From Actinomycetota bacterium (GTDB lineage Bacteria; Actinomycetota; UBA4738; JBBDHU01): 64,000 nucleotides of DNA. The stretch covers positions 422,832 through 486,831 of the forward strand of contig JBBDHU010000006.1 in the NCBI GenBank assembly GCA_040880705.1, read 5' to 3'. Under the pieces are notes generated by a model. That model was given only the letters and a program-made list of their open reading frames with translations, was not told the origin of the DNA and made no database searches. Numbering within the stretch: position 1 is the first letter of the stretch; each line of letters begins with the position of its first letter. The translations under genes were made by a program, and so were the position numbers. Positions 1 through 64,000 of this stretch are shown here, one piece after another.

Positions 1-104
1 CGGCCTCCGTTTCGGCGGTTGCAGTGGGAAACGAGGTTCCCAGGATCCTTCGCACGAACGACACGGGCGACCTAGCCGACCTCGCGGGACCAAGGAAACG
101 ATAA
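1..104 (+). CDS. 3' end of an upstream gene (partial), ending ...GDLADLAGPRKR* at TAA 102-104. Possibly the histidine-phosphatase-family gene that usually precedes DUF3090/SCO1664 in Actinobacteria.
   Basis: An open frame runs from the window edge to TAA at 102-104, immediately before the DUF3090 ATG. Operon context only, no motif evidence. Confidence 0.3.
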   Translation, partial: ASVSAVAVGNEVPRILRTNDTGDLADLAGPRKR

Positions 105-608
105 ATGGAACTGGAGCGAGTCGACCGAATCACCTCCGATGCCTTGGGCGAGCCCGGAGACAGGACGTTCTACCTCCAGATCCGGAAAGGGCCCGACCTG
201 ATCTCGGTGCTCGTCGAGAAACAGCACATTCAGCTCCTCGCCGCATCGATCCTCGAGATCCTCGAGCGCGCCGGGAAGGAGACCGGGGAAGGGCCGGCGG
301 AAGAGGACATGGCGCTCGAGGAGCCGATCGAACCGATCTGGCGGGCGGGGAGGCTCTCCATCGGCTATGAGGAGGCGGAGGACGTGGTCGTCCTGGAGAT
401 AGAGGAGCTTGTGCCCGATGAGGAACAGGAAGAGCGCGAGCCCGACCACCTGCGCGTGTGGGCAACGCGGGAACAGATGCTCGCGCTGTCACGCCATGGG
501 GCGCTCGTATCGGAACGCGGCCGGCCGAGCTGTCAGTTCTGCGGCAACCCGATGGATGCCGACGGCCACGTGTGCCCGGCCATGAACGGCCATTCCGCGC
601 CCACTTGA
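105..608 (+). CDS. DUF3090 family protein (three-Cys C-terminal motif CQFCGNP...DGHVCP)
   Basis: 167-aa ORF. C-terminal CxxC...HxC motif and overall composition are typical of DUF3090. It is followed by an SCO1664-family gene, the canonical partner. Its TGA stop overlaps the next gene's TTG (cTTGA). Confidence 0.75.
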   Translation: MELERVDRITSDALGEPGDRTFYLQIRKGPDLISVLVEKQHIQLLAASILEILERAGKETGEGPAEEDMALEEPIEPIWRAGRLSIGYEEAEDVVVLEIEELVPDEEQEEREPDHLRVWATREQMLALSRHGALVSERGRPSCQFCGNPMDADGHVCPAMNGHSAPT

Positions 609-1330
609 AGTTCGCCTTGCAGCCGGACGAGCAGGTCGTTCCGCTACTGCAGAACGGGGACCTCGAGGTCTTGGGAATCCTGCCGAACGCCTCCAACTAC
701 ACGTTCCTCGCCCGCGTCGCCGCGAACGGCGCGGAGGTCAAGGGCGTTTACAAGCCGCGAACGGGAGAAGCGCCGCTTTGGGACTTCCCCGACGGCACGC
801 TTTGTAACCGGGAGGTTGCTGCGTACGTGGTTGCGAGACACCTCGGGTGGCCGGCGGTTCCGCCGACCGTGTTGCGCGACGGTCCCGAGGGCCCGGGATC
901 GCTCCAACTCTTCATCGAATTCGATCCGAACGAACACTTCTTCACGCTCCGCGAGAAGCATCAGGAGGAGTTTCGGCGTGTCGCCGCGTTCGACGCGATC
1001 GTGAACAACGCGGACCGAAAGGGCGGCCACTGCCTGCTCGGCTCCGACGGCCGTATCCACGTGATCGATCACGGCGTGTGCTTCAACGCCGACCCGAAAC
1101 TTCGAACCGTGGTGTGGGACTTCGCCGGGGAGCCATTGCCGGACGAGTTGGCGAACGATCTGCAGGAGTTCGGATTATCTCTTCGGGGAGGTGACCTGCG
1201 CAGATCCCTGGAATCCCTGCTGGATGCGGCCGAAATGGATTCCCTCGCCGCGAGGACCTCCGCGTTGGTCGAATCCCAGCGATTTCCGGTTCCGGGTTCG
1301 GGTCGGCCCTATCCGTGGCCTATGATCTGA
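605..1330 (+). CDS. SCO1664 family protein (PI3/4-kinase-like fold protein that partners DUF3090)
   Basis: Motifs NASNYTF, GVYKP, NADRKGGHCL and HVIDHGVCF match the SCO1664 family. I moved the start to the in-frame TTG at 605 that overlaps the upstream stop. The track's start at 458 would overlap DUF3090 by 150 nt. Confidence 0.7.
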   Translation: MKFALQPDEQVVPLLQNGDLEVLGILPNASNYTFLARVAANGAEVKGVYKPRTGEAPLWDFPDGTLCNREVAAYVVARHLGWPAVPPTVLRDGPEGPGSLQLFIEFDPNEHFFTLREKHQEEFRRVAAFDAIVNNADRKGGHCLLGSDGRIHVIDHGVCFNADPKLRTVVWDFAGEPLPDELANDLQEFGLSLRGGDLRRSLESLLDAAEMDSLAARTSALVESQRFPVPGSGRPYPWPMI

Positions 1331-1830
1331 TCGTGCAAGTTCGTCACGCCTCGGTCCAATCCCCCTTCGGCGAGTTGCTGGTTGCCGCGACCGAACGCGG
1401 GGTCGTCCGGGTGGCATTCCCCGAGGAAAATGGGGATGCGGTCCTGGGCGAGCTGTCCGACGAGTTCTCGGCGGATGTTTCCGCAGGCACTCTCGACCAC
1501 GAGAGGCAGGAGCTGCAGGAATACTTCGACGGTCGCCTCAGGGACTTCGACGTCCCCGTGGACCTCGGGCTCGCCCCCGGATTCTCCCGGCGCGTGCTGG
1601 AAGCGACCGCCCGGATTCCTTACGGGTCCGTGTCGACTTACGGTGACGTGGCCGCCAATGCCGGCAGCCGCCGCGCCGCCCGCGCGGCCGGAAACGCCTT
1701 GAAGGGCAACCCGGTGCCGATAATCGTGCCCTGTCATCGCGTGATCCGCTCCGGAGGGGATCTCGGCGGATACGCAGGGCGGGAGGACCGAAAGGCGTTT
1801 CTACTCTCGCTCGAGGGAGCACGAAGCTAG
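1315..1830 (+). CDS. ogt: methylated-DNA--protein-cysteine methyltransferase
   Basis: 171-aa ORF with the PCHRV active-site motif and a helix-turn-helix region (YGDVAANAGSRRAARAAG), which are hallmarks of Ogt/MGMT. Its start overlaps the upstream stop by 16 nt. Confidence 0.85.
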   Translation: MAYDLIVQVRHASVQSPFGELLVAATERGVVRVAFPEENGDAVLGELSDEFSADVSAGTLDHERQELQEYFDGRLRDFDVPVDLGLAPGFSRRVLEATARIPYGSVSTYGDVAANAGSRRAARAAGNALKGNPVPIIVPCHRVIRSGGDLGGYAGREDRKAFLLSLEGARS

Positions 1831-1858
1831 TTCTTCGTTCGGGCCTAGACTTAGGGCC

Positions 1859-2419
1859 ATGGCCGAGAGGCGATCGGGCGTCGGTGCAGCACTCCTTGCG
1901 GTAGGCGGCATCGCCCTCGGACACATCGCCAGCTACTCGCTCGCCATCCCGGCCGCGGACGCCCGCGAAACTCATCTGGCCGCAACCGGTCACGGCTCGT
2001 TCGGGCTCGTCTCGGCTGCGGCCGTCGTCGCCGCATTGGCGGGGCTCGCTGTCGTGGTCAAAACCACGATGTCACATGCCGGGTCCCTCGGGTTCCGGGC
2101 ATGCGCGGTGCGGCTTGCAGGGATCCAGGCTCCAGGCTTTCTGCTGCTGGAGCTCGCCGAAAGACGATTTGCGTTCGTCGAGGCCGTCGGCGATCCGGCC
2201 GTGATCGTCGGTTTTCTCGTACAGGTTCTGGTTGCCCTGGCCGGTGCCGCTTTCCTCACGCTCCTCGTTCGAACCGTCGAGGCGATCGTGGCCCCAAGGC
2301 GCCGACACCCGCGAGCCGCGCGTTCGTTCCCCAAGGCCGGACGAACGGTGCCGATTCGAATCTCCGCCTTCCTCGGCGGTTCACGGCTCCGCGCCCCACC
2401 CTTGCCGCTCGCATCCTGA
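1859..2419 (+). CDS. hypothetical integral membrane protein
   Basis: 186-aa ORF with several long hydrophobic segments (ALLAVGGIALGHI, AAAVVAALAGLAVVV, VGFLVQVLVALAGAAFLTLLV). First gene of a plus-strand run that ends at 4544. Confidence 0.45.
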   Translation: MAERRSGVGAALLAVGGIALGHIASYSLAIPAADARETHLAATGHGSFGLVSAAAVVAALAGLAVVVKTTMSHAGSLGFRACAVRLAGIQAPGFLLLELAERRFAFVEAVGDPAVIVGFLVQVLVALAGAAFLTLLVRTVEAIVAPRRRHPRAARSFPKAGRTVPIRISAFLGGSRLRAPPLPLAS

Positions 2420-2464
2420 GAAATGCCGCGCGACGGGCGCGGCGGCGAGAGGAAAGGGATTTCG

Positions 2465-3037
2465 ATGCAAAAAGGAAAGTGGATTGCGATCGTCTTGAGC
2501 GCGATCGGGCTCATTGCCTTGTTCGTGATCCTTCGGCCAAAGGGAGAAACGGGCGGCAACGGAAACTCGGCCCCCGCGCGGGCGGAAGTCGCGGTTAGCG
2601 ACGGCCGGGTGGACGGGCCCGACACTTTGGAAACTACGGTGGGATCGAAGGTGTCGATAGTCGTTCACAGCGACACGGCCGGCAAGGTTCACATTCACGG
2701 ATACGAGAAACTCGCCGACGTTTCGGCGGGCGGATCCGCGACGCTGTCTTTCGTCGCGGATGCAGCAGGGCGTTTCGAAGTCGAGTTCCACGGCGGTCAT
2801 GAGGGCGGCGGCACGGAAGGGTTCCGGGGAAGGTCGAAGCCGAAGCACCAAGGTGAGAGCCATCCTGAGGACAAGCCGCGCCACGACGACAAGCCCAAGA
2901 GAGAGGACAAACCCAAACAGGACGACAATCCCAGTCCCGAAGACGAAGCCGGAACGACCCCGGAGACGACAGGATCGGATCAACACGGTGAGCCGGTCGG
3001 CACTCTGCTGCTGCTCGAGTTGATCGTCACCCCGTGA
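2465..3037 (+). CDS. membrane-anchored secreted protein with a cupredoxin-like beta domain and an acidic/basic K-D-E-P-rich C-terminal tail
   Basis: ATG at 2465 is preceded by GAGAGGAAAGGG. The N-terminus MQKGKWIAIVLSAIGLIALFVIL is a signal-anchor. The strand pattern VSIVVHSDTAGKVHIHGYEKL...ATLSFVADAAGRFEVEFHGGHEG resembles a COX2-like or cupredoxin fold but has no Cys ligands. The tail is HPEDKPRHDDKPKREDKPKQDD. Confidence 0.5.
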   Translation: MQKGKWIAIVLSAIGLIALFVILRPKGETGGNGNSAPARAEVAVSDGRVDGPDTLETTVGSKVSIVVHSDTAGKVHIHGYEKLADVSAGGSATLSFVADAAGRFEVEFHGGHEGGGTEGFRGRSKPKHQGESHPEDKPRHDDKPKREDKPKQDDNPSPEDEAGTTPETTGSDQHGEPVGTLLLLELIVTP

Positions 3038-4341
3038 CGGGAATCCTGGCCCACGGGATCGGCGGACGGATAGACCTGCCCGTTCCCCGATGGCTGTTCG
3101 TCTACGGCGCGGCGACCGCGGTCGTGATCAGCTTCGTGGCGCTTGCGGTGCTCTGGCGCGAGCCGCGGCTCCAGCAACTCCGGGAAGGACGGGCCCTGCC
3201 CGCTTTCCTCGAACGGCTACTGACGAGCCGATTGATAGAACGGATCCTCCGGTGGGGATTCTTCGGATTGTTCGTGATCCTCGTGGTCGGCGCGCTAACG
3301 GGAAGCCCCCAGATCTCGCGAAATATCGTCCCGGTCTTCGTCTACGTGTGGTTCTGGATAGGCCTGGCGTTCCTGCATGCGATCTTCGGGAACCTTTGGG
3401 CGACGATCTCGCCGTTCGACACCATCGGCAGGCTCATGGGCCTCGAGCGAGCCAGGCGGCCTTATCCCAAGTCCTGGGGGAAATGGCCTGCCGCGTTCTT
3501 GTTGCTCGGATTCGTGTGGATGGAGCTCGTCGACCCATCGGGCGCGACGCCGCGCTCGGTAGGGGCGGCGATGGTCGTGTACACCGTGCTGATGGTCGTG
3601 GGCATGGCGGTGTTCGGGCGAAAGCAATGGCTCGAAAACGGCGATGGATTCGGCGTGTACTTCGGCCTCCTCTCGCGTATCGCGCCATTCGATCGCGACC
3701 GGCGAGGCAGGGTGGTCGTCCGTCCGGTGCTGGGCGGCCTCCCCTCCCTACCGCCGCAACCGGGATTGATCGCATTCGTGATGGTGCTACTCGGCTCGAC
3801 CACATTCGACGGCGCCAGCCGGTCGAACTTTTGGCAATCCTTGACCGGAAGCCTGACGGGTGCTCCTGAATTGCTGGCGGGAACAGCAGGGCTCCTCGCG
3901 GTGATCGGCGCCGTGGCACTGGCGTACACCCTGGCCATGTCGGCGGCCGGCGCCATAACCCGCTCGCCGTGGCACCCCCTTGCGGTTCGCTTCGTTCACA
4001 GCCTGGTGCCGATCGCCTTCGCGTACGTAGTGGCTCATTACTTCTCCTTGTTGGTGATCGAAGGACAGCAGGTCCTGGTCTTGATGTCCGACCCGTTCGG
4101 ACTCGGATTCGACCTGTTCGGGACGGCAAGCTGGAGCATCAATCTCGGCCTGGTTTCCGCGACGACGATCTGGTACGTGCAGGTCACCGCGATCGTCGCG
4201 GGACATGTCGGGGGGGTCGTGCTCGCCCACGACCGCGCGATCGCCATCTTCCCGCAGGAGATCGCCCTTAGGACCCAGTACGCCCTTCTGGCCGTGATGG
4301 TGCTCTTCACCATCACCGGATTGCTGATCCTCTCGGGCTGA
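3034..4341 (+). CDS. polytopic integral membrane protein (about 10 TM), unknown function
   Basis: 435-aa ORF with many hydrophobic helices. It overlaps the upstream stop (GTGA) and the downstream start (ATGA), which suggests translational coupling in an operon. Confidence 0.6.
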   Translation: MTGILAHGIGGRIDLPVPRWLFVYGAATAVVISFVALAVLWREPRLQQLREGRALPAFLERLLTSRLIERILRWGFFGLFVILVVGALTGSPQISRNIVPVFVYVWFWIGLAFLHAIFGNLWATISPFDTIGRLMGLERARRPYPKSWGKWPAAFLLLGFVWMELVDPSGATPRSVGAAMVVYTVLMVVGMAVFGRKQWLENGDGFGVYFGLLSRIAPFDRDRRGRVVVRPVLGGLPSLPPQPGLIAFVMVLLGSTTFDGASRSNFWQSLTGSLTGAPELLAGTAGLLAVIGAVALAYTLAMSAAGAITRSPWHPLAVRFVHSLVPIAFAYVVAHYFSLLVIEGQQVLVLMSDPFGLGFDLFGTASWSINLGLVSATTIWYVQVTAIVAGHVGGVVLAHDRAIAIFPQEIALRTQYALLAVMVLFTITGLLILSG

Positions 4342-4544
4342 TGATCGCGCACGCGACCGGGATAGACGACGTGCTCATCGCCGCCGCGATCGTCGGGCTC
4401 TTTCTCCTGTACTCCTCCCGGCGCCGAAAGCGCCAGGCCGGACCGGCGGCGCGACGAACCGGCAAGTGTCTGTACTGTGGAGGTGCGCTCGGCGCCGGCG
4501 TTGCCAGGTGCCCCGAGTGCGGTTTTCGAACGCCGAAAGGATGA
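4341..4544 (+). CDS. small single-TM protein with a C-terminal zinc-ribbon (CLYCG...CPECG)
   Basis: 67-aa ORF. Its ATG overlaps the upstream TGA. It has one TM helix followed by a CxxC-x9-CxxC ribbon. Its small size keeps confidence moderate. Confidence 0.4.
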   Translation: MIAHATGIDDVLIAAAIVGLFLLYSSRRRKRQAGPAARRTGKCLYCGGALGAGVARCPECGFRTPKG

Positions 4545-4557
4545 CGCACCAGTGAGG

Positions 4558-5523
4558 ATGACCAGAGCGGCGAGTCTCGTGGCGGTTTGCGTGCTGGCAG
4601 CGGCTTGCTCGAAAAGTGGCACGACCACCCAGACGGGCACGACCGAGATCGGCGCCGAGGTGGCCAGCTACGAACTCGTGGCCGGCGAGCCCAACAGGTT
4701 CCTGGTCGGGCTGATCGCAGCGGACAATCGGCTCGTCAGCTACGGAACCGTGAAGATGGCCTTCGCGTTCGTCGGCACTGAGAAGAATCCCGTTTCGCCT
4801 GAGGCCGGCGCCCCCAAGACCGGCCGTTTCATCCTTGTGCCCCCTGAGGACAGCCCGGTGATAACCAGCGGCGAGATCTCGCAGGCGCAAGAGAAGGCCC
4901 CGGAGCTGACCGCCCCCGACGTGGCCCGCGGGGTGTACCAAGCGAGCGGAGTGTCGTTCGACAAACCCGGTTTCTGGCAGGTGGAGGTCACGGTCGATCT
5001 CGACGACCTGGGCAAGCAGGCGGCGACCGCTTCCTTCCAAGTTGTGGACAACCCGTCGTATCCGGCCGTCGGGGAACGAGCTCCGCAGACGAACAACCTG
5101 ACGCTCAAGTCGCATCTGGGGGCGCCCCTGACGGCCGTCGACTCCCGCGCCGCACACGGCAAGGTCCCCGACCCCGGGCTGCACCAGTGGACCGTCTCGA
5201 AGGCCATATCGGAGGGAAAGCCCGTGCTCGTGGTCGTCTCGACACCCGTCTATTGCATCAGCCGCTTCTGCGGGCCGATCACGGACGAGGTGGCTGGACT
5301 CGAGAAGACATACGGGGACCAGGTCGCATTCGTGCACATCGAGGTATGGAAGGATCACGACAAGAATGTCGTGAACGTCGGAGCCGCGGACTGGGTGCTG
5401 CGCCACCGCGACCTGACCGAGCCGTGGGTCTTCCTCGTGGATACGAACGGGAAGATCGTGGACCGATGGCAGAACGTTCTCGACGTCCGGGAGCTCGAGA
5501 GCCGTCTGCAGACCGTTGCGTAA
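4558..5523 (+). CDS. lipoprotein with a C-terminal thioredoxin-like (TlpA/redoxin-like) fold
   Basis: ATG at 4558 follows GAGG. The lipobox LAAACS is followed by a Thr/Gly-rich linker. The C-terminal region PVLVVVSTPVYCISRFCGPITDE...FLVDTNGKIVDRW looks like a redoxin fold with an atypical C-x4-C in place of CxxC. Confidence 0.6.
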   Translation: MTRAASLVAVCVLAAACSKSGTTTQTGTTEIGAEVASYELVAGEPNRFLVGLIAADNRLVSYGTVKMAFAFVGTEKNPVSPEAGAPKTGRFILVPPEDSPVITSGEISQAQEKAPELTAPDVARGVYQASGVSFDKPGFWQVEVTVDLDDLGKQAATASFQVVDNPSYPAVGERAPQTNNLTLKSHLGAPLTAVDSRAAHGKVPDPGLHQWTVSKAISEGKPVLVVVSTPVYCISRFCGPITDEVAGLEKTYGDQVAFVHIEVWKDHDKNVVNVGAADWVLRHRDLTEPWVFLVDTNGKIVDRWQNVLDVRELESRLQTVA

Positions 5524-5557
5524 CTCCGCGGAATCGCCCGACTCCCCTAACATGTAG

Positions 5558-6475
5558 TTGATGGCCCAAGAACCTCCTCCTTTCGAAGCTCCGCCGCTCG
5601 AGGCCTGCTACAGGCATCCCAACGTAGGAACGCGGGTCCATTGCACGCGCTGTGAACGCCCCATCTGCCCCGAATGCATGATCCCGGCGCCGGTCGGTTA
5701 CCAGTGCCCCGAGTGCGTCGAGCAAGCGCGGCGCGAGTTCCGCGCCGGCCCGCAGCGCCGGGCGCGGCAAGCAGCAACCACCTCGCCGACCAAGATAATC
5801 CTGGCGGCTATCGCCGCGATGTTCGTTGTCGAACTCGTGCGCTCGGGAGGCGGCGGCGTCGGAACGGGGCCGTCGCTTCAAACCCTCGTCGACCTCGGCG
5901 CCATGTTCCCCCCGGCGGTTGCTGCGGGACAGTACTGGCGGCTCTTCACCTCGATGTTCCTGCACGCCGGAATACTTCACATCGCCTTCAACGGGTACGC
6001 CCTCTGGATATTCGGACCCGTCGTCGAGGAGGAGTTCGGCAGGATTCGCTTCGTGCTCATCTACTTCCTGTCCGGTTTCCTCGCCGGCGTGGCCTCGTAC
6101 ACGTTCGGCCCGCCGGTGGAGGTCGGAGTCGGGGCTTCCGGGGCGATCGTCGGCGTGTTCGGTGCGTTCATCGCGTTCAATTTCCGCAGGCGCCACCTCG
6201 GACTGGCCCGCGCGAGGCTGCGGATGGCGGCCACCTTGATCGTGATAAATGCGGTTATCGCCCTCGCGATTCCATCTATCGACTGGCGAGCGCACGTCGG
6301 AGGATTGGTCGCCGGGTTCGCAACCGGGCTGTTCGCCGAGGGCTTCGGAAAGCGGTCCACGCGAGTCATGATCCAAGTCGCGGGATTCGCCGCCCTCACC
6401 GTGGCCGGGATCGCACTCCTCATGTGGAGAACGGAGCAACTCCGGGAACTCCTTGCCGGTACACCCTTCGCCTGA
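5558..6475 (+). CDS. rhomboid family intramembrane serine protease with an N-terminal zinc-ribbon
   Basis: N-terminus has CYRHP...CTRCERPICPEC...YQCPEC (zinc-ribbon). Catalytic serine GASGAIVG and histidine AHVGGLVAG lie in TM helices. The FLHAGILHIAFNGYAL rhomboid motif is also present. Confidence 0.8.
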   Translation: MMAQEPPPFEAPPLEACYRHPNVGTRVHCTRCERPICPECMIPAPVGYQCPECVEQARREFRAGPQRRARQAATTSPTKIILAAIAAMFVVELVRSGGGGVGTGPSLQTLVDLGAMFPPAVAAGQYWRLFTSMFLHAGILHIAFNGYALWIFGPVVEEEFGRIRFVLIYFLSGFLAGVASYTFGPPVEVGVGASGAIVGVFGAFIAFNFRRRHLGLARARLRMAATLIVINAVIALAIPSIDWRAHVGGLVAGFATGLFAEGFGKRSTRVMIQVAGFAALTVAGIALLMWRTEQLRELLAGTPFA

Positions 6476-6512
6476 AGCCGGGCGCGCTCAACTAGCGCGC
6501 GTTGCGAGCCGT

Positions 6513-6959
6513 TCAGCCGGGGCGAAAGGCAGGAAGCCCGTCTCCCTCCTCAGAGATAAACAGATACTCCGTCCGGATGAGGTCCGCCAACCCCCGCGAG
6601 ATGCGGTTGAAACCCTCCCGATCCCAGGACTCGGCTGCATCCAGGATCTTCCCTTCCTCGCCGACGAGGAAGAGCGTTGGAACCGCTTCAATGCCGTACG
6701 CGTCGGACAGGGCGTAGGGGTCGGTATCGGCGACAGAAGGAAAGCTGAGCCGGTAGGTCTTCGAGAACTCCTCGAGGTCGGTTTGCGAATCCTGTCCGAT
6801 GCCGGTGATCCTGCCCGGATAAGCATCTTCGAACCGATCCGCGTAGGGCGCCGCCATCTGGCAAACGGGGCAAGTCACCTTGTAGAAGAAGAGGGCCGAC
6901 GGGCCGAACCGCACGCCCGGAATCGCGGGGGCCGCCGCGCCGGGCAGGAGGATGCTCAC
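6513..6959 (-). CDS. thioredoxin-like (redoxin/TlpA-family) protein
   Basis: 148-aa ORF with a CPVC active-site motif after a beta strand (FFYKVTCPVCQ) and a thioredoxin-fold size. Confidence 0.65.
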   Translation of the reverse strand: MSILLPGAAAPAIPGVRFGPSALFFYKVTCPVCQMAAPYADRFEDAYPGRITGIGQDSQTDLEEFSKTYRLSFPSVADTDPYALSDAYGIEAVPTLFLVGEEGKILDAAESWDREGFNRISRGLADLIRTEYLFISEEGDGLPAFRPG

Positions 6960-7009
6960 GAATCCACCTTACCGCCGCCCGGTAGAATGCATTGCCCTAG
7001 GAGGCCTAA

Positions 7010-7372
7010 TTGACCGATGCAGCGCTGTTCATTCGTTGGGGAGCGACCGCCACCGGCCGCGAGAAGAAGGCGATCGACATCTTCGGGGAGTCCCTTCGCT
7101 ATCTCACGGGCCTCGTCGCCGAGGGAAGGGTGGCGTCGGTGGAGCCATTCTTCGTCGAACCCCACGGCGGCGACCTCGAGGGTTTCTGGATAGTCCGAGG
7201 CGACCGTGAGGAACTCGACAAGATCCGTTCCGGCGACGAGTTCCAGAGGCTCTCGGTGCGCGCGCAGGCCGTCGTACAAAACTTTGGCGTACTCGACGCG
7301 ATCACGGGGGAACAACTCAACAAGCACATGGCGTGGTTCGCGCAGGCCGCCCAGGAGGCCGACCGGGGCTAG
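7010..7372 (+). CDS. hypothetical cytoplasmic protein
   Basis: 120-aa ORF with ordinary composition. It is convergent with the next gene and overlaps it by 4 nt. Confidence 0.45.
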   Translation: MTDAALFIRWGATATGREKKAIDIFGESLRYLTGLVAEGRVASVEPFFVEPHGGDLEGFWIVRGDREELDKIRSGDEFQRLSVRAQAVVQNFGVLDAITGEQLNKHMAWFAQAAQEADRG

Positions 7373-8922
7373 CGCTTGTCGCCCAGTCCGAACATCGCGC
7401 CGCCCCGCGATCCGATGTAGATCATCCCGTGCCAGATCGCCGGCGTGGATTCGATACAGCTCCCGAGCTTGACATCCCAGAGCTTCCTCGGCTTCTTGGC
7501 CGGGTTCGATACGTCGAAGCCGTGCACGGTCCCGCCGCAATCCCCGATCACCAGCACGTCGTCCACCACGGCGGGTGAGCTCCAAACCGGCGGCACCAGG
7601 CTCACCTCCCATTTCACCTTCCCCGTGTCCTTGTCGATGCCCATCAGTTCGCCGGAGTTTGAGGCCGCGTAGATCATGTCGCCGTAGATGGCGGGAGTCG
7701 CGAAGAACCCGCCGTCTCCGTCAACGGGCTGTGTGGCGTCGACCGACCATTTCACGGGGTTGCTCTTCCTCCTGGGATCGAGCTTCACGAGCTGTCCGAT
7801 CTTGCGTGCCCGACCGTCGCCCGGCTCGAAATGGCTGCTCGCATAAAGGAACCCTCCATGGTCGATGACGACGGAGGCGTCGTTCTCCCCGCCCATCCAG
7901 AATCGGAAGACACGACGGGGTTTCGCACCGCCCTTGAGCGTGTTGGAGACGTCCCAGCCCTGAATCAGACCTCCGGAGTTGCCGAAGTATGCGATGCCGT
8001 CGTCGTATGCCACAGAGCTTTCGATGGAAACGTCGGTATCGGGAATCTGGGCCATCAACGCACCGTCGTAGCCCGGTACCGTCGCAACGATGCGCGGATC
8101 GACGGTCACCTTGCCCGCCTTGTCGTAGTCGCGATTTAGTTTGATCACGTAGAACCAGGAATTCTCGCTTCCCTCCAGGAGATAGTCGCCGACGATCAGC
8201 GGCGCTGCGTCCCAGTCGTTGTTCCAAACAGGATTCGGGACGCTCGTCTCGGCATTCACCGACCAGAGCTCCTTCGGTTTCTGCCGGTCGAGCGCGATGA
8301 CGCGCAATTCGTTGTCGCGCGAACCGCCGTAGTGAAGCGGGTAGCCGTCTGGATCCGAGGTTGAGGATCCCTTCGCCAGATCCCCCGTCCTGAGCGTCGA
8401 GTGCACCTCGTTCCCCGTCCGCCCGTTCAGGAAGTGGTAGCCGTAGTCGTATGCGCCGAACCTGATCTCGACGCTGCCGTCCTTTTGCGGGACTACGGTA
8501 GGTTGTCCGTTCCACCCCGTTCCGCACCACTGCTTGGTCTCGGTGCCGTCGGTGGAGACTCCGCACATCCCGCCCGTCTCCGGGTAACGCCACAGGACCT
8601 TCGGGTGCTTCGGGACGGGGCCTTCGCCGTAGTAGGTACGCGTCAGGTTCCCTCGGAACGTCGTCAGGCCTGGGAAATCGGGATTGATCGGCTCCGCCGC
8701 CGCCGGCTGCGTCGCCGCATGCAGACGCCGCGGCTTATGAGGCTCGGGAGAGGGAGTCGGGCTATCGAGGAACACGGGCTTGGCTTGATCCTTCTCCTCT
8801 TCCCCGCCGAAGCCGACCTGCCAAACGGCGACGAGCACCCCGATGATCACCAGCCCGAGGACGAGCCTTCCGAAGGGAAGCTTGGGCTTGGCGGGCCTGT
8901 GGCTCACCGCCCCTCGTTCCAC
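7369..8922 (-). CDS. membrane-anchored PQQ-like (BamB/YVTN-type) beta-propeller repeat protein
   Basis: N-terminal TM anchor, then a Pro-rich linker. Repeated blades with the x-Y-x-G/A-x-x-G-x-L-x-G-x-D motif occur at AYFGNSGGLIQGWDVSN, IYAASNSGELMGIDKDTGKVKWE, LVIGDCGGTVHGFDVS and IYIGSRGGAMFGLG. Confidence 0.75.
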   Translation of the reverse strand: MERGAVSHRPAKPKLPFGRLVLGLVIIGVLVAVWQVGFGGEEEKDQAKPVFLDSPTPSPEPHKPRRLHAATQPAAAEPINPDFPGLTTFRGNLTRTYYGEGPVPKHPKVLWRYPETGGMCGVSTDGTETKQWCGTGWNGQPTVVPQKDGSVEIRFGAYDYGYHFLNGRTGNEVHSTLRTGDLAKGSSTSDPDGYPLHYGGSRDNELRVIALDRQKPKELWSVNAETSVPNPVWNNDWDAAPLIVGDYLLEGSENSWFYVIKLNRDYDKAGKVTVDPRIVATVPGYDGALMAQIPDTDVSIESSVAYDDGIAYFGNSGGLIQGWDVSNTLKGGAKPRRVFRFWMGGENDASVVIDHGGFLYASSHFEPGDGRARKIGQLVKLDPRRKSNPVKWSVDATQPVDGDGGFFATPAIYGDMIYAASNSGELMGIDKDTGKVKWEVSLVPPVWSSPAVVDDVLVIGDCGGTVHGFDVSNPAKKPRKLWDVKLGSCIESTPAIWHGMIYIGSRGGAMFGLGDKR

Positions 8923-9728
8923 CTCGGATACGAGCCGAGGATCTTGAGCATCGACGAATGCCGGCGCATTTCGTCCAGCACCTCCTGCGTGCCGGGCTCC
9001 TCCGCCGCCGCCTCCAGATCCATGTAGAAGAGGTATTCGAACGGTGCGCCCGGCCGGGGGCGCGACTCGAGTTTGGTCAGGTTGATGTCGCGCTTTGCGT
9101 ACGGCTCCAGGCAGGCGAAGAGTGAACCGGGCCGGTCGGCCACCGCGAAGACTATCGAGGTCTTGTTCGCCGGCTCGAATCCGGGATCAGACGATCCGAT
9201 CACGGCGAACTTCGTGAAGTTGTCGTCGTAGTTCTGGATGCGTTCGGCAAGTACTTCCACGCCCAGCAATTCGGCCGCGCGCGTGCTCGCGATCGCGCCT
9301 TGCTTGGGATCTCCCTCCTCCGCGACCCTTCGCGCGGCGCCCGCAGTGTCCAGAACGGGAACGATGTCGGCGGAGAGCCCGGCGAGGAACTCGTCGCATT
9401 GGGCCAGCGCCTGTGGGTGGGAGAAGATGCGTTCCAGCCCCTCGACTATCGCTCCGGGCAGGCCGAGCAAGGCGTGGTCAACGCGCACGATTACCTCACC
9501 GACGATCTTTAACTCGTGCTCGTCGCGCCCGAGGAGGTCGTAGGTTTCGTTGATCGACCCGGCCTGGGAGTTCTCGAGTGGTACGACGCCGAAGTCGACA
9601 TCGCCCCCTGTGACCTTCCCGAATGCCGCCCGCACCGTTTCGCACGGAACGGCCTCGCCGCCGGGGAATACCTCGCGAACGGCATCCTCACTGTATGCGC
9701 CGGGTTCGCCCTGGTAGGAGACCTTCAT
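8904..9728 (-). CDS. pheA: prephenate dehydratase
   Basis: 274-aa ORF with a PDT domain (VSYQGEPGAYSE...TRF) and a C-terminal ACT domain with the ESRP motif (LTKLESRPRPGAPFEYLFYMDLE). Confidence 0.85.
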   Translation of the reverse strand: MKVSYQGEPGAYSEDAVREVFPGGEAVPCETVRAAFGKVTGGDVDFGVVPLENSQAGSINETYDLLGRDEHELKIVGEVIVRVDHALLGLPGAIVEGLERIFSHPQALAQCDEFLAGLSADIVPVLDTAGAARRVAEEGDPKQGAIASTRAAELLGVEVLAERIQNYDDNFTKFAVIGSSDPGFEPANKTSIVFAVADRPGSLFACLEPYAKRDINLTKLESRPRPGAPFEYLFYMDLEAAAEEPGTQEVLDEMRRHSSMLKILGSYPRWNEGR

Positions 9729-9767
9729 CGTCCGTCGAGACTAGCGCAGAGGAGTCGAAATGGACGA

Positions 9768-10247
9768 TCAGTCGGTTGCAGCGTCGAGATCATCACGCTG
9801 GAGGAATTGCTGAAGGTGTCCGGCCATCTCAGGCCGGGCCAGGGAAGCCGCCTGGGCGAAGAGCGTGCCGGGATCGCCACCGACTCTGACCGCCGCGTCG
9901 TAGGCGGCAGCGAGCGCACGCCTGCCGCCGTCCGGGGAATTCTCGCGGAACCCCTCGAATGCCGCGGCGAGGAGACCGGTCAACACGAGATCGCTTGAGT
10001 CTTCGCGAACGGCCAGCGAAGCCATGCGGACGCAGAAGACCGACAGTGCGCCGAGTTGCGCCGTGTCGAACCACGATCCGAGGATCTGCTCACGCTCGCC
10101 GAGAGTTTCGTCCGCGAGGGCCTGGACGAGCCGGGAAATCGCCTGATCCAGTGGATCGGGAATCGGACGGTCGTGATATCCGCCGAGTTCCTCGGGCGTC
10201 AGCTCATCGAGGAGTTTCGCGATCCCGTCTCGAGACTCGCGGGTCAC
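9768..10247 (-). CDS. hypothetical protein
   Basis: 159-aa ORF between hemB and pheA on the same strand. It overlaps the hemB stop by 4 nt. No recognisable motif. Confidence 0.45.
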   Translation of the reverse strand: MTRESRDGIAKLLDELTPEELGGYHDRPIPDPLDQAISRLVQALADETLGEREQILGSWFDTAQLGALSVFCVRMASLAVREDSSDLVLTGLLAAAFEGFRENSPDGGRRALAAAYDAAVRVGGDPGTLFAQAASLARPEMAGHLQQFLQRDDLDAATD

Positions 10248-11233
10248 GCTTCACGGAGCCAGTCGGCCGCTTCTTTCGCGTGATAGCTCACGATCAGGTC
10301 TGCGCCGGCCCGGCGGATCGCCGTGAGTATCTCCATCGTCACCTGCCGGCCGTCGATCCACCCGTTCGCGTCGGCCGCCTTGACCATCGCGTATTCGCCG
10401 GACACCTGATAAGCGGCAAGGGGAAACCTCGTCACGGCCTTCGCGGCGCGGATCACGTCCAGATATGCGAGGGCCGGTTTCACCATCACCATGTCGGCGC
10501 CTTCCGCGATGTCGCTTTCGATTTCCCGTATCGCCTCGGTGGCGTTGGCGGGGTCCATTTGGTAACCCTTGCGGTCGCCGAATTTCGGCGCGCACTCCGC
10601 CGCATCGCGGAAGGGGCCGTAGAAGCCCGACGCGAATTTCGCCGAGTACGCCAGAATCCCGGTTTGTTCGAATCCGGCACGGTCCAACGCTCCGCGGATG
10701 GCCGTAACCTGCCCGTCCATCATCCCGGAAGGTGCCACGAAGTCCGCGCCCGCGTCCGCCTGGGCGACGGCGATCCTCTCGTAGATCTCCAGCGTGCGGT
10801 CGTTATCGACTTCACCCTTCTCGTCGATCACGCCGCAATGGCCGTGGTCGGTGTACTCGTCCAGGCACAGGTCGGCGATCAAGACGGTCTCGTCCCCGAG
10901 TTCGCCGCGAAGCGCGCGGAGTGCCTCCTGGCCGATCCCCTCCGGGTTGTACGATTCCTTACCCTCCGAATCCTTTCGCGCCGGGATTCCGAACAACATC
11001 AACGCCGCGATCCCCTTGTTCGCGATCTCGACGGCTTCCTTTCGCACGGTTTCGAGAGTGTGCTGCGAATGGCCGGGCATGGACTCGATCGGTGCCTGCT
11101 CCTCGATCCCTTCCTTCGCGAAAAGCGGGGCGATCAAATGCTTGGGGGAAAGGTCGGTCTCTCGGACCAGGCGCCTGATCGCCTCCGTTCTTCGTAGGCG
11201 TCTCGGCCTCGATGTGGGGAAGGATGCGCTCAT
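10244..11233 (-). CDS. hemB: porphobilinogen synthase (delta-aminolevulinic acid dehydratase)
   Basis: 329-aa ORF. The active-site lysine context (MVMVKPALAYLDVI), the GADFVAPSGMMDGQV motif and the length are all diagnostic of HemB. Confidence 0.9.
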   Translation of the reverse strand: MSASFPTSRPRRLRRTEAIRRLVRETDLSPKHLIAPLFAKEGIEEQAPIESMPGHSQHTLETVRKEAVEIANKGIAALMLFGIPARKDSEGKESYNPEGIGQEALRALRGELGDETVLIADLCLDEYTDHGHCGVIDEKGEVDNDRTLEIYERIAVAQADAGADFVAPSGMMDGQVTAIRGALDRAGFEQTGILAYSAKFASGFYGPFRDAAECAPKFGDRKGYQMDPANATEAIREIESDIAEGADMVMVKPALAYLDVIRAAKAVTRFPLAAYQVSGEYAMVKAADANGWIDGRQVTMEILTAIRRAGADLIVSYHAKEAADWLREA

Positions 11234-11991
11234 TTCTCCCTCTCGAACGCCAGCCTGAGGGCGTGGACCAAACCCTCAAGGGTGTGCGGGCTTGCCACTC
11301 GATCCACCTCGAGCCCCGCGCGCCGGGCCGCCTCGGCGGTTACCGGACCGATACAGACTACCTTGGCGCCGGAGGGCGCCACCGCCACGCGCGCAAAGCC
11401 CTCGACGGTGGACGCGCTGGTGAACGCTATCGCGTCGAGGCGATCGTTCTCGATCGCGCGGAGCGCCTCGGGTGGAAGTTCCGAGGGAAAGCGAGTCTCG
11501 TATGCATCGACGCGAACGGGAGTCCAGCCCCCGGCGGACAAACCCTCCTCGAGACCGTCCGGCGCGATGTCTGCTCTGGGAAGCAGGACCCGGCCCGAGC
11601 CCGCCGGAAACGCCTCGGCCAGGGTTTCGGTCGTGTACACCTTCGGAACCAAATCCACTTGGATGTCGAGATCGCGCAGCGTGTCCGCCGTCTTCTCTCC
11701 CACCGCGGCAACCTTCGCCGGGATGGCTGTTTCGAGGCCCAACACCACGAGCCGCGCGACCACCGCCTCAACCGCGCGAGGGCTCGTGAAAACCACCCAC
11801 TCGAACTCGCCCCTCGCGACCTCGCGGAGTGCCCGGTCGACCGGCCCGGCGTCGCGCGGCGGCAGGATCTCGATCGTAGGCGCTTCGATCGGTTCGGCCC
11901 CTTCTTGGCGAAGCCGTTCGGCAAGCGAGCCTGCCTCGCGTTGCGGCCGAGTCACCAGGATCAACCTTCCCTCCAGCGCGCCGCCGGCCAT
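11230..11991 (-). CDS. hemD: uroporphyrinogen-III synthase
   Basis: Start placed at ATG 11991 (MAGGALEGRLILVTRPQ), which gives a 253-aa HemD-sized protein. The track ORF extends to 12186 but that extension lies inside hemC. It overlaps the hemC stop and the hemB start. Confidence 0.7.
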   Translation of the reverse strand: MAGGALEGRLILVTRPQREAGSLAERLRQEGAEPIEAPTIEILPPRDAGPVDRALREVARGEFEWVVFTSPRAVEAVVARLVVLGLETAIPAKVAAVGEKTADTLRDLDIQVDLVPKVYTTETLAEAFPAGSGRVLLPRADIAPDGLEEGLSAGGWTPVRVDAYETRFPSELPPEALRAIENDRLDAIAFTSASTVEGFARVAVAPSGAKVVCIGPVTAEAARRAGLEVDRVASPHTLEGLVHALRLAFEREK

Positions 11992-12911
11992 CAGCCGAAC
12001 TCCCCGAGTATTCGTCGCGCGCCACCGGCAAGCAGGGCATCCGCCACGAATCCCGCTGCATCCGCCGGCAACCGGGCCGAGGCCTCGGCGCGAATGAAGC
12101 TGGACCCATCTGCCTCGAACACGGCCGCGATCAGCCGGATCGAACCGTTTGTGTCCTCGGCGTAAGCACCGAGGGGGAGCGAACATCCCCCGCCCAGGCG
12201 AGCCACCAGTGTGCGCTCGGCATCGAATGCGGCGTGCGACCGCTCGTCGTCTATGCGGGCGATCAGCTCCCGGGCGCGGTCGGCGGCCCCCGCTTGTACG
12301 GCCCCCGCTTGTACGGCCCCCGCTTGTACGGCCCGCGCTTGTACGGCCAGCGCCCCCTGCCCGGGTGCGGGCATCATGTCGTCGGCGGACAACTCGCGCA
12401 CGTGCTCCGGTTCCACGCCGAGGCGAACGAGTCCGGCAACGGCGAGCAACAGCCCGTCGACCTCCCCTTCCCTCATCTTCGTCAGCCTCGTGTCGACGTT
12501 CCCCCGGATGTCGACGGCCTGAAGCCTCGGGAAGCTTCGCGCAAACTGGCCTCGCCTCCGAAGGCTGGAGGTGCCCACACGCGCGCCCTCCGCCGGCTCG
12601 GGGTCGCGGCTGACCAACGCATCGAAGGGCGATGCTCGTTCGGGCACCGCCGCCACGATCACGCCTTCGGGATCCTCGGCCGGCAAGTCCTTGGCCGAGT
12701 GAACCGCCAGATCGATCTCGCCATCCTGCAGGGCCCTGACGATGTCGCCGACGAATAACCCCTTGCCGCCGTCCGCCTCGGGGGCGGCGCCGCGATCACC
12801 CTCGGTCGTCATCGGCACCAACTCGGAGTCGACGCCGAGAGCCCTCAGTCGCTCGGAAACCTCCCCGGCCTGCGCGAGCGCGAGCGCAGAGCGACGAGTG
12901 CCGATGCGCAG
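11991..12911 (-). CDS. hemC: hydroxymethylbilane synthase (porphobilinogen deaminase). The 5' end is uncertain because there is no canonical start codon before the conserved N-terminus.
   Basis: The region translates to LRIGTRRSALALAQA...ELVPMTTEGD...GGKGLF...PAPGQGALAV...GGGCSLPLGAYA, which is unmistakably HemC. The conserved N-terminus begins at codon 12909-12911, right after the hemQ TGA, in the +1 frame. The only in-frame start-like codons there are CTG or ATC. The first canonical starts (TTG 12821, ATG 12812) would delete the substrate-binding N-terminal strand. Confidence 0.8.
   Translation of the reverse strand: MRIGTRRSALALAQAGEVSERLRALGVDSELVPMTTEGDRGAAPEADGGKGLFVGDIVRALQDGEIDLAVHSAKDLPAEDPEGVIVAAVPERASPFDALVSRDPEPAEGARVGTSSLRRRGQFARSFPRLQAVDIRGNVDTRLTKMREGEVDGLLLAVAGLVRLGVEPEHVRELSADDMMPAPGQGALAVQARAVQAGAVQAGAVQAGAADRARELIARIDDERSHAAFDAERTLVARLGGGCSLPLGAYAEDTNGSIRLIAAVFEADGSSFIRAEASARLPADAAGFVADALLAGGARRILGEFG
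12295..12354 (-). repeat. 4 tandem copies of a 15-bp unit (ggcccccgcttgtac, last copy with 1 mismatch), in frame inside hemC. It encodes (AVQAG)x4 right after the GQGALAV motif.
   Basis: Read directly from the sequence: units at 12295-12309, 12310-12324, 12325-12339 and 12340-12354. Confidence 0.9.
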
Positions 12912-12915
12912 GCGC

Positions 12916-13578
12916 TCAGAAGACGTCGGCGATCGCCTCGCTCAGCTCCTTGCGGATCCCCGTGACGAAGGGGGTCTCCTCCTTCGTGAACCGGCGAGCC
13001 TCCGCATCGCGGAGCCTTCGAATGCAATCCACGATGTCGGTAAGTTCATCCGCCTCGAATGCCAGGATCCACTCCCAGTCGCCAAGGCCGAAACCACTGG
13101 TCGTGTTCGCCAGTACACCGGGGAACTCACGGCCCATCTCGCCGTGCTCCTTCAGCAGCGCCGCGCGTTCTTCAGCCGGCATCAGGTACCAATCGTGAGA
13201 ACGAACGAACGGATAGACGTTCAGGTACTTGCGCGGTGATTCTCCCCTCATGAAAGCCGGAACGTGATCCTTGCTGACCTCGGGCGGGCGGTGAACGCCC
13301 ATGAAACCCCAAGTCTGCTCGAGGCTGCGACCCAGCGTCGTTCGCCTGAAGGAGACGAGCATGTTCTGGATCTCCTCTGCCGAAGTGCTCACCCACCACA
13401 TCATGAGATCGGCGTCGGCCCGGAAGCCGACCGTAGAGTAGATCCCGCGCAGCTGCACGCGCGCTTCCCAGGCCTTGAAGAGCCCGTCGGCCTCCTGGGC
13501 CGCCCATTGAGGGTCGGGCGCATCGAACCTCGGATACGCCTGGAAAACCGGAAAGTAGGTGTACGTCTGCTCCGCCAT
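12916..13578 (-). CDS. hemQ: coproheme decarboxylase / hydrogen-peroxide-dependent heme synthase (chlorite-dismutase-like)
   Basis: Start placed at ATG 13578 (MAEQTYTYFPVFQAY), which overlaps the hemH stop (ATGA). The protein has the Cld/HemQ fold signatures WWVSTSAEE, PFVRSHDWY and GLGDWEWILAFE. The track ORF runs to 13761, but that part lies inside hemH. Confidence 0.85.
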   Translation of the reverse strand: MAEQTYTYFPVFQAYPRFDAPDPQWAAQEADGLFKAWEARVQLRGIYSTVGFRADADLMMWWVSTSAEEIQNMLVSFRRTTLGRSLEQTWGFMGVHRPPEVSKDHVPAFMRGESPRKYLNVYPFVRSHDWYLMPAEERAALLKEHGEMGREFPGVLANTTSGFGLGDWEWILAFEADELTDIVDCIRRLRDAEARRFTKEETPFVTGIRKELSEAIADVF

Positions 13579-14501
13579 CACCAGCCCTCTCTCGATAGAT
13601 GATCCCGAACGACGCCGGCAAGGGCCCGGAGAAACTCCGGATCGGCATTCGGCGATTCGGTCCTCACGAGCTGGAGGCCGGCGGCGCGCGCGGCATCCTG
13701 AGCTTCGATGTCTATGTCGTAGAGGACTTCCAGGTGATCGGAGACGAAGCCGACCGGGCACGAGACGGCGGCTCGGTGCCCTGCGGACGCCAGATCGCTA
13801 AGCACATCGGTTAGATCGGGTCCGAGCCACTCCTCGCCCGTTCGCCCGGCACTCTGCCATGCGGTCAGATACTCGGAGTGGCCGAGTTCGCGCGCTACGG
13901 CGTCGGCTGTCCGCTGTAGCTCGCCGGGATAGTCGTCGCCCGACTCGAGGATACGAACGGGAAGGCTGTGCGCGGAGAAAACGACCGGGGTTTGCGTCGC
14001 GTCCTCCTCCGTCACCTTCGCCAGCGCGTCGCCAACCCGCGATGCAATGAAACGAACGAACGCGGGGTCATCGTGGTAACTCTTCACGAACGTCGTCTTG
14101 ACGCCGAGCTCCTCGGCTCTCTTGGTTGCGCGTTCGACGTACTCGCCCACTGAGAACCTCGAATAGTGAGGCGCCAGTACCAATCCGATCGCAGCCCCGA
14201 CCCCGTGGTCCGACATTTGCCGCACGGCGTCCTCGATGTATGGATGCTGGTGCTTCATGCCGTGGTAGGCGCCCACCTGAAAACCGCTGGAGTTCAATTC
14301 TTTCTCCAAGCCCCGGACCTGGTCCTCGGTTATCTCGATGAGCGGCGAACGCCCGCCGATCGCCTCGTAACGGCCCCTTAATTCCTGCAGCGCCTCGGGT
14401 GAAGGCGGCCTGCCCCGGCGAACGTGCGTGTAATAGGCCTCCACGTCGTCCAAACCACGCGCGGTCCCGTAGGACATCACAAGCAGGCCGGTTTCGGTCA
14501 C
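13578..14501 (-). CDS. hemH: coproporphyrin ferrochelatase
   Basis: 307-aa ORF with ferrochelatase motifs (LVMSYGTA, FSAHSLP, metal-binding H/E region). The actinobacterial coproporphyrin-type context is given by the hemQ next to it. Confidence 0.85.
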   Translation of the reverse strand: MTETGLLVMSYGTARGLDDVEAYYTHVRRGRPPSPEALQELRGRYEAIGGRSPLIEITEDQVRGLEKELNSSGFQVGAYHGMKHQHPYIEDAVRQMSDHGVGAAIGLVLAPHYSRFSVGEYVERATKRAEELGVKTTFVKSYHDDPAFVRFIASRVGDALAKVTEEDATQTPVVFSAHSLPVRILESGDDYPGELQRTADAVARELGHSEYLTAWQSAGRTGEEWLGPDLTDVLSDLASAGHRAAVSCPVGFVSDHLEVLYDIDIEAQDAARAAGLQLVRTESPNADPEFLRALAGVVRDHLSREGW

Positions 14502-15520
14502 CTCGCCGACACCTCGTGGACGAGTTCGGTCAATCGGTACAACGAGTCCGGATCGGTGTCGGGCAGAACGCCGTGACCGAGATTGAAGATGTGTCCGGGC
14601 GCTTCACCGGCTCGTCGCAGGATGTCCCTGGTTTTTTCCTCGACGCCCTCGAACGGGCCGAGCAGAGCCGCCGGCTCGAGGTTTCCCTGGACGGCGACTC
14701 CGGAGCCGAGCCTCTCGCGCGCAACATCTATTGGCAAACGCCAATCCACACCGACAACATCCGCGCCGGCGTCGCGCATCTGTTCCAGCAGATGAGAAGC
14801 GCCGACGGCGAAATGGATACGAGGCACATTCAAGTCCTCGACGCCGGCGAAGACGCGCTTGCTGTAAGGCAGGACGTGTTCCGCGTAGTCGGCCGCCGAA
14901 AGCGTGCCGGCCCAGCTGTCGAACACTTGCACCGCCGACGCCCCGGCCTCGATCTGCGAACGAAGCGAGGCGACGATCGCCTGGGTGAGGCGTTCCATGA
15001 GGCTGCCCCAGGCTTCCGGGTCCCCGAACATCAGGGACTTCGTTCTGGCGAACGAGCGTGAAGGTCCCCCCTCAATCAGATAACTGGCCAGCGTGAAGGG
15101 GCCACCTGAGAAACCGATGAGAGGAACGTCGAGCTCCACGACGAGCATCTGAACGGCCTTCTCGATAAAGGAGAGGTCCTTCGGCGGGTCGATGGCGCGA
15201 AGGCGCTCCACGTCCGAAACACTCGATAACGGCCGCTCGATTACCGGGCCCCGGCCCGCCTCGATCTGGAGATCTACTCCCATGGCCGCAACCGGGACCA
15301 TGATGTCCGAGAAGAGGACCGCCGCATCCACGTCCATCCTTCGAACCGGCATCAACGTGACCTCGGCGGCCAGCTCGGGCGTCCGGCAGATCTCAAGAAT
15401 TCCGTAACGCTCCCTGAGCTCCCTGTACTCGGGAAGGAAGCGGCCGGCCTGCCGCATGTACCACACCGGGGTCCGGCCGACGGGCTCGCTACGGCAGGCG
15501 CTGAGGAAGGATTCGTTCAT
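14498..15520 (-). CDS. hemE: uroporphyrinogen decarboxylase
   Basis: 340-aa ORF with the N-terminal PVWYMRQAGR and FSDIMVP URO-D signatures. Confidence 0.9.
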   Translation of the reverse strand: MNESFLSACRSEPVGRTPVWYMRQAGRFLPEYRELRERYGILEICRTPELAAEVTLMPVRRMDVDAAVLFSDIMVPVAAMGVDLQIEAGRGPVIERPLSSVSDVERLRAIDPPKDLSFIEKAVQMLVVELDVPLIGFSGGPFTLASYLIEGGPSRSFARTKSLMFGDPEAWGSLMERLTQAIVASLRSQIEAGASAVQVFDSWAGTLSAADYAEHVLPYSKRVFAGVEDLNVPRIHFAVGASHLLEQMRDAGADVVGVDWRLPIDVARERLGSGVAVQGNLEPAALLGPFEGVEEKTRDILRRAGEAPGHIFNLGHGVLPDTDPDSLYRLTELVHEVSAR

Positions 15521-15560
15521 TGCCTAGATCGTACCTACGACAGCCGGACGCGGCGTTGGC

Positions 15561-16496
15561 TCAGCGGAAAATATTCTCGGCGATGCGAATGGCGCCCGGA
15601 CCTATGACGACGATCAAAAGCGCGGGGAAGATGCACAGAATCAGCGGGAACGTGATCTTGACGGGCGCCTGCATAGCCAAACGCTCCGCGCGCTGGCGCC
15701 TCTTGACGCGTCCCTCGTGGGCTTGCGCGCGGAGGACGCTCGAGATACTTACGCCGAAAACATCGGCTTGGATCATGGCCAGCGAGAAGTTGTTCAGCTC
15801 CTCCACATCCGTTCGCTCGGCTAGGTTACGGAAGGCGTCTGCACGCGATACTCCCAGCTGGATCTCCTGAAGCATGCGGCCGATCTCCTGCGAAAGCACG
15901 CCCGGGACATTCGTCACCACTTGGGCGAGCGCGGTGTTCAACGATAGCCCCGCTTCGACGCTGATCGTCAGAAGGTCCATGACATCCGGCAGCGCGTTGC
16001 GAATCTCCTTCTGCCGCTGTCGGACTCTGCCGTTGAGAATCGTGTCGGGAGCGAGAAACCCGATCACGAGCAGGAGAACCGAGAAGCCAAGCGTCCCCAC
16101 TACTCCGAACTCTCGGAGTCTGGCAACGGCGACGCCGAGGATTAGCCCACCGATGGCGCCGATCACCTTTAGGGCCGCGACACGCTCGGCGTCCCAGCCG
16201 GCCGGGCTGCCGGCCAGAACCAAGCGGTGTTCGATTCTCGTTCGAGCATCGATCGGGGTGAGGCGCTTCGCCACTCCCCCGGCTGCCTTGACAAAGGGCA
16301 TGAATGCCCGCTCCAGGAAAGGCTTGGAAAGCTCCGGCCTCCGAGCACCAGCTGCCTCGGATCCCTGCCCTACTTGTGACTCCAGCAAGCGGACTGTTCT
16401 GCGTCGTTCGCCCGACACGACATCCAGTGCGAAGCCGGCCACCAAGATTGCGCCGAAAGTACCAAGGATCGCGAGGATCAGATAGACGTTAGACAT
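15561..16496 (-). CDS. tadC: Flp pilus assembly inner-membrane platform protein TadC (T2SS-F family)
   Basis: 311-aa ORF with a GspF/T2SSF-like domain (LPDVMDLLTISVEAGLSL...LAERTDVEELNNF) and TM helices at both ends. It is last in the tad gene order. Confidence 0.8.
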   Translation of the reverse strand: MSNVYLILAILGTFGAILVAGFALDVVSGERRRTVRLLESQVGQGSEAAGARRPELSKPFLERAFMPFVKAAGGVAKRLTPIDARTRIEHRLVLAGSPAGWDAERVAALKVIGAIGGLILGVAVARLREFGVVGTLGFSVLLLVIGFLAPDTILNGRVRQRQKEIRNALPDVMDLLTISVEAGLSLNTALAQVVTNVPGVLSQEIGRMLQEIQLGVSRADAFRNLAERTDVEELNNFSLAMIQADVFGVSISSVLRAQAHEGRVKRRQRAERLAMQAPVKITFPLILCIFPALLIVVIGPGAIRIAENIFR

Positions 16497-18381
16497 CGAT
16501 CTTCACGATCTTTCTCATCCATAGCACTCCCAGAATGAGCAGGCCGCCTCCTGTGCCCAGCATTACGATCCCAATCGTTCGCTTGAACAGCAGCCCTATG
16601 TAGTCGGGGTTCACGATAGATATGTACGCGAATATGGCGATCGGCAGGACCGTCAGGATCAACGCCGAGATCTTCCCTTCGGTCGTAAGCACATCGACCT
16701 GGCGGCGTATCTCGTCGCGCTCGCGGACTGTGTTCGCGACAGTGTCGAGGATCTCGGCGAGGTTCCCGCCGACCTCCCGCTGAATGTTTACGGCAAGAAC
16801 GGCCCAGCGGAGGTCGTCGCTCCCGATTCTGTCGGCCATGCCATTCAGGGCCTCGTCGACCGGCCGCCCAAGACGGATCTCCGCCACAACGCGGTTGAAC
16901 TCGTCCCCAGCCGGTCCGCCGATCTCCTTAGAGACTGTGTCGATCGCCTGAAGGAAGCTGTGCCCGGCTCGAAGCGAGCTGGCCAGAATCGTGAGGACAT
17001 CCGCCAGCTGGGCCTGAATTCGGGACGAACGCCGGCTGACACCGAGCGACAGCAGAACCCAGGGAACGGCCGCGCCTCCAACAGCAGCGATAACGACGAA
17101 GATGAAATTGCGGAACAGCAGACCCCCGACGATCCCTCCGAGAACGGCGGCGCCGAACGAGAGCGCCACGAATTCACCCGCACCAACGGGGAGGCCGCTT
17201 CGCTCAAGAGCGGTGTCGAGCCGCTCGGTGAAACCGGCCGCCTCGACCGCTCGCGATCCGGCGCGAGTCAGCGAGCCGGGGAGCCACACGGCAGGTGCCT
17301 CCTCCGCACCGGGGTGCTCTGGTCCGGCAACGCGGCGGCGCAGTTCTCGATCGCGCCGAACCCTGCTTCCGGTTCCAAGAAGCATGACCAATAGCGCGAA
17401 GAGCCCACCGAAGACCAGCAGCGTGACAACTACGAGGCCCCAAGTCCCCCTGAAGAACGGCTTGCCCTCGGGAACCGCCGGAATCGGGGATGGGCCGGGC
17501 GTCGATCCCCCACCCTGGCCAACCAGCACGACCGTGTTATCACTCGCGCCAAAAGCACTTACGATCACCGACAGCTGATCGCCCGTCTGCTGCTCGGAGC
17601 GGTAGGTGAGGCGGTACTGGTTCGAGAGCTCCCCGGCAAGCTTCTGATAGATAGAAGCCAGATCGGCGGTTTCGGCGGGTGCGTATGCGCCGCCGGTCTC
17701 CGACGACAGCGATTCCAGAGCATTCACATCCGTGTCACGGGTTTCCAAACCTACCGAGAAGATCGCCGCACCTTTGGCCCTGGCTGCGTCGATCGCCGTT
17801 TGGAGTTTCGCGTCGCTGTTCGTGTCTCCACCGTCCGACAACAACACGATGTTGTGTTGCCCCGTTTCCGTGAACATGTTCGATCCGACGATCACAGCGT
17901 CGAACAGCGGCGTTCGGTCGTTGGTGTCGAGATCGTTCAGCGCGGAGAGGACGGCGTCACGGTCGGCGGTGATGGGCTCCCTGATTCGCGGCTTCCCTCC
18001 GAAGGTGACCAGTCCGATCTCCACTTGCTTCGCGGTGCGCTCCACGAAGTCGACCGCGGCTTCCCGGGCCAAGTCGAGCGGTTCGCCGCGCATTGATGAG
18101 GACGTATCGAGGACCAGTACGACATCCACACGTTCTCCGGTTTCTGAAAGCGGGGTGATCCTGAGACCCGAAGCCTCTTCACCGTTCTCCGTCACCGTGA
18201 CTGCGGATGGGCTTACCTCTCCGCCGGAGATGGCAGCGACTATCGAGACCTCTGGGAAGGAGGACGCGTCGACGCTTCTGACGTCAACGCCCGGTGGGCC
18301 GGTTGGCGACTGAGCGGCGGCGGCAGCCGCCCACAAAACGCTGATCGCGATTCCTATTGCCATCGCCGTGCGCTTCTTCAA
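16489..18381 (-). CDS. fusion protein: signal peptide + von Willebrand factor A (VWA) domain + TadB-type T2SS-F platform domain
   Basis: Signal peptide MKKRTAMAIGIAISVLWAAAAAAQS. The VWA MIDAS motif is present (VVLVLDTSSSM...TPLFDAV...LLSDGGDT). After a TM segment, a T2SSF domain follows (LTILASSLRAGHSFLQAIDTVSKE...). It sits between cpaF and tadC. Confidence 0.75.
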   Translation of the reverse strand: MKKRTAMAIGIAISVLWAAAAAAQSPTGPPGVDVRSVDASSFPEVSIVAAISGGEVSPSAVTVTENGEEASGLRITPLSETGERVDVVLVLDTSSSMRGEPLDLAREAAVDFVERTAKQVEIGLVTFGGKPRIREPITADRDAVLSALNDLDTNDRTPLFDAVIVGSNMFTETGQHNIVLLSDGGDTNSDAKLQTAIDAARAKGAAIFSVGLETRDTDVNALESLSSETGGAYAPAETADLASIYQKLAGELSNQYRLTYRSEQQTGDQLSVIVSAFGASDNTVVLVGQGGGSTPGPSPIPAVPEGKPFFRGTWGLVVVTLLVFGGLFALLVMLLGTGSRVRRDRELRRRVAGPEHPGAEEAPAVWLPGSLTRAGSRAVEAAGFTERLDTALERSGLPVGAGEFVALSFGAAVLGGIVGGLLFRNFIFVVIAAVGGAAVPWVLLSLGVSRRSSRIQAQLADVLTILASSLRAGHSFLQAIDTVSKEIGGPAGDEFNRVVAEIRLGRPVDEALNGMADRIGSDDLRWAVLAVNIQREVGGNLAEILDTVANTVRERDEIRRQVDVLTTEGKISALILTVLPIAIFAYISIVNPDYIGLLFKRTIGIVMLGTGGGLLILGVLWMRKIVKIDV

Positions 18382-19700
18382 GCGGCTGCTCCCGACGGCG
18401 CGAACACCTCCGCGGGCAATTTGAGGCCCCTCTCCGCCAGCTTGTCCAAGAATCTGGGCCGCAATCCCGTGGGCTCGAGCCGGCCGAGGAAGTTGCCGTC
18501 CGCGTCGAGCCCCGCCCCGAAGTCGAAGAGGAAGATGTCCTGAAGCGTGATCACTTCACCCTCCATCCCCGCAACCTCCGTAACATGTGTGAAGCGCCTG
18601 GTTCCGTCCTTCAGCCGGGACTGGTGCACGACGAGTTGGATGGCCGAGGCGATCTGCTCCCGGATACCTTTGCTGCTTAGTTCCATCCCGGCCATCATCG
18701 TCATCGTTTCGATCCTGGACAGCGCATCCCTCGGGGTGTTCGAGTGGATAGTTGAGATCGATCCGTCATGGCCGGTGTTCATGGCTTGGAGCATGTCGAG
18801 CGCTTCGGCGCCACGGACCTCCCCCACCACTATTCGGTCGGGGCGCATGCGAAGTGAGTTTCGGACAAGGTCACGGATCGTTACCTGCCCCTTGCCCTCG
18901 ATGTTGGGAGGACGTGACTCCAGGCGAACTATGTGTGGCTGCTGAAGCTTTAGTTCAGCCGCGTCTTCCACCGTGATGATTCGCTCGTCTTCGGGGATGT
19001 AGGACGAGAGGACATTGAGCGTCGTCGTCTTGCCGGCGCCTGTCGCCCCCGACACGAGGACGTTGATCCGCCCACGTACGCAAACCTCCAGGAACTTGGC
19101 CACAGGCGACGTTAGCGTTCCGAAATTGACGAGGTCGTCAGCCTGATAGGGCTCCACGGAGAACTTCCGGATCGTGAGAACCGGGCCATCCAGCGCCAAA
19201 GGCGGGATGATCGCATTGACACGGGAGCCGTCCGGCAGTCGAGCGTCTACATACGGTGACGACTCGTCGATCCTCCGGCCGACCTTCGCGACGATCTTCT
19301 CGATGGTACGACGCAGGGCATCCTCGTCGTGGAACTTCGCCCCGGTCCAATAGAGCTTCCCTCCGCGCTCCACATAGATGGTGTCGGCGTTGTTGACCAT
19401 GACCTCGCTGACATCCGGATCCCGCACGAACGGCTCAAGAGGACCAAGCCCCATGACCGTGTCGCCGATCTGGCGGATGATCAGCATCTTTTCCTGGTTG
19501 GAGAGAGGGACCTGTTCCTCGTCGAGGAGCTCCCGGAGACGCTGGTGGAACATGCGCTCCAGCTCGTCGTCGGACATCGTGGCGTCGTACAGCTGCGGTC
19601 CCAGAACCTCCACGAGACGCTCCTGTAGGCGGTCCCTTACCTGGGCGATGCGGTCGGGCCGGTCGCCCCCGCCCTTCGCCAACCTATCCTGCAGCGACAT
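18378..19700 (-). CDS. cpaF: Flp/Tad pilus assembly ATPase CpaF/TadA
   Basis: Walker A VSGATGAGKTTTLN, Asp box, Walker B RPDRIVVGEVRG and His box, which is a secretion NTPase of the TadA/VirB11 superfamily. Confidence 0.9.
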   Translation of the reverse strand: MSLQDRLAKGGGDRPDRIAQVRDRLQERLVEVLGPQLYDATMSDDELERMFHQRLRELLDEEQVPLSNQEKMLIIRQIGDTVMGLGPLEPFVRDPDVSEVMVNNADTIYVERGGKLYWTGAKFHDEDALRRTIEKIVAKVGRRIDESSPYVDARLPDGSRVNAIIPPLALDGPVLTIRKFSVEPYQADDLVNFGTLTSPVAKFLEVCVRGRINVLVSGATGAGKTTTLNVLSSYIPEDERIITVEDAAELKLQQPHIVRLESRPPNIEGKGQVTIRDLVRNSLRMRPDRIVVGEVRGAEALDMLQAMNTGHDGSISTIHSNTPRDALSRIETMTMMAGMELSSKGIREQIASAIQLVVHQSRLKDGTRRFTHVTEVAGMEGEVITLQDIFLFDFGAGLDADGNFLGRLEPTGLRPRFLDKLAERGLKLPAEVFAPSGAAA

Positions 19701-19709
19701 ATCGCCCTC

Positions 19710-20945
19710 CTAGCCTTTCCCGAACAAACGGAACTTCTTTCGTCCCTCTTTTTGGCCCCCGTCGGGTTCCCCTTTGAGGTACTCGGTTCGCTTCGCTTCG
19801 TGACCTGCGTCCGTAATGATCCGTTCTGCCAGACGCCCTATGCTCATCGCGACCTCCGACTTCGGCGATTCGACATAAACCGGTTTTCCCATGTTCAGCG
19901 ACATTGGGACAAGCACACTCGAAGGGATCATCGCCTCTACCTCAACCTCCATCACGCGCTGAACATCCTCCGGCCCCAGCCCCACCTTGCTGTCCGCCCG
20001 GTTCAAGATCACATGGAAACGCTCCTTCGGAACGCCGATCCTGACCAGGGTTTCGAGCGCCTTCGAGAGATGCTTGATCCCGACGATGTCGAGCTGGGTA
20101 ATGAGACAGACTTCGTCGGAAAGATCGAACGCCGCGAGCGCCAGGTCCGAGTAGTCCGCCGTCGCGTCGACGACTGTAAAAGGATAGGAGTTGCGAACGG
20201 CCCGCAGGAACTTCCCGATCGCCCCGCCGGACAACTGTTCGGCACCGGGGTCCGTGGGCGCCCCGAACCCCCAGAGGTGCTGGCCGAGGCGCGTGGCGGC
20301 CCCCTCGAGCTGTTCCCTAGATGCCCCTTCTCCGAGCGCGATCAGGTCCTGTATGGGGTGTTCGGGTTCCATACCGAAATACGAGAACACGTCCCCCATG
20401 TCCAGGTCGAGATCGACAACCGCCGTGTCCTGCTCGGAGATGTGCGCGATCGCCGTTGCTAGGTTCGTCGTCAGGAATGTCTTCCCGGTTCCGCCTTTAG
20501 AGGAAAAGATGGAAACAACCGTACCCCTCCTGGTTCCGGCCTTGGAATCACGAACGCTCTGCACGCTGGTCGACCACGACACGGCCTTGTTCAAAGCCTC
20601 TCGAAGTTCCTCGGTGCCGCTCGTTAGATCGACAACGTCGCGGATACCCGCCCGCATGGCCGCGGGCAACATCCCGTTCCAGCTCTGATCGCGCACCAGG
20701 ACGACTGCGGTCGTCGGCGAGCTCCCCGATACGTACTCGGCGAACCCCAGAGCATCCTCGTCTTTCACCTCTGGAGAGACAACGAGTACGGCCACCGCCT
20801 CGGAGGCCTCCGAGACAAGCTCCTCGGCCGCCGTAACGCTTGGTACCCACTCGAGGGCGTCTGGGTCGGCATCGAGCGCGCGCGCAACCTGATGGCGGAA
20901 CATCTGCGGTGTTCCCACCGCAACGATGCGGGGAATATCCGTCAC
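19710..20945 (-). CDS. cpaE: CpaE/TadZ-like pilus assembly protein (receiver-like N-domain + ParA/MinD-type ATPase)
   Basis: A deviant Walker A (SSKGGTGKTFLTTNLA) follows an N-terminal receiver-like domain, the usual architecture in tad loci. Confidence 0.8.
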   Translation of the reverse strand: MTDIPRIVAVGTPQMFRHQVARALDADPDALEWVPSVTAAEELVSEASEAVAVLVVSPEVKDEDALGFAEYVSGSSPTTAVVLVRDQSWNGMLPAAMRAGIRDVVDLTSGTEELREALNKAVSWSTSVQSVRDSKAGTRRGTVVSIFSSKGGTGKTFLTTNLATAIAHISEQDTAVVDLDLDMGDVFSYFGMEPEHPIQDLIALGEGASREQLEGAATRLGQHLWGFGAPTDPGAEQLSGGAIGKFLRAVRNSYPFTVVDATADYSDLALAAFDLSDEVCLITQLDIVGIKHLSKALETLVRIGVPKERFHVILNRADSKVGLGPEDVQRVMEVEVEAMIPSSVLVPMSLNMGKPVYVESPKSEVAMSIGRLAERIITDAGHEAKRTEYLKGEPDGGQKEGRKKFRLFGKG

Positions 20946-21670
20946 GTCGTCGGACTCGTTGTGGGAGTGGGAGTCGCGGCCGGGCTGACGGCTGCCTCAC
21001 CGGGCGGCAGCAAACCAAGCCAAACTTCATTGCTGACTTGAGAGCCAAGCACGCTCTCCGCATCCCGCGGCGTGAGTGCCAATGTCACCAGGAGGGTCTT
21101 CCCAGCGTCACTTTCGCTCGGATCGGGATCGACCACCTTGAGGACCAAGGCGCTGGGCACGACCGTGTCCGACCCTGTCTCCGAGAGCTCCTGACCCCGT
21201 TTGATCGAGGTGAAGGAGCCGCTTGCAAAGACGGTCACGTGGTCGCCCTGCTGGACCTCGTCGCCGACGGCCGGAGCCAACTCCAATGCCAAGGTAATAG
21301 CCTGCATGCCTTTGGGGATTCCGAGCGCCCCTCCAGGCAACTGCTCCGATCCGACGAGACGCGCCGAGGCGATTTGCTCGTTCGCCAGTATGGCTTCGCG
21401 TGTTATCCCGCCCTGCAACTGAGAGAGGGAGGTAACGGCGCCGCTGACTACCGCGTCTGAGGGCACTTGGATCTCGCGGAAGGCCCCGGCATCGATGAGC
21501 GGGTCAAGATCGGTTCCGGCCGGGATTCCCTGCTGGGAGACGATCACTCCGACTAGCTCGCCGCCGGTTTTGGCCTCTTTCCTGACGTTATTGACGTAAA
21601 GGAACACCGCAGCGGTGGCCAGCACCGCAAGTAGGAATGCGGCCCCCACGAGTAGCCCTCTTTCCCTCAT
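20942..21670 (-). CDS. cpaB: Flp pilus assembly protein CpaB/RcpC (SAF domain)
   Basis: N-terminal TM (LLVGAAFLLAVLATAAVFLYV), a SAF-like domain and a Pro/Thr-rich tail. Start placed at ATG 21670 (MRERGLL); the track's start at 21697 is also possible. Confidence 0.7.
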   Translation of the reverse strand: MRERGLLVGAAFLLAVLATAAVFLYVNNVRKEAKTGGELVGVIVSQQGIPAGTDLDPLIDAGAFREIQVPSDAVVSGAVTSLSQLQGGITREAILANEQIASARLVGSEQLPGGALGIPKGMQAITLALELAPAVGDEVQQGDHVTVFASGSFTSIKRGQELSETGSDTVVPSALVLKVVDPDPSESDAGKTLLVTLALTPRDAESVLGSQVSNEVWLGLLPPGEAAVSPAATPTPTTSPTT

Positions 21671-21770
21671 CCTGAACTCCTTCCTTATGAACCTCACCCA
21701 AGAGTCTAGAACCCTGCGAGGGCTGGGACGACCACCAAGAAGTCTAGAGGCCCGCCGGGCCGGAACCCGC

Positions 21771-23102
21771 CTATTCCGGCAGGTCGCAGGAGCCGAAGTC
21801 CTCCTCGCACAGACGGATCTGGTTCAGCCCGCCGAAAGTCCCGTCCCCGCCGCTGGGACCGATCTTCCCGCCGACCCAGGACGTCACGATGCAGCGGGCA
21901 CTTGCGTTTGGGGGAGGAGTTCCACACTCCCCTTCGATCGAGAAATCAAACTCAACACCGACGTCGCTATGAGCCTCCGGGCCGAACGTGATCTCGTGAG
22001 TAGTGGAATCGTAAGCATAGTGCTGGCCCTCAACACAGCATGGCGGATTATTGCCGTTAAGAACCGGCGCGCTCTCAATTTGGAGGCCGGGGTCAGCCCC
22101 GGTGAAGCAAGCACCATCACCGAGGGTTTCAAGGTTGATCACGTCGTTTGCCCCGAAATCATGATCGACGCGGCAATTGGTCAGCCCTTGGCCGCCCGCT
22201 TCATGAGCATCCAGGACTGCATCCAACTGAAGGACGGCGAATCCGACCACGTTGAACTTATCGATCTTGTTTGCCTGCATGATGAACGGCGGCTGCGTGA
22301 TCGGAAACGTCAGCTTGTTCCCGATTTGGTTTTCAAGGTCTTGGTACAAGGAGTCCGAGAGTCCATCTCCGGCACAAACATAAGTGGGATTCGGGAAATT
22401 GAGTTCAAGTGTTTCCAATGGCCCATCGTAGCCGCCGACGGAAGCATAGTGCCGGTTGTCGTCGAGGTCCTTGTTGGAGCAGTCGAGGTTCGCGTCGACG
22501 CCCCACTTGTTCAGGTTCAATGACCCGAAGACGGACCCCTGAAAGAGGTCGTTGTCGAACAGGAGGTTACACGAGGTGCCCTCGGGGACGTTCTCAAGAT
22601 CGTTAAGATCAATTTCGCAGCTAGTGGTACCAAAGGCTTCACTATTAGCGACAAACGGAACAGGGTTGGCACGCCCGGCTGGCTTCCAGACAGCCGTGGC
22701 CTCGGCCGAAACGGGGCGGCTGCCGTCGAAGCCCAGAATCGGCGCGAACACGAATTCGATCGGCGCCTGATATTCGACAGTAACCGTCCCACCTCCGATC
22801 GAACATCCTTCAGGACCGTACTCGTACACAACCGGGTTGGGAAGGTCGGCAATAGACGGCTCGTTGGAGATCGCGAACTCGTCCGCGTTCGTCGGTGCAT
22901 TGCCTGACTCACCGGTGCCGCACGACTGCGCAGCCGCAAGTGCGCCTGAATCCGACGCTCTGATCATCTCGGCTCGGAGAGTCACGAGACCACCGACGTC
23001 GACGACCAATACGACCATTCCAAATATGACGACAAGCAGGAGGGCGACGATGACGATCGTCGCGCCGCGCTCGTCGTCGGCTCGTTTGAGCATCATTCGC
23101 AT
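21771..23102 (-). CDS. TadG-like pilus-associated protein with an N-terminal TadE-like pseudopilin domain and a Cys-rich extracellular region
   Basis: N-terminus ERGATIVIVALLLVVIFGMVVLVVDVGG is typical of TadG (putative Tad pseudopilin). 443 aa with many Cys and Asn/Asp-rich loops. Confidence 0.65.
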   Translation of the reverse strand: MRMMLKRADDERGATIVIVALLLVVIFGMVVLVVDVGGLVTLRAEMIRASDSGALAAAQSCGTGESGNAPTNADEFAISNEPSIADLPNPVVYEYGPEGCSIGGGTVTVEYQAPIEFVFAPILGFDGSRPVSAEATAVWKPAGRANPVPFVANSEAFGTTSCEIDLNDLENVPEGTSCNLLFDNDLFQGSVFGSLNLNKWGVDANLDCSNKDLDDNRHYASVGGYDGPLETLELNFPNPTYVCAGDGLSDSLYQDLENQIGNKLTFPITQPPFIMQANKIDKFNVVGFAVLQLDAVLDAHEAGGQGLTNCRVDHDFGANDVINLETLGDGACFTGADPGLQIESAPVLNGNNPPCCVEGQHYAYDSTTHEITFGPEAHSDVGVEFDFSIEGECGTPPPNASARCIVTSWVGGKIGPSGGDGTFGGLNQIRLCEEDFGSCDLPE

Positions 23103-23494
23103 CTAAAGGTGCCTTGAATCTCTCTGGTGTCGCTAAACGGGGGGATAAACGGGATCAACGTGATCTCAATATCGGTCTGGAAACTAACCTTAACTGGCTC
23201 ACCCTGCTCGTCGTCGCAGGGAGGGTCGCCACTCGGGGAAATAGTTATGGCCCCGACGTCCTCATCAAACGGTTCGGCGGCGTCCGCGACCCGCTGTTCG
23301 ATGGTGCCGGTATCCGCTCCGACGGCCGCGACCCTCGCGCCCTCGCGTGCCGCACTCTCGAGCACCTCTACTTGGCTGAAGATCCGGCCGTACTCAACGA
23401 TGCCGAATACGACCATGAAGAGCACGACCATGATGATGGCGAACTCGACGGCAGCCGCACCCCTCTCGCCGTTCGCGTTACGACCAGCTCGCAT
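23093..23494 (-). CDS. TadE-like minor pilin / pseudopilin
   Basis: Motif RGAAAVEFAIIMVVLFMVVFGIVEYG (TadE signature E-F-A) at the N-terminus, 133 aa. Confidence 0.7.
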   Translation of the reverse strand: MRAGRNANGERGAAAVEFAIIMVVLFMVVFGIVEYGRIFSQVEVLESAAREGARVAAVGADTGTIEQRVADAAEPFDEDVGAITISPSGDPPCDDEQGEPVKVSFQTDIEITLIPFIPPFSDTREIQGTFRCE

Positions 23495-23543
23495 CTACAC
23501 CTCTGAAGTTGATTACAGGAACCGTTGGCGATCGCTTCGCCGA

Positions 23544-23579
23544 CCGCTCACTTCCCTATCTACACAGAGAAGTGAGCGG
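23544..23579 (-). terminator. stem-loop (11-bp perfect stem ccgctcacttc/gaagtgagcgg, 14-nt loop) 45 nt downstream of flp
   Basis: Inverted repeat read directly from the sequence. No U-tract follows. Its position after the pilin gene suggests an attenuating or stabilising hairpin separating flp from the tad genes. Confidence 0.4.
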
Positions 23580-23623
23580 CCGGTAAGACCACCCTTTCAA
23601 GCCCGCATCAGGCACTCGAGAGA

Positions 23624-23830
23624 CTAGCCAGCATTCTCGAGTTCTTCGTTGACTGTGTCGAAGCCTGAGCTGACGTTCTCACCGAGCGCAAGGACGATGG
23701 CAACGATCACCGCGGCAATTAGCGCGACGAGAAGCCCGTACTCTACGCCGGTCGCACCTCCCTCTGACGAGAAGTACTCGCGTCGGTCAACCAGCCAAAC
23801 TCTGGCCTTCAAGTAGAAACTGAGAAGCAT
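23624..23830 (-). CDS. flp: Flp family type IVb pilin (prepilin)
   Basis: Start placed at ATG 23830, which has AGGAGG 7 nt upstream. The 68-aa product has a leader ending ...SSEGG followed by ATGVEYGLLVALIAAVIVAIVLAL (Flp motif G/A-T-x-x-EYGL). The track ORF (121 aa) extends upstream of the RBS. Confidence 0.7.
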   Translation of the reverse strand: MLLSFYLKARVWLVDRREYFSSEGGATGVEYGLLVALIAAVIVAIVLALGENVSSGFDTVNEELENAG

Positions 23831-23873
23831 TCGTTCACCTCCTTCCCCACGCCCCATTGAAGCGTGTCCCCGA

Positions 23874-23902
23874 ATTATAAACCCAGGCCGCACGACTTCG
23901 AC
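23874..23902 (-). promoter_or_regulatory. candidate flp promoter: -10 TATAAT (plus-strand attata at 23874-23879) about 36 nt upstream of the flp ATG, with a weak -35 (GTCGAA) 17 nt further upstream
   Basis: The minus strand reads GGGTTTATAATTCGGGG in an AT-richer island between flp and the divergent membrane-protein gene. The same island also holds tatacg and tttag boxes for the divergent gene. Confidence 0.35.
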
Positions 23903-23980
23903 CTTTAGATTCGCCTTCCGGCCTACGATATACGGGTGATCCGACGTCGCGAACCGCACCACCGAGTCTCTGGGCTGTCG

Positions 23981-25378
23981 ATGGAGCACTTGTGGGCAAC
24001 AGTGGCGGTAGTTTTACCGGCCGTAGCTGCGCTCGAGGCCAGTTTGAGCACAGTAGATCTCGCTTACAACATCCGCGCGGGCGAGATCATGCTCCGGACA
24101 TACGACCTAGTCCGAACGGACGTTTTTTCTTTCACAGCCGCTGGACTTCCTTGGTTTGATCAGCAATGGGCGGCGCAAGTTCTGCTCGCCTTCGTCCACG
24201 GCGCTGGCGGCTGGTCACTCGTCGCCATCCTGCGCGCCGGTCTGGTCGGCGCGATCTACCTGTTCGTCTACTTGTCGTGCCGGCAAGCCGATGCCGGCGT
24301 CCGCCCAAGCGCCTGGCTCACGATCGCGTCCTTCTTGGTGGGCGTCGGAGCTCTTTCACCGAGACCGCAGTTGATCGGGATGGCATTGTTCGCCGTCATC
24401 GTCTGGACAACGGCAAGCCGGCACAAACACCCGGCACGGATGTGGCTCGTGCCCGCGCTGACGATCGTCTGGGCAAACACTCACGGGAGCTTCTTCCTCG
24501 CCCCGCTCTTCTTGTCATTGGTTTGGTTCCAAGACCTTCACGAGCGACGCCCTGCCGCAAGCGCAACGGCGAAGATCGCTGTCCTGTCGCTGGCAGCGAC
24601 GTTAATAAATCCGTACGGACTCGGCGTGTGGCACTACGTGGTTTCGCTTTCCACGAACGACGTAGTGACGAGATTCATCCAAGAATGGCAACCTCCTACC
24701 GTTCGCCACTTCGGCGGCGCGGTGTTCCTGGCTTCTGCAGTCGGAGTTGCCATCGTCCTTGTCCGGCGGGGGAAAAAAACACCCTGGCCAGCCCTGCTTA
24801 CGCTCGGTGCGTTTTTGATCATGGGCCTCTTCGCGCTTCGAGGCATCGTCTGGTGGTCCATAGTCGCGCCGGTTATCATCGCCGGGCTTCTCCCCAAGGC
24901 GCAAGGTGCCCGGCAGCCTGACGCACCCAAGCGGCTGAACTTAGCGATCGCAGCAGTCTTAGTGGCTCTCGGCGTCTCGTTTCTGCCCGTGTTTCGAGAT
25001 CACAATCCGCTGACTCAGAACAAGCCGCTTCTTTCCGATGCGCCCCCGGGTGTCACAGCACGACTGCGCGCGGTTCTCGAGCCCGGCGATCGCATGTTCG
25101 CGCCCCAGCGATGGGGGTCCTGGTTCGAGCTGGCTTTGCCCCGAAACCCCGTGGCAGTCGACTCACGGATTGAAGTCATCCCGGAATCGGTGTGGGCGGA
25201 CTACGTAACGGTTTCTTTCGGTCAGGAGGGGTGGCAACAGGTTCTCGATCGGTGGGATGTGAGTGTGGTGATAACGCATCCAGAGCAGCAGCGGTATCTG
25301 ATCCCACGCATTTCCGCAGACCCGGGCTGGACGCTCCAATACGAGGACACAGAAGGAATGATCTTCATCAGAAGCTGA
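23981..25378 (+). CDS. large polytopic membrane protein with a C-terminal extracytoplasmic domain, unknown function
   Basis: About 11 hydrophobic helices over the first roughly 330 aa, then a soluble roughly 130-aa C-terminal domain. Start placed at ATG 23981 ([12 protein letters not shown]); the track's start at 23936 overlaps the flp coding region on the other strand. Confidence 0.55.
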
Positions 25379-25406
25379 TCCCTCTCCTCCTGGGAGACTG
25401 AGAAGG

Positions 25407-27455
25407 ATGAGCAACGCCGCCCCCAACAGGCTGGCGGACGAGACCAGCCCCTATCTCCTCCAACATGCGCACAACCCCGTCGACTGGTACCCGTGGGGCC
25501 AGGATGCCCTGAAACGGGCGGAAGGCGAGGACAAACCGATCCTGATCTCGGTCGGCTACGCGGCCTGCCACTGGTGCCACGTCATGGAAAAGGAGTCGTT
25601 CGAGGACGAAGAGACGGCAGCGTTCATGAACGAACACTTCGTCTCCATCAAGGTCGATAGAGAAGAGCGACCGGATGTCGACTCCATCTATATGGACGCG
25701 GTCCAGGCGATGACGGGAAGCGGCGGCTGGCCCATGACCGTCTTCGCGACGCCAGAGGGCGAACCGTTTTACGCGGGTACCTACTTTCCGAAGGAAGACG
25801 CCCACGGCATGCCGGCGTTCCGGCGCGTCATGGAGGCGATCGCCGAGCTTTGGCGGGAGAAACGCGATGAGATAACCGAGCAAGCAGGCAAGGTCATCCA
25901 AGGAATCGAGGCCGCGACCGGGCTGAGCGAATCGAATGACGAGCTAACTGAAGACATCCTCCGTTCCGCACACAGTGCGCTCAAGCAAAACTTCGACGCG
26001 GAATGGGGCGGCTTCGGAGGTGCCCCGAAGTTCCCGCAACCGATGACGCTGGAGTTTCTCCTTCGGTGCCATCTGCGGGGCTACGAGTCTTCTCTGGACA
26101 TGGCGCGCCGCACTCTGGACAAGATGGCGGGCGGCGGCATCTACGATCAGGTCGGGGGCGGATTCCACCGTTACTCGGTGGATCGTCATTGGCTGGTTCC
26201 GCACTTCGAGAAGATGCTCTACGACAACGCACAGCTCGCGCGCCTGTACACCCATGCATGGCAGATCACACGAGAGGACCGGTATCGCCGCGTCGCCGTG
26301 GAGACCATGGAATACATGTTGCGCGAGATGCGTCACCCGCAAGGGGGCTTCTACTCCTCCCAAGACGCCGACTCGGAAGGCGAGGAGGGGAAGTTCTTCA
26401 CTTGGTCTTGGGACGACCTCGTTCGAGTCGCCGGCCGGAACGCGGCGGCATTCTTCGGAGCTACGCTCGAGGGCAACTGGGACGGGACGAACGTTCTTTG
26501 GACGCCGCTTGCCCTAGAGGCGGCGGCCGAGAAGCTCCGCGTCCATCCCTCGGATCTGACACGCGAGGTTGAACAAGCACGCGGCGCGCTCTTCGAGGAA
26601 CGCGAGAAACGCGTTCGCCCTGGCACCGACGATAAGATCCTCGCGTCTTGGAACGGCCTGGCGATCGCCGCGCTGGCCGAAGCCGGCCGGATCCTCGGCG
26701 AGGAACGGTATCTCGAAGCCGCAGGGCAGGCCGCCGACTTCGTCCTCGATCACCTGCGGGGCGCGAACGGACGCCTGCTTAGGAGCTGGCGCGACGGCCG
26801 CCCCGGCGGACCGGCCTATTCCGACGATTACGCGCTGATGTCGGACGCCTGCCTGATCCTTTACGAAGCCACCGGCGAGCCTCGATACTTCCGCGAATCC
26901 CGGTCGCTCGGTGAAGACCTCGTGAAGCTATTTCGGGATGAGGAACGAGGCGGTTTCTTCCTGACGGGATCCGACGCGGAGCCGCTCGTCGTTCGCCCGA
27001 AGGACCTGTTCGACAACGCGATGCCGTCCGGGAATTCGGCGGCTGCGATGGCCTTGCAACGTCTCGCTCTGCTCATTGGCGACGCGGAGCTGGAGAGCGC
27101 CGGCGTCTCGGCACTTCGGATCGTTAGGGAACCTATGGCGAACGCGCCGACCGGTTTCGGCTATGCGCTTTGTGCGCTGCATCTGTACTTGGGCCCGGCC
27201 CGCGAGATCGCGATCGTGGGGCCGCCCGGTTCCGGCGAAGTTGAGCAACTCGTATCAGATGTATGGAGCAGGTTCATGCCGAATCGAGTGCTCGCAGTCG
27301 CACCGCCGGAGGTCGCGGGAGGCGCTGCGGAGGTGAAACTCTTAAAGGACAGGCCGATGGTCGACGGCAAGGCGACCGCCTACGTGTGCGAACGGTTCGT
27401 GTGCAAACGCCCCGTCACCGATCCGCAGGAGCTGGCGCGGCAGCTGGAAGCCTAA
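25407..27455 (+). CDS. thioredoxin-domain protein of the DUF255/YyaL family (N-terminal Trx fold + six-hairpin glycosidase-like domain)
   Basis: N-terminus [55 protein letters not shown] is diagnostic for DUF255/SSP411-like proteins. Length is 682 aa. Confidence 0.85.
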
Positions 27456-27464
27456 GCGGGTTCG

Positions 27465-28685
27465 TCAGGCTTTTCCGGACAGGTTCTCGGGCGGACGGAT
27501 GTACTCAAAGTGCATCCCGTCAGGGACGAGCCACGCGCCACCCCATGTGAACCCCCATTTGCTGAAAACGTCGACGATCCGCCGGTCTTGGTCGGGCTGG
27601 GTGCCGAACGGGTTGCGGGAGACGTTCACGTCGAGCGCGATCCCCCAGGCATGGTGGGAGATCCCGAGTCCGGGGACGCGGTTGATGAACCTCGGCGAGT
27701 AACAACCGCCGTAGTCACCGGGATCGACGAGGTGAGCGAGTCCGGAGCGTTTGATCTCTCGCATTGCTCCTTCGAGCTGGGAGAGGATCGCCCGGTTGCA
27801 TAGAACCCGGCCGATGATCGGAACTGTGTCCCGTTTGATGTTCGCGTGTTCCCATCCCGGCGACATCCGAAGGAACCCACCTGCAGCCCGGCGGGCGGCG
27901 AACTCACCGAACAACGACTTGAGGGTTACGGGTGGGAGAACGGCATCGCCTTGCCGGAAGAACGGAGTAGTACCGGGAAGCCGAACCTGCATAGGAGTTC
28001 CCGGCGGAAGGATCGTTCCGAGCCGTGTCCGGACGCGCCCGGCGCGGGCTCCTGGCCGTGGAGCAACAAGCGCGTAGCGAGGCCGCAGCTCTCCGCCGCG
28101 GGCGGTCAGCTTTGCGGCCGTGCGCCGGGATGCGAGCAGCTCATGCGCCCCCAGCAGCTCGTCCGAGAGAACGCCCGCGACCTTCACCTTTCGCTTTCCG
28201 AAACTGAGCGTGGCCCCGGTTCCAAGATTTCGAAGCTCGGCCGAAGTCTCACCGAGAACGACGCGCCCCTCGTCCAGATCCAGCAGCACGCGTCGTGCCC
28301 CCGGCGGAAGGAACGGCCGGTACGGATCGGTCGCCACGCCTGCCACCTCGAGCGGAATCGCGTAGCCGCCTCGTGGGTTGTCGACCAGCGGGCCGCTCGC
28401 GGAGTGGGATGCAGTCAGCCAAGCCGTGCCGCTGCTCACGACGACCGCGTGATCGACCGCGTCGAGGCGGCGCGCCTTCGCGGCGAACCCCGGAGGCATC
28501 ATTCCGGGAGTCCACGCGAGCATCGTCTCCAGCGGTGGTTTTTCTAACCGCTTCACAGGCTCGATGGGACGTCCGGTTCTTCCGGGAACGACGGCGGATC
28601 CCTGAACGGCGAGCATTAGCGTCGCTCCCATGACCAGTCCGGCGAGACCGGCACCGAGCCGGGCACTCCAGGAACGGAGACTCAC
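27465..28685 (-). CDS. secreted peptidase M15 family protein (D-alanyl-D-alanine carboxypeptidase / VanY-like C-terminal domain)
   Basis: N-terminal signal/TM region. The C-terminus has SHHAWGIALDVN...WGFTWGGAW..PDGMHFEY, the zinc-binding H-x-D-x-H signature region of M15 peptidases. Confidence 0.7.
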   Translation of the reverse strand: MSLRSWSARLGAGLAGLVMGATLMLAVQGSAVVPGRTGRPIEPVKRLEKPPLETMLAWTPGMMPPGFAAKARRLDAVDHAVVVSSGTAWLTASHSASGPLVDNPRGGYAIPLEVAGVATDPYRPFLPPGARRVLLDLDEGRVVLGETSAELRNLGTGATLSFGKRKVKVAGVLSDELLGAHELLASRRTAAKLTARGGELRPRYALVAPRPGARAGRVRTRLGTILPPGTPMQVRLPGTTPFFRQGDAVLPPVTLKSLFGEFAARRAAGGFLRMSPGWEHANIKRDTVPIIGRVLCNRAILSQLEGAMREIKRSGLAHLVDPGDYGGCYSPRFINRVPGLGISHHAWGIALDVNVSRNPFGTQPDQDRRIVDVFSKWGFTWGGAWLVPDGMHFEYIRPPENLSGKA

Positions 28686-30604
28686 GGTGTCTCCATCGAA
28701 TCCGCGATCGCAACCAAGTTGCGAAGATCAAGTCCGGGCGCGGTGACGGAACGGTAAACGCCGTCCTCGACCCATTCCAGCTCCTGGCGGTCGGGCGACC
28801 AGCGCCCGGTCTCCCCGCGAACAAGTACCGCGGTCGCGGAGCCACTCGAAGGAGGAATCTGTTCGCCGGGCGCTTGGTGGATGCGCAACCCGAATCCGGC
28901 CGGCTCGGATCCTTCCCGGGAATAGAACATCGTGACGCCGCTTGCATCTTCGAACGTGACTATTTCCGCTGCGACGAGCTTGAACGCCCCTGGGAGGTAT
29001 CGCGGCATGAGAACCGTGAACCCCGCCCGTCGCTGGGCCTCGGCCGGGGACACGAGCTCGACCGTCAGGTCCCCCTCGCGCCGGATCCTCCACGCTTCGG
29101 GGATTTCCTCGCCGCGGATGGGTATCGACGCCGCGACGTCGAGCAATTCCGACCGGGGAAGGTTCGACTCCACGTACAGATCCCAACCGCTTGCGTGGAT
29201 CGCAACGCGGCGGCCCCATTGCCCGGCCGCCGGCTCGTAGTACGCGATACCGCCCCCGGGAAGCTCGACCCGTTCCGCGAACTCGTCGACGGGGCCGAAG
29301 AAGGTCTCCCCGCCGTGCGACCGCGTCTCGCGCGCCTTCAGCCACGCCAGCCCGCGGGCGTAGGACAGCACCGCTTCGTCGGAGCCCGCGAAGCGGCCGA
29401 ACCGATACGGCGCCAACCCCAAAAGGCGGGCGGGTTCGACGGGCTCGTAGCCGACGACATCGGCGAGTTCGGCTTTCGTGAGATCCGTGAATCCCTCGTC
29501 GCGCCCAGCCGAGTCGACTGAGAACCTGCGTTCTTCCGGCGGCGCCAGCGAAAGAGATGTGAGGCGAACGTCGAGCACCGAATCTCCGGGCCGATCCTGT
29601 AAGCCCGCGGCCGCGGCCCAGGCCGACCGATCCTCGCCCCCGCCGGCGGTCACAGTGAACCCGAGCGGGAACCAACTCTCACTGTCGAGCCACAAGAGGA
29701 CTCTGTCCGAGGGGTATAGCGGCCGCCAGGATCCGGCTTGCTGGAAGAATGCGAAAAGCGGCGCGGCGTCGCGCGCGGACAACCCGACGAGAACGGCCGG
29801 GCGACCGGCTACCTCGTCCTCGCCCAGAACATCCACCCGGCTGGAGCCGGCCAGCGCGGTCATCGGCAGGACGATGTCGGTGGGCATCGGCGCGTCGGCA
29901 TCGAACGGCGGACGGCCGGTGACGGTCTCCGATACCGATCGAACCTCAGTCGGGCATTCGGTAGTTGCGGCGCGAATGCACACCTCCGGTCCTTGTAACA
30001 TCCAGCGTTCGCCGCTAACGATCAGCTGCGAGTCGTTGCGCAGCCCGATCTCAGGCGGGTACTTCGTCTCGTCGTCGACGTCCACGCGGAACATCTCCGG
30101 CGAATCGAACGCGACGCGCACTTCGAAACGGCGCTCGGGAACCTCCGGCTGCCAGTTCCTCTCGACGATTCGATAGTTCGCCTGGTAGCCGTCGATCTCG
30201 AATGCCGCCGACGCGATCTCGTGAGGTATGTCCTGCGCCAGCGCGGGACCGGCTCCACGCGGAATCACGCCGGCCGTGACGATGGCGACCCCCACCAGCG
30301 CGCCGACAACCGCGGCCGCCATCAGCGAGCGAAGATTCAGCCGGCGCGGCCGCGAAGCCCCGGGCATGCGAACGACGGGTGCCCGCTCCGCTTCCTCCCT
30401 GACGCGGGCCATGATCGGTTCGACCAGGTCGGGAACGGGCCCGGCGACGCGCACCCTGGCACCGGCTCGGACTCGCCGGGCCGTGGATGCGAACCTCGAG
30501 CAATCCGGGCAGGTCTCGACATGCAGCCGGGCTTCGGGCGTCAGCGCGCGATCCTCGCCGTCAATGGACGCCGAGAACGCGAGCTGCGCCTCCTTACAGT
30601 TCAT
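28682..30604 (-). CDS. anti-sigma factor (N-terminal zf-HC2 zinc-finger anti-sigma domain, single TM, roughly 540-aa extracytoplasmic domain)
   Basis: N-terminus MNCKEAQLAFSASIDGEDR...HVETCPDCSRF has the H-x3-C-x2-C zf-HC2 pattern. A TM follows at AAAVVGALVGVAIVTAGVI. The start overlaps the stop of the ECF sigma gene by 11 nt. Confidence 0.7.
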   Translation of the reverse strand: MNCKEAQLAFSASIDGEDRALTPEARLHVETCPDCSRFASTARRVRAGARVRVAGPVPDLVEPIMARVREEAERAPVVRMPGASRPRRLNLRSLMAAAVVGALVGVAIVTAGVIPRGAGPALAQDIPHEIASAAFEIDGYQANYRIVERNWQPEVPERRFEVRVAFDSPEMFRVDVDDETKYPPEIGLRNDSQLIVSGERWMLQGPEVCIRAATTECPTEVRSVSETVTGRPPFDADAPMPTDIVLPMTALAGSSRVDVLGEDEVAGRPAVLVGLSARDAAPLFAFFQQAGSWRPLYPSDRVLLWLDSESWFPLGFTVTAGGGEDRSAWAAAAGLQDRPGDSVLDVRLTSLSLAPPEERRFSVDSAGRDEGFTDLTKAELADVVGYEPVEPARLLGLAPYRFGRFAGSDEAVLSYARGLAWLKARETRSHGGETFFGPVDEFAERVELPGGGIAYYEPAAGQWGRRVAIHASGWDLYVESNLPRSELLDVAASIPIRGEEIPEAWRIRREGDLTVELVSPAEAQRRAGFTVLMPRYLPGAFKLVAAEIVTFEDASGVTMFYSREGSEPAGFGLRIHQAPGEQIPPSSGSATAVLVRGETGRWSPDRQELEWVEDGVYRSVTAPGLDLRNLVAIADSMETP

Positions 30605-31124
30605 TGGTTTCCTCCACGTCCGCGAGCGCCGACATCAGCTCGGCGCGCGCGCGGTGCACGCGGCTCTTCACGGTTCCGACCTTCGTCGACAGAACGACTG
30701 CGGCGTCGGCGTAGGGCAGCCCGAAGACTTCGACCAAGAGAAACGGTTCGCGAAGCTTCGGGACCAGCGATTCGATCGCCAGATCGATCTCCACCCGAGA
30801 CTGGTGATCGGGCACCGGCGCCACCGGAGTGTCGGGCGGCGGCCTCGCGGCTTTCCGTGTGGCGTCCATGGCGCAGTTCCTGGTGATCGCGAAGAGCCAG
30901 GACGAGAACTTCGAATCTCCGCGGAACGAGCCAAGAAACCGGAACGCGCGCAAGAAGGCCTCCTGCGTGATGTCGTCCGCGAGGTGCGGATCGCGGGCCA
31001 GGGAGCAGGCGAATCGCCACACGTCGCCTTGATATGCGCGAACCAGAGTTTCGAACGCGCCGAGGTCCCCCGCCTTCGCCAGGCGGAGCAGTCCCGGATC
31101 GGGTTCCTGCATTCCCTCTCCCAT
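30594..31124 (-). CDS. ECF-type RNA polymerase sigma-70 factor
   Basis: Region 2 (DDITQEAFLRAFRFLGSFRGDSKFSSWLFAITRNCAMD) and region 4 (YADAAVVLSTKVGTVKSRVHRAR) signatures are present, in 176 aa. Confidence 0.85.
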   Translation of the reverse strand: MGEGMQEPDPGLLRLAKAGDLGAFETLVRAYQGDVWRFACSLARDPHLADDITQEAFLRAFRFLGSFRGDSKFSSWLFAITRNCAMDATRKAARPPPDTPVAPVPDHQSRVEIDLAIESLVPKLREPFLLVEVFGLPYADAAVVLSTKVGTVKSRVHRARAELMSALADVEETNEL

Positions 31125-31163
31125 TTGAGGCGGGCGATCTCCAGACTACGCGTCGGTACACAC

Positions 31164-32939
31164 TCAGCTCGCCTTCCGTGCCATCTCCATGCCGGAGGCG
31201 ACCGCGAGCAGTTCATTCAGTTCGAGGGTTCCCGAAACGCTGTAGGGAGCGGTGAAGTCTCCTTCGTCCGCCGGCCAGATCACCTCTGGCCTCATCCCCC
31301 ACTGTTCGACGGAACGACGGCTGCTCATGTCGCCGGGGGTACCCGCGACTTCGACCGGAATTGGGTCACCGCCGCAGCCGAACCCCGACTCCCCGTAACT
31401 GATCGTGAGAAGGTTCGCCTTCCCGTCGTGAGGGAACATGAGACGTAGCGAACCTGTCGCGCGTCCGTTCCAGCTCCACGCATCCACGGGACGTGGGGCG
31501 AGCTTGGCACCGGCCGGAACCGCAGTGACGGGGAGGACGTTCACGGTTAGCGCCTGGTCGAGGAACCGCACCGCCTGCCCGACCGTTCGGATGGGACGAA
31601 TGGGAGAAGTAGCGCCGGCCTCGGCCACCACGCGACCTTGCTGAGTACTCACCGCTACGCCGAGGTGCCTGAACACGTAGTGACCTCGATACGGCCCGAA
31701 GATCGTCGCCGGGATCAGCCACCCGTCACCGGCCGGCTTCGGGCGCTCCGTGGTAAATCCGAGCTTGCGACGGATCGGGATGACCTTATGATCGACCGGG
31801 CCCGCGGCCACGAGCGAACGCCCGTCGTTTTCTCCGCCCAGACTCTCGAGCCACATCTGCGCAGCCGCCAGTGCGCGCTCCGATGCGGGCGGTCCTGTAG
31901 ACGAAACGACGGGACTCCACACCGGGTTCCACGCGTAGTCGATGAACGTCCACCGTTTTGTCGAGGCATCCAGGAGACCGAGATCACGCTGCCCGCCTGA
32001 GTCGATCAGGTCGACACCCACCACGGATCCGTCGTTGGCCACCGCCGGCCGCCCGAACGGATCGATTCGGCGTTCGCCGGAGAGCGTCGAAACGAATTCG
32101 TCCCCGATGCGCTCCTCGACGGCAAGTTCGACGTCGCCGTCGTCGCGGCGAATGACGGCCATCGTCCGGCGCCCGATCCCCCAGAGTTGGTGGGACGGGA
32201 GGGCGACCGACAGGTCATCCGTATCGGAGGACAACCTCTTCGCCATTCCCCATTCACCCTTGCCGGGGCTGGACAAGTTGACGTCGGCGCCGTCCAGTGT
32301 TCCCGAAACCAAGCCTGCGGGCGACCAGGTCGGGGCCGGCCAACCTTCTCCGACCCGCGTGAGGTCGCCCGACTTGATTTCGAGCCGCCAGATGGCCGAT
32401 CCACCGTCGAAGGGATCGTCGCCCTGTGTCACAAGAGCGAACGCGAGCCGGCCGCCGCCGTAGGGTTCCCAGGTCAGCGCCCGGGCTTGCGCGCGGACGG
32501 CGCGGTCGCCGGCATTGATTGCGCCGACCTTGGTTGGGTCCGAGCCGTCCGCGCCGACCATCCATATCTCGTTGCCGTTCCGCAGAAACGCGATGGTTCG
32601 CGCGTCGGGCGAGAACGTGGGCGAAGAGATCCCCGGCATCGAGAACATCCTGTGCGGCTCGGAGCCGTCAGGCATCGCCCACCAAAGGTTGGTGCAACGA
32701 ACGAAAACCATTCCGCCTACGGGGTACACGCTGCGCGGATGCCTAGAAGCCGGGAACGGCGTAAACAGATCAAGGGAGTCGATCTCCGCCGCGGCTACAG
32801 GAGCCCGGTCCTTCGCAATAGATTCACCGCTGAGGATCTGGGTCGCCGCGATCGGCAGGACAATAGAAAGAGCCACGGCGATGACCATCCAAGGGCGGAA
32901 CCGGCTGACGGTCCTAACCGTTATCGGGTGAGTTCCCAT
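31164..32939 (-). CDS. secreted TolB-like / WD40-like beta-propeller domain protein with an additional C-terminal domain
   Basis: Signal-anchor near the N-terminus. Repeated segments (SPTFSPDARTIAFL, LTWEPYGGGRLAF, PTWSPAGL, NPVWSP) resemble TolB propeller blades. Length is 591 aa. Confidence 0.55.
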   Translation of the reverse strand: MGTHPITVRTVSRFRPWMVIAVALSIVLPIAATQILSGESIAKDRAPVAAAEIDSLDLFTPFPASRHPRSVYPVGGMVFVRCTNLWWAMPDGSEPHRMFSMPGISSPTFSPDARTIAFLRNGNEIWMVGADGSDPTKVGAINAGDRAVRAQARALTWEPYGGGRLAFALVTQGDDPFDGGSAIWRLEIKSGDLTRVGEGWPAPTWSPAGLVSGTLDGADVNLSSPGKGEWGMAKRLSSDTDDLSVALPSHQLWGIGRRTMAVIRRDDGDVELAVEERIGDEFVSTLSGERRIDPFGRPAVANDGSVVGVDLIDSGGQRDLGLLDASTKRWTFIDYAWNPVWSPVVSSTGPPASERALAAAQMWLESLGGENDGRSLVAAGPVDHKVIPIRRKLGFTTERPKPAGDGWLIPATIFGPYRGHYVFRHLGVAVSTQQGRVVAEAGATSPIRPIRTVGQAVRFLDQALTVNVLPVTAVPAGAKLAPRPVDAWSWNGRATGSLRLMFPHDGKANLLTISYGESGFGCGGDPIPVEVAGTPGDMSSRRSVEQWGMRPEVIWPADEGDFTAPYSVSGTLELNELLAVASGMEMARKAS

Positions 32940-32948
32940 GGAGTCCTC

Positions 32949-33737
32949 CTATCCGACCGGCTGTCGCTCTCGGCTAACTAACTTCGATCTTGTTGGGGCG
33001 AACGTCCTAGGGTCCGGCCGGATTCGCCGCGCTCTAAGGAGCAGCCCAAGCAGAACGAGCGCAATCAATCCCGCGGCAGCGCTTACTAGCCAGGGAAGAA
33101 GATCAGGAGAAGGCGATCGACGATCGGCAATCAATGCATCGCGCTCGGCGATCTCGGACGCCAAGACTCCAACCTGCTTGTCGAGAACACTCGAACGCCC
33201 GTGAACTTCATTCATCTCTCGCGCCAACCGTCCCGCGTCACGATTGGCGTCCCAACGCGCCTGCTGAAGGCGTTCTATCTGAGCGCGAAGCTGGGCCTCT
33301 AACTCGCTGGAGACAACCGTTATGGTGCCGCCCTCCAGGTCTCCGAAGCCGAGGCGGCAATTCGCGTTGCAGATTTCGACGAAGTAAGGACCCGGAACCA
33401 CGGGCGGAACGCGAAAGGAGACGGCTACAGCAAAGCTGTGGTGCGCTTGGAGGCGGCGCCCGATATGCAGAGTCCCAACATGAATCGCTCGAGGACTCAA
33501 GGTCTCACGCCGCCAGGCTTTCTCCCCCGGAACCATGAACACGTTGTAGGGGCCGTCTCGAATGGTTCCGTTGTAGTCGTCGAATGTCTCGACCCATTGC
33601 CCGCGCGCCGAAATCGTCTCTCCCGGCATCACGTACCCGTCTCCGAATTCGAGCGAGGTGCCCTTGGCCAAGACGACTCCTGGAGACCACAACGTCGCGC
33701 CACACACACACGCAGCCACCAGCCATTTCATTCGCAT
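32949..33737 (-). CDS. secreted protein with N-terminal signal peptide, central coiled-coil and C-terminal TM anchor
   Basis: MRMKWLVAACVCGATLWSPGVVLA is a signal peptide. The coiled-coil segment is ELEAQLRAQIERLQQARWDANRDAGRLAREMNEV. A TM helix LVSAAAGLIALVLLGLLL lies near the C-terminus. Confidence 0.5.
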   Translation of the reverse strand: MRMKWLVAACVCGATLWSPGVVLAKGTSLEFGDGYVMPGETISARGQWVETFDDYNGTIRDGPYNVFMVPGEKAWRRETLSPRAIHVGTLHIGRRLQAHHSFAVAVSFRVPPVVPGPYFVEICNANCRLGFGDLEGGTITVVSSELEAQLRAQIERLQQARWDANRDAGRLAREMNEVHGRSSVLDKQVGVLASEIAERDALIADRRSPSPDLLPWLVSAAAGLIALVLLGLLLRARRIRPDPRTFAPTRSKLVSRERQPVG

Positions 33738-33816
33738 CACACTTAGACGACACCGCGAGGGACTGGAAAGTTCGGCTAGGCTCTCCCGCGTGCTCGGAGA
33801 GCAGGAGGCGACGACC

Positions 33817-34002
33817 TTGGTTGTGGAGACCGTGGACGTCCATGGGGTGATCTACATGGACGTGACCCTGCGCTTTCCCGACGACGCGGTGGAGACGGCT
33901 CGCCTCGGGGTCGAATCCGTTCCCCAGGGACTTAGAGCGGCGGAGAAGGTGGTCGTCGTCCGCGCGGCCAACGTCGTGGTGTCCCTTCGCAGACCCGAGT
34001 AG
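33817..34002 (+). CDS. candidate small protein (61 aa, TTG start), unknown function
   Basis: In-frame TTG at 33817 sits 9 nt after GGAGAGCAGGAGG. The product LVVETVDVHGVIYMDVTLRFPDDAVETARLGVESVPQGLRAAEKVVVVRAANVVVSLRRPE has ordinary beta-rich composition, unlike the high-GC artefact ORFs. It fills the otherwise empty 290-nt gap before the cyclophilin gene. Confidence 0.25.
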   Translation: MVVETVDVHGVIYMDVTLRFPDDAVETARLGVESVPQGLRAAEKVVVVRAANVVVSLRRPE

Positions 34003-34029
34003 ACTCGGTCGCCCGAACCAGGAGGGCAC

Positions 34030-34542
34030 ATGCCGGCCGCCACTTTCGTGACCACGAAGGGATCTTTCCGGGTTCTGCTGATGCCTTCGCATGCCCCGAT
34101 AACCGTTGCGAACTTCACCGACCTTGCAACCGGAAAGAAAGAATGGACCGACCCCCGGGACGGTACGAAGAAAACAGAATCCCTCTACGAGGGCACGCTC
34201 TTTCATCGGGTGATCCCGGACTTCATGGTTCAAGGAGGAGACCCCGAGGGAACCGGACGCGGCGGTCCCGGCTATCGGTTCGAGGACGAAGTGCCTCCCG
34301 GCGGGCCTTCATTCGATCGCCCGGGACTGTTGGCAATGGCGAATGCGGGCCCGAACTCCAACGGTTCGCAGTTCTTCCTGACAGTTGAGCCGACGCCGTG
34401 GCTGACGGGCAAGCACACGATATTCGGGGAAGTCACTGAGAGCTACGACGTCCTGGAGGCGATCAGCAAGGTGCCGACCGGGCCAGGCGACAAGCCACTC
34501 GACGACGTCGTTCTCCGTTGGGTCGAAATAGAAGGCGTCTGA
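34030..34542 (+). CDS. peptidyl-prolyl cis-trans isomerase, cyclophilin type (cytoplasmic)
   Basis: Motifs FHRVIPDFMVQGGDP, GLLAMANAGPNSNGSQFFL and HTIFGEV are classical cyclophilin signatures. Confidence 0.9.
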   Translation: MPAATFVTTKGSFRVLLMPSHAPITVANFTDLATGKKEWTDPRDGTKKTESLYEGTLFHRVIPDFMVQGGDPEGTGRGGPGYRFEDEVPPGGPSFDRPGLLAMANAGPNSNGSQFFLTVEPTPWLTGKHTIFGEVTESYDVLEAISKVPTGPGDKPLDDVVLRWVEIEGV

Positions 34543-34725
34543 GCGCGATTACTGCGCGGCCGGCGATGGCGCCGTGGGTGACAGAGAAGGTGCGACGGCG
34601 GGTGAGGACCCCACGTCGAACTGGGGTGCCGGCGGCTCGTATGTGAGCGCCCCCAGGCCGAAGCCGACACCCATGCCGATCAGCAACACCAGGATCCAAA
34701 GGAGTGTTCGCTTCAACGCAAGGAC

Positions 34726-35169
34726 CTAGCGCTCTGACTCTGGAGTCGGCCCCAGAGCATCCCTGAATGCGACGGCCTGATTTCGCCATCGTCTCGAGAA
34801 GTAAAGGCCGGTAACTCCCTCGTCGTGGCGCAGGATGAGCAGCTGCGAGGCGTCTAACCGCTGCTTGAACTTAAGGATCGAACATTTGCTGCGTGGGTGT
34901 GATCCTTCGGCCTTATAGCCCCAAGGCCACGATTGCTTCATGATAATCACCCGCCGGTCTGTGAGTGCAACCTTGCATCGCTCGAACAAGTGGAGGGCCG
35001 ACCTGACCAGGGCGTCGGCGAATACGTCGACGTTCTCGCCGGGCTCCAAGAGGTCCGCGATCGCGTCGTCTATCGGCTGGTCGCTCGGAGCGGTGCCTCC
35101 CTCATCCATAACGGGAGGAATGCCGGCCATGTTAGGTGGGTCCTGCATGATTTCGCTCCCGTCTCCCAC
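34726..35169 (-). CDS. hypothetical protein (possible bacterial PH-like domain)
   Basis: 147-aa ORF with ordinary composition and an acidic N-terminus. No strong motif. Confidence 0.4.
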   Translation of the reverse strand: MGDGSEIMQDPPNMAGIPPVMDEGGTAPSDQPIDDAIADLLEPGENVDVFADALVRSALHLFERCKVALTDRRVIIMKQSWPWGYKAEGSHPRSKCSILKFKQRLDASQLLILRHDEGVTGLYFSRRWRNQAVAFRDALGPTPESER

Positions 35170-35252
35170 GCGATCGCTGCGGCGTCGCGAAGCTTAGCGC
35201 AGGTTGTCGCACGAAGGCAGGCTTTGCCACAACCCCGGCCACCCTGACCCAT

Positions 35253-36635
35253 TTACGGCAGGGACAACCCCGGGGGCGGCGGGGAGCACAGCTCGGCCAG
35301 ACGAGCCTTGAAGTGCGCCAATTCGTCCTGGTATTTAGGCTCGTTTATCCCGTTTCGAAGCTGGAAGGGATCATTCTTGAGGTTGTAGAGTTCCTCCTTC
35401 GCGCCCGCATACTTCACGTAAATGAATCGCCGGGTGCGCAATGCGCAATAGGTCGGCACGGCGCGCGGTTGATCCTCCCAAAGGTGCTCGATCAGGAAGT
35501 CACCTCGCCAGCCTGCTCCTCCCCCCTCGAGCAAGGGCATCAGGCTCGCGCCTTCAACGGCGGGAGCCTCTGCCCCGGCGAGATCCGCGAAAGTCGGCGC
35601 GAGATCGATGTTCAGGACCAGTTGCCGAGCCGTTCTCGGATTCGACGTCAGGGGGTCGTAGCGAACCATCATCGGAACCCGTATGGATTCCTCGTAGGGA
35701 ACGAGTTTTCCGATCCATTTGTGCTCGCCCCACAGATGGCCGTTATCCGACGCGTACACGATCATCGTGTCGTCGAGACGGCCCTCGTCCTCGAGCGTCT
35801 CCACGATGTCCCCCACGGCTTCGTCGACCGCAAGCAGGGTTTGAAGCTGGCGCCGCCTGAACCTGTCGACGTGATTGACCGCGGCGGGATTCAGGGCTCG
35901 GATGTATCTCGGCTTGTCGGTCGTGTCTTCCTCGTTGAAGTTTCGCGGACGCCAGGGCGCCAGATGGCGGAACCGGCGTTCGTGGCGATCCGCAGGAGTG
36001 GCCACCCCGTGGGGGGCAAACGGAGCGAACTCGAGGAAGAGCGGATCGTCTGCGGGGGTCGATCGGATGAAGTCCACTGCCTCTTCGGCCAGCATGTCCG
36101 TCGAGTAGTCGGACGGGTCGCTCCCGAACGACTGAATCGTTCCGTTCACATTGGCCTTGTAGTCGTAATACCCCCCCGTGCCGAGCAATGCCACCCAGCG
36201 ATCCCACCCGGGCGGAATGCCGCCGTTCGCCGGATACAGGTTGAGGTATTTGCCGATCAACGCTGTTCGGTACCCCTCCCCATCCAGCCATGTGGCGATC
36301 GTCGAGGACGGATCGAATGCGTTGAAGCCCTCGTTAGGCCCGCCGTTCAGGTAAACACCCGTCGAGTGTGAGTGAAGGCCCGTCAGGATGCTCGCGCGGC
36401 TGGGGCAACAGAGAGGATTGACCACGAACGCGTTGGAGAAGGTCACTCCATGAGCGCCTATAAGTCCGGAGGTCTCCGGCATCGCGGACATCGTGTCCCA
36501 CCGCTGGTCGTCGCTGAGTATCAGGACGATGTTCGGAGACGCAGGGGCCGCAGCAACATCGTGCCGGGGTACGGGAGTCGCGGCCACTAGAACACCGAGA
36601 CCGGCGGCAACAACTGCAGCCTTCTTCAAGAGCAT
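35253..36635 (-). CDS. secreted sulfatase (arylsulfatase / N-acetylglucosamine-6-sulfatase family)
   Basis: Signal peptide, then NIVLILSDDQRWD and the sulfatase signature CCPSRASILTG (C-x-P-x-R, the formylglycine site), with a later GKYLN... region. Length is 460 aa. Confidence 0.85.
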   Translation of the reverse strand: MLLKKAAVVAAGLGVLVAATPVPRHDVAAAPASPNIVLILSDDQRWDTMSAMPETSGLIGAHGVTFSNAFVVNPLCCPSRASILTGLHSHSTGVYLNGGPNEGFNAFDPSSTIATWLDGEGYRTALIGKYLNLYPANGGIPPGWDRWVALLGTGGYYDYKANVNGTIQSFGSDPSDYSTDMLAEEAVDFIRSTPADDPLFLEFAPFAPHGVATPADRHERRFRHLAPWRPRNFNEEDTTDKPRYIRALNPAAVNHVDRFRRRQLQTLLAVDEAVGDIVETLEDEGRLDDTMIVYASDNGHLWGEHKWIGKLVPYEESIRVPMMVRYDPLTSNPRTARQLVLNIDLAPTFADLAGAEAPAVEGASLMPLLEGGGAGWRGDFLIEHLWEDQPRAVPTYCALRTRRFIYVKYAGAKEELYNLKNDPFQLRNGINEPKYQDELAHFKARLAELCSPPPPGLSLP

Positions 36636-36659
36636 TCGGTCACGATATCGAACCCGGCT

Positions 36660-37808
36660 CTACAAGCGCGCGTAGTGAGTGAAATCCGCCTCGATTCTCG
36701 GAATCAATCCCGTGACGTACTCGCCGTAAGTGCATCCGTAGCACCAAGACGAGGCCCTTATCGCCTCGGCCGTTTTCATTGCGTCGGCACAGCGCCTCAG
36801 CGATCGGATTACGTCGCCGTAGCCGTACGAGGAGGATCCCCGCACGAGAGTCAGCCGGGTCGCGTCCAAACCTTGTTCCAGTGAAATGTAGTTCTTCACC
36901 CCCACGGAGTTGAAGTCGCTCGCCCCATCCATCGGATAGGTCGTTGCAAGAGGGTTCCATTGAGCATCCGTGAATTCGTTGACCTGCCAGGCCACAACCG
37001 CAACCAGGTTGTCGTGGCAAGCCGGGGCCTGCATCTCGTGGAGGAGATATGAGGCCCACCCGCCGAACGTCGCCGAGTCCGTTCCATGAAATACCTCCGA
37101 CACCGACGCGACGTCGGACTCCGTCAGATTCCCCTCGGCCACGAGATCGACCAGCGCGTCACGGGCATCGAACAGGTCCAACTGGGCTGCCTGCAACTGA
37201 TTTGATTTCTCCTCCAAGACCTTCTGTTGCTCGCCCAGCATCTCCAGTGCTTCGTTCTGCTGCTGGGAGTACTGCTCGAGATCCGCGCCGTGAGCCTCCA
37301 AGGCGTAAGTAGTTTGTGAGACACGTTCGGCTAGCTGCTCGCTGCCGAGCGCGACCATGGAGAGGTAGTCAAGGCGCTCGTTGAAGTCGCTGCCGGAGGT
37401 TGAGCCGAATATCACGTCGAAGGTTCCCCCTCCGGCCCCTTGCATGTATGCGTTTCGCACTACGAAAGCCTTGCGCTCTTCCAAGAGCTCGGCTTCTTCC
37501 TGAGCCGCCGAAATCTGTTCTCGCGTTTCCGCCAGCTGGTCGTCCAGGCTCTTTGCCGCCAGCGACCCGTCGGCGATGCGGGACCTGATCCCCTCCACCT
37601 GGAGCGTCAGGGATTCCTTTTGTCGCCGGCCCGATTCGATCTGCTGCTCGAGCCTTTCAAGTTGGGCGCGGGCCTCGGCGAGTTCGGATTGGGAAGCGGC
37701 GGGGATCGTGGAGGAGACCGAAACTACAGCGGCCAGGGCAACAACGAACAAAGGCGCGCGCAGAACACGCGCCGGCCTGGTGCCACGGGGACCGCGCGTC
37801 CCAGCCAT
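36660..37808 (-). CDS. secreted protein with a long N-terminal coiled-coil and a C-terminal globular domain (unknown function)
   Basis: Signal peptide RAPLFVVALAAVVSVSS. About 200 aa of heptad-like Q/E/L-rich sequence follows. The C-terminal domain has conserved Trp and Cys (AWQVNEF, WCYGCTYGEY). Confidence 0.55.
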   Translation of the reverse strand: MAGTRGPRGTRPARVLRAPLFVVALAAVVSVSSTIPAASQSELAEARAQLERLEQQIESGRRQKESLTLQVEGIRSRIADGSLAAKSLDDQLAETREQISAAQEEAELLEERKAFVVRNAYMQGAGGGTFDVIFGSTSGSDFNERLDYLSMVALGSEQLAERVSQTTYALEAHGADLEQYSQQQNEALEMLGEQQKVLEEKSNQLQAAQLDLFDARDALVDLVAEGNLTESDVASVSEVFHGTDSATFGGWASYLLHEMQAPACHDNLVAVVAWQVNEFTDAQWNPLATTYPMDGASDFNSVGVKNYISLEQGLDATRLTLVRGSSSYGYGDVIRSLRRCADAMKTAEAIRASSWCYGCTYGEYVTGLIPRIEADFTHYARL

Positions 37809-37898
37809 GGGTATGACTAAGTTAGCTCAGGATCGAGGTTCTTCGAGTAGCCCTGCCGATTTGGCCGCTGGGCTCGTGACCGGTGAGGCACGCACCCT

Positions 37899-39332
37899 TC
37901 AGGCCTCGGGATCGAGCATCAAAGGAGCCCGAGGCAACTGGTTGAAGTCGAAGGCGAGCTCCATGTCGCCGAGGATGGGAACGTTCTCGCGAACTATCGG
38001 TCTCGAGTCCGGCCTGCTCATCGTGGCCGGGTCGAGGCGCTGACCCCCGAGGAACCTGTCTTCGATAAACTTCAGGTACGCGTCGAAGGAAAGCGTCTGA
38101 TGATGGATGAACCCCTTCTTGGCGAACGGGCTGATGACCATAGCCGGGACCCGCATACCGTAGCCCAGGTTATCGACCTTCATAGGTTTAACGTGGTCGT
38201 AGAAGCCGCCCCAGTCGTCCCACGTCAGGAAGATGGCCATATTCCTCCACTGCGGCGAGTTCCCCAGGGCGTTGATGAGTCTTGTGACGTAAGCGTGACC
38301 GGGCTGCATCGAGCCGTGAGCCGGATGCTCGCTATCCCGAAGTCCGGGGATGACCCATGAAACTTCTGGGAGTGTTCCGTCTCGCGCGGCGTCGAGGAAG
38401 TCCGAAACGTGCTGAATGTTGCCGAGCTGGTCGTTCTGCCTGACCGTAAGGAACCCGGGCTGCGTGTTGAACCAGGGCGATGACGCCGTCCTCTTGTCGA
38501 TCGGATCGCAAGGCCATATCTCCGGGCAGGTGAGTCGCGTCCCCTCCCCGACGTACCACCCCCAGCTCACACCGGCTTCGAAGAGAAGGTGTGTGATGTC
38601 GGTCCATGCATACGGTCCGTACGACCGGTTCCTCACGTTGCCGGTGCAGCTCATCGGGTTGAGGTTCTTGCAGGTGGCCGCCCAAGCGGAGGTGAGGAAC
38701 TGGTGCGCCGGCAGACTCCAGGAGTCCGTGGGAGCGAACATACGATCCTGCAGGACGAACTCGTCGGCGTAGGCCCAGTAGTTGGGTATATCGGCGCGCC
38801 GGTAGTAAGTCATGACGTCCGGTTGTCCGCCCGGACCGTTCTTCCTCTTGCAGTCCCCCTCGAAGGGCTTAACCGCGCACTTGGCTCCCTGCTTGACGAC
38901 ACTCCTGATGAAGCCGTCCATCTTTCCGCCGTTAACGTCCCGGCGAGAGGCGGGCTGAGTGTGTGGACCGCCGTGGTTGTGATACTTCCGCACGTGATAA
39001 GGCGGCAGACATTTGTTGTTTAGCACCGGGTGGGGGTTGCAGACCGTGATTTTCCCGTCCGGCCGTCTGGGGATTCCGTCGGCGCCTGGATACATGCCGA
39101 AATAGTGATCGAACGAACGATTCTCCTGGACGATGATGACGATGTTCTTGATCTTGAAGATCCCGCCTGGCCGGTTGGGCGGCCGTGGGGCGGGGTCGCC
39201 CTCCTCGGCCGGCGTGAGCGCGGCCGAGGCCAGGGCCGCCAGGACGACGATCGCGAGGAGGGCACGGCGGTGACCTGGAGATGTGGTGCCGATCCGCCGC
39301 CCGTGAATCTTCGGGGCCTTAGACATCGCCAA
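37899..39332 (-). CDS. phosphoesterase family protein (non-hemolytic phospholipase C / acid phosphatase AcpA family), secreted
   Basis: [26 protein letters not shown] is the hallmark of the PLC/AcpA phosphoesterase family. A later [12 protein letters not shown] metal-site motif is present. Signal peptide at the N-terminus. Confidence 0.8.
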
Positions 39333-39385
39333 GCAGTCTAACTCGGCGTCCCTTTTTCAATTTGCTCCGATATAGTCCCTCGGTC

Positions 39386-40837
39386 ATGCGTGGAACCCCC
39401 TGGTCTAGGCGCCTTTCTCTTGCGGCAGCAGCAGCGCTGGCGGTGAGCTTCGTCGGTCCGGGAGCCCGGGCCGCGCTCGGGGATTGCAGGGGCGAGGTTC
39501 CGACCATCACCGGCACGGCCGGAGACGACTACATCGAGGGAACCGACGGCGATGACGTCATCGTGGGCCTGGAGGGGAACGACGTGATCGACGGCTTCAA
39601 GGGTCACGACGTGATCTGCGGCGATGAGGGAAACGACGGGATCATAGGGGGCGTGGACGCGAAGGACGGCCCCTACGGGAACGACATCATCGACGGGGGT
39701 CCGGGGAACGACGGCCTCTTCGGGGTGCAAGGCAACGACATCCAGTACGGGGGCGACGGCAACGACGTGATGACGAGCGGCAACGGCGACCCCGGCGTGG
39801 ACCGCCTCTTCGGCGAGGCCGGCAACGACTACCTGCTCAATGCCGGGCCGTCGGACGACCTGGTGCTCGGGGGAGACGGAGATGACGTTCTCCACGGCAG
39901 GGGCGGGGACGACAGACTTCGAGGCGAAGCCGGAAACGACATACTCATCGGAGGCACAGGGAACGACCGGTTGGTCGGCGGCGACGGTGACGACCGGCTT
40001 TACGGAGAAGACCACAACGACCGCATGCTCGGAGAGGCCGGCGACGACCTACTCGACGGGGGACGCGATTCGGACAACCTTAGGGGCGGCGGGGGCGCCG
40101 ATATCTGTATGGACCCCGACGGCGGCGGCCATTGTGAGTCGGTCACCCGAAATCGGCCACGGGCCGGCCGCGGTTCGATGTGCGATGGAAAACGCGGCAC
40201 GATTGTGGGGACAGCGAAGAGCGACATCCTGATCGGCACCGGCCAAGGTGACGTCATGATCGGCAAGGCCGGAAACGACGTGATCCTGGGAGGAAACGGA
40301 CGAGACACGATCTGCGGAGAAGCGGGGATCGACAGCATCCTGGCGGGCGGAGGCAAGGACACGATGCTCGGCGGCAGCGGCGCCGACGCCCTGTTCACGG
40401 ACGCCGGGCCGGATGATGCGTTCGGCGGCAACGGCGACGATTTGTTGCGAGGCGTGGGCGGTCACAAGGGTGACCTGACTTTCTTCGGCGAGGAGGGCAA
40501 CGATCTGCTGTTCGGAGGATCCGACTCAGACGAAATGGACGGAGGCAACGGCAACGACGTGTTCTACGGCGGACCCGGTGACGAGACCATGATCGGCGGC
40601 GAAGGTGATGACGTCACATACGGCGACGATCACTTCGACGTCATAGACGGCGGCGGGGGCAACGACCACCTCACCGGGGGGTTCCACGAGGACACGATTT
40701 TCGGAGGAACCGGCGACGACATCCTGGACGGCAACACGGGGAGCGACACCCTCGACGGCGGCGACGACACGGACATCTGCCTGAGCGGTGAGGTCGCCCC
40801 CACGAACTGCGAATCGGTTCCCGTTCCGATCGTTTAG
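39386..40837 (+). CDS. secreted calcium-binding RTX / beta-roll repeat protein
   Basis: Signal peptide (RRLSLAAAAALAVSFVGPGARA), then more than 30 nonapeptide-like GGxGxDxL/I/V repeats spanning almost the whole protein (GTDGDDVIVGLEGNDVIDGFKGHDVICGDEGNDGIIGG ...). Start placed at ATG 39386; the track's start at 39362 is TTG. Confidence 0.7.
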   Translation: MRGTPWSRRLSLAAAAALAVSFVGPGARAALGDCRGEVPTITGTAGDDYIEGTDGDDVIVGLEGNDVIDGFKGHDVICGDEGNDGIIGGVDAKDGPYGNDIIDGGPGNDGLFGVQGNDIQYGGDGNDVMTSGNGDPGVDRLFGEAGNDYLLNAGPSDDLVLGGDGDDVLHGRGGDDRLRGEAGNDILIGGTGNDRLVGGDGDDRLYGEDHNDRMLGEAGDDLLDGGRDSDNLRGGGGADICMDPDGGGHCESVTRNRPRAGRGSMCDGKRGTIVGTAKSDILIGTGQGDVMIGKAGNDVILGGNGRDTICGEAGIDSILAGGGKDTMLGGSGADALFTDAGPDDAFGGNGDDLLRGVGGHKGDLTFFGEEGNDLLFGGSDSDEMDGGNGNDVFYGGPGDETMIGGEGDDVTYGDDHFDVIDGGGGNDHLTGGFHEDTIFGGTGDDILDGNTGSDTLDGGDDTDICLSGEVAPTNCESVPVPIV

Positions 40838-40849
40838 CAGGACGACCTA

Positions 40850-41040
40850 GCCGCCGCTCGCCGACCGGTGGCCGGCCGGCCCCCCTCTCTCCGACAGGTT
40901 CTGCGCGGCATTGACGAGACCCACATGGGTGAAGGCCCGAGGGAAGTCACCCAAGAGGCGCTTCCCTTGCCGGTCCTTCCGACGAGCGCGGCGGAACGCG
41001 CGTCCTCGATGAGTCCCTAGTTCTCGATACGCAATGGCAC
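40850..41040 (-). pseudogene. remnant of the 3' end of a glycoside hydrolase family 15-like (glucoamylase/trehalase-type) gene
   Basis: The minus-strand translation ...KRLLGDFPRAFTHVGLVNAAQNLSERGG* resembles the conserved GH15 C-terminal motif (GNFPQAFSHxGLINAA). The frame breaks about 20 codons upstream. The body of the gene is absent, and the sulfotransferase gene begins at 41116. Confidence 0.3.
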
Positions 41041-41115
41041 GAACGCCGATTCTCTCCTCACGGTCTTACTGAGTCCAGCTCTTTGGCGATACATAGACGC
41101 CGCTAGACTTCCAGC

Positions 41116-42087
41116 GTGACGTCTTCACCGGTCTTCGTTGTTGGGTGTCCTCGATCGGGGACAACACTTGTCCGGCTGATGCTAGACGCGCATCCCGATC
41201 TCGCGATCCCGCCGGAGTCTCACTTCATCCCGCTGGCTTGGCGTGTTCGTCGCCGGTACGAAGGACCGAACGGCTTCAACGCCGAACTTCTTGCAAGGCA
41301 GATCATGCACGGCCATCGGTTCCGCGAATGGGAGCTCCCGGAGGAGGCGGTGTGGCGGCAGCTGGAGACCTTGGAGCGCCCCGATTTCACGTCGGTTATC
41401 GAAGCCTTCTTCGTGGCCTATTCGGAGTTCCAGGGAAAGCCGAAGTGGGGAGACAAGACCCCTAACTATTCCGCGGATATGCCGCTATTAGCGACCCTGT
41501 GGCCCGATGCGCGGTTCGTTCATGTAGTTCGAGACGGTCGGAATGTGTCGGCTTCGCTGCTGGAAATCCCGCGACCCAGAATGAATATCACTGAGGCGGC
41601 GCAGATGTGGTCGGAGAGGGTCAAGAAGGGGGCGCAAGACGGTCTGTCGCTCGGAGACAGGTATCTGGAAATCCGGTACGAGGATCTTCTGGCAGACGCT
41701 TCCCACATACTCGCACTCGTCTGCGACCACGTGGATTTGGATTTCCGACCCGAGATGCTCGAATTCAGTCGCAGCGCGCCGTCGTCAATCCCCACGCGAT
41801 CTTGGGAGGACTATCACCGGAACCTCGCCAAGCCGCTAACGGTAACGAGGGACTGGCGCGCCTCACTGGCGGCCGCTCAAGTCGCCGCCATAGAGGCGGT
41901 CGCGGGTAATGAGCTCACCGAGTTCGGCTATGAGAGGCATTTCGAAATCGTGCCATTTCATGTGCGGGTGAAGGCGCGTCTCACCGTTCTTCTGAACAAG
42001 GTCATGCACCTGGGATGGAAAATCCGCATTACGATCACGACGCGCTTCCACCCGAATTTCATACCGCCGCCCCGGCGCTGGCTATAA
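41116..42087 (+). CDS. sulfotransferase family protein (PAPS-dependent, Stf-like), paralog 1
   Basis: GTG start. 5'-PSB loop VFVVGCPRSGTTLVRLML and 3'-PB motif VRDGRNVSASL are present. The protein is collinear with the ORFs at 49604 and 53915 (LDxHPDLAIPPES, GDKTP). Confidence 0.75.
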   Translation: MTSSPVFVVGCPRSGTTLVRLMLDAHPDLAIPPESHFIPLAWRVRRRYEGPNGFNAELLARQIMHGHRFREWELPEEAVWRQLETLERPDFTSVIEAFFVAYSEFQGKPKWGDKTPNYSADMPLLATLWPDARFVHVVRDGRNVSASLLEIPRPRMNITEAAQMWSERVKKGAQDGLSLGDRYLEIRYEDLLADASHILALVCDHVDLDFRPEMLEFSRSAPSSIPTRSWEDYHRNLAKPLTVTRDWRASLAAAQVAAIEAVAGNELTEFGYERHFEIVPFHVRVKARLTVLLNKVMHLGWKIRITITTRFHPNFIPPPRRWL

Positions 42088-42108
42088 CGGAACTCCAATC
42101 GAATTATG

Positions 42109-42192
42109 TGCCCGGGGAGGGATTCGAACCCTCACGCCCCGAAGGGCAGGCGCTTTTAAGGCGCCGTCGTCTACCGTTTCCGACACCCGGGC
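42109..42192 (-). tRNA. tRNA-Leu (anticodon TAA)
   Basis: The minus strand reads GCCCGGGTGTCGGAAACGGTAGACGACGGCGCCTTAAAAGCGCCTGCCCTTCGGGGCGTGAGGGTTCGAATCCCTCCCCGGGCA. It has a 7-bp acceptor stem, an anticodon loop CUUAAAA, a long variable arm and T-loop GGTTCGAATCC, and is 84 nt. No CCA is encoded. Confidence 0.85.
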
Positions 42193-42215
42193 CTGGCGGG
42201 TGCTTCGAATAGATC

Positions 42216-43196
42216 CTAGGCCCGCTGAGCCCATGGGCCCGCTCGCTCCGCGAACCATTCAACGGTCATTCGTAGGCCCTCCTCAAAGGAGAACTTGGGC
42301 CGGTACCCCAGAACTTCCTCAGCCTTGCTGATATCGGCCTGGCTCGTTCGTATCTCGCCGACCCTCGGCGGTTCTCGCTGCGGTTCTAAGTGGTCTCCGG
42401 GAACCAGTCCCTGGATCGTTTGAAGCAAGTCGTTGACGGAGTGACGGCCGTTGTACGCCACGTTGATGACTTTCCCTAAGGCTTTCTCCCCGGCCTCCGC
42501 GGCCAGGAGGTTTGCAGCGACCACGTCGCCGACGAAAGTGAAATCGCGGGCTTGCTCGCCATCCCCGTATATAGTCGCGGGCTCGTCATCCATCGTCGCG
42601 GAAATGAAACGGGGAACGACAGCCGCGTACTCTGCCGTCGGGTTCTGATTCGGGCCGAACACATTGAAGTATCGAAGCGAAACGGTGGCCAGCCCGAAAG
42701 AGTGATGGAAAGCGGAGGCATAGGCTTCCCCGGCAAGCTTGGAGACGCCATAGGGAGACAGTGGATGTGTGGGAAGGTCCTCGGACACTGGCATTCGTTC
42801 GGCGTTTCCGTAAACCGAGGAGGAAGACGCAAATACGACACGCTCGACGTGCTCGTCACGAGCCGCCATGAGTACGTTCAGCGTGCCGGTGACATTAGCC
42901 ATATGTGTCGCACGAGGATCTTTGACCGACCGGGCAACGGAAGGAATCGCAGCTTGATGAAACGCAGCCTTGACGTCGCGCATGGCCTCTAGAACCGTCG
43001 CGGCATCTCGAACGTCCCCGTTCATGAACTGAACCTGCTCCGACGAGAACTGCGCCAGATTCTCCGTCCTTCCAGTAGACAGGTCATCCAGCACACGGAC
43101 ACGATCGCCTCGTTCCACCAATGCTTGGACGAGGTTCGAACCGATGAAGCCCGCCCCTCCGGTGACGAGGTGTAGACCGCGCGAACCTACGACCAA
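42216..43196 (-). CDS. NAD-dependent epimerase/dehydratase (UDP-sugar 4-epimerase-like, short-chain dehydrogenase/reductase)
   Basis: N-terminal Rossmann motif VTGGAGFIGSNLV, a catalytic YxxxK (PYGVSKLAGE) and a 326-aa length. Confidence 0.85.
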   Translation of the reverse strand: MVVGSRGLHLVTGGAGFIGSNLVQALVERGDRVRVLDDLSTGRTENLAQFSSEQVQFMNGDVRDAATVLEAMRDVKAAFHQAAIPSVARSVKDPRATHMANVTGTLNVLMAARDEHVERVVFASSSSVYGNAERMPVSEDLPTHPLSPYGVSKLAGEAYASAFHHSFGLATVSLRYFNVFGPNQNPTAEYAAVVPRFISATMDDEPATIYGDGEQARDFTFVGDVVAANLLAAEAGEKALGKVINVAYNGRHSVNDLLQTIQGLVPGDHLEPQREPPRVGEIRTSQADISKAEEVLGYRPKFSFEEGLRMTVEWFAERAGPWAQRA

Positions 43197-43211
43197 GACG
43201 GGGCCAATCTC

Positions 43212-45128
43212 CTAGTCTTCGTCCGCCGGAACTTCAAGGAGATCCGCGAGCGTTTCATCCGTAACGGCGCCCGGAGCTGGATGGTAAGTGGAAACAGTCT
43301 CCTGAAGAAGGGCCCGGATCCTTGCGGGATTCCCTTCCGCCGCGGCTTCCGAAAGCAGCGTCAGGTTGCGCTCCAGTGAGTCGGGGTCGGGCTCAGCGCC
43401 GATCCCTGCGACGAAAATCTTCTCTTCAACCGTCGCAACGGTGCCGGCCTCCGCCAGGACAATCTCTTCCTTCATTTTCTCTCCCGGTCGAGCACCAGTG
43501 AACTGGATGGGCACGTCGACGTCCGGCTCGAGCCCCGAGAGGCGGATCAGCGCCTCCGCCAGATCGACGACACGAACCGGGTCTCCCATGTCGAGGGTGA
43601 AGACCTCTCCCCCCCGGCCTAGGGAGGCGGCCCTCAGAATAAGCCTGGCGGCCTCCGTCACGGTCATGACGAATCTCTCCATCGAGGGGTCCGTCACCGT
43701 TATGGGTCCCCCCCGCCGGATCTGTTCCTCCAGAATCGGGAGTAGGCTGCCCCGGCTGCCCAGGACGTTTCCAAATCTGACGGCGACGAACCTTGTGGCG
43801 CTCGACTCGTCAAACCTGTGAACGATCATTTCGGCAACCCTCTTCGACGCTCCCATGACCGAAGTGGGATTCACTGCCTTATCCGTCGAGATGAGAACGA
43901 AGCTCTCGCTCCCCGACTCCGCCGCCGCTTCCGCCATCGCCGCGGTTCCAAGGATGTTGGCGGAGACGGCTTCTTGCGGGTGCGACTCCATCATCGGCAC
44001 ATGTTTATAGGCCGCCGCGTGGAAGACGAGCTGCGGGCGAAAGGTGCCGAAGACCTGCCGCAATCTATCCCGATTCCTGACGTCGCCTACAACTGGAAAC
44101 ACGGGAACGCGGGGTGCGGTGCGCCTCAGGTCGAGTTCGAGACCGAAGAGTCTGGTCTCGTCCTTTTCGAAGAGGACCATCCGGCCCGGCTCGAACTGTG
44201 AGATCTGTCTCGAGAGCTCTGCGCCGACAGAGCCGGCCGCTCCGGTAATAAGGACGGTGGTTCCATACAGATACGATCCAACGGGTCCCATGTCGATGTT
44301 CACGGGTTCCCGCATGAGGAGGTCCTCCACGTTCACCTCCCGGACGGACGAGAGAGTTATGCGACCCTCCAACATCGCCTCGACGCTCGGGAGGATTCGG
44401 ATTCCCTGAACCCCTGCCGTGCGAGCGGCAACGACGACCTCGCGAATAACCGCTCCGGATGCCGACGGCATCGCCACGATCACTTCGTTTACCTTCTCCT
44501 CCGCGATGATCCGCGGCATCTGATCCCGGCCCCCGCGAATGTGGACGCCATGCAGATAGTTCCCGAACTTGACAGGATCGTCGTCGATCACGCCCACGAC
44601 CTTGTAACCACGCCGCGAGTACAGGAGCTCACGGACGAGCTGCTCGCCGGAATGCCCGCCGCCGACCAGGAGCACGCGGACGGAGTCCTCGTTGTGGTCT
44701 CGGGAGGTCAGAACCTGATGGATCCTCCGGCCCATGCGCACTCCGCCCACACCGATCAGCGTGAGGAGGAAGTCGATCGGCAAGATCGAGCGCGGAAGCG
44801 ACGGGAGGCCGAAGTTGCCACCTAACAGATAGGCAAGGGTTCCCCAGGCCAGCGTTCCAACGATGGTTGCCAGTCCCACATTGATCATGTCCCGCGCGCC
44901 GACGTAGCGCCAAGTCAGTCGATAAAGGCGGAACGCGGCGTTCGCGATGAACTTCGGGCCTATCGCAATCAGAAGAAAGGCTGCGATCGCTCCCCAATAC
45001 TTGGGAGGAATGTCCCCATCGAATCGAATGACGAAGGCTCCGTACATAGAGGCGGTGAAGACCAGGTAGTCGCAAGCAAGGAAAAAGAGCACGCGTTTTC
45101 TGTTCGTCGGGTTGAGAAGCTGACTCAT
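43212..45128 (-). CDS. membrane-bound polysaccharide biosynthesis protein CapD/PglF/WbpM family (UDP-N-acetylglucosamine 4,6-dehydratase)
   Basis: 4 N-terminal TM helices, a linker Rossmann region (VLLVGGGHSGEQL) and a catalytic SDR domain (VLITGAAGSVGAEL...AYKHV). Start placed at ATG 45128 (MSQLLNP), which overlaps the upstream stop in an ATGA. Confidence 0.85.
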   Translation of the reverse strand: MSQLLNPTNRKRVLFFLACDYLVFTASMYGAFVIRFDGDIPPKYWGAIAAFLLIAIGPKFIANAAFRLYRLTWRYVGARDMINVGLATIVGTLAWGTLAYLLGGNFGLPSLPRSILPIDFLLTLIGVGGVRMGRRIHQVLTSRDHNEDSVRVLLVGGGHSGEQLVRELLYSRRGYKVVGVIDDDPVKFGNYLHGVHIRGGRDQMPRIIAEEKVNEVIVAMPSASGAVIREVVVAARTAGVQGIRILPSVEAMLEGRITLSSVREVNVEDLLMREPVNIDMGPVGSYLYGTTVLITGAAGSVGAELSRQISQFEPGRMVLFEKDETRLFGLELDLRRTAPRVPVFPVVGDVRNRDRLRQVFGTFRPQLVFHAAAYKHVPMMESHPQEAVSANILGTAAMAEAAAESGSESFVLISTDKAVNPTSVMGASKRVAEMIVHRFDESSATRFVAVRFGNVLGSRGSLLPILEEQIRRGGPITVTDPSMERFVMTVTEAARLILRAASLGRGGEVFTLDMGDPVRVVDLAEALIRLSGLEPDVDVPIQFTGARPGEKMKEEIVLAEAGTVATVEEKIFVAGIGAEPDPDSLERNLTLLSEAAAEGNPARIRALLQETVSTYHPAPGAVTDETLADLLEVPADED

Positions 45129-46318
45129 GCGGCCGCCTCGCCCAATCCCGACCGCAGCGCGTCGCACACCCTGGCGACCTCGGTCCTCGACAGGCCCCCG
45201 TATAGAGGAACGATGACATTGCGCGCCGCGGCGTCGTCCGTGACGGGGAGAGGGCCAGGCGCGAGGTGTGGTCTGACCGCGTACGGGGGCTGGCGATGCA
45301 CGGGTGGATCGAAGTAGGCTTTCGACTCGATTCCCTTCGCGTTGAGATGCAGAACGACTTTGTCGCGGTCGACTTCCTTCGACACCAGGAGGAACTCAAC
45401 AAACCACGACGGCTTTGCCCATGAAGCCGCGCGTGGGGTGGAGACGCCCTCGACTCCGGCCAGTTCTTCCTGATACCACGACACGACCCGGCTCCGCCGT
45501 TCGAGGATCTCATCTACCCGGCGCATCTGCGCGACGCCCAGGGCCGCGGACAACTCGTCGAGCCTGTAGTTGTAGCCGATTCTCGTGTGATGCAGCCAGG
45601 GGTCACCCGAGCGACGGCCCTGATTGCGCAAGCTTCTGATTCGCTCCTCGATGTCTGGATCAGTCCCGGTTGCCATTCCTCCTTCACCGGTCGTGATCTG
45701 CTTGTTCGGATAAAAACCGTACACGGTGATCTTTGCACCGGTCCCCGCATGAACCCACGCATCGGACCTTTGAAATTGCGAGCCCAGCGCCTCGCAGGAG
45801 TCGCTCACTACTGGGATCGAAGCGGGAGCCGCGATTTCAATGATCTCGTCGAGCTTCGCCGGATGCCCGAAGATGTCGACGGGCATGACTGCGGCAACTC
45901 GACGTCCCGTATTGGGATCGTGGAGGCCGTCCTCAGCCTCCTTACAGCTGTCGAGATATTGACGAAGCGCCGATGGCGAGAGACAAAGCGAATCGGGATC
46001 CACGTCGAGAAAGACAGGCTCGGCTCCTTCATAGGACAGCGCATTGGCCGCAGCGATGAAGGAAAGGGAGGAGGTGACCGCACAATCCTCGGGTCCGATG
46101 GACAAGGCTCTCACGGCAATGTGGAGAGCCGCGGTGCCACTCGAAACGGCGGCCGCCCAGGGACTCCCCACGAAACCTGCGAAAAGCCGCTCGAACTCGC
46201 CCGTCTTTGGACCCAACGCCAGCCGGCCACCGCGCAACGCGCCGAGCACCTCCTCCTCCTCGGCCGTTCCGAGGTCGGGCCTGGCAAGCGGTATCGGAGG
46301 ATCATTGTCGTTTTTCAT
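45125..46318 (-). CDS. DegT/DnrJ/EryC1/StrS-family aminotransferase (sugar 4-aminotransferase, PglE/WbpE-like)
   Basis: Region FAGFVGSPWAAAVSSGTAALHIA..., a PLP-lysine region (YPNKQITTGEGGMATGTD) and an NYRLDELSAALG motif. Length is 397 aa. Confidence 0.85.
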   Translation of the reverse strand: MKNDNDPPIPLARPDLGTAEEEEVLGALRGGRLALGPKTGEFERLFAGFVGSPWAAAVSSGTAALHIAVRALSIGPEDCAVTSSLSFIAAANALSYEGAEPVFLDVDPDSLCLSPSALRQYLDSCKEAEDGLHDPNTGRRVAAVMPVDIFGHPAKLDEIIEIAAPASIPVVSDSCEALGSQFQRSDAWVHAGTGAKITVYGFYPNKQITTGEGGMATGTDPDIEERIRSLRNQGRRSGDPWLHHTRIGYNYRLDELSAALGVAQMRRVDEILERRSRVVSWYQEELAGVEGVSTPRAASWAKPSWFVEFLLVSKEVDRDKVVLHLNAKGIESKAYFDPPVHRQPPYAVRPHLAPGPLPVTDDAAARNVIVPLYGGLSRTEVARVCDALRSGLGEAAA

Positions 46319-46401
46319 CGGCGCCCCGAAATGGTGTCGTGAGACTGCAGGATAGCCGGTCGAGCGTGCTGAATCTCTCTGTTCCCCCGGTTCGGCATTG
46401 C

Positions 46402-47538
46402 CTAGCCGAGCACATCCCGGTAGAGGCTCTCCAGTTCCATCGTCGTGCGATGAATGTCGAAGCGGCCGGAAGCGAGGGCAGCGCGCTTGGCCATGCTCGC
46501 CGCCATCGCCGGATCGGCCATCATTCTCAAGACTCCCTCGGCGAGCGCCTCCGAATTCGCCGGGTCAACCAACCACGCGTCCTCCCCGTGACGCAGAGTC
46601 TCCTCGATCGCCGGAATGCGCGTCGCCACTATTGGTCCGCCTACCGCCATCGCCTCGAGGAGAGCGTTTCCTTGTCCCTCCCACAGCGAGGGAAAGACGA
46701 AGACGTCGCATCTCGAGAGCAAAGAAGGCACATCGCTCCGAATCCCGAGGAATGTAACGCTCTTCCCCAGAGGTCTCGCACGCTGCTCGAGGACCGGGCG
46801 CGAATAGCCGTCGCCCGCTATCAGCAGGACGGCGCCCGGATACTCCGCAAGTATCTTCGGCATCGCGTCGATCAGATACCGGTGGCCCTTCTGGGGAGCC
46901 AGCCTTCCGACGGACAGGATCGACGGCCGCCCGGGGTTCTCGATCGCGGGATGAGGATCCTCCGCCGCCCGTCTTGCAAGTTCTTCCAACGGCTGGCCTC
47001 GCGCGACGACCGAGAACCTGGACCTATCCCACGAGCGCCCTCGAATCGGGTTCTTTGCCGCAGCTTGAGAGATCGCCACAAAGCGATCCACCAGGAAACG
47101 ACCGGTCAGCTCGTCCAACAACGCCACAACTTGAGCCTTGCGGGCCGTGACCCGCGGCAACTCAGCCTGGTCGCGACCGTGAGGATCCGCATTGAGGACA
47201 TGAGAGATAACTTTCACCCGGGCAATGCGTCCGGCAATGCGTCCGGCGATCGATGACCACACCACCTGTGTATGGATGGCGTCAAACCGACCGCGTCGCA
47301 GAAGCCGGACCAGCCGCGGTACTTGCAGCAACGCCCTGGGCCCCCGGCCGGACTCGAGCGCGTGAACCGGAATGCCGAGCGCTTCGATGTCTCTTCGGAG
47401 AGTCATCGGCTCCCACAATGACGCTACCTCGCCGTCGATGTAGTCGCGATTCAAGAACCGCAGCGTTAGGACAAGCCCTCGTTCCGCCCCGCCAATGCCG
47501 AGGCTATCTACGAGAAAGAGAATGCGCCGGGTAATCAC
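46402..47538 (-). CDS. glycosyltransferase family 4
   Basis: N-terminus LVDSLGIGGAER and the C-terminal E-x7-E region (FVFPSLWEGQGNALLEAMAVGGPIVAT) are typical of GT4 retaining GT-B enzymes. Confidence 0.8.
   Translation of the reverse strand: MITRRILFLVDSLGIGGAERGLVLTLRFLNRDYIDGEVASLWEPMTLRRDIEALGIPVHALESGRGPRALLQVPRLVRLLRRGRFDAIHTQVVWSSIAGRIAGRIARVKVISHVLNADPHGRDQAELPRVTARKAQVVALLDELTGRFLVDRFVAISQAAAKNPIRGRSWDRSRFSVVARGQPLEELARRAAEDPHPAIENPGRPSILSVGRLAPQKGHRYLIDAMPKILAEYPGAVLLIAGDGYSRPVLEQRARPLGKSVTFLGIRSDVPSLLSRCDVFVFPSLWEGQGNALLEAMAVGGPIVATRIPAIEETLRHGEDAWLVDPANSEALAEGVLRMMADPAMAASMAKRAALASGRFDIHRTTMELESLYRDVLG
47221..47244 (-). repeat. 2 tandem copies of a 12-bp unit (ggcaatgcgtcc), in frame inside the GT4 gene; it encodes AGRIAGRI
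   Basis: Read directly from the sequence at 47221-47232 and 47233-47244. It is a second example of a short in-frame tandem duplication in this window. Confidence 0.85.
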
Positions 47539-47587
47539 GGGAATCTATCACGCATAATTCGAGCCTCCTGCGTCGTAAGGTAGGCGT

Positions 47588-48787
47588 ATGACGGCAGAAG
47601 CGCCCCGTGTAGCCGACGTCGTTCCATCTCTCAAGCTCCGCGGCGCCGAGGTTTTCGTCCAACAGCTCGAGAGCGTTCTCCGTGACAAATACAACTTTCG
47701 TCTGTTCACGCTCTACAACGAAGGCAATCCGCTTCCGGTTGGTGGGCGGCACCTGGACATCAGCCGCGGTGTCTCACAGGGGCCGGGTCGCAGGCTGCGA
47801 GCCGCCCTTGACCTCCGTCGCCGGGTGACCGCATTCGGTCCCCGCGTCATCCATGTACGAGGAGGCGATCCATTGCGCCTGTGTGTCCTCGCAGGCCTTC
47901 ACCGGATAGCCCCACTCGTTTATGTACGAATTTCGGAGGTGCCATCGAACCTACGGACACCACTCAGAACGCTGTCCATCCGCGCGGCCTACGCGCGGGT
48001 GTCCGTCTTTGTAGCCGTCAGTGAATCACTTCGGCGAGAGATGGTCGAGGTGTTCGGGATACCGCCCGAGCGCATAGAGGTCATCCCGACGGGGAGGCTC
48101 GGTCCCCCCTTGCCGTCGTCCGAGGAGACCTCAACAATCCGAGACGAGGTCGGCGCGAGGCCGGGCGGTCCGCTCGTTTCCTGGGTTGGTCGCCTGTCCG
48201 CAGAAAAGAACCCCGAAGCCGCACTGGCCGTTGCTCGTCATCTGGAGAAGCTCGCCCCAGAGGCGACACTGGTTGTCGTCGGGGATGGGCCGCTCGAGCA
48301 AACCATCCGAGCCCGGGCGGGCAGCAACGTTACGTTTGCAGGGGCCCGCCCCGATGCCGCCCGGATCATCGCCGCATCGGACATCTTGCTTTCAACGAGT
48401 GCCCACGAGGGTCTGCCGGGCGTCGTCGTCGAGGCGTTACTCTCCGGAGTTCCGGTAGTGGCCAATGATGTCGGCGGGATCGGCGAAGCGATCACGGATG
48501 GCGAGACCGGCCTTCTCGTGCCCGCGAGCAGCCGCGAGGCCTTGGCGCGGGCCGTGGTACGAATCGCGCATGATCCCGCCCTCCGGGCTCGCATGGCCGA
48601 AAAGGCGAGGCGTTCCGCCCAACGATTTGAGATGGGCACGGTCTCCGAGGAATACGACCTTCTGTATCGCAAGCTTGGCGTCCTCGCTAGCGGCGAGGAC
48701 CAACGCTTAACGCATACTCGGAGGCCTCCGCCACGGACGGACGCAACGAGCGAGCCAGATGCCAAAGATTCGCAGCCTCCGGCCTGA
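47588..48787 (+). CDS. glycosyltransferase family 4 (with a Pro/Thr/Asp-rich C-terminal tail)
   Basis: GT4 C-terminal motif (LSTSAHEGLPGVVVEALLSGVPVVANDVGGIGE). The tail RPPPRTDATSEPDAKDSQPPA overlaps the convergent GT2 gene. Confidence 0.75.
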   Translation: MTAEAPRVADVVPSLKLRGAEVFVQQLESVLRDKYNFRLFTLYNEGNPLPVGGRHLDISRGVSQGPGRRLRAALDLRRRVTAFGPRVIHVRGGDPLRLCVLAGLHRIAPLVYVRISEVPSNLRTPLRTLSIRAAYARVSVFVAVSESLRREMVEVFGIPPERIEVIPTGRLGPPLPSSEETSTIRDEVGARPGGPLVSWVGRLSAEKNPEAALAVARHLEKLAPEATLVVVGDGPLEQTIRARAGSNVTFAGARPDAARIIAASDILLSTSAHEGLPGVVVEALLSGVPVVANDVGGIGEAITDGETGLLVPASSREALARAVVRIAHDPALRARMAEKARRSAQRFEMGTVSEEYDLLYRKLGVLASGEDQRLTHTRRPPPRTDATSEPDAKDSQPPA

Positions 48788-49532
48788 TCCTGAGAGACCG
48801 CAGCAGCGCCGATCGAGCAAGCCTTTGATCACCGAGTCGGTTGGCCATGAGACCAACCCTTTTCCAAAGAAAGGCAGTCGCCCGCGGATGCGCGGTGAAG
48901 TAGCCCGAGTATTCGTCCAGGAGCATCAACCTGCACCTGATGCGCGAGCGAAGATCCGTGTACTTTCGGGGACCACTCGCCCCCCGGAACATGTAACCGA
49001 CCTGTGGAACGGTTGCCACGCGGTGTTCCCGCGCGAGTCGGAGCCACCACTCGATATCCTCCGCCGCGGCGTATCTTGGATCGAACTTCGGCGCGATCCT
49101 CGCTTCGAGCGCCGTCCGGCCGACGTGCGGGGCCATTCCGTCAAGGATCGTGTCGTAAACGTTGCCTTCCAGGATCCTTCCTCGCCGGGGGTTGGCCCAG
49201 CAAACGGCAATGGGAGCGCGTTCGAGTCCCTCCAGGGCGATCTCCAATCGCCTCTCAGTGAACACGTCGTCGTCGTCGAGAAACGCGAGGAAGCGGCCTC
49301 TCGCGCCATCGAGGCCCGTGTTTCGCGCGGCCGACGGCCCGCCGTTGTTCTCTCTTCGGACTAGCTTGAGACGCGGGTCATCCGGGACGTTCACCGGTTC
49401 GGGGCTCGCATCATCGACGACTATGCACTCGAAATCCTGAATGCTCTGATTGAGTAGCGATTCAATCGCGGTGCGAAGATACACAGGACGTCCGTGAGTC
49501 GGAATGATTATGCTGAATAGCGGCGTCGCCAC
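48687..49532 (-). CDS. glycosyltransferase family 2
   Basis: N-terminus FSIIIPTHGRPVYLRTAIESLLNQS and the VVDDASPEP / DDDD motifs are GT2 (GT-A, DxD) signatures. Confidence 0.75.
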   Translation of the reverse strand: MATPLFSIIIPTHGRPVYLRTAIESLLNQSIQDFECIVVDDASPEPVNVPDDPRLKLVRRENNGGPSAARNTGLDGARGRFLAFLDDDDVFTERRLEIALEGLERAPIAVCWANPRRGRILEGNVYDTILDGMAPHVGRTALEARIAPKFDPRYAAAEDIEWWLRLAREHRVATVPQVGYMFRGASGPRKYTDLRSRIRCRLMLLDEYSGYFTAHPRATAFLWKRVGLMANRLGDQRLARSALLRSLRIRPEAANLWHLARSLRPSVAEASEYALSVGPRR

Positions 49533-49603
49533 GAGGCCATGATAGTGGGAAACGTGCTCTCACGATCTTCTCTCACGGCCAGGCCCTTTGCTAGTTTGTT
49601 GGC

Positions 49604-50593
49604 GTGCCGGATCTTGCGCCTTTCCCGTTCATAGTCGGTGCCGAGCGATCGGGTACGACTCTTCTTAGGGTGATGCTCGATCAGCATCCCGACCTGGCCA
49701 TCCCACCGGAGTCCTACTTTCCCGTCTCCATGCGTCCACGACGGGTAGCAGGGGATAAAGACCCCTTCGACGGGGAACGGTTTACGAACAACCTGCTGGT
49801 TCATCCATGGTTTCAAAAATGGAAGCTCGACGCGTCCGCCGTGCTTTCGGCAATGGAAAGGCCGGGTCACATCGACTACCCGGAGGCGATTCGCCGCGTT
49901 TATGGAGCCTATGCCGAATCTCGAGGGAAGCGAGACTATGGCGACAAAACACCCTCCTTTGTGCTTCACATCGACTTGTTATCAGCCATGTTCCCCGAGA
50001 GCCTCTTCGTGCACATCATTAGGGACGGGAGGGATGTCGTCGCCTCCATCCTGGAACGCCGGTGGGGATCCGGACACCTGACGACAGGCGCGGCGACGTG
50101 GGCCGGGCGGGTTGATCGCGGCCGAGCCTGCGGATTGAAACTCGGCGCCGACCGGTACAGGGAAGTCATGTACGAAAGCCTTGTGTCGGAACCCCGTCGG
50201 ATTCTCGAGGAGATTTGCGATTTCCTTGGCATTGCGATGGTCCCGGAGATGTTGAACTACTACGAACACTTTGACGAGCTCGTACCTCAAGCCGAACGCG
50301 AACAGTTTCGCCACCTGTCGCGCCCGCCAACGGCCGGATTACGCGATTGGCGGCGCGACATGCGTCCTTCCGATGTCGCGACCATCGAGGCCGTCGCCGG
50401 CCGGACTCTTTCTGAACTCGGCTACGAGAGAGCATTTTCGGATCCTCCGACCGGTGCTCGTATCCGCGCGGCAGCCGGCGCTCAGCTCATGCGCGCACGT
50501 CGCACCAAGCGCAGGATCAAGAAGGTGCTTCGGCGTGCGATCCCACAGCGAAAACGAGGGAACGCGAGCAAGCGGATCACGAGGGAAGCCTAG
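49604..50593 (+). CDS. sulfotransferase family protein (PAPS-dependent, Stf-like), paralog 2
   Basis: FPFIVGAERSGTTLLRVMLDQHPDLAIPPESYF (5'-PSB) and IIRDGRDVVASI (3'-PB) are present, with a basic C-terminal tail. Confidence 0.75.
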   Translation: MPDLAPFPFIVGAERSGTTLLRVMLDQHPDLAIPPESYFPVSMRPRRVAGDKDPFDGERFTNNLLVHPWFQKWKLDASAVLSAMERPGHIDYPEAIRRVYGAYAESRGKRDYGDKTPSFVLHIDLLSAMFPESLFVHIIRDGRDVVASILERRWGSGHLTTGAATWAGRVDRGRACGLKLGADRYREVMYESLVSEPRRILEEICDFLGIAMVPEMLNYYEHFDELVPQAEREQFRHLSRPPTAGLRDWRRDMRPSDVATIEAVAGRTLSELGYERAFSDPPTGARIRAAAGAQLMRARRTKRRIKKVLRRAIPQRKRGNASKRITREA

Positions 50594-51384
50594 GGAGCCG
50601 GAGTCTCGCTCCCCTGGACCTCTCTTCTGTAGAGATCAATGACCTCGTCCGTCGGTCCATCCGCCCTTACGACGGCACGGTCGAGGTAAACGACTCGAGA
50701 ACACACCCTCTTCACGTCGGCCAGCATGTGGGATACGAATACGAGGGTTTGTCCCCGAGCGCGCATTTCGTCCAATCGCCGCAAACATCTCTGCTGGAAA
50801 GACTCATCGCCAACGGCCAGTACTTCGTCAACAAGAAGCACGTCCGGGTCGAGGTGGACTGCCACAGAGAACCCCAGTCGGACCTCCATGCCGGACGAAT
50901 AACGCTTGACCGGCGTGTCGATGAACCGGCCCAGTTCGGCGAACTCGACGATCTCCTCGAAGCGGCGGCGGATCTCCTTGCGAGAGAGTCCTAGGATCGT
51001 GCCGTACAGGAAAAGGTTCTCTCTGCCCGTCAGCTCGGGGTGAATCCCGCTTCGGATCTCGATCAGTGAACCTATCCGGCCTCGTGTTTTGACGGTTCCG
51101 GACCAGGGCTCGGTTATGCGTGACATCAGCTTAAGCGTCGTCGACTTCCCGCTGCCGTTCGGACCGATGATCCCAACTGCCTCTCCGTCCCGAACATCGA
51201 AGGAAGCGTCCGCAAGCGCCCAAATCTTCGTGCTAGGCACATTCGAGGAGCGACGGAGCCCCGCACGCTCAAGCGCAGTCGAGAACTCTCCGGCCAAGGT
51301 GCGACTCTTCCTGCGCCGATTTCCCAAGCGGTAACGCTTCCACACCCTGTCAAAGTGGATGATCACATCTCCTTCAGATGACAT
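50590..51384 (-). CDS. wzt: ABC transporter ATP-binding protein of a polysaccharide exporter (Wzt/TagH/KpsT-like)
   Basis: Walker A GIIGPNGSGKSTTLK, ABC signature YSSGMEVRLGF and Walker B VLLVDEVLAVGD. Start placed at ATG 51384 (MSSEGDVIIHFDRV). The track's longer N-terminus is Pro/Gly-rich and overlaps wzm. Confidence 0.8.
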   Translation of the reverse strand: MSSEGDVIIHFDRVWKRYRLGNRRRKSRTLAGEFSTALERAGLRRSSNVPSTKIWALADASFDVRDGEAVGIIGPNGSGKSTTLKLMSRITEPWSGTVKTRGRIGSLIEIRSGIHPELTGRENLFLYGTILGLSRKEIRRRFEEIVEFAELGRFIDTPVKRYSSGMEVRLGFSVAVHLDPDVLLVDEVLAVGDESFQQRCLRRLDEMRARGQTLVFVSHMLADVKRVCSRVVYLDRAVVRADGPTDEVIDLYRREVQGSETPAP

Positions 51385-52423
51385 CGGCGAAGGTCCTGTC
51401 GATCCGCTTGTACCACCAGTAAGCCAGCCCGAGCCCGACAGTGGACACGGCCGCGGCCGAACCAAGTGGTCCCCACAAGGGCCATTCCCCGTGGGCAAGG
51501 ATGCGCCTGAAACCGTCCATGATCGGCGCGAGGGGATTCAGATAGACATACGCGTCCGCCAGAGAGCCGTGCAGCACCCCTTCAGGTCCGATCATCTTCG
51601 CCAGGGGGTATGCAACCGGGGTCGCAAAGAGCGCAATCTGGAGGAGCAGCGGTATCCCGTATCGCGTGTCTCGGAAGTAGACCGTTACCGCAGAGAACAC
51701 GAGCGTCACGGCGAGCGAAAACATCGTCAGGATCAGGAGGATGAGCGGATAGGCTATCCATTCGACCTGGGGCGAGAAGCCGTAGGCAATGAGCATGCCG
51801 AACAAAATCACCGTAGAAACGCCGAAATCGACTCCCGAGGAAAGAACGGACGACGCCGGAAAAATCTCCCGCGGCATGTAGATCTTTCTAATGATTGGGG
51901 CATTCGTGATGATGCTGCTGGTCCCCGTCGTGACCGCGCTGGAGAACAATGACCAGGGGACGAGCGCCGTGTAGGAAAAAATGGGATATGGGAGACCCTC
52001 GCTCCCGACTTGGGCGATCCTTCCGAACACCACCGAGAAGATCACCATTAATGTCAGTGGTTGAAGTACAGCCCATACCGCCCCGAGCGCCGCTTGCTTG
52101 TATCTGACCCTAAGGTCCCTCTCCACGAACGTGAGGACGATCTCCCACCGATGAACCAGCTCGGCCAACGCCGCGCGAAGAGAAAGCGGGTAGCGCGTCC
52201 TCGGGGGCGGTTCCAGATCCAGGTCCTCGGTTACACGCGGCCTTACGCGCGGAATCGCCCTGTGGAGACGCTCGGCTTCTTCGAATTCTTCTTGGGTTGC
52301 CGCCTCGAAGAAACCGTCACTCCCCTTGGCCGCGCGCTTCACCATCGGTGATTGCAAATGGAGGTCAGACTCGTCGGCTTCCCCGGTTTCGGGAACGGGG
52401 GGCTCACGTTCCTCGGGCTTCAC
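51374..52423 (-). CDS. wzm: ABC-2 type polysaccharide export permease (Wzm/TagG-like)
   Basis: 6 TM helices and the ABC-2 motif region (LVHRWEIVLTFVERDLRVRYKQAALGAVWAVLQP). The true start may lie 25-30 codons inside (MVKRAAKG...). The acidic N-terminal stretch is uncertain. Confidence 0.75.
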   Translation of the reverse strand: MKPEEREPPVPETGEADESDLHLQSPMVKRAAKGSDGFFEAATQEEFEEAERLHRAIPRVRPRVTEDLDLEPPPRTRYPLSLRAALAELVHRWEIVLTFVERDLRVRYKQAALGAVWAVLQPLTLMVIFSVVFGRIAQVGSEGLPYPIFSYTALVPWSLFSSAVTTGTSSIITNAPIIRKIYMPREIFPASSVLSSGVDFGVSTVILFGMLIAYGFSPQVEWIAYPLILLILTMFSLAVTLVFSAVTVYFRDTRYGIPLLLQIALFATPVAYPLAKMIGPEGVLHGSLADAYVYLNPLAPIMDGFRRILAHGEWPLWGPLGSAAAVSTVGLGLAYWWYKRIDRTFADVI

Positions 52424-52470
52424 GGACGCATTCTACAGAAGGCTACGTGGCGGCCGTATGCTGTCTGGCG

Positions 52471-53277
52471 ATGTCGAGGGTAGTAGCCGTCATCGTCACC
52501 TACAAACGCCCGGAGTTGCTAAGACGCTGCGTCGAGGCGGCATTGCGGCAAACCCGCCGGCCAGATCTCGTTCTGATTGTGGACAACGACCGGATGGCTC
52601 GGCAGGCACTTGATGATTACTTGCCGAACGGCAAGGCACGTCTGGAAGTCATCGAGACAGGCAGTAACTTGGGGCCCGCCGGTGGCTACGAGATCGGCTT
52701 CCGCCTCGCCCTGGAACGAGGGGCGGACAAAATATGGACCCTGGACGACGACGACGAGCCAATGCCCGATTGTCTCGAGAAGTTGCTCGCCGCCGGCGGG
52801 GCCATAGTCACCCCCCTCGAAATTAGGCCCTCCGGATGGGAGGGATTTGCCGGCTCATGGAACGGTGGCCTCATTGACTCGGAGGTGGTCCGCCGTGTCG
52901 GTCCTCCCCGCCGCGAGCTGTTCTTCTGGGCGGAGGACACCGAGTTCTTCCTCCGGGCTAAGCTGGCCGGTTTCCTGCGCCAACGCGAACCGGCGGCAAT
53001 CGTCAAGCACGCCCAGCCCGACGCCCGCCGGCCTGGGGTTGCCAGGAATTGGCGGCTCTACTACGAGATCCGCAACACGCTCTACGTACGCCTCAAGGTC
53101 AGGGACGCCTCACCGAGGCAGGCGTATCGAGCCTCCCTCTCGGTCCTGGGGAAGCCCCTTCGCATCCTGCTGTTCGAGCCTGGGAAACGCGACTCCATGC
53201 GGCTGTGGTGGTGGGGAGTCAGGGACTTTCTTCGGGGACGATTGGGGAAGGTCGTGGACCCCGAGGATCACCGGTAA
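52471..53277 (+). CDS. glycosyltransferase family 2 (GT-A fold)
   Basis: Start placed at ATG 52471 (MSRVVAVIVTYKRPELLRRCVEAAL). The DxD motif is WTLDDDDEP and a GlfT/rhamnosyltransferase-like organisation follows. The track ORF extends 58 codons upstream. Confidence 0.7.
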   Translation: MSRVVAVIVTYKRPELLRRCVEAALRQTRRPDLVLIVDNDRMARQALDDYLPNGKARLEVIETGSNLGPAGGYEIGFRLALERGADKIWTLDDDDEPMPDCLEKLLAAGGAIVTPLEIRPSGWEGFAGSWNGGLIDSEVVRRVGPPRRELFFWAEDTEFFLRAKLAGFLRQREPAAIVKHAQPDARRPGVARNWRLYYEIRNTLYVRLKVRDASPRQAYRASLSVLGKPLRILLFEPGKRDSMRLWWWGVRDFLRGRLGKVVDPEDHR

Positions 53278-53353
53278 TCCCTCGGATGCGTGCTCGATGG
53301 GTTGATGTCCGCGGAAATCCGAGGCATAATCTGGCGGTCCGACGAGAAGGGGG

Positions 53354-53824
53354 ATGCACATGAGGCAACGCGCTGCTCTGGTTGTCGTAGCAGTCGCACT
53401 CTTCGCAATGGCGGCCTACGCACAACCGGCGTTGGCTGCCGTTATCGTTTGTGGAGGTGGGGACTGCATCGGGACATCTAGTCCCGACGACATCACCGGC
53501 ACAGACGGATACGACCGAATTGAAGGCCGCGCTGGGGGCGACACGATTAGTGCCCTCAACAGCTCGGACAAGGTCTTTGGCCAGCTGGGAGCCGACTGGA
53601 TGCACGGTGACGGCGGTCACGACAGGATGAGGGGTGGCGGCTCCGACGACACGATCTGGGGCGACGCCCAACACGACCGTGTCTGGGGCGGTCCAAACGA
53701 CGACACGTTGAACATGCAGGACGACAATTCGGACCCGGTAGTCAACGGAGGTAACGGGTACGACGTCTGCAACGTGGACGCAATCGACACGTGGAGCAAC
53801 TGCGAGGTCGTTAACGTCGCTTAG
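53354..53824 (+). CDS. small secreted calcium-binding repeat protein (RTX-like), paralogous in its N-terminal motif to the 39386 protein
   Basis: Signal peptide AALVVVAVALFAMAAYAQPALAA, then CGGGDCIGTSSPDDITGTDGYDRIEGRAGGDTI..GDGGHDRMRGGGSDDTIWGDAQHDRVWGGPNDD, which are GGxGxD repeats. The Cys-containing start C..GDC.G...ITGT.G.D.IEG is shared with the 39386 protein. Confidence 0.6.
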   Translation: MHMRQRAALVVVAVALFAMAAYAQPALAAVIVCGGGDCIGTSSPDDITGTDGYDRIEGRAGGDTISALNSSDKVFGQLGADWMHGDGGHDRMRGGGSDDTIWGDAQHDRVWGGPNDDTLNMQDDNSDPVVNGGNGYDVCNVDAIDTWSNCEVVNVA

Positions 53825-53830
53825 CTGAGG

Positions 53831-53882
53831 CTGCAAAAGCAAACGAAGCGGGGACGAGAGTCCCCGCTTCTTGCTTTTGCAG
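53831..53882 (+). terminator. long near-perfect hairpin (about 23-bp stem with a 2-nt bulge, 6-nt loop) immediately after the small RTX gene
   Basis: ctgcaaaagcaaacgaagcgggga cgagag tccccgcttcttgcttttgcag, read directly from the sequence. No T-tract follows on either strand, consistent with the U-tract-less terminators common in high-GC Actinobacteria. Confidence 0.45.
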
Positions 53883-53914
53883 GGTGACGAAGGTGGCCCG
53901 GATATACTCGCTCG

Positions 53915-54907
53915 ATGCCTTACGCGCGGTCATCGGGCCCACCTATTTTTGTCGTCGGATGTGGTCGCTCCGGGACCACGATGCTACGTCTGATGCTCGA
54001 TTCACATCCGGAGCTCGCCATCCCGGGCGAGTCGCAATTCATCCCGGCGATCTATAGGAATCGGGAACACTACGTTTCCGGCGGCCGCTTGGACGCCCGG
54101 CGAATGGCCCGCGACATCCTGGGGCGTAGGAATGTGCTGCGGTGGCGCGTGCCCAACGACGCAGTGTTCGATCGCATACGGGAGATATCGGAACCGGATA
54201 TCGCGGATGTGGTCGAGTCGGTGTTCATGGAATACGCGCTCGCTCGCGGAAAGACACGCTGGGGCGACAAGACGCCTCGACACGTGATGTGGATGGATCG
54301 ACTTTCCGACCTCTTCCCCTCGGCTCTATTCGTTCACGTGATCCGCGATGGCCGCGACGTATCGCTGTCCTATGCCGACAAACCGTGGGGGCCCAGAAAC
54401 GCTTGGGAATCTGCCCGCTTGTGGCGGCGCGCGATCACTGCCGGTTTGCGGGCCCGGGACCAGCTGGGAAGGGAGCGTTACCTTGAAGTCCGGTACGAGC
54501 GGCTTGTTTCGGACCCCGAGGCAACCGTCGGGGCAATCTGCGCGTTCGCCCGCCTAGACTTCCACGAATCCATGCTGGACTACTACAAAGACGCCTCGGA
54601 ACGACTCATGATCTCGGCGGAGCAGGTTCGTTTTCATGCCTCCTCGACGGCGCCACCGAGGATCGGAATTCGAGATTGGAGAACCCAGATGAGTGAGGGT
54701 GACGTTCGCGCGTTCGAGTCCGCGGCCGGGGAGGAACTCGGCCTCTTGGGATATGAGCGGCGGTACCCGAGCATGCCGGCACGGTCGAGGGCACTCTCCG
54801 CTGCCGTAATGCAGGGCCTAGAACTCCGGATTCTCGGATCTCGCCTCAAGGCCGCCCTGGCCCGAGGTTCGCACAGGGCCCACGGCTCAGCATCGGACGG
54901 CCCGTAG
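53915..54907 (+). CDS. sulfotransferase family protein (PAPS-dependent, Stf-like), paralog 3
   Basis: PIFVVGCGRSGTTMLRLMLDSHPELAIPGESQF (5'-PSB) and IRDGRDVSLSY (3'-PB) are present. The protein is collinear with the other two paralogs throughout. Confidence 0.75.
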   Translation: MPYARSSGPPIFVVGCGRSGTTMLRLMLDSHPELAIPGESQFIPAIYRNREHYVSGGRLDARRMARDILGRRNVLRWRVPNDAVFDRIREISEPDIADVVESVFMEYALARGKTRWGDKTPRHVMWMDRLSDLFPSALFVHVIRDGRDVSLSYADKPWGPRNAWESARLWRRAITAGLRARDQLGRERYLEVRYERLVSDPEATVGAICAFARLDFHESMLDYYKDASERLMISAEQVRFHASSTAPPRIGIRDWRTQMSEGDVRAFESAAGEELGLLGYERRYPSMPARSRALSAAVMQGLELRILGSRLKAALARGSHRAHGSASDGP

Positions 54908-54912
54908 AGGCG

Positions 54913-56319
54913 GTGCCCGCCGATCTAACCTTCCGCTGCGTCTTCCGCGCGGTGGACTATCCTTTCCTCGGTGAGGGGGACAGCTTGAGTATCGAAACCT
55001 CGAGCAGCGCGAACGTCGGTGTCGATCCGCTCGACGTCCTGGCCGCGCGCATCCGCACGAAGGACGCGAAGGCCGCGGTCGTCGGCCTCGGTTACGTGGG
55101 CCTGCCGCTTTTCACGACCATCTCGGCGGCGGGGTTCGAAACGATCGGCGTCGATGCCGACACGGCAAAGATCGACACGCTGGCCAAGCGCCAGTCGTAC
55201 ATAGCCGACATTTCGGATTCGGTGATCGCCAGCTTGGAACAAGCGAGCTTCCACTCGGATCCCGCGGCGCTACGCAACGCAGACGTGATCATGATCTGTG
55301 TTCCCACGCCACTCACGGATCACACACCGGACCTCTCGCAGGTTCGCGCGGCCACCCAGGACGTGGCCAACAACCTCGCGCCGGGACGCCTGATCATCCT
55401 GGAATCCACTACATATCCTGGAACTACCGAGGAACTCGTGAGGCCGATACTCGAAACCTCGGGATTGCAGGCCGGGCGGGATTTTGCGCTGGCCTACTCG
55501 CCGGAGCGGATCGACCCGGGCCAGCAGGATCACCTGGTCGAGAACACGCCCAAGATCGTTGCCGGACTCGGCGAGCGCGCTCGCGAGCTGGCGACCTCGT
55601 TCTACAGCCAGTTCGTTCGCGAGGTAGTGGCGACATCAACTCCGCGGGAAGCAGAGATGGCGAAGCTCATAGAGAACACTTTCCGTCAAGTCAACATCGC
55701 GCTTGTGAACGAGCTGGCGATCCTAGCGCGGGACTTGGGCGTGGACATCTGGGAGGCGCTCGAGGCAGCCAGCACGAAACCGTTCGGATACATGCCGTTC
55801 TGGCCGGGCCCGGGAGTCGGCGGACACTGCATATCGATTGACCCCTCGTACTTGTCGTGGCGCGCCGGACAGCAAGTCGGATACAGAATCGGTTTCATCG
55901 AACACGCCAACGAGGTCAACAATCGTATGCCCGACTATGTAGTCGCCCGTCTCGGTGAGGCTCTGAACGATGCGGGCAAGCCCATCCGAGGGTCGAAGAT
56001 CCTCGCGGTGGGGGTCGCGTACAAACCCGAGGTGGACGACCGCCGGGAATCGCCTGCGCTGGCCGTGCTCGACCGCCTGGCGAACAAGGGAGCCTCCCTG
56101 TCGTTCCACGATCCGTTCGTGAGGTCGATCACGCTCGACGGCAACGAGCTGGAGTCCCGCGAGCTGGACGAGGAAGCGGTCGCCGAGCAGGACTGCGTCG
56201 TGATCCTGACTCCGCACAAGACCGTTGACTACTTGCGGCTTCTGCGCCTAGCGCCCCTGGTGTTCGACACACGCGGGATCACGAGCGGACTCGACGCGCC
56301 GAACGTCATTCGCCTGTAG
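54913..56319 (+). CDS. nucleotide-sugar dehydrogenase (UDP-N-acetyl-D-glucosamine / UDP-ManNAc 6-dehydrogenase family, WbpA/WecC/Cap5O-like)
   Basis: NAD motif AVVGLGYVGLP, a catalytic Cys region (PGPGVGGHCISID) and a UDPG_MGDP_dh C-terminal domain. The true start may be the internal GTG near 55018. The first roughly 35 codons (MPADLTFRCVFRAVDYP) are atypical. Confidence 0.85.
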   Translation: MPADLTFRCVFRAVDYPFLGEGDSLSIETSSSANVGVDPLDVLAARIRTKDAKAAVVGLGYVGLPLFTTISAAGFETIGVDADTAKIDTLAKRQSYIADISDSVIASLEQASFHSDPAALRNADVIMICVPTPLTDHTPDLSQVRAATQDVANNLAPGRLIILESTTYPGTTEELVRPILETSGLQAGRDFALAYSPERIDPGQQDHLVENTPKIVAGLGERARELATSFYSQFVREVVATSTPREAEMAKLIENTFRQVNIALVNELAILARDLGVDIWEALEAASTKPFGYMPFWPGPGVGGHCISIDPSYLSWRAGQQVGYRIGFIEHANEVNNRMPDYVVARLGEALNDAGKPIRGSKILAVGVAYKPEVDDRRESPALAVLDRLANKGASLSFHDPFVRSITLDGNELESRELDEEAVAEQDCVVILTPHKTVDYLRLLRLAPLVFDTRGITSGLDAPNVIRL

Positions 56320-57058
56320 CGCCCGCCGGTTTCTCCTCGATGAACACGCGCCTTAGAAAGATGTTCTCCGTAGGCGTCTCGCCGTCTTTCTCTACCGGTA
56401 CGGTCTCGATCTTCTTGGCGACATCGAGACCCTCCACGATCTTGCCGAAGACCGTGTAGTCGCCCGGAATGTTCTTGTACCCCTCGCCCGTCACGATGAA
56501 GAACTGGCTGCCGGCCGAGTTCGGTTGTCCCGTATTCGCCATGGCCAGTGCCCCTACAGAAAGGGGCGGAGAGGTCTGGAACTCGTCCTCGATCGTGTAG
56601 CCGGGACCGCCGGTTCCGTCGGCGAGGGGATCCCCGTTCTGAATGATGTCTATTGATTTCGCCACCCGGTGAAACGGCATCCCCGCGTACCAGCTTCGAT
56701 CCACCAGGCTGATGAAGTTGTTCACGGCGATCGGAGTCTGCTTCGCGAATAACCGGAAGCTCATCTGTCCGCAGGAAGTGTTCATCACGGCCGTGTACTC
56801 CTTGGTGGGATCGATCTCCATGGGCGGGGGACTCGAGCGCTCCACCCTGGCGGGTACCACGCCGGGAGCCTTCGGATCGCAGGTGGGCTCGACGACATCC
56901 GGCCTCGTGAGAAAGACGAAGGCCCCGATAGCGGCCGCAGCTGCGACAACCCCGGCGGCCACGGCTGCGGCTATGCGGCGGCGCTTTCCGCGCCGGCGCT
57001 CCTCGATGCGCTTGGCGGCGGACTTCGCCAGCTGTCTCTCTCGCGTCTTCTTGGCCAT
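56306..57058 (-). CDS. membrane-anchored peptidyl-prolyl cis-trans isomerase, cyclophilin type
   Basis: A basic N-terminus and a TM anchor (IAAAVAAGVVAAAAAIGAFVFL), then cyclophilin motifs (FHRVAKSIDIIQNGDP, ALAMANTGQPNSAGSQFFI, YTVFGKIVEG). Confidence 0.85.
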   Translation of the reverse strand: MAKKTRERQLAKSAAKRIEERRRGKRRRIAAAVAAGVVAAAAAIGAFVFLTRPDVVEPTCDPKAPGVVPARVERSSPPPMEIDPTKEYTAVMNTSCGQMSFRLFAKQTPIAVNNFISLVDRSWYAGMPFHRVAKSIDIIQNGDPLADGTGGPGYTIEDEFQTSPPLSVGALAMANTGQPNSAGSQFFIVTGEGYKNIPGDYTVFGKIVEGLDVAKKIETVPVEKDGETPTENIFLRRVFIEEKPAGATGE

Positions 57059-57069
57059 GGGCGAAAAGA

Positions 57070-58452
57070 CTACCTGCTCCGCAGTAATTCGGCGGCGAGA
57101 CCGTCAAGGATGTCTTCCTCCGAGACGAGCGCCGAACCGAAACCCCACCTGCGCATGACCGCCACGAGGATTGTGGCACCGGCCACGATGACGTCCTCGC
57201 GCCCTGGAGGCATCACGGGAAGAGCCCCCCGTTCCGAAGTCGTCATGGAAACCAGGGCCTCGCGAACGCGTTCCGCCTCGGTGAGAGATAGCTCCGTACG
57301 GTGAACGGCCTCCGGGTCGTAGCGCGCCAAGCCCAATGCGATTCCCTTAACAGTCGTGGCCGTGCCGGCAACCGTTATCAAGGTCCTAGCGTCACTCACC
57401 CGAACACTCGACTCGGCCTCGCCGAGCGTCCTTTCGATCTCGCGCGACATCGCCTCCAAGTCGTGTTCGGACGGCGGATCGGTACCGACGAAGCGCTCGC
57501 TTAGTCGAACGCTCCCCATCTGGGTGGAAACGGCGGATTCAGGCTCGCCGGTTCCTAAGACGAACTCGGTTGATCCTCCGCCGATGTCGACGACGAGATA
57601 GGGCCCGGGGCGATCCAATCCCCGGGTGGCCCCCAGGAAGGAGAGAACTGCCTCCTCCTCGCCCGTGAGGATCTCGAGCTCCGATCCCGTGTTGCGGAGG
57701 ACCGCTTCCTGAAGTTCCTCGCGGTTGGCCGCGTCCCGAACCGCGCTGGTTGCAGCCACCCGAATGCGTTCGGCATGCAGAGCTCGCGCGCGGCGGCAGT
57801 AGCGCTCCAGGACCTCGACCGTTCGCCGAAGCGCCTCTGGGTCGATGCGCCCCGTCTGATCCACACCTTTGCCTATGCGGGTTATCACCATGTCGCGGGC
57901 GAGTTCGACCGGCTCGCCGTTGCGGGGTTCCACGACGAGCAGCCTGATGGAATTCGTGCCGAGGTCTATGGCCGCCGCGCGCCCATCGCGCTCCCTGTGG
58001 ATGGGCTCGACCTTGGAAGCAACCCAGTCACCGACGGGATCCCGGCCGCCGGCCAGATGGTTCGCGTAGTGGGCGTGCAGGCACTTCACGCCACGCTGCG
58101 TGCCGCCGACGCCCCCCCGGGCCTCGGCTTCAGGGTAAGGTCGCGCCCGTTCACCTGCGTATTCCTGGTGCGCCTGCTCCAAGGCGTTCGCAAACTCGGG
58201 GTCGCGCTCCGCTCGCTCATTCAGTTCCGCGATCGCACCGGCGGCCTCGATCCGCGACACCTTCCTTACCGCGTCGGGACACGTGAGCCAAAAGAGCGTG
58301 GGAAAAGGCTTCCCGTCTGCGTCCAGAGGCTCGTTTCGAATGACGAGCGGGTGATCCTCCGAACATCGGGCTGCGACCGTGAACGAGGTGGTTGGCTCGC
58401 GGCCCAGTTGCTCCCGGACCTTACTGAGGTCGCTCTCGCGAAGTTCGCCCAA
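57070..58452 (-). CDS. fusion protein: N-terminal DUF501 domain + C-terminal Ppx/GppA-family exopolyphosphatase
   Basis: N-terminus VIRNEPLDADGKPFPTLFWLTCP...GVKCLHAHYANHLAGG is DUF501. The C-terminus AAAIDLGTNSIRLLVVE...LVVDIGGGSTEF is the Ppx/GppA actin-like ATPase fold. The two domains are separate adjacent genes in many actinobacteria. Confidence 0.8.
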   Translation of the reverse strand: MGELRESDLSKVREQLGREPTTSFTVAARCSEDHPLVIRNEPLDADGKPFPTLFWLTCPDAVRKVSRIEAAGAIAELNERAERDPEFANALEQAHQEYAGERARPYPEAEARGGVGGTQRGVKCLHAHYANHLAGGRDPVGDWVASKVEPIHRERDGRAAAIDLGTNSIRLLVVEPRNGEPVELARDMVITRIGKGVDQTGRIDPEALRRTVEVLERYCRRARALHAERIRVAATSAVRDAANREELQEAVLRNTGSELEILTGEEEAVLSFLGATRGLDRPGPYLVVDIGGGSTEFVLGTGEPESAVSTQMGSVRLSERFVGTDPPSEHDLEAMSREIERTLGEAESSVRVSDARTLITVAGTATTVKGIALGLARYDPEAVHRTELSLTEAERVREALVSMTTSERGALPVMPPGREDVIVAGATILVAVMRRWGFGSALVSEEDILDGLAAELLRSR

Positions 58453-58463
58453 AGGGCGCGGCC

Positions 58464-58829
58464 TTACTTGCGCTTGTTCATGACGGAGCGCTTGACGTCG
58501 ACCTGGCGCTCCTCGCTTTGGCGCATGAACCTTCGAAGCTTCTGTTCGAACTGGGGGTCGCTGCCTCGGCTTCGCTGCACGCTCGGCTGCGGGTCCTGCA
58601 GCGCCTTGATCGAGAGGTCGATCTTGCCGTCGTCCTTTATCGCGAGAACCTTCGCCTGGATGGTGTCCGACTCACGGAGATATTCCTTGACGTCTTTCAC
58701 ATAATTCCGGTCGATCTCTGAGATATGGATGAGGCCTAGCTTTCCTCCCTCGAGCTGGATGAACGCGCCATAGGGAGTTATTCGCTGAACGGTCCCCTCA
58801 ACGACCGCTCCGACCTCTACGTCTGCTAT
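58464..58829 (-). CDS. S1 RNA-binding domain protein (general-stress-protein-13/YabR-like); start codon is non-canonical or uncertain
   Basis: The open frame from the TAG at 58839-58841 translates to EAEIADVEVGAVVEGTVQRITPYGAFIQLEGGKLGLIHISEIDRNYVKDVKEYLRESDTIQAKVLAIKDDGKIDLSIKAL..., which is a complete S1 fold. The first canonical start (GTG 58700) lies in the middle of the domain. An AGGAGG is followed 5 nt later by ATA at 58829. Confidence 0.55.
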   Translation of the reverse strand: MADVEVGAVVEGTVQRITPYGAFIQLEGGKLGLIHISEIDRNYVKDVKEYLRESDTIQAKVLAIKDDGKIDLSIKALQDPQPSVQRSRGSDPQFEQKLRRFMRQSEERQVDVKRSVMNKRK

Positions 58830-58933
58830 CTCTGCCTCCTAGTGCTCTGCCAAGCATCTTGCCTGCTCAGCGACCGGAAAGCTGAACTATCCCACCGGGC
58901 CGATGGGCCGTCAAATAAGCCGGGATTTCGGGC

Positions 58934-62109
<3,176 letters not shown>

Positions 62110-62113
<4 letters not shown>

Positions 62114-62916
62114 GCCCTGTTCCGAAAGTAAGCCAGCAGATCGACGTCCGACATCGCCGAGAGATCCACGCCTTCGGCCTTCGCGCGCTCGATCGTGGAT
62201 TCGTAACGATTCGCGAACTTGGTTGTGGTTCGCCGGAGGGCACTTTCGGGATCCACGCCTAAGCTTCGCGCGACCGCCGCAGCGGCGAACAGCACCTCGC
62301 CCAGCTCCTCCTCGGCATTCTCGGGCGACGCACCGTCAAGTTCGCCTACCTCCTCACGCAGTTTCGCCATGGCGGCATCCTTCGTTCGCCATTCGAATCC
62401 GGAACCGGCCGCACGCCTCTGCACCTTTGACGCGCGGGCGAGCGCCGGCAGGGTCTTCGGAATGTCGTGCTCCACACCGTGTTCGCCCTTCTCCTCCGAT
62501 TTGATCCGCTCCCAGTTCACGAGCACTTCGCCGGCCGAGTCCACTTCAGCATCGCCGAACACGTGAGGGTGGCGTCTGATCAGCTTTCGCACGATCCCCT
62601 CGGCCACATCGTCTATGTCGTACTCGCCCTCCTCGCGTGCAATCTCGGCGTGGAACACGACCTGAAGTAGCAGATCGCCGAGTTCGTCCCGCAGGCGGCC
62701 GGCGTCATCCGAATCGATCGCGTCTATGACCTCATGCGTCTCCTCCAGAAGATGCTTGGCCAGCGATCGGTGATCCTGCTCACGGTCCCATGGGCATCCA
62801 CCGGGAGCACGAAGCCGGGCCATCACCCGGATGAGATCGAGAAGCTGCTCGCCGTTTCGGCCGGAAGGAACCGGGCCATCGGGGACATCGGAGCGCACAC
62901 CGTCCCCCGTCGTCAC
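62110..62916 (-). CDS. mazG: nucleoside triphosphate pyrophosphohydrolase MazG
   Basis: Two MazG EExxE motifs are present (LLEETHEVIDAI...ELGDLLLQVVFHA and REEVGELDGA...ELGEVLFAAAAVARSLG). Length is 268 aa. Confidence 0.85.
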
Positions 62917-63872
62917 GGCGAGGCCTGGGTCGTCTCCTCGGCAGTGCTCGTAATAGGAACGATGCGTCCGTCCTCGTTCAGTCTGCCGTAACGGGGGTTG
63001 ACCTCGACGTCCGCCTCTTCTATCCGGTCGACGAGCCAGTTCGCGAAGAGCTCGTTGGTCAGCGGCCCGGCAAGCTGGTCGCGGGCTTGCGCAAAAGGAA
63101 CAACGTCGGAGCCGATCACCCGGATCACGTGCCAGCCGAACTGCGACTGCACCGGCCCCACGATCTCGCCGGGCTTGGCTTCGAGCGCAGCGTTGGCGAA
63201 CTCCGGCACCAGCGACGAAGCGGGGGTTTGCCCGAGGTCGCCGCCCTTCTTCGCGGAGCCCGGATCGGTAGAGAACTGCCTGGCCAGAGCCGCGAAGTTC
63301 GCCGGTGTGGCACGCCGCGCGATAGCCGCCGCCTCGGGCTGGGTCTTCACCAGGATGTGCGCGGCATGAAGCGTTGTGAACTCGGTCAGCCTGTCCTGAT
63401 ACGCCCGGCGCAGTTCGGCCTCATCAACTTGGTCTTGTCCGACCGCGAGCTGCACCTCCTGGAACAGGACGAGCCTGCCGGCGAACGCGCGAAACTCGGC
63501 CGGCGTCACGCCGTCGTCGGCCAGGATCTGGTTGAACTGCGCCTCGCCGCCCGCTGGTCCCGAAACCTGGGCGAGCGCTGCGTCGATCTGCGCCGGCGAT
63601 GCGCTCACGGAATTCTCACGCGCGTACGCCTTCACGACGTCTTCCTGGATCAGGAACCCCAGCGCGAAACGCGCGCAAGCCTTATCGGCAGCGTCACCCG
63701 GCGCCGGAGGCGTCTGGCTCGTCTGGCCGCACGCCGTATTCGAAAGCTTCGAGAGGAATTCGAACATCGGGACGGTGGTCCGAACCTGGTGGTCGGTGAT
63801 TCGCTCTCCGTTGACGACGGCGGCAGGAGGCTGTGCCCCCGAACATGCGGCCAACACCATTAGGACAAGCAT
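62913..63872 (-). CDS. parvulin-type peptidyl-prolyl isomerase lipoprotein (PrsA/SurA-like)
   Basis: Start placed at ATG 63872 (MLVLMVLAACSG, lipobox LAAC). The parvulin motifs are LHAAHILVKTQ, FSTDPGSAKKGGDLG and GPVQSQFGWHVIRV. The track's longer N-terminus is Arg-rich and unlikely. Confidence 0.75.
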   Translation of the reverse strand: MLVLMVLAACSGAQPPAAVVNGERITDHQVRTTVPMFEFLSKLSNTACGQTSQTPPAPGDAADKACARFALGFLIQEDVVKAYARENSVSASPAQIDAALAQVSGPAGGEAQFNQILADDGVTPAEFRAFAGRLVLFQEVQLAVGQDQVDEAELRRAYQDRLTEFTTLHAAHILVKTQPEAAAIARRATPANFAALARQFSTDPGSAKKGGDLGQTPASSLVPEFANAALEAKPGEIVGPVQSQFGWHVIRVIGSDVVPFAQARDQLAGPLTNELFANWLVDRIEEADVEVNPRYGRLNEDGRIVPITSTAEETTQASP

Positions 63873-63896
63873 GATCGGGAACGCGCGACGGGCTCT

Positions 63897-64000
63897 CACC
63901 GGGCAAGTATATCGGCGGGCTCGTTTTCGCCGAGCGCCGACACCAGCGCACGCTCGACCCAAAGGGGAAGCTCCGGCCCGGGAACTCCTTTGGGAACCAG
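63897..64000 (-). CDS. 3' end (partial, 34 codons) of an upstream gene, ending ...LVSALGENEPADILAR*
   Basis: An open frame enters from the window edge and stops at TGA 63897-63899, 24 nt before the PPIase start. Its identity cannot be determined from 34 residues. Confidence 0.3.

Follow-up and report, generated by a model that had tools for sequence, protein, structure and literature searches.

Two signal-peptide-bearing RTX-like beta-roll proteins with cysteine-capped modules beside sulfotransferase genes in an Actinomycetota MAG

Introduction

[quoted passage not shown] Beta-roll modules are also tied to anionic polysaccharide biology in the AlgE mannuronan C5-epimerases, rhizobial NodO and PlyA/B, which are type I secreted and carry a catalytic A-module or a glycanase part, or are pore-forming. 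Two further sets of proteins bear comparison: metagenomic "Ca2+-binding RTX toxin-like proteins" of about 260 aa (P0002, P0123-P0170), and proteins of Solirubrobacteraceae and related MAGs that join a propeller-like region to a double beta-roll (P0116, P0086, P0068 and others). RTX genes in Actinobacteria genomes without type I secretion components were noted, as a surprise, in a 2010 review of RTX proteins (PMC3034196).

Here we examine two genes, A and B, that lie in a 64-kb window (the whole stretch of DNA analysed) of an Actinomycetota MAG. With the RTX/PF00353 proteins (CyaA RTX blocks, serralysins, family I.3 lipases) their products share GGxGxDxUx nonapeptides and a predicted parallel beta-roll; they differ from the classical members in having N-terminal signal peptides and a Cys-closed end loop, in having no HlyB/HlyD-type genes nearby and no toxin, protease or lipase domain, and in their host. 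From AlgE, NodO and PlyA/B they are set apart by the signal peptides and by the lack of a second domain. The reading that we favour, and consider reasonably probable, is that A and B are exported, non-enzymatic beta-roll proteins, predicted to bind calcium, of a signal-peptide-bearing RTX-like class.

Architecture and predicted fold

Gene A lies at 39386..40837 (+), with a GC3 of 0.80 that is typical for coding sequence; a TTG at 39362 is an alternative start. The open reading frame is where the initial annotation had it, and the product is 483 rather than 485 aa long. It had been described as almost entirely repeats behind a signal peptide: both are present, and the repeats fall not into a single run but into two tandem beta-roll modules, at about residues 30-255 and 266-483, as judged from the ORF, PF00353 and the AF2 model. 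The signal peptide, as read in the sequence, covers residues 1-29 (MRGTPWSRRLSLAAAAALAVSFVGPGARA; 39386..39472, +) with a predicted cut after ARA. Module 1 (residues 30-255; 39473..40150, +), delimited from sequence, alignment and AF2, contains Cys34 and, 44 residues on, Cys78, runs through about 22 nonapeptide turns and ends in the C-cap GGGGADIC241-x8-C250ESV. The linker RNRPRAGRGS (residues 256-265; 40151..40180, +), which is inside a low-confidence AF2 stretch (pLDDT below 50 at residues 246-269), leads into module 2 (residues 266-483; 40181..40834, +), which is delimited in the same way, repeats the 44-residue spacing with Cys266 and Cys310, and closes with DIC465-x9-C475ESVPVPIV. The two modules align with 43% identity and carry their Cys at equivalent positions (34/78/241/250 and 266/310/465/475).

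Gene B (WD757_07685) encodes a single-module beta-roll protein that is an exact match to P0001. Its ORF at 53354-53824 (+) has a GC3 of 0.73, again typical for coding sequence, and stands as first annotated; the start and the length of 156 aa probably do not. Because the ribosome-binding site AAGGGGGA shares bases with the ATG at 53354 and the NCBI annotation has a 154-aa product, we place the start at the ATG at 53360, which is probably the true one and gives a gene of 53360..53824 (+) that is consistent with ORF, PF00353, AF2 and RBS. In the numbering from 53354, the signal peptide extends to residue 28, and is followed by an N-cap C33-x4-C38 and, at the far end, a C-cap C139-x10-C150EVV.

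Ahead of B, a promoter-like site, TTGATG and CATAAT with a 17-nt spacer (53302..53330, +), is seen as a pattern match only, in a consensus scan that returns one such site where 0.2 are expected. Directly after the stop codon, folding and a terminator scan locate a long hairpin, rich in G+C and with many U on its 3' side (53832..53881, +); the scan marks its 11-bp core stem (53845-53870) as terminator-like. For the 93-nt intergenic region the folding energy is -52.2 kcal/mol (z=-7.3), which 0/200 shuffles match, and the hairpin is likely an intrinsic terminator. Since a promoter-like site and a strong terminator hairpin flank the gene, B looks like a self-contained transcription unit.

That the two proteins carry the same type of repeat, as first proposed, is borne out by the HemolysinCabind profile PF00353. 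At a Pfam gathering threshold of 23 bits, A scores 212 bits (E=5e-64, 12 stretches) and B 52 bits (E=4.8e-14, 3 stretches), both far above the cut-off. Other domains are found in neither protein by Pfam or NCBIfam, and the one NCBIfam match of another kind, to EglC, covers the repeats only and reaches 41 bits against a cut-off of 700. The AlphaFold modelling that had been suggested returns a pure beta-roll in both proteins, with regular 3-residue strands at 9-residue intervals, and agrees with the profile searches that there is no catalytic domain. In the model of B (pLDDT 92.7), residues 29-155 consist entirely of short strands and residues 3-22 form a lone helix before the roll. In that of A (pLDDT 81), short-strand blocks at 40-245 and 270-478 form two rolls with a disordered linker between them; the pLDDT is below 50 for residues 1-30, and confidence is low at the N-terminal Cys of both modules.

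The best structural matches of A and B are CyaA RTX blocks, family I.3 lipases, serralysins and AlgE R-modules, those of AlgE4 and AlgE6 among them. For A, Foldseek gives the CyaA RTX domain as the best match (E=1e-10), and RTX block V superposes locally with an rmsd of 1.4 A over 88 columns at 36% identity; for B, the top matches are likewise RTX beta-rolls, with weak E-values. We have high confidence in the right-handed parallel beta-roll predicted by these models. Two more specific identities were considered and set aside. An AlgE-type epimerase or a rhizobial Ply glycanase would have a catalytic module fused to the roll, and Pfam, NCBIfam and the roll-only models reveal none; an RTX-type S-layer protein such as RsaA does not agree with the small mature sizes (454 aa for A, 128 aa for B) or with the lack of a non-repeat anchoring domain, and RsaA itself is only a weak structural match to A (E=0.05, probability 0.23).

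The mature proteins carry a net charge of -74 (A) and -18 (B), with a pI of about 4. Together with the conserved Asp at repeat position 6, this extreme acidity fits many putative Ca2+ sites in both.

Cysteine caps and relatives

All the cysteines, 4+4 in A and 4 in B, are at module ends, and all three modules finish with a common motif, GG.G.D[IV]C-x(8-10)-CE[SV]V. The terminal C and E of CExV are invariant in 34 B-family proteins. Among 120 generic RTX matches only 9 have the C...CExV cap, and all 9 of these have a hydrophobic, signal-peptide-like N-terminus, as against 27/120 overall; the cap recurs in signal-peptide-bearing RTX proteins of other organisms, and the literature searched contained no earlier description of it.

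The N-termini are a different matter. The initial annotation had seen a shared Cys-containing N-terminal module in A and B and had taken it to suggest paralogy. A has one N-terminal Cys per module where B has a CxxxxC pair, and their alignment needs an indel. Because the I.GT.G.D.I.G part is present in the consensus of 30 RTX proteins picked only for their coverage of A, we judge the pattern to be, as far as sequence comparison goes, mostly the generic first RTX repeat of a block. Paralogy is not specifically supported either: B shares 37% identity with A module 1 and an unrelated metagenome protein (P0002) shares 41%, and BLASTP of A against B aligns the repeats only. By this measure metagenomic proteins are at least as close to A as B is.

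The N-terminus of B is near-identical to that of the P0002 family, and not to that of A. B shares with this family a signal peptide ending ALA/A (the slash marking the cut), the N-cap xIxCxGGxCxGTxxPDDITGT, the repeats and the terminal NCExV, and has all four of these family features, whereas A is without the CxxxxC N-cap. It is 43% identical to P0002, with 70 invariant columns that include both caps, and matches the family profile at E=1e-67. There are differences: B is about 100 residues shorter and is without the family's C-terminal Q/E-rich tail, the first Cys of its C-cap is shifted (DVC139 in B, DCG in the family), and no examined family member sits in a glycan locus. A resembles the proteins of the P0116/P0086/P0068 type, which have a signal-peptide-like N-terminus and two rolls closed by C...CExV. 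These proteins, however, have an N-terminal region of about 300 residues, beta-propeller-like by sequence, that is absent from A; their caps take the longer form CGxGxD-x(12-17)-CExV, and their neighbourhoods are unrelated to that of A.

Proposed export, folding and capping

The signal peptides claimed for both proteins can be read in the sequences as n/h/c-type N-termini ending in AxA (GPGARA/ALGDC in A, AQPALA/AVIVC in B). At the other end, the chains stop 3-9 residues past the Cys cap. Type I secretion genes (HlyB/HlyD-type, TolC-type) were found nowhere within the 64-kb window, the only ABC system in the locus being an ABC-2 permease with a separate ATPase; the operon upstream is that of a Tad/Flp pilus. 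With a signal peptide at each N-terminus and type I secretion genes absent from the surroundings, A and B are, by their sequences, signal-peptide-bearing RTX-like proteins and not classical type I RTX proteins. An SRRLSL stretch in the signal peptide of A bears a loose resemblance to the twin-arginine motif, and with SRR in the n-region Tat export of A is loosely conceivable.

The favoured reading can be laid out as a path from export to the finished protein. The very acidic chain would pass unfolded through Sec, the signal peptide suggesting the route, and signal peptidase would cut after AxA. By analogy with RTX biophysics, the GGxGxD repeats would be disordered at low intracellular free Ca2+, and external Ca2+ would then drive the folding of the beta-roll outside the cell, as in RTX proteins. 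The four Cys of each module, placed at both ends, would probably form two disulfides, stapling the N-terminal strand and closing the short C-terminal loop (C-x8-10-CExV); we infer these disulfide caps because the Cys counts are even, their spacing is conserved and the cap co-occurs with signal peptides. Type I substrates need a capping segment at the C-terminus, and such a Cys-closed loop would stand in for it. The product of B would be a single roll of 128 residues, that of A two rolls joined by a flexible linker. They have neither an active site nor an anchoring motif, and most likely serve the envelope as structural or Ca2+-binding proteins, in soluble form or loosely attached to the wall. 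Two hypothetical proteins would in this way become signal-peptide-bearing, probably disulfide-capped, beta-roll proteins with predicted Ca2+ binding, otherwise fairly ordinary. The combination of a signal peptide with Cys pairs at module ends, here and in many metagenomic relatives, may be how a beta-roll is capped and stabilised in bacteria that have no type I secretion.

Genomic setting and functional readings

The surroundings are as first described, with three PF13469 sulfotransferases, GT2 and GT4 glycosyltransferases, sugar-nucleotide enzymes and an ABC-2 exporter. Gene A stands at the edge of the locus, and the sulfotransferase ST1 (41116..42087, +; E=4.5e-35) follows it 278 bp downstream on the same strand, with no terminator-like structure found between the two (fold z=-0.19). 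Gene B lies between a GT2 gene and ST3 (53915..54907, +; E=7.9e-42) on the same strand, ST3 being directly downstream past the hairpin. The sulfotransferase ST2 (49604..50593; PF13469) has no beta-roll partner gene. Among about 17 genes, from A through a UDP-sugar dehydrogenase gene, there are two beta-roll genes, each immediately upstream of a sulfotransferase gene, and this is more than we would expect by chance.

It is position, then, that suggests a link to the sulfated glycan, and the initial annotation had proposed a role in binding it. In its wider form, the proposal is that A and/or B are Ca-dependent partners of the locus's anionic sulfated glycan, through binding, Ca2+-bridge cross-linking or S-layer-like anchoring, and are functional parts of the locus; we regard this as unlikely. 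The placement of B between GT2 and sulfotransferase, the unbroken stretch from A to ST1 and the order of both gene pairs argue for it. So do the AlgE R-modules, which bind an anionic polysaccharide, and the consideration that Ca2+-loaded rolls would be about neutral, with Arg and Trp exposed on several repeats, at positions 7 and 9. However, the apo-proteins are extremely acidic, aromatics at repeat position 9 are also present in relatives aligned with B, B has putative signals of its own on both flanks, and in papers that describe two sulfated-EPS clusters there is no mention of an RTX or Ca-binding protein. The linkage is also not conserved. A sulfotransferase was found in 0/18 homolog contexts (15 B-family and 3 double-cap A-like), the sampled homologs being repeat proteins only 30-45% identical whose orthology is not established, and a beta-roll ORF in 0/4 loci of the closest relatives of the neighbouring sulfotransferase. 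The co-occurrence search thus leaves the binder role without comparative support, the sampled relatives occurring apart from glycan loci, and among these contexts the placement of A and B beside a sulfotransferase cluster is specific to this genome. Because of these homologs the tie is weakened here, though it does not fall away; that it is functionally real seems to us rather improbable.

The same gene order raises another question, whether the sulfotransferases act on the beta-roll proteins themselves. In the RaxX-RaxST system of Xanthomonas, the substrate and sulfotransferase genes are adjacent, and here the order beta-roll then sulfotransferase occurs twice (A-ST1, B-ST3). Among solved structures, the relatives closest to ST3 are protein-tyrosine sulfotransferases (E about 1e-13 to 4e-14), and the 7 Tyr of A and 2 Tyr of B are all in Asp-rich contexts, so that Tyr in the acidic repeats could be sulfated before export by TPST-like enzymes. 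We give this very little credence. The TPST likeness is at the level of the PF13469 family, a polyketide-synthase sulfotransferase domain (4gox) scoring about equally at E=9e-14 (the CurM ST is weaker, 5e-08), and the carbohydrate sulfotransferase NoeE is matched as well, if weakly and far below its NCBIfam cut-off. Moreover, the locus encodes a complete set for assembling and exporting a glycan, and this set calls for sulfotransferases; ST2 is unpaired, a strong terminator separates B from ST3, and the homolog contexts have no sulfotransferase.

A bolder proposal, which we hold to be distinctly unlikely, is that A and B work outside the cell as dedicated partners of an anionic wall or capsule polymer of this uncultured actinobacterium, one that is sulfated, contains uronic acid and is free of phosphate. 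Their Ca2+-loaded rolls would dock on or cross-link its chains in a protein-polysaccharide-calcium matrix, or, in a radical variant, A and B would themselves be tyrosine-sulfated by the TPST-like enzymes encoded immediately downstream of each. If true, either version would pair beta-roll proteins and bacterial sulfotransferases functionally in a new way. With any real glycan link, the sulfated polysaccharide systems of bacteria would gain a protein component; for actinomycetes such systems are a very recent proposal (PMC13390465).

The other side of gene A suggests a connection of a different kind. Divergent from A, and only about 59 bp apart, is a secreted PF04185 phosphoesterase of the phospholipase C / acid phosphatase family (37899..39332, -; E=6e-71), whose NCBIfam PC_PLC and acid_phos_Burk matches are below their cut-offs, and the next three upstream genes all have signal-peptide-like N-termini. 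A could accordingly belong to a nutrient-scavenging, possibly phosphate-starvation, secretome with the adjoining hydrolases (the phosphoesterase, a coiled-coil protein, a sulfatase), for example by storing extracellular Ca2+ for phosphatases that depend on it. We consider this highly unlikely, since it accounts for A and not for B, no PHO box or regulator is identified, and the pattern appears in only 2/18 contexts. In one of these two, genes for a 5'-nucleotidase and a phosphodiesterase lie within 10 kb of the B-family homolog P0179; in the other, P0180 lies between a histidine kinase and a response regulator, adjoining PhoU and phosphate-transport genes (a PstS-like binding protein, two permeases and an ABC ATPase).

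The two beta-roll genes

We begin by considering the two open reading frames that had been taken for secreted beta-roll proteins. A (39386-40837, + strand) encodes 483 residues, not the 485 initially assigned to it, and B (53354-53824, + strand) encodes 156 residues when translated from its first ATG. In the NCBI annotation (WD757_07685), B starts at the second ATG, at position 53360, and has 154 residues. Because the first ATG is overlapped by a AAGGGGGA ribosome-binding site, 53360 is more likely to be the true start; residue numbers of B are nevertheless counted here from 53354. Third-position GC content is 0.80 in A and 0.73 in B, as high as in real genes of the same genome, and together with the strong Pfam scores of both products it rules out spurious reading frames and bears out the observation of two beta-roll genes. 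The exact sequence of A, from either start, has no match in the protein collection. The window itself matches contig JBBDTV010000014.1 of GCA_040904185.1, a metagenome-derived assembly assigned to an Actinomycetota bacterium.

Both proteins exceed the Pfam cut-off of 23 bits for the HemolysinCabind repeat (PF00353), A with 12 stretches (E=5e-64, 212 bits) and B with 3 (E=4.8e-14, 52 bits). The NCBIfam matches of the two (RTX toxins, serralysins and similar families) are all below threshold and confined to the repeats. No domain besides the repeats is detected in either protein by Pfam or NCBIfam, in keeping with the initial annotation, which saw no obvious catalytic domain in them.

The AlphaFold2 model of B, built on an alignment of 34 sequences, has a mean pLDDT of 92.7 and places a signal-peptide helix (residues 3-22) before a succession of short strands, one each nine residues (29-155). 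In the model of A (pLDDT 81), two blocks of strands (40-245 and 270-478) are linked by a low-confidence segment (246-269), and the confidence is also poor at the N-terminal cysteine of both modules. When the models are compared with the PDB using Foldseek, solved RTX rolls are the top matches for A and B, and family I.3 lipases, serralysins and the R-modules of AlgE are matched as well. A matches the RTX blocks of CyaA with E=1e-10, and block V of CyaA fits it locally with an rmsd of 1.4 Å and 36% identity. Profile scores, models and structural matches agree; therefore the repeats do score as HemolysinCabind, and the beta-roll domain call is correct for both proteins.

Module architecture, export and folding

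A consists of two tandem modules with 43% identity between them, and each module has four cysteines at equivalent positions. The N-terminal cysteine (34 in module 1, 266 in module 2) is followed, at a spacing of exactly 44 residues, by a second one in a repeat strand (78 and 310), and the C-terminal pair lies within the motif GG.G.DIC-x8/9-CESV (241/250 and 465/475). B is a single module, with C33-x4-C38 at its N-terminus and DVC139-x10-C150EVV at its C-terminus. It had been proposed that A and B share a Cys-containing N-terminal module. This proposal fails as written and is overstated, because the cysteine layouts differ, the N-termini need an indel to align, and the I.GT.G.D.I.G segment, also seen in a consensus built from 30 RTX proteins (selected only for their coverage of A), is simply what the first repeat of an RTX block normally looks like. 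Judged from the sequences, what all three modules truly have in common is a cap at the C-terminus that is closed by cysteines and ends in CExV.

The N-termini of A and B read as signal peptides with AxA sites, no HlyB/HlyD-like genes are found in the 64 kb, and the transporter of the locus is an ABC-2 permease with its ATPase. A and B as classical RTX toxins or as substrates of type I secretion are thus rejected on two counts, the N-terminal signal peptide and the absence of type I secretion genes from the 64 kb. An AlgE/Ply-type enzyme is rejected as neither protein has a catalytic module, and a sortase-anchored adhesin as the sortase motif (LPXTG) and a C-terminal membrane segment are missing from both sequences.

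Following the established biophysics of RTX proteins, the chains would stay unfolded at cytoplasmic Ca2+ and fold outside the cell upon Ca2+ binding. The placement of the cysteines suggests that disulfides would staple both ends of every module, and that the C-terminal Cys loop would cap the roll, replacing the C-terminal flanking segment of type I substrates. The net charges of the mature proteins (-74 for A and -18 for B, with a pI of about 4) fit about one Ca2+ per repeat, which would bring them near neutral.

Relatives of A and B

The nearest relatives of B form a coherent group of metagenomic proteins of about 260 residues (P0002 and P0123-P0170), which have in common with B a near-identical signal peptide and N-cap (AAVIxCxGGxCxGTxxPDDITGT) and the terminal NCExV. 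The best of the relatives, B itself apart, has 43% identity, and no close ortholog is present among 5.8 billion clustered proteins. When the modules of A are aligned with B and P0002, B reaches 37% identity to module 1 of A and P0002 reaches 41%, and BLASTP of A against B aligns the repeats alone. A and B thus belong to the same broad class; nothing here marks them as mutual paralogs in particular, and the suggested paralogy is overstated.

The search with full-length A gives 7751 matches, all of them generic RTX proteins with varied extra domains, and so has no bearing on orthology. Among the best 120 of these matches, the C…CExV motif occurs in 9, usually twice per protein. All nine have a signal-peptide-like hydrophobic N-terminus, versus 27 of the 120 overall; thus the cap goes with signal-peptide-bearing beta-roll proteins. 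One double-cap relative of A, from a Solirubrobacteraceae MAG (P0116), has an N-terminal region of about 300 residues before its two capped rolls. Searching with profiles of the three C-terminal cap segments returns 153,910 representatives at E<=1e-3, mostly giant RTX proteins that match in the repeat part only, so this number does not reflect the spread of the cap.

We conclude that A and B are RTX-like beta-roll proteins of a signal-peptide-bearing, Cys-capped variety common in Actinomycetota and soil metagenomes. As its chief useful by-product, this analysis clearly describes the C…CExV cap and its tie to signal peptides. A review of RTX proteins from 2010 called it a surprise that six Actinobacteria genomes had RTX genes yet no type I secretion components (PMC3034196).

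The metagenome scan for relatives of B used an alignment of 6 sequences. Two B-family genes stand in tandem on one contig (L004, 10001-11716), and three members (P0141, P0143 and P0179) come from separate long contigs of one metagenome (ERZ25039504); certain organisms or communities thus have multiple copies of the family.

The glycan locus and the gene neighbourhood

We turn our attention to the genes around A and B. The glycan locus with sulfotransferases exists as initially described. Its three PF13469 sulfotransferases, ST1 (41116-42087), ST2 (49604-50593) and ST3 (53915-54907), have mutual identities of 37-42%, and they are accompanied by two GT4 and two GT2 glycosyltransferases, a PglF-like dehydratase, a DegT aminotransferase, an epimerase, a UDP-sugar dehydrogenase and an ABC-2 exporter. 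B falls within the locus. A sits at the border, and ST1 is encoded on the same strand 278 bp downstream. A beta-roll gene is thus found twice directly 5' of a same-strand sulfotransferase (A-ST1, 39386-42087, and B-ST3, 53354-54907); ST2 is not paired in this way.

From this position a function as calcium-dependent binders of the sulfated glycan had been suggested, but the tie is positional alone and is not conserved. The beta-roll/sulfotransferase pairing recurs in 0 of 18 homolog contexts, and neither sulfotransferases nor glycan-export genes neighbour any of six B-family homologs located on long contigs. In nine more loci (60.7 kb) that the metagenome scan supplied, nothing but the beta-roll ORF is related to any of 20 proteins encoded at 35.2-58.5 kb of the window, a stretch made up of the locus and its flanking genes. 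Three double-cap A-like proteins stand in unrelated neighbourhoods, one of them adjoining ExoD and a GH65. Conversely, no beta-roll ORF is detected (phmmer, E<=1) in the fetched flanks of the closest ST3 relatives (35-50% identity, four genomes), and no RTX or Ca-binding protein is mentioned in the published descriptions of the synechan and Actinoplanes wps-1 clusters. Glycan-locus linkage is thus absent from every sampled relative, these being repeat proteins at 30-45% identity whose orthology to A or B is unproven, and the comparison gives no support to a functional glycan link. An Arg/Trp "ladder", considered as a sign of glycan binding, is not distinctive, as aligned relatives also have aromatics at repeat position 9.

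Alternatively, A may be part of the group of secreted hydrolases on its other side, where a PF04185 phosphoesterase (divergent, at about 59 bp), a coiled-coil secreted protein and an SGSH-type sulfatase are encoded. A B-family protein of 240 residues (P0180, L010 8001-8723) is encoded with a histidine kinase on one side and a response regulator on the other, adjoining PhoU and phosphate-transport genes (a PstS-like binding protein, two permeases and an ABC ATPase), which hints that some members of the family are phosphate-regulated, and another B homolog lies near 5'-nucleotidase and phosphodiesterase genes. Such contexts make up only 2 of the 18, so this reading is only a hint.

The stretch 41116-56319 of this Actinomycetota MAG is a complete ABC-transporter-type glycan locus, whose genes include those of the three PF13469 sulfotransferases and of the UDP-sugar dehydrogenase. 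According to a 2026 paper (PMC13390465), sulfated polysaccharides were proposed for actinomycetes only very recently, there via a Wzx/Wzy cluster, and the ABC-type sulfotransferase locus may outrank the beta-roll genes in interest. A secreted sulfatase (35253-36635, - strand; PF00884 with PF16347, the N-sulphoglucosamine sulphohydrolase C-terminal domain) is encoded 4.5 kb from the first sulfotransferase and could serve in trimming the sulfated glycan or in recycling it.

Transcription around B and A

A promoter-like sequence, TTGATG-17-CATAAT, is located about 30 nt upstream of B, and a long GC-rich hairpin (53832-53881) directly 3' of it. The 93-nt intergenic region after B folds at -52.2 kcal/mol (z=-7.3); the exact-seed search for inverted repeats (9-nt seed) overlooked the hairpin, which RNA folding reveals clearly. 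Its A-rich 5' side and U-rich 3' tail suggest a bidirectional intrinsic terminator, though the neighbouring genes are all on the + strand. With this promoter-like site and the hairpin that follows, B looks like a unit of its own, probably well expressed, set between a GT2 gene and ST3. No comparable hairpin follows A, and an Rfam search of the whole window gives no match.

The probable terminator between B and ST3 also speaks against a further reading, to which we assign a low probability, namely that A and B are protein substrates of the sulfotransferases. In Xanthomonas, raxX precedes raxST, and the order of beta-roll gene and sulfotransferase resembles this arrangement. The nearest solved relatives of the sulfotransferases are protein-tyrosine sulfotransferases, but this likeness is at the family level only, and the sulfotransferase domain of a polyketide synthase (4gox) scores about equally; the NCBIfam match to the carbohydrate sulfotransferase NoeE is weak and far below threshold. 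Moreover, the locus is obviously in need of glycan sulfotransferases.

Other features of the window

Upstream, a Tad/Flp pilus operon (15561-23102, - strand) encodes TadE/G-like proteins, RcpC/CpaB, a ParA-like ATPase, a T2SSE ATPase and two T2SSF proteins, one of which (16489-18381) has an N-terminal von Willebrand A domain fused to it. Two ORFs of 640 and 591 residues, without a Pfam match, lie on either side of an ECF-type sigma gene (30594-31124) at 28682-32939 (- strand); the 640-residue ORF overlaps the end of the sigma gene and may encode its anti-sigma factor or a regulon partner. The PF04185 phosphoesterase beside A (37899-39332, - strand) carries two RR pairs (including HGRRIG) in its long N-terminal region. 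Phospholipase C of this family is Tat-exported in other bacteria, and the RR pairs suggest Tat export here as well.

Follow-up and report, generated by a model that had tools for sequence, protein, structure and literature searches.

Between a leucine tRNA gene and the gene of a cyclophilin-type PPIase, the window (the whole 64-kb stretch of DNA analysed here) contains a 14-kb glycan biosynthesis cluster of the ABC-transporter type (Table 1). Its first part consists of an epimerase, a CapD/PseB-like 4,6-dehydratase, a DegT aminotransferase, two GT4 and one GT2 glycosyltransferases and the sulfotransferase ST2. These are followed by a Wzt-like ATPase, a Wzm-like permease, a second GT2, a small RTX-repeat protein, the sulfotransferase ST3 and an NDP-sugar dehydrogenase. 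Pfam identified the transporter pair (PF01061 permease and PF00005 ATPase), the best NCBIfam matches of which were TagH, galactan Wzt/RfbE and Wzm/RfbD. All of these were below the equivalog cut-offs, and no other protein of the cluster reached such a cut-off either. Within 42-56 kb, a priming phosphoglycosyl transferase was not recognised, and the N-terminus of CapD resembles only the membrane part of the EPS sugar transferases (positions 2-242 of the 445 of TIGR03025).

The third PF13469 sulfotransferase, ST1, lies beyond the tRNA gene, convergent with it and divergent from a GH15 pseudogene, psiGH15. ST1 shares 37-42% identity with ST2 and ST3. Its nearest non-self homologues, which are located within similar glycan clusters elsewhere, are only 54% identical, and in none of the relatives examined does such a gene adjoin the tRNA. 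An ABC-transporter pathway equipped with three sulfotransferases would presumably make a sulfated glycan.

On the right-hand side, the 3' ends of the dehydrogenase and PPIase genes converge and overlap by 14 bp. The PPIase has an N-terminal extension, and its full-length orthologues follow Ppx in all relatives. A second PPIase of the window (PPIase_a, 34030-34542) was considered as the orthologue of the relatives' PPIase and rejected, since the extension aligned only with PPIase_b. The adjacent DUF501-Ppx/GppA fusion gene belongs to a conserved eno-DivIC-Ppx-PPIase block. On the left-hand side, both ARAGORN and a local Rfam run (RF00005, 50.2 bits for 42109-42192) confirmed the position of the tRNA between ST1 and the epimerase gene, as given in the first-pass annotation. 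An Rfam scan of the entire window at gathering thresholds gave no match, even to the tRNA, which we attribute to the filter. The 23-nt spacer in front of the tRNA holds a -10-like TATTCG, which aligns with TATCCT, TACCAT or TATTCT 5' of the tRNA in relatives and is a putative promoter element of the tRNA.

Table 1. Features of the glycan locus and its surroundings (window coordinates).
Feature	Coordinates	Strand	Basis or remark
psiGH15, GH15 pseudogene	40847..41040	-	tblastn and 7-sequence GH15 HMM on the six-frame window
psiGH15, C-terminal piece	40856..40975	-	HMM positions 557-596/604, i-E 1.4e-8
psiGH15, N-terminal piece	40948..41034	-	HMM positions 3-29, i-E 9e-4
Sulfotransferase ST1 (PF13469)	41116..42087	+	Pfam
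tRNA-Leu(UAA)	42109-42192 (ARAGORN: 42108-42192)	-	ARAGORN tRNA-Leu(taa) and Rfam RF00005
Epimerase stop-tRNA spacer, 23 nt	42193..42215	-	Alignment of tRNA flanks, 10 loci
ABC-transporter-type glycan biosynthesis cluster	42216..56319	mixed (.)	Pfam, NCBIfam, homologous clusters in the same interval of relatives
Epimerase	42216-43196	-	Cluster gene nearest the tRNA
Cyclophilin-type PPIase with N-terminal extension (PPIase_b)	56306..57058	-	Pfam; conserved right-hand flank
DUF501-Ppx/GppA fusion gene	57070..58452	-	Pfam and related loci

The pseudogene extends from a putative old GTG start (41040-41038) to a TAG stop (40849-40847). The N-terminal sequence is MPLRIEN*GLIED...SAALVG, the C-terminal one LLGDFPRAFTHVGLVNAA. 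An HMM of 7 annotated GH15 proteins matched two adjacent pieces, LRIEN*GLIEDARSAALVGRTGKGSASW and DRQGKRLLGDFPRAFTHVGLVNAAQNLSERGGPAGHRSAS, on one strand and in the right order, and these are the only matches in the window better than an E-value of about 1. About 27 N-terminal and 40 C-terminal codons, or some 67 codons of a GH15 protein of about 615 aa, are retained. Approximately 527 profile positions (about 1.6 kb; HMM positions 30-556) have no counterpart, and with them the catalytic (alpha/alpha)6 region has been lost entirely. The pieces lie in two different frames, with the deletion junction falling within their overlap at 40975-40948, and an in-frame TAG (41019-41017) replaces the conserved Tyr of the homologues (RIEDYGLIGD...). 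With the GH15 family (glucoamylase/trehalase, Pfam PF00723, the bacterial type of about 600 aa) psiGH15 shares the N-terminal RIEDYxLIGD..SAALV and the C-terminal LGNFPQAFSHxGLxNAA, and its identity to annotated plasmid-borne GH15 genes is 50-65%. Unlike members of the family, it has no catalytic region, is split over two frames and carries an internal stop, i.e. it is a dead gene.

The GH15 C-terminal motif LLGDFPRAFTHVGLVNAAQNL, which the first-pass annotation had pointed out on the minus strand (encoded at about 40960-40898), is borne out by this HMM match and by a tblastn search of 7.3 Gb of plasmid sequences. The motif fragment matched 158 records with a best E-value of 7e-7; among the 25 records listed, nearly all matches were inside genes annotated as GH15 or glucoamylase, and in both of the plasmid genes fetched the match was C-terminal. 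The N-terminal piece produced 19 plasmid matches, at least 14 of them in annotated GH15 genes, and in all five genes fetched the match was located at the very start of the CDS. In a tblastn search with a full-length Rhizobium GH15, the C-terminal piece was 60% identical to residues 564-598.

Could the resemblance to GH15 nevertheless be due to chance, or the stretch be a short functional ORF instead of a pseudogene? Pfam hmmscan of four translated remnant pieces, which are too short for its filters, returned nothing, and neither did phmmer of the remnant against the PDB; a word-indexed search of proteins for the remnant, reconstructed as 56 aa, gave one candidate and no match. An ORF of 35 codons initiated by TTG is also possible. 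However, one piece matches the start and another, independent one the end of GH15, with the order and strand of an intact gene, the plasmid matches are almost exclusively to annotated GH15 genes, the strand contains no ORF of 40 aa or longer, and a stop codon occupies the place of a conserved Tyr. We find this explanation scarcely credible. Separately, a GH15 consensus peptide was run against the PDB and discarded, its only matches being spurious ones to capsid proteins.

It had been proposed that the rest of the GH15 gene was gone and that the gene had been cut by the arrival of the glycan locus. Neither proposal agrees with the structure of the remnant. The N-terminal residues are still there in another frame, both termini are contiguous within 194 bp, and the loss is an internal deletion. 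Because both termini have been kept, nothing was inserted into psiGH15. Judging by its sequence, the GH15 gene decayed in place: a once-complete gene, convergent with an RTX gene and divergent from ST1, would have lost its interior and gained a stop. No intact GH15 gene was found near the tRNA in relatives by a tblastn search of GH15 proteins against the related loci. The two-ended relic is a clear case of gene death by internal deletion, and it also cautions that a terminal motif alone is poor ground for inferring an insertion.

The base composition distinguishes the locus only slightly. The first-pass annotation described 41116-56319 as an island of markedly lower GC between flanks of 68-70%. 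The region is indeed lower, with a GC content of 61.7% compared to 63.9% in the rest of the window, but the immediate flanks measure 65.2% (39341-41115) and 64.8% (56320-64000), and the difference is about 2 points rather than about 8. Equally low values are found elsewhere in the window (61.8% in 13-27 kb and 61.7% in 33-39.3 kb), and ST1 itself has 59.6%. The GC3 of the cluster genes is 0.715 versus 0.766 for those outside (Mann-Whitney p = 8e-5), a shift that is real yet small. With the 64-kb window as the reference, the composition-normalised tetranucleotide signature of the cluster stays inside the window's range. The lower GC3 may be left over from a foreign origin, although a reduced GC content is common in polysaccharide loci.

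Comparative searches were anchored on the DUF501-Ppx/GppA gene. The PPIase/Ppx flank was found in at least 20 loci and the tRNA-Leu flank, with an orthologous tRNA-Leu(taa), in 16. The genomes compared are family- or order-level MAGs rather than strains, and all are distant (Ppx 59-77% and CapD 66-79% identical), the protein identity of even the closest relative being only about 77-79%. In nine related loci the gene order is Ppx-PPIase-tRNA-Leu with at most one small gene or a short gap between the PPIase and the tRNA. Five of these sites are empty, with 19-133 nt from the PPIase to tRNA-Leu(taa) (L005, L006, L090, L098 and L101), and the other four contain one small gene or a gap of 0.7-1.1 kb (L002, L003, L095 and L096). 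By comparison with these nine loci, which have no cluster, the cluster of the window is accessory, as the first-pass annotation had supposed.

A homologous cluster occupies this place in at least nine further loci. In most of them one end of the slot is visible. Both ends are visible only in L177, which is the only locus with all landmarks on a single contig and is rearranged. At the right-hand end, the PPIase gene is convergent with the dehydrogenase gene also in L099, L103 (73% identity) and L177 (71%), and in L004 a related cluster directly follows the PPIase (dehydrogenase 69% and ABC ATPase 75% identical). At the left-hand end, DegT-CapD-epimerase precedes tRNA-Leu(taa); the two adjoin in L168, L169 and L178/L179, whereas 2-5 kb of additional genes separate them in L170, L176 and L177. 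The epimerase-tRNA junction is kept in six other loci, the CapD proteins of which are 66-79% identical to that of the window. The content between the ends varies: an internal sulfatase of L168, L169, L170, L176 and L178 is absent from the window cluster, and L004, L170 and L176 have additional epimerase/GT4 and toxin-antitoxin genes. The sulfatase of the window (35253-36635) was tried as an orthologue of the sulfatase that follows the tRNA in L168 and was rejected, as tblastn gave no match above the thresholds (E <= 1e-8 and >80 bits). Both junctions of the cluster thus recur in distant relatives, which agrees with the first-pass opinion that the event is old.

The first-pass annotation explained the locus as a single island, 41116-56319, which integrated site-specifically at the tRNA-Leu, truncated GH15 on arrival and later lost its integrase. 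The nine relatives with empty PPIase-tRNA sites, the lower GC3 of the cluster and the presence of a GH15 remnant and a tRNA at the left edge are all in its favor. However, the insertion site of integrases that target tRNA genes is the 3' end. The main cluster is on the 5' side of the tRNA-Leu, the 3' end of which faces the opposite way, toward ST1 and psiGH15 alone. The 14-kb cluster is hence not an element immediately 3' of the tRNA and, because it is upstream, the tRNA is not its attachment site.

No signature of mobility was found. Pfam scans of the sizeable ORFs from 21.7 to 60 kb contained no integrase, transposase or recombinase; that no integrase or transposase is left had been stated before and holds by Pfam for 21.7-57 kb. 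The last 20-45 nt of the tRNA have no second copy in the 64 kb, even with up to 20% mismatch allowed, and this includes the surroundings of 56319, for which a search for direct repeats had been suggested. No exact k-mer of 13 nt or longer from the tRNA and its 60 nt on either side occurs elsewhere in the 64 kb, and a repeat search of 40.7-57.3 kb gave chance-sized pairs only and no att-like repeat. Furthermore, deeply diverged loci have the epimerase-tRNA and dehydrogenase/PPIase junctions in common, psiGH15 has both of its termini, and ST1 and the remaining cluster are on opposite sides of a synteny break. We therefore consider integration of the whole region at the tRNA very improbable and already largely refuted. 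The tRNA-Leu would rather be a bystander landmark with a -10-like element of its own.

The position of this break is defined by a DNA alignment with the closest relative, L168. The two tRNA-Leu genes differ by 4 mismatches in 85 nt, and all similarity is lost within 2 nt of the tRNA 3' end; therefore the variable side is that of ST1 and the GH15 remnant. The conserved block stops at the tRNA, and not at 41116, where the boundary of the island had been placed. Beyond it come ST1 and a region that is different in every relative examined. The island-like part may accordingly be the 3' side of the tRNA, namely ST1, psiGH15 (as decaying cargo or as a resident), an RTX protein, a phosphoesterase and genes further left, acquired through one or more integrations targeted to the tRNA 3' end, with the integrase and repeats since eroded. 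In addition to the abrupt loss of synteny, this would fit the low GC of ST1 and of 33-39.3 kb, which resembles that of the cluster, the presence of a pseudogene, and a break at 42140, within the tRNA, in two independent Logan contigs. On the other hand, neither an integrase or transposase nor a repeat of the tRNA 3' end was found in the window, the left boundary is undefined, and in relatives so distant a loss of synteny beside any gene is unsurprising. We regard this scenario as possible but doubtful.

The cluster might also be ancestral to the group and never have been inserted, the empty lineages having lost it by deletion. In a neighbor-joining tree of Ppx, the occupied loci are spread over three or more well-supported lineages, which do not form one group (window/L088, L099/L103 and L004). 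This distribution, the conservation of both junctions and the native-like tetranucleotide signature are consistent with an ancestral cluster. However, at least three clean deletions, each leaving the tRNA 19-133 nt from the PPIase, are needed, because in three independent clades, all with a bootstrap of 100, every member with a visible slot has an empty site. As the tree is unrooted and its deep nodes have bootstrap values below 40, parsimony cannot decide, and we would give an ancestral origin a modest, minority chance.

The explanation that we hold with good confidence is that 42216-56319 is a long-established accessory polysaccharide locus in a fixed slot, and that the decay of psiGH15 was a separate event. 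The slot is situated between tRNA-Leu(UAA) and the housekeeping block eno-DivIC-DUF501/Ppx-PPIase. Within this group of uncultured Actinomycetota it is empty, holds one small gene or holds a homologous glycan cluster with a variable middle and constant ends, the NDP-sugar dehydrogenase toward the PPIase and DegT-CapD-epimerase toward the tRNA. What lies 3' of the tRNA (ST1, psiGH15, the RTX protein, the phosphoesterase etc.) would be lineage-specific. The variation of the slot may have arisen by homologous recombination between the conserved flanks, or by an ancient gain with later losses. It is ordinary genome variation, not a fresh mobile island.

More tentatively, the PPIase/tRNA-Leu interval might be a dedicated cassette site, in which sulfated-glycan clusters are repeatedly captured, remodelled or lost by recombination between the end genes (dehydrogenase and DegT-CapD-epimerase), which are conserved. 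If so, the cells would possess a serotype-like variable sulfated surface polymer. In practical terms, annotation of the locus as a tRNA-integrated genomic island is unwarranted, and the GH15 fragment is no insertion scar. The Ppx-PPIase ... tRNA-Leu(UAA) interval can serve as an anchor for finding and comparing sulfotransferase-rich clusters in metagenomes. To our knowledge, bacterial sulfotransferase-rich surface-glycan loci of such a kind are poorly characterised.

Three known systems resemble the locus in part. Like tRNA-associated genomic islands, the cluster is located beside a tRNA, is absent in some relatives and has a modestly lower GC content, and the exact point at which synteny is lost is the tRNA 3' end. 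Unlike them, it is situated on the 5' side of the tRNA, lacks an integrase as well as a direct repeat of the tRNA 3' end, keeps its junctions over deep divergence and has a native-like oligonucleotide signature. In gene content, it is similar to Wzm/Wzt glycan clusters with PseB/LegC-type amino-sugar genes, with which it shares the Wzm-like permease, the Wzt/TagH-like ATPase, GT2 and GT4 glycosyltransferases, 4,6-dehydratase, aminotransferase, epimerase and NDP-sugar dehydrogenase. It differs from these clusters in its three PF13469 sulfotransferases and in that no priming phosphoglycosyl transferase was recognised inside it.

Variable surface-polysaccharide loci between conserved flanks are exemplified by the E. 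coli O-antigen locus (galF/gnd) and the pneumococcal cps locus (dexB/aliA). In contrast to these, the slot described here is fully empty in many relatives, one of its flanks is a tRNA gene, and the exchange of cassettes is only putative, the genomes compared being family- or order-level MAGs instead of strains. In other respects they are alike. The cluster sits in a fixed slot with conserved genes, PPIase and tRNA-Leu, on either side, its end genes are conserved while its content varies between relatives, its GC content is slightly lower, and it carries no mobility genes. In summary, it appears to be a textbook-style variable polysaccharide locus, here in a little-known group of Actinomycetota MAGs.

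Our first anchor for related loci was the DUF501-Ppx fusion protein. The window matches contig JBBDTV010000014.1 of the NCBI MAG GCA_040904185.1 with full identity. The relatives of the window are all labelled Actinomycetota MAGs, and the order eno-DivIC-Ppx-PPIase is common to all related loci (Ppx 59-77% identical). In five of them (L005, L006, L090, L098 and L101), the slot between the PPIase gene and tRNA-Leu(taa) is empty, the tRNA following 19-133 nt after PPIase. This is the empty site that the first-pass annotation had proposed to look for. The slot is nearly empty in L002, L003, L095 and L096, where a single small gene or a gap of 0.7-1.1 kb separates PPIase from the tRNA. At the PPIase end of occupied slots, a convergent NDP-sugar dehydrogenase follows PPIase in L103 and L099 as it does in the window (73% identical in L103; 60% in L099, over a 42-aa fragment at a contig end), and L004 has a related cluster there (dehydrogenase 69%, ABC ATPase 75%, GT2 58% identical). 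With CapD as the second anchor, all loci with a CapD 66-79% identical to that of the window carried DegT-CapD-epimerase in the window's order and then tRNA-Leu(taa), either directly (L168, L169, L178/L179) or preceded by 2-5 kb of unrelated genes such as beta-lactamase and toxin-antitoxin (L170, L176, L177). Where L004 overlaps with L170 and L176, the loci are collinear, and the single rearranged contig of L177 contains the dehydrogenase, PPIase, Ppx, DegT-CapD-epimerase and the tRNA. Hence, the two junctions of the window's cluster are ancient and shared. The slot is empty, nearly empty, or home to a homologous cluster with a variable middle.

Features of the glycan region and its surroundings (window positions)
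Feature	Position	Strand	Remark
Sulfatase	35253-36635	minus	5.5 kb past tRNA
RTX/HemolysinCabind repeat protein	39362-40837	plus	just left of GH15 remnant
GH15 pseudogene remnant, 194 bp	41040 (GTG) to 40847 (TAG)	minus	both ends of ~615-codon gene
ST1, PF13469 sulfotransferase	41116-42087	plus	neighbour of tRNA-Leu
tRNA-Leu(taa)	42108-42192	minus	ARAGORN; sole tRNA found in window
NAD-dependent epimerase	42216-43196	minus	other neighbour of tRNA-Leu
CapD	43212-45167		second anchor
Small RTX repeat protein	53354-53824	plus	in cluster
NDP-sugar dehydrogenase	54913-56319	plus	3' end overlaps PPIase by 14 bp
PPIase	56306-57058	minus	convergent with dehydrogenase
DUF501-Ppx/GppA, 460 aa	57070-58452	minus	first anchor

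Several details of these loci are worth recording. In L177 (JGI 3300086346, Ga0683582_0000002, 350-17820), Ppx-PPIase is flanked by the two ends of the cluster, the dehydrogenase on one side and DegT-CapD-epimerase on the other, which is consistent with an inversion that has its breakpoints within the cluster and upstream of Ppx. The dehydrogenase and PPIase genes are also convergent in L099 and L103, with a gap of ~30-50 bp. PIN/antitoxin pairs occur in or beside the glycan clusters of L170 (1762-2431), L177 (13017-13720) and L178 (1540-2754), and the window has none. DUF501 and Ppx/GppA are also fused in all closer relatives, where one tblastn HSP covers residues 1-460. L107, which is more distant, gives a match for each part in its own frame or segment, as though two genes were present there.

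The Ppx NJ tree does not discriminate between repeated gain and repeated loss of the cluster. Bootstrap values of 100% were obtained for the pairs (window, L088) and (L099, L103) and for three further clades whose slots are empty wherever visible. All deeper nodes are below 40%, and the occupied lineages form no supported grouping.

The first-pass annotation had seen signs of an acquired island next to tRNA-Leu, a classic integration target, whose arrival may have disrupted a GH15 glycoside hydrolase gene. The tRNA does lie between the first sulfotransferase and the epimerase gene (RF00005, 50.2 bits at 42109-42192 in a local 500-nt Rfam scan, gathering score 29), and no integrase or transposase is present between 21.7 and 60 kb, as had been noted. 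However, the cluster lies 5' of the tRNA, and the tRNA 3' end, sought as a direct repeat, has no second copy in the window with up to 20% mismatch allowed. Together with the lack of an integrase or transposase, this argues against a tRNA-targeted island. No meaningful repeats pair the two cluster ends. A -10-like box ~10-14 nt upstream of tRNA-Leu is present both in the window and in the empty-site relatives, which suggests that the tRNA keeps its own promoter. The tRNA is better described as a bystander marking the synteny break. At gathering thresholds, an Rfam scan of the whole window returned zero families, missing even the tRNA, so whole-window Rfam negatives need caution.

In the closest relative, L168, the tRNA differs by 4 mismatches in 85 nt and all similarity is gone within 2 nt of its 3' end; the genes beyond that end are different in every relative. 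Hence, the potentially island-like, variable side is the one holding ST1 and the GH15 remnant, not the glycan cluster. The nearest non-self homologues of ST1 are 54% identical and located inside similar clusters elsewhere. ST1 and the two in-cluster sulfotransferases, ST2 and ST3, share 37-42% mutual identity and are old paralogues. A Logan contig (L084, SRR27977661) equals window 38198-42140; it is 99.97% identical and stops at 42140, within the tRNA gene. L085, a Logan contig from a second run (SRR27977663), corresponds to it in gene content and nearly in length. Such a break hints at co-occurring relatives or strains with a common tRNA that differ on one side.

The GH15 C-terminal motif was found on the minus strand exactly as originally quoted. 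The short piece had no match in Pfam and PDB searches, both of which are blind to so short a piece. A tblastn search of the motif against plasmids (7.3 Gb) returned 158 records (best E-value 7e-7), nearly all of those listed falling in genes with a GH15 or glucoamylase annotation; in both fetched genes, the match lay at the C-terminus. A full-length Rhizobium-plasmid GH15 protein gave two same-strand matches in the window: residues 564-598 with 40966-40862 (60% identity) and, in another frame, residues 4-30 (RIEDYGLIGNMLSAALVGKDGSIDWLC) with 41031-40945, where the window reads RIEN*GLIEDARSAALVGRTGKGSASW. This N-terminal fragment alone matched 19 plasmid records, at least 14 of them in annotated GH15 genes, and the very start of the CDS in five of five fetched genes. 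A profile of seven annotated GH15 proteins, searched against all six translated frames of the entire window, produced exactly two matches better than E ~1, at profile positions 557-596 of 604 (40975-40856, i-E 1.4e-8) and 3-29 (41034-40948, i-E 9e-4). The footprint therefore contains both gene ends, contrary to the claim that the rest of the gene is gone. The missing interior amounts to about 527 profile positions (~1.6 kb), a frame change falls at the junction (40975-40948), and a TAG at 41019-41017 replaces a conserved Tyr. In orientation, the former gene converged on the RTX-repeat gene and diverged from ST1 (start at 41116 or 41179). With both termini within 194 bp, the interior missing and no insertion in the gene, disruption by an arriving locus finds no support. 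The gene decayed through internal deletion, without any insertion, and the remnant is better described as an internally deleted pseudogene independent of the glycan locus.

Composition gave a mixed picture. The GC content of 41116-56319 is 61.7% versus 63.9% in the remaining window, and per-gene GC3 is 0.715 in the cluster versus 0.766 (Mann-Whitney p = 8e-5), a real but small shift. However, the contrast was overstated, as GC in the adjoining flanks is 65.2% and 64.8%, not 68-70%. The 13-27 kb and 33-39.3 kb regions are equally low, and cluster windows do not stand out in their composition-normalised tetranucleotide signature (r = 0.88-0.92, window range 0.85-0.93; delta z-scores -1.7 to 0). 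The lowest-GC stretch of the window, 21771-25378 (57-61%), is compositionally more deviant than the cluster and contains TadE/TadG-like pseudopilin genes and a 480-aa protein without a Pfam match.

By homology, the cluster has genes for an ABC exporter of the Wzm/Wzt type, four glycosyltransferases (two GT4, two GT2), a PseB/FnlA-like 4,6-dehydratase with a membrane N-terminus, a LegC/PseC-like aminotransferase, a TviC-like epimerase, an NDP-sugar dehydrogenase and three sulfotransferases. No cluster protein reached an equivalog cut-off. From this set of genes, the predicted product is an exported amino-sugar/uronic-acid glycan that is probably sulfated. One or two PF00884 sulfatases lie inside the homologous clusters of L086, L087, L168-L170, L176 and L178. 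The window's cluster has none, and its sulfatase is past the tRNA, so the functional sulfated-glycan region may straddle the tRNA. RTX-like ORFs are also present in L005 (downstream of the tRNA) and L094 (upstream of the Ppx gene), and L168 has a homologue of the small RTX protein beside its Wzm gene.

In summary, the individual features of the acquired-island account exist, but a tRNA-targeted arrival that cut GH15 is unsupported. The glycan cluster is better described as an old, accessory polysaccharide locus that occupies a conserved slot, and as such it adds a new case to a well-known type of genome variation.

Follow-up and report, generated by a model that had tools for sequence, protein, structure and literature searches.

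A 64,000-nucleotide stretch of DNA (the window) was found to carry a locus that, with a probability of roughly 0.6, directs synthesis and ABC-transporter-dependent export of a sulfated cell-envelope glycan. This glycan would be acidic, contain amino sugars, be polyprenol-linked and receive its sulfate in the cytoplasm. The host, judged by NCBI names and by the enolase-DivIC-DUF501/Ppx gene order, appears to be an uncultured member of the Actinomycetota. Three sulfotransferase genes (ST1, ST2 and ST3) lie in the region with the following features:

35253..36635, - strand: secreted Cys-type sulfatase (Sulfatase and SGSH_C; CCPSR motif; signal peptide), a possible accessory candidate
39386..40837, + strand: secreted RTX-repeat protein, 483 aa (HemolysinCabind, 12 stretches), directly upstream of ST1
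41116..42087, + strand: ST1, PAPS-type sulfotransferase, 323 aa (Sulfotransfer_3, E 4.5e-35)
42108..42192, - strand: tRNA-Leu(TAA) (ARAGORN), between ST1 and the sugar-nucleotide genes
42216..43196, - strand: SDR nucleotide-sugar epimerase/dehydratase (Pfam Epimerase, E 2e-64)
43212..45128, - strand: membrane PglF/CapD-like UDP-HexNAc 4,6-dehydratase, 638 aa (Polysacc_synt_2, E 4e-105, and CoA_binding_3)
45125..46318, - strand: DegT/PglE/LegC-like sugar aminotransferase (DegT_DnrJ_EryC1, E 8e-97)
46402..47538, - strand: GT4a, GT4 glycosyltransferase (Glycos_transf_1, Glyco_trans_1_4)
47588..48787, + strand: GT4b, GT4 glycosyltransferase (Pfam), with a 50-nt spacer to the divergent GT4a
48687..49532, - strand: GT2a, GT2 glycosyltransferase (Glycos_transf_2, E 4e-27)
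49604..50593, + strand: ST2, PAPS-type sulfotransferase, 329 aa (Sulfotransfer_3, E 1.7e-36), convergent with wzt
50590..51384, - strand: Wzt/TagH-like ABC ATPase, ~258-264 aa (ABC_tran; without a Wzt_C domain)
51374..52423, - strand: Wzm-like ABC-2 permease (ABC2_membrane)
52471..53277, + strand: GT2b, GT2 glycosyltransferase, GlfT1/rhamnosyltransferase-like
53360..53824, + strand: small secreted RTX (HemolysinCabind) protein within the GT2-ST3-dehydrogenase unit
53915..54907, + strand: ST3, PAPS-type sulfotransferase, 330 aa (Sulfotransfer_3, E 8e-42)
54985..56319, + strand: nucleotide-sugar 6-dehydrogenase, 444 aa (TIGR03026, 400 bits, above cutoff)

Pfam matches, fold matches and invariant catalytic residues identify ST1, ST2 and ST3 as PAPS-type sulfotransferases. 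An earlier note on this DNA had claimed the three ORFs at these positions, each with a PSB loop and an RDGRxV motif, and had proposed profile searches and structure prediction as checks. The ORFs are there, all on the + strand. All three matched Sulfotransfer_3 at 122-144 bits against a gathering cutoff of 27 (E values of 1e-35 to 1e-42), and all three also matched Sulfotransfer_1. The PSB-loop motifs (GCPRSGTT, GAERSGTT and GCGRSGTT in ST1, ST2 and ST3) and the 3'-PB motifs (VRDGRNV, IRDGRDV and IRDGRDV) were found in all of the proteins, which are 36-38% identical to one another; ST1 contains RSGTT, E34, DKTP and RDGR..S. None of them, ST1 included, has a signal peptide or a membrane segment, and their C-terminal tails are basic, with a net charge of +17 in the final 45 residues of ST2. 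Residues E39, K119, R144 and S152 were invariant across 49 sulfotransferase homologs and align with E99, K158, R183 and S191 of TPST, which we take to be catalytic or 3'-phosphate-binding residues.

Structure prediction bore out the assignment. The AlphaFold model of ST3 (pLDDT 94.4) gave 113 PDB fold matches at E<=1e-3, and all 50 of those listed were PAP(S)-type sulfotransferase-fold proteins. The best among the matches listed were TPST1/2 (TM 0.6-0.73), and CurM and Stf, including Stf1 and Stf9, were also found. By sequence, the PDB matches of the sulfotransferases were TPST and CurM/OLS. These closest solved structures have in common with the window proteins the 5'-PSB loop, the catalytic Glu/Lys and the 3'-PB Arg/Ser, but identity is only 18-23%, the genomic and biological contexts differ, and the acceptors are protein tyrosine or beta-hydroxyacyl-ACP. 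That these acceptors are not sugars argues, by sequence and model, against a sulfated glycan. In favor of a glycan, ST3 aligns over its full length (24% identity, E 2e-24) with its homolog XssE (sll5046), which belongs to the cluster of a known sulfated polymer, synechan (PMC8205485).

Since tyrosylprotein sulfotransferases are the best sequence and fold matches, ST1-ST3 might instead be TPST-like enzymes that sulfate tyrosines of proteins leaving the cell, for example those encoded by the neighboring RTX genes, with the glycan linkage incidental. RaxST and its substrate RaxX provide the analogy. ST1 and ST3 are each directly preceded by an RTX gene, two genes that the earlier account had missed, and RTX tyrosines occur in acidic contexts, e.g. 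DGYD and GDDYIEG. However, the identity to TPST is only 21-23%, and the fold accepts non-protein substrates, as the relatives CurM, Stf and XssE show. One homolog (P0110) is a sulfotransferase fused directly to Bac_transf, a phosphoglycosyl transferase, and none of the syntenic loci described below has an RTX gene beside the orthologous sulfotransferases, whereas the glycosyltransferases and ABC transporter are kept. We therefore regard tyrosine sulfation as a remote prospect. The small RTX protein is absent from the syntenic loci, and its membership in the system is doubtful.

The neighboring genes claimed earlier (epimerase, dehydratase, aminotransferase, two GT4, two GT2, Wzm/Wzt and dehydrogenase) were all recovered by Pfam and NCBIfam, and these matches support an ABC-transporter-type glycan locus. 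The best NCBIfam match of the epimerase was TviC (244 bits, below the equivalog cutoff), so that a TviC-type UDP-GlcNAcA 4-epimerase is the closest type to which it can be likened. The dehydratase has hydrophobic segments at its N-terminus, and its nearest equivalogs are PseB and FnlA; those of the aminotransferase are LegC and PseC. The dehydrogenase passed only the general NDP-sugar dehydrogenase model, its best equivalogs (UDP-ManNAc dehydrogenase and TviB) both falling below cutoff, which corrects the more specific earlier assignment; its substrate is probably a UDP-HexNAc. For Wzt, whose start may be the ATG at 51384 or the GTG at 51366, the nearest equivalogs are TagH and galactan Wzt, and for Wzm they are galactan Wzm and KpsM. 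The aminotransferase and dehydratase genes overlap by 4 nt and divergent genes are separated by spacers of 48-72 nt, suggesting co-expression. ST1 is split from the remaining cluster by the tRNA gene, a point missing from the earlier account; this separation, and the RTX gene preceding ST1, count against the sulfated-glycan reading.

Also against it, the window contains no gene for a priming phosphoglycosyl transferase, an N-acetyltransferase, a ligase or LCP protein, or PAPS synthesis, and the earlier description of a complete nucleotide-sugar toolkit was therefore overstated. A hand-written regular expression for the APS-kinase motif gave no hit, either in the window or among the related loci, which is a weak negative. 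With only four glycosyltransferases in the locus, the ABC-2 transporter could be exporting not a polymer but a smaller sulfated molecule, either a short glycolipid or an oligosaccharide. Mycobacterial sulfoglycolipids and sulfated oligosaccharide natural products are models for such a molecule. A polymerase, a chain-length regulator and a Wzt_C domain are absent, Stf1 and Stf9 are among the structural matches, and actinomycete sulfotransferases acting on oligosaccharide natural products are known, e.g. Sam10 (PMC13291958). We nevertheless consider a non-polymeric product unlikely. The best matches of Wzt/Wzm are exporters of teichoic acid, galactan and capsule, GT2b resembles GlfT1/WbbL-type enzymes, which are active on polyprenol-linked primers, and Wzy_C, Bac_transf and polysaccharide deacetylases occur in homolog contexts, whereas PKS, NRPS and deoxysugar natural-product genes are absent.

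Linkage of sulfotransferases, glycosyltransferases and exporter was conserved in relatives; the scattering that had been set beforehand as a refutation was not seen. In at least nine loci of related uncultured Actinomycetota (L002, L004, L005, L009, L015, L016, L018, L031 and L041), GT4a, Wzt, Wzm and two to four sulfotransferases are clustered, and GT2b is kept in all but L009, L015 and L041. Wzt is 74-80% identical in these loci, GT4a orthologs 54-61%, GT2a orthologs 55-59% and GT4b orthologs (L004, L018 and L031) 47-50%. ST1 orthologs (51-53% identity) were found within L002, L004 and L005. ST2 orthologs (44-53% identity) lie beside GT4a in L002, L004, L005, L016, L018 and L041, and in every case match ST2 better than ST1 or ST3; Wzt follows directly in the last three, and GT2a intervenes in the first three. 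ST1, ST2 and ST3 correspond to three conserved groups, each with a conserved position. The earlier statement that the glycan is sulfated at up to three positions extrapolates from these groups and is not a result. L018 occupies the same chromosomal position as the window locus and adjoins cyclophilin and Ppx genes.

This conservation bears on whether ST1-ST3 act on unrelated small molecules, in detoxification or signaling, and cluster with glycan genes only as part of a variable genomic island. A tRNA gene lies inside the region, the GC content (0.60-0.63) is slightly below that of the flanks, and about half of 73 related loci had no detected homolog of the window glycan genes; that scan sought the window's own proteins only, and the count of glycan-linked loci is a lower bound. 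Scan-negative loci such as L053, however, hold GT2 and GT4 genes by Pfam, the paralog groups are position-specific, and gene order is kept at 50-80% protein identity in the at least nine loci, with L018 at the same site. Action on unrelated small molecules is thus very unlikely.

Other homologs also lie in glycan contexts: with Wzt, three GT4, GT2 and a deacetylase in L075; with an ABC-2 transporter, a UDP-sugar dehydrogenase, GT2 and GT4 in L076; with Bac_transf, a PglD-like acetyltransferase and GT4 in L080; and among PglF-like, DegT, GT2 and GT4 genes in the cultured Nonomuraea gerenzanensis. In several loci, among them L027, L056, L076 and L080, arrays of sulfotransferases have sulfatase homologs next to them. 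Beyond the window, MAGs of Solirubrobacterales carry 6-10 homologs in tandem, and five sulfatases come after some of these arrays; a literature search found no paper on these arrays, which we consider a more striking result than the window locus.

In the sulfated-glycan pathway that we favor, the PglF-like dehydratase and DegT aminotransferase would supply UDP-4-amino-4,6-dideoxy-HexNAc, and the dehydrogenase and TviC-like epimerase a UDP-HexNAc uronic acid. A priming transferase encoded elsewhere would load polyprenyl phosphate, and the GlfT1/rhamnosyltransferase-like GT2b, GT2a and the two GT4 enzymes would elongate the chain at the cytoplasmic face of the membrane. The soluble sulfotransferases ST1-ST3 would each use PAPS to sulfate a different position or residue of the presumed lipid-linked acceptor. 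The short Wzt, which lacks a carbohydrate-binding domain, and Wzm would carry the finished chain out as their putative cargo, and functions outside the window might, speculatively, attach it to the wall or release it.

The exporter resembles monoderm Wzm/Wzt pathways for cell-wall glycans (TagGH for teichoic acid, and mycobacterial galactan with GlfT1): TagH, galactan Wzt/Wzm and GlfT1 are the best NCBIfam matches of Wzt, Wzm and GT2b, and Wzt is likewise short and without a carbohydrate-binding domain, but these scores all fall below equivalog cutoffs. We know of no sulfotransferases in any of these pathways. Sulfotransferase-bearing polysaccharide clusters are already described, which makes the earlier claim of novelty too strong. 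Synechan (xss) of Synechocystis sp. PCC 6803 is sulfated by chemical analysis, and ABC-type sulfotransferase-bearing clusters have been noted in cyanobacteria (PMC8205485). In both xss and the window, PAPS-type sulfotransferases are interleaved with GT2 and GT4 genes; the plasmid-borne synechan cluster, however, belongs to a diderm cyanobacterium, uses Wzx/Wzy/PCP export, has its own regulators XssQRS and two sulfotransferases of different subfamilies (the match between XssA and ST3 is partial), and makes a repeat of neutral sugars (Rha/Man/Gal/Glc) as opposed to the amino and uronic sugars predicted here. The capsule of the marine Vibrio sp. KMM 8419, sulfated by NMR, shares ABC-dependent export and three sulfotransferase genes, as compared by cluster description, but its Gram-negative KpsMT system (group 3 capsule) lies in an 80-gene region with its own cysDNC copies for PAPS, considered a hallmark by the authors, of which the window has none (PMC11641403). 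For wps-1 of Actinoplanes missouriensis, an actinomycete cluster, a sulfated polysaccharide is predicted only, and its two sulfotransferases are required for a surface-matrix phenotype (PMC13390465). It differs in being Wzx/Wzy/Wzz-dependent, in sulfotransferases annotated as Gal/GlcNAc and heparan-sulfate types, and in its cultured, sporangium-forming host.

As far as our literature searches reach, the ABC-type, multi-sulfotransferase version in Actinomycetota, spread across uncultured lineages, appears to be new. If read rightly, the window locus would build, multiply sulfate and export a sugar polymer in an uncultured actinobacterium.

The three ORFs that the earlier note had named as PAPS-type sulfotransferase paralogs were present at 41116-42087 (ST1), 49604-50593 (ST2) and 53915-54907 (ST3), all on the + strand. 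Searching Pfam with the three ORFs gave matches to Sulfotransfer_3 (PF13469) with E values of 4.5e-35, 1.7e-36 and 7.9e-42 and scores of 122, 127 and 144 bits (cutoff 27), and each also scored above the cutoff for Sulfotransfer_1 (PF00685). Pairwise identity among them is 36-38%, and they have in common the 5'-phosphosulfate-binding loop G-x-x-RSGTT and the motifs P-x-ES, GDKTP and RDGR-x-V-x-x-S. All three thus passed the profile and PAPS-motif check, with xRSGTT and the 3'-phosphate-binding Arg and Ser of RDGR..S in 3/3.

By sequence, the closest solved proteins, at E about 1e-13, were tyrosylprotein sulfotransferases (TPSTs) and the CurM/olefin-synthase sulfotransferase domains. XssE, a sulfotransferase of the synechan (xss) cluster encoded on pSYSM, is a full-length ST3 homolog (24% identity, E 2e-24), and the second synechan sulfotransferase, XssA, gave only a partial match to ST3. 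In an alignment of ST3 with 48 homologs, E39, K119, R144 and S152 of ST3 were invariant (49/49 sequences) and aligned with E99, K158, R183 and S191 of TPST2, which serve there as catalytic base, as catalytic lysine and in binding of the 3'-phosphate. The AlphaFold model of ST3 had a mean pLDDT of 94.4 and a pTM of 0.91; when it was compared with the PDB by Foldseek, 113 matches were obtained at E<=1e-3, and all of the best 50 of these 113 share the sulfotransferase fold that binds PAP(S), with TPST1/2 at the top (E 1e-12, TM 0.6-0.73), followed by CurM, OLS, Stf9 and Stf1. ST1, ST2 and ST3 are thus predicted, with high confidence, to be active PAPS-type sulfotransferases. Signal peptides and hydrophobic segments are lacking in all three, and each has a strongly basic C-terminal tail, the final 45 residues having a net charge of +5 to +17, suggesting that they are soluble enzymes acting at the cytoplasmic face of the membrane.

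The neighboring genes were as the earlier note had described them, and further features were found among them and nearby:

35253-36635, -, secreted Cys-type sulfatase with a CCPSR motif and an SGSH_C domain, 4.5 kb from ST1
39386-40837, +, secreted RTX (HemolysinCabind) protein of 483 aa, directly upstream of ST1
42108-42192, -, tRNA-Leu(TAA), between ST1 and the epimerase
42216-43196, -, SDR epimerase, nearest to the UDP-GlcNAcA 4-epimerase TviC
43212-45128, -, membrane PglF/CapD-like 4,6-dehydratase
45125-46318, -, DegT/LegC/PseC-like aminotransferase
46402-47538, -, GT4 glycosyltransferase (GT4a)
47588-48787, +, GT4 glycosyltransferase (GT4b)
48687-49532, -, GT2 glycosyltransferase (GT2a)
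50590-52423, -, Wzt-like ATPase and Wzm-like permease
52471-53277, +, GT2 glycosyltransferase (GT2b)
53360-53824, +, small secreted RTX (HemolysinCabind) protein, between GT2b and ST3
54985-56319, +, nucleotide-sugar dehydrogenase

Some genes of the locus overlap and divergent ones are divided by very short spacers, suggesting co-expression. The best NCBIfam equivalogs of the sugar-nucleotide enzymes and glycosyltransferases all fell below cutoff, a generic NDP-sugar dehydrogenase model alone passing, so the sugar identities of the locus are inferences. The window showed no formylglycine-generating enzyme to accompany the sulfatase; sulfatases recur beside sulfotransferase homologs in seven loci of other genomes (L042, L058, L062, L066, L073, L076 and L080).

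An ABC-2 permease (PF01061) and an ABC ATPase (PF00005) are encoded with two GT2 and two GT4 genes adjacent, which bears out the assignment of the region as an ABC-transporter-type glycan locus. The nearest NCBIfam equivalogs of the exporter are TagH, galactan Wzt/Wzm and KpsM. In the stretch 50590-51498 (-), the public call for the ATPase (216 aa) looks N-terminally truncated: starting from the in-frame ATG at 51384, or from the GTG at 51366 right behind AAGGAG, gives an ABC ATPase of about 258-264 aa that regains the usual N-terminal strand. This Wzt lacks a carbohydrate-binding domain.

Consistent with ABC-type assembly, the called genes of the window include no Pfam families of the Wzx flippase or the Wzy polymerase. 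Several functions of such a pathway were missing from the window. The 64 kb contain no priming polyprenyl-phosphate glycosyl-1-phosphate transferase, either WecA/TagO or Bac_transf (the phosphoglycosyl transferase domain). WecA/TagO is commonly encoded away from such loci, and the priming transferase may be encoded elsewhere in the genome; Bac_transf is present in two related loci (L080 and L081). Nor did the window encode an N-acetyltransferase to act on the 4-amino sugar, or a ligase or LCP protein. The PAPS-synthesis genes cysD/N/C were not among the gene calls of the window, and a regex for APS-kinase/CysD motifs found no match in the window or in 83 loci, a weak negative since it comes from a regex. 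The annotated gene list of the synechan cluster also lacks cysD/N/C, so their presence in the cluster is not a strict requirement. The reading offered in the earlier note was therefore supported in part: the enzyme classes, the ABC-type locus and its conserved linkage stood, and the priming transferase, N-acetyltransferase, ligase/LCP and PAPS genes were missing from the window. With just four glycosyltransferases and no chain-length device, the locus might instead make a short sulfated glycolipid or oligosaccharide and no polymer, which we consider unlikely.

When GTDB species genomes were scanned with an alignment of the paralogs, 73 loci were obtained. Nearly all belong to uncultured members of the Actinomycetota, namely Acidimicrobiia, Thermoleophilia/Solirubrobacterales and unclassified lineages. 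The window proteins were compared with related loci by tblastn, and distant loci were read through precomputed gene calls. In nine loci (L002, L004, L005, L009, L015, L016, L018, L031 and L041), GT4a, Wzt (74-80% identity) and Wzm occur together with two to four sulfotransferases. All of them except L009, L015 and L041 also retain GT2b, several additionally have GT4b and the dehydrogenase, and L018 keeps PglF and DegT as well and occupies the same chromosomal site as the window locus, adjoining the cyclophilin and Ppx genes. The sulfotransferases fall into three conserved groups corresponding to the window paralogs. ST2-type genes (44-53% identity, with ST2 the best-matching paralog) always adjoin GT4a, with Wzt next, directly or past GT2a; ST1-type genes share 51-53% identity with ST1, and ST3-type genes 49-51% with ST3. 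These conserved, positioned groups suggest that ST1, ST2 and ST3 are old paralogs kept for different jobs. Relatives with the genes scattered away from glycosyltransferases and exporter would have spoken against the locus as a unit; instead, linkage is kept in the nine loci. The sulfation of a small molecule unrelated to the glycan, within a variable island, is a very improbable alternative, against which the conserved gene order argues.

More distant homologs are likewise encoded amid glycan genes. L075 encodes a Wzt with a Wzt_C domain, two sulfotransferases, three GT4s, one GT2 and deacetylases; in L076, two sulfotransferases are accompanied by a UDP-sugar dehydrogenase, an ABC-2 transporter, sulfatases, one GT2 and one GT4; and L080 encodes Bac_transf, a PglD-like acetyltransferase and a GT4. 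P0110, a protein of L081 (3465-4988), is a natural single-chain fusion of Sulfotransfer_3 and Bac_transf and is encoded beside Wzy_C, polysaccharide deacetylase and GT4 genes. The cultured Nonomuraea gerenzanensis (L084, NZ_LT559118.1 1686563-1711444) has a homolog with 36% identity to ST1, surrounded by PglF-like and DegT genes, three GT2 genes and one GT4 gene; PLSDB classes the 11.85-Mb NZ_LT559118.1 as a plasmid, and it is unannotated there. Pairs of Abhydrolase_1/Hydrolase_4 genes flank the sulfotransferases of L076 (7206-12923), L079 (5868-7675) and L080 (5936-11083); the window has no such paired alpha/beta-hydrolase genes.

Protein tyrosine sulfation of the adjoining RTX proteins was also considered. 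The closest fold is that of TPST, the RTX tyrosines lie in acidic contexts, and the RTX genes adjoin ST1 and ST3, but none of the syntenic loci keeps an RTX gene. Because the RTX genes stand beside ST1 and ST3 in this genome only, protein sulfation was dropped as the main explanation, and we regard it as very improbable. Any connection of the RTX proteins with tyrosine sulfation, or with a polyanionic glycan that binds calcium, is a matter of speculation. Contextual support for a glycan sugar residue as the putative acceptor of ST1-3 comes from synteny with the glycosyltransferases and ABC exporter, from the Bac_transf fusion and from homology to XssE.

We thus favor, at a probability of roughly 60%, a locus encoding an ABC-transporter-dependent sulfated-glycan pathway. 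PglF and DegT would produce a 4-amino-4,6-dideoxy-HexNAc, and the dehydrogenase and the TviC-like epimerase would produce a HexNAc uronic acid. The glycan would be built on polyprenyl phosphate, the lipid-linked chain would be sulfated with PAPS ahead of export, and the product would end up on the wall or cell surface.

Sulfated glycan clusters are known from other bacteria. In Synechocystis, the synechan xss cluster contains a pair of sulfotransferases amid GT2/GT4 genes and makes an exopolysaccharide chemically verified as sulfated, and its authors noted ABC-type sulfotransferase clusters in other cyanobacteria (PMC8205485). In Vibrio sp. KMM 8419, a KpsMT-type ABC locus containing three sulfotransferases and its own cysDNC genes produces a sulfated capsule, and PAPS-synthesis genes within the cluster were proposed as a hallmark of sulfated-polysaccharide gene clusters (PMC11641403), a hallmark that the window cluster, without cysD/N/C, does not share. 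The wps-1 cluster of Actinoplanes missouriensis is of the Wzx/Wzy type with two sulfotransferases, and a sulfated polysaccharide was predicted (PMC13390465); in an actinomycete, Sam10 adds sulfate to an oligosaccharide antibiotic once it has been assembled (PMC13291958). Compared with the known clusters, the window locus is marked by its ABC type, its occurrence in a monoderm phylum, its three XssE/TPST-like paralogs and its lack of PAPS genes. Our literature search found no description of such ABC-type multi-sulfotransferase loci in Actinomycetota or of sulfotransferase expansions in Acidimicrobiia or Solirubrobacterales, and nothing relevant on sulfated wall glycopolymers of actinobacteria. 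Glycan sulfation as a concept is established elsewhere; the locus extends it to uncultured Actinomycetota as a solid and testable prediction from sequence.

The host itself is placed in a deep uncultured lineage by its enolase, whose closest non-self matches are <=72% identical except for one metagenome contig (86%), all named matches being unclassified Actinomycetota/Actinobacteria MAGs. The order 3' of the locus (cyclophilin, DUF501-Ppx, S1, DivIC, enolase) is a conserved actinobacterial arrangement. DUF501 and the Ppx/GppA phosphatase form one 460-aa fusion protein (57070-58452, -), and their mycobacterial counterparts are separate adjoining genes, Rv1025 and Rv1026. Elsewhere in the window, a full Tad/Flp pilus cluster (15561-23102, -; Flp, TadE, TadG-like, RcpC/CpaB, ParA-like ATPase, TadA ATPase, TadB and TadC) adjoins a heme biosynthesis operon, and its TadB is fused to a VWA domain, which is unusual.

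At least two homologous sulfotransferases lie within 10 kb of the match in 48 of the 73 genome loci, and tblastn detected same-strand arrays of six to eight in Solirubrobacterales MAGs. Tandem Sulfotransfer_3 arrays of this kind (6-10 genes, same strand, about 15 kb) occur in Solirubrobacterales/Thermoleophilia MAGs at L035, L038, L042, L044, L045, L047, L049, L051, L053, L059, L061, L063, L068, L069, L073 and L074; with Pfam, the L053 array contains at least 10 sulfotransferases, with GT2 and GT4 genes interleaved. No publication on such arrays in these groups was found in the literature. In L027 (about 1.2-18.8 kb) and L056 (about 3.7-18.8 kb), five tandem sulfatase homologs lie directly behind five sulfotransferases, all on one strand (tblastn), suggesting paired modules for sulfation and desulfation.

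This clade-wide expansion is the most interesting result and is the basis for a bolder, tentative and rather doubtful reading, namely that heavily sulfated, GAG-like wall or surface glycans (HexNAc-uronic acid plus amino sugar, with several sulfates) are common in the envelopes of uncultured Actinomycetota from soil and sediment and have so far gone unrecognised. If so, the locus described here would represent the form with three sulfotransferases, and the 6-10-gene arrays, some with five sulfatases, would provide a programmable "sulfation code" and dedicated turnover. As a sub-variant, one paralog could N-sulfate the free amine, since a 4-aminotransferase is present and an N-acetyltransferase absent; we know of no example of such N-sulfation in bacterial glycans.

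Sulfated polysaccharides were long held to be a speciality of animals, algae and cyanobacteria. Two recent papers still name cyanobacteria as their sole makers among bacteria (PMC8205485, PMC13390465). The conserved three-sulfotransferase ABC-type locus, in a deep uncultured actinobacterial lineage, and the much larger Solirubrobacterales arrays suggest that many abundant bacteria of soil have sulfated glycans in their envelopes. This would bear on cell-surface charge and cation binding and on soil organic sulfur (ester sulfate), and would offer a source of new regiospecific polysaccharide sulfotransferases for heparin-like materials, with the homolog in cultured N. gerenzanensis as an experimental entry point and possible model.
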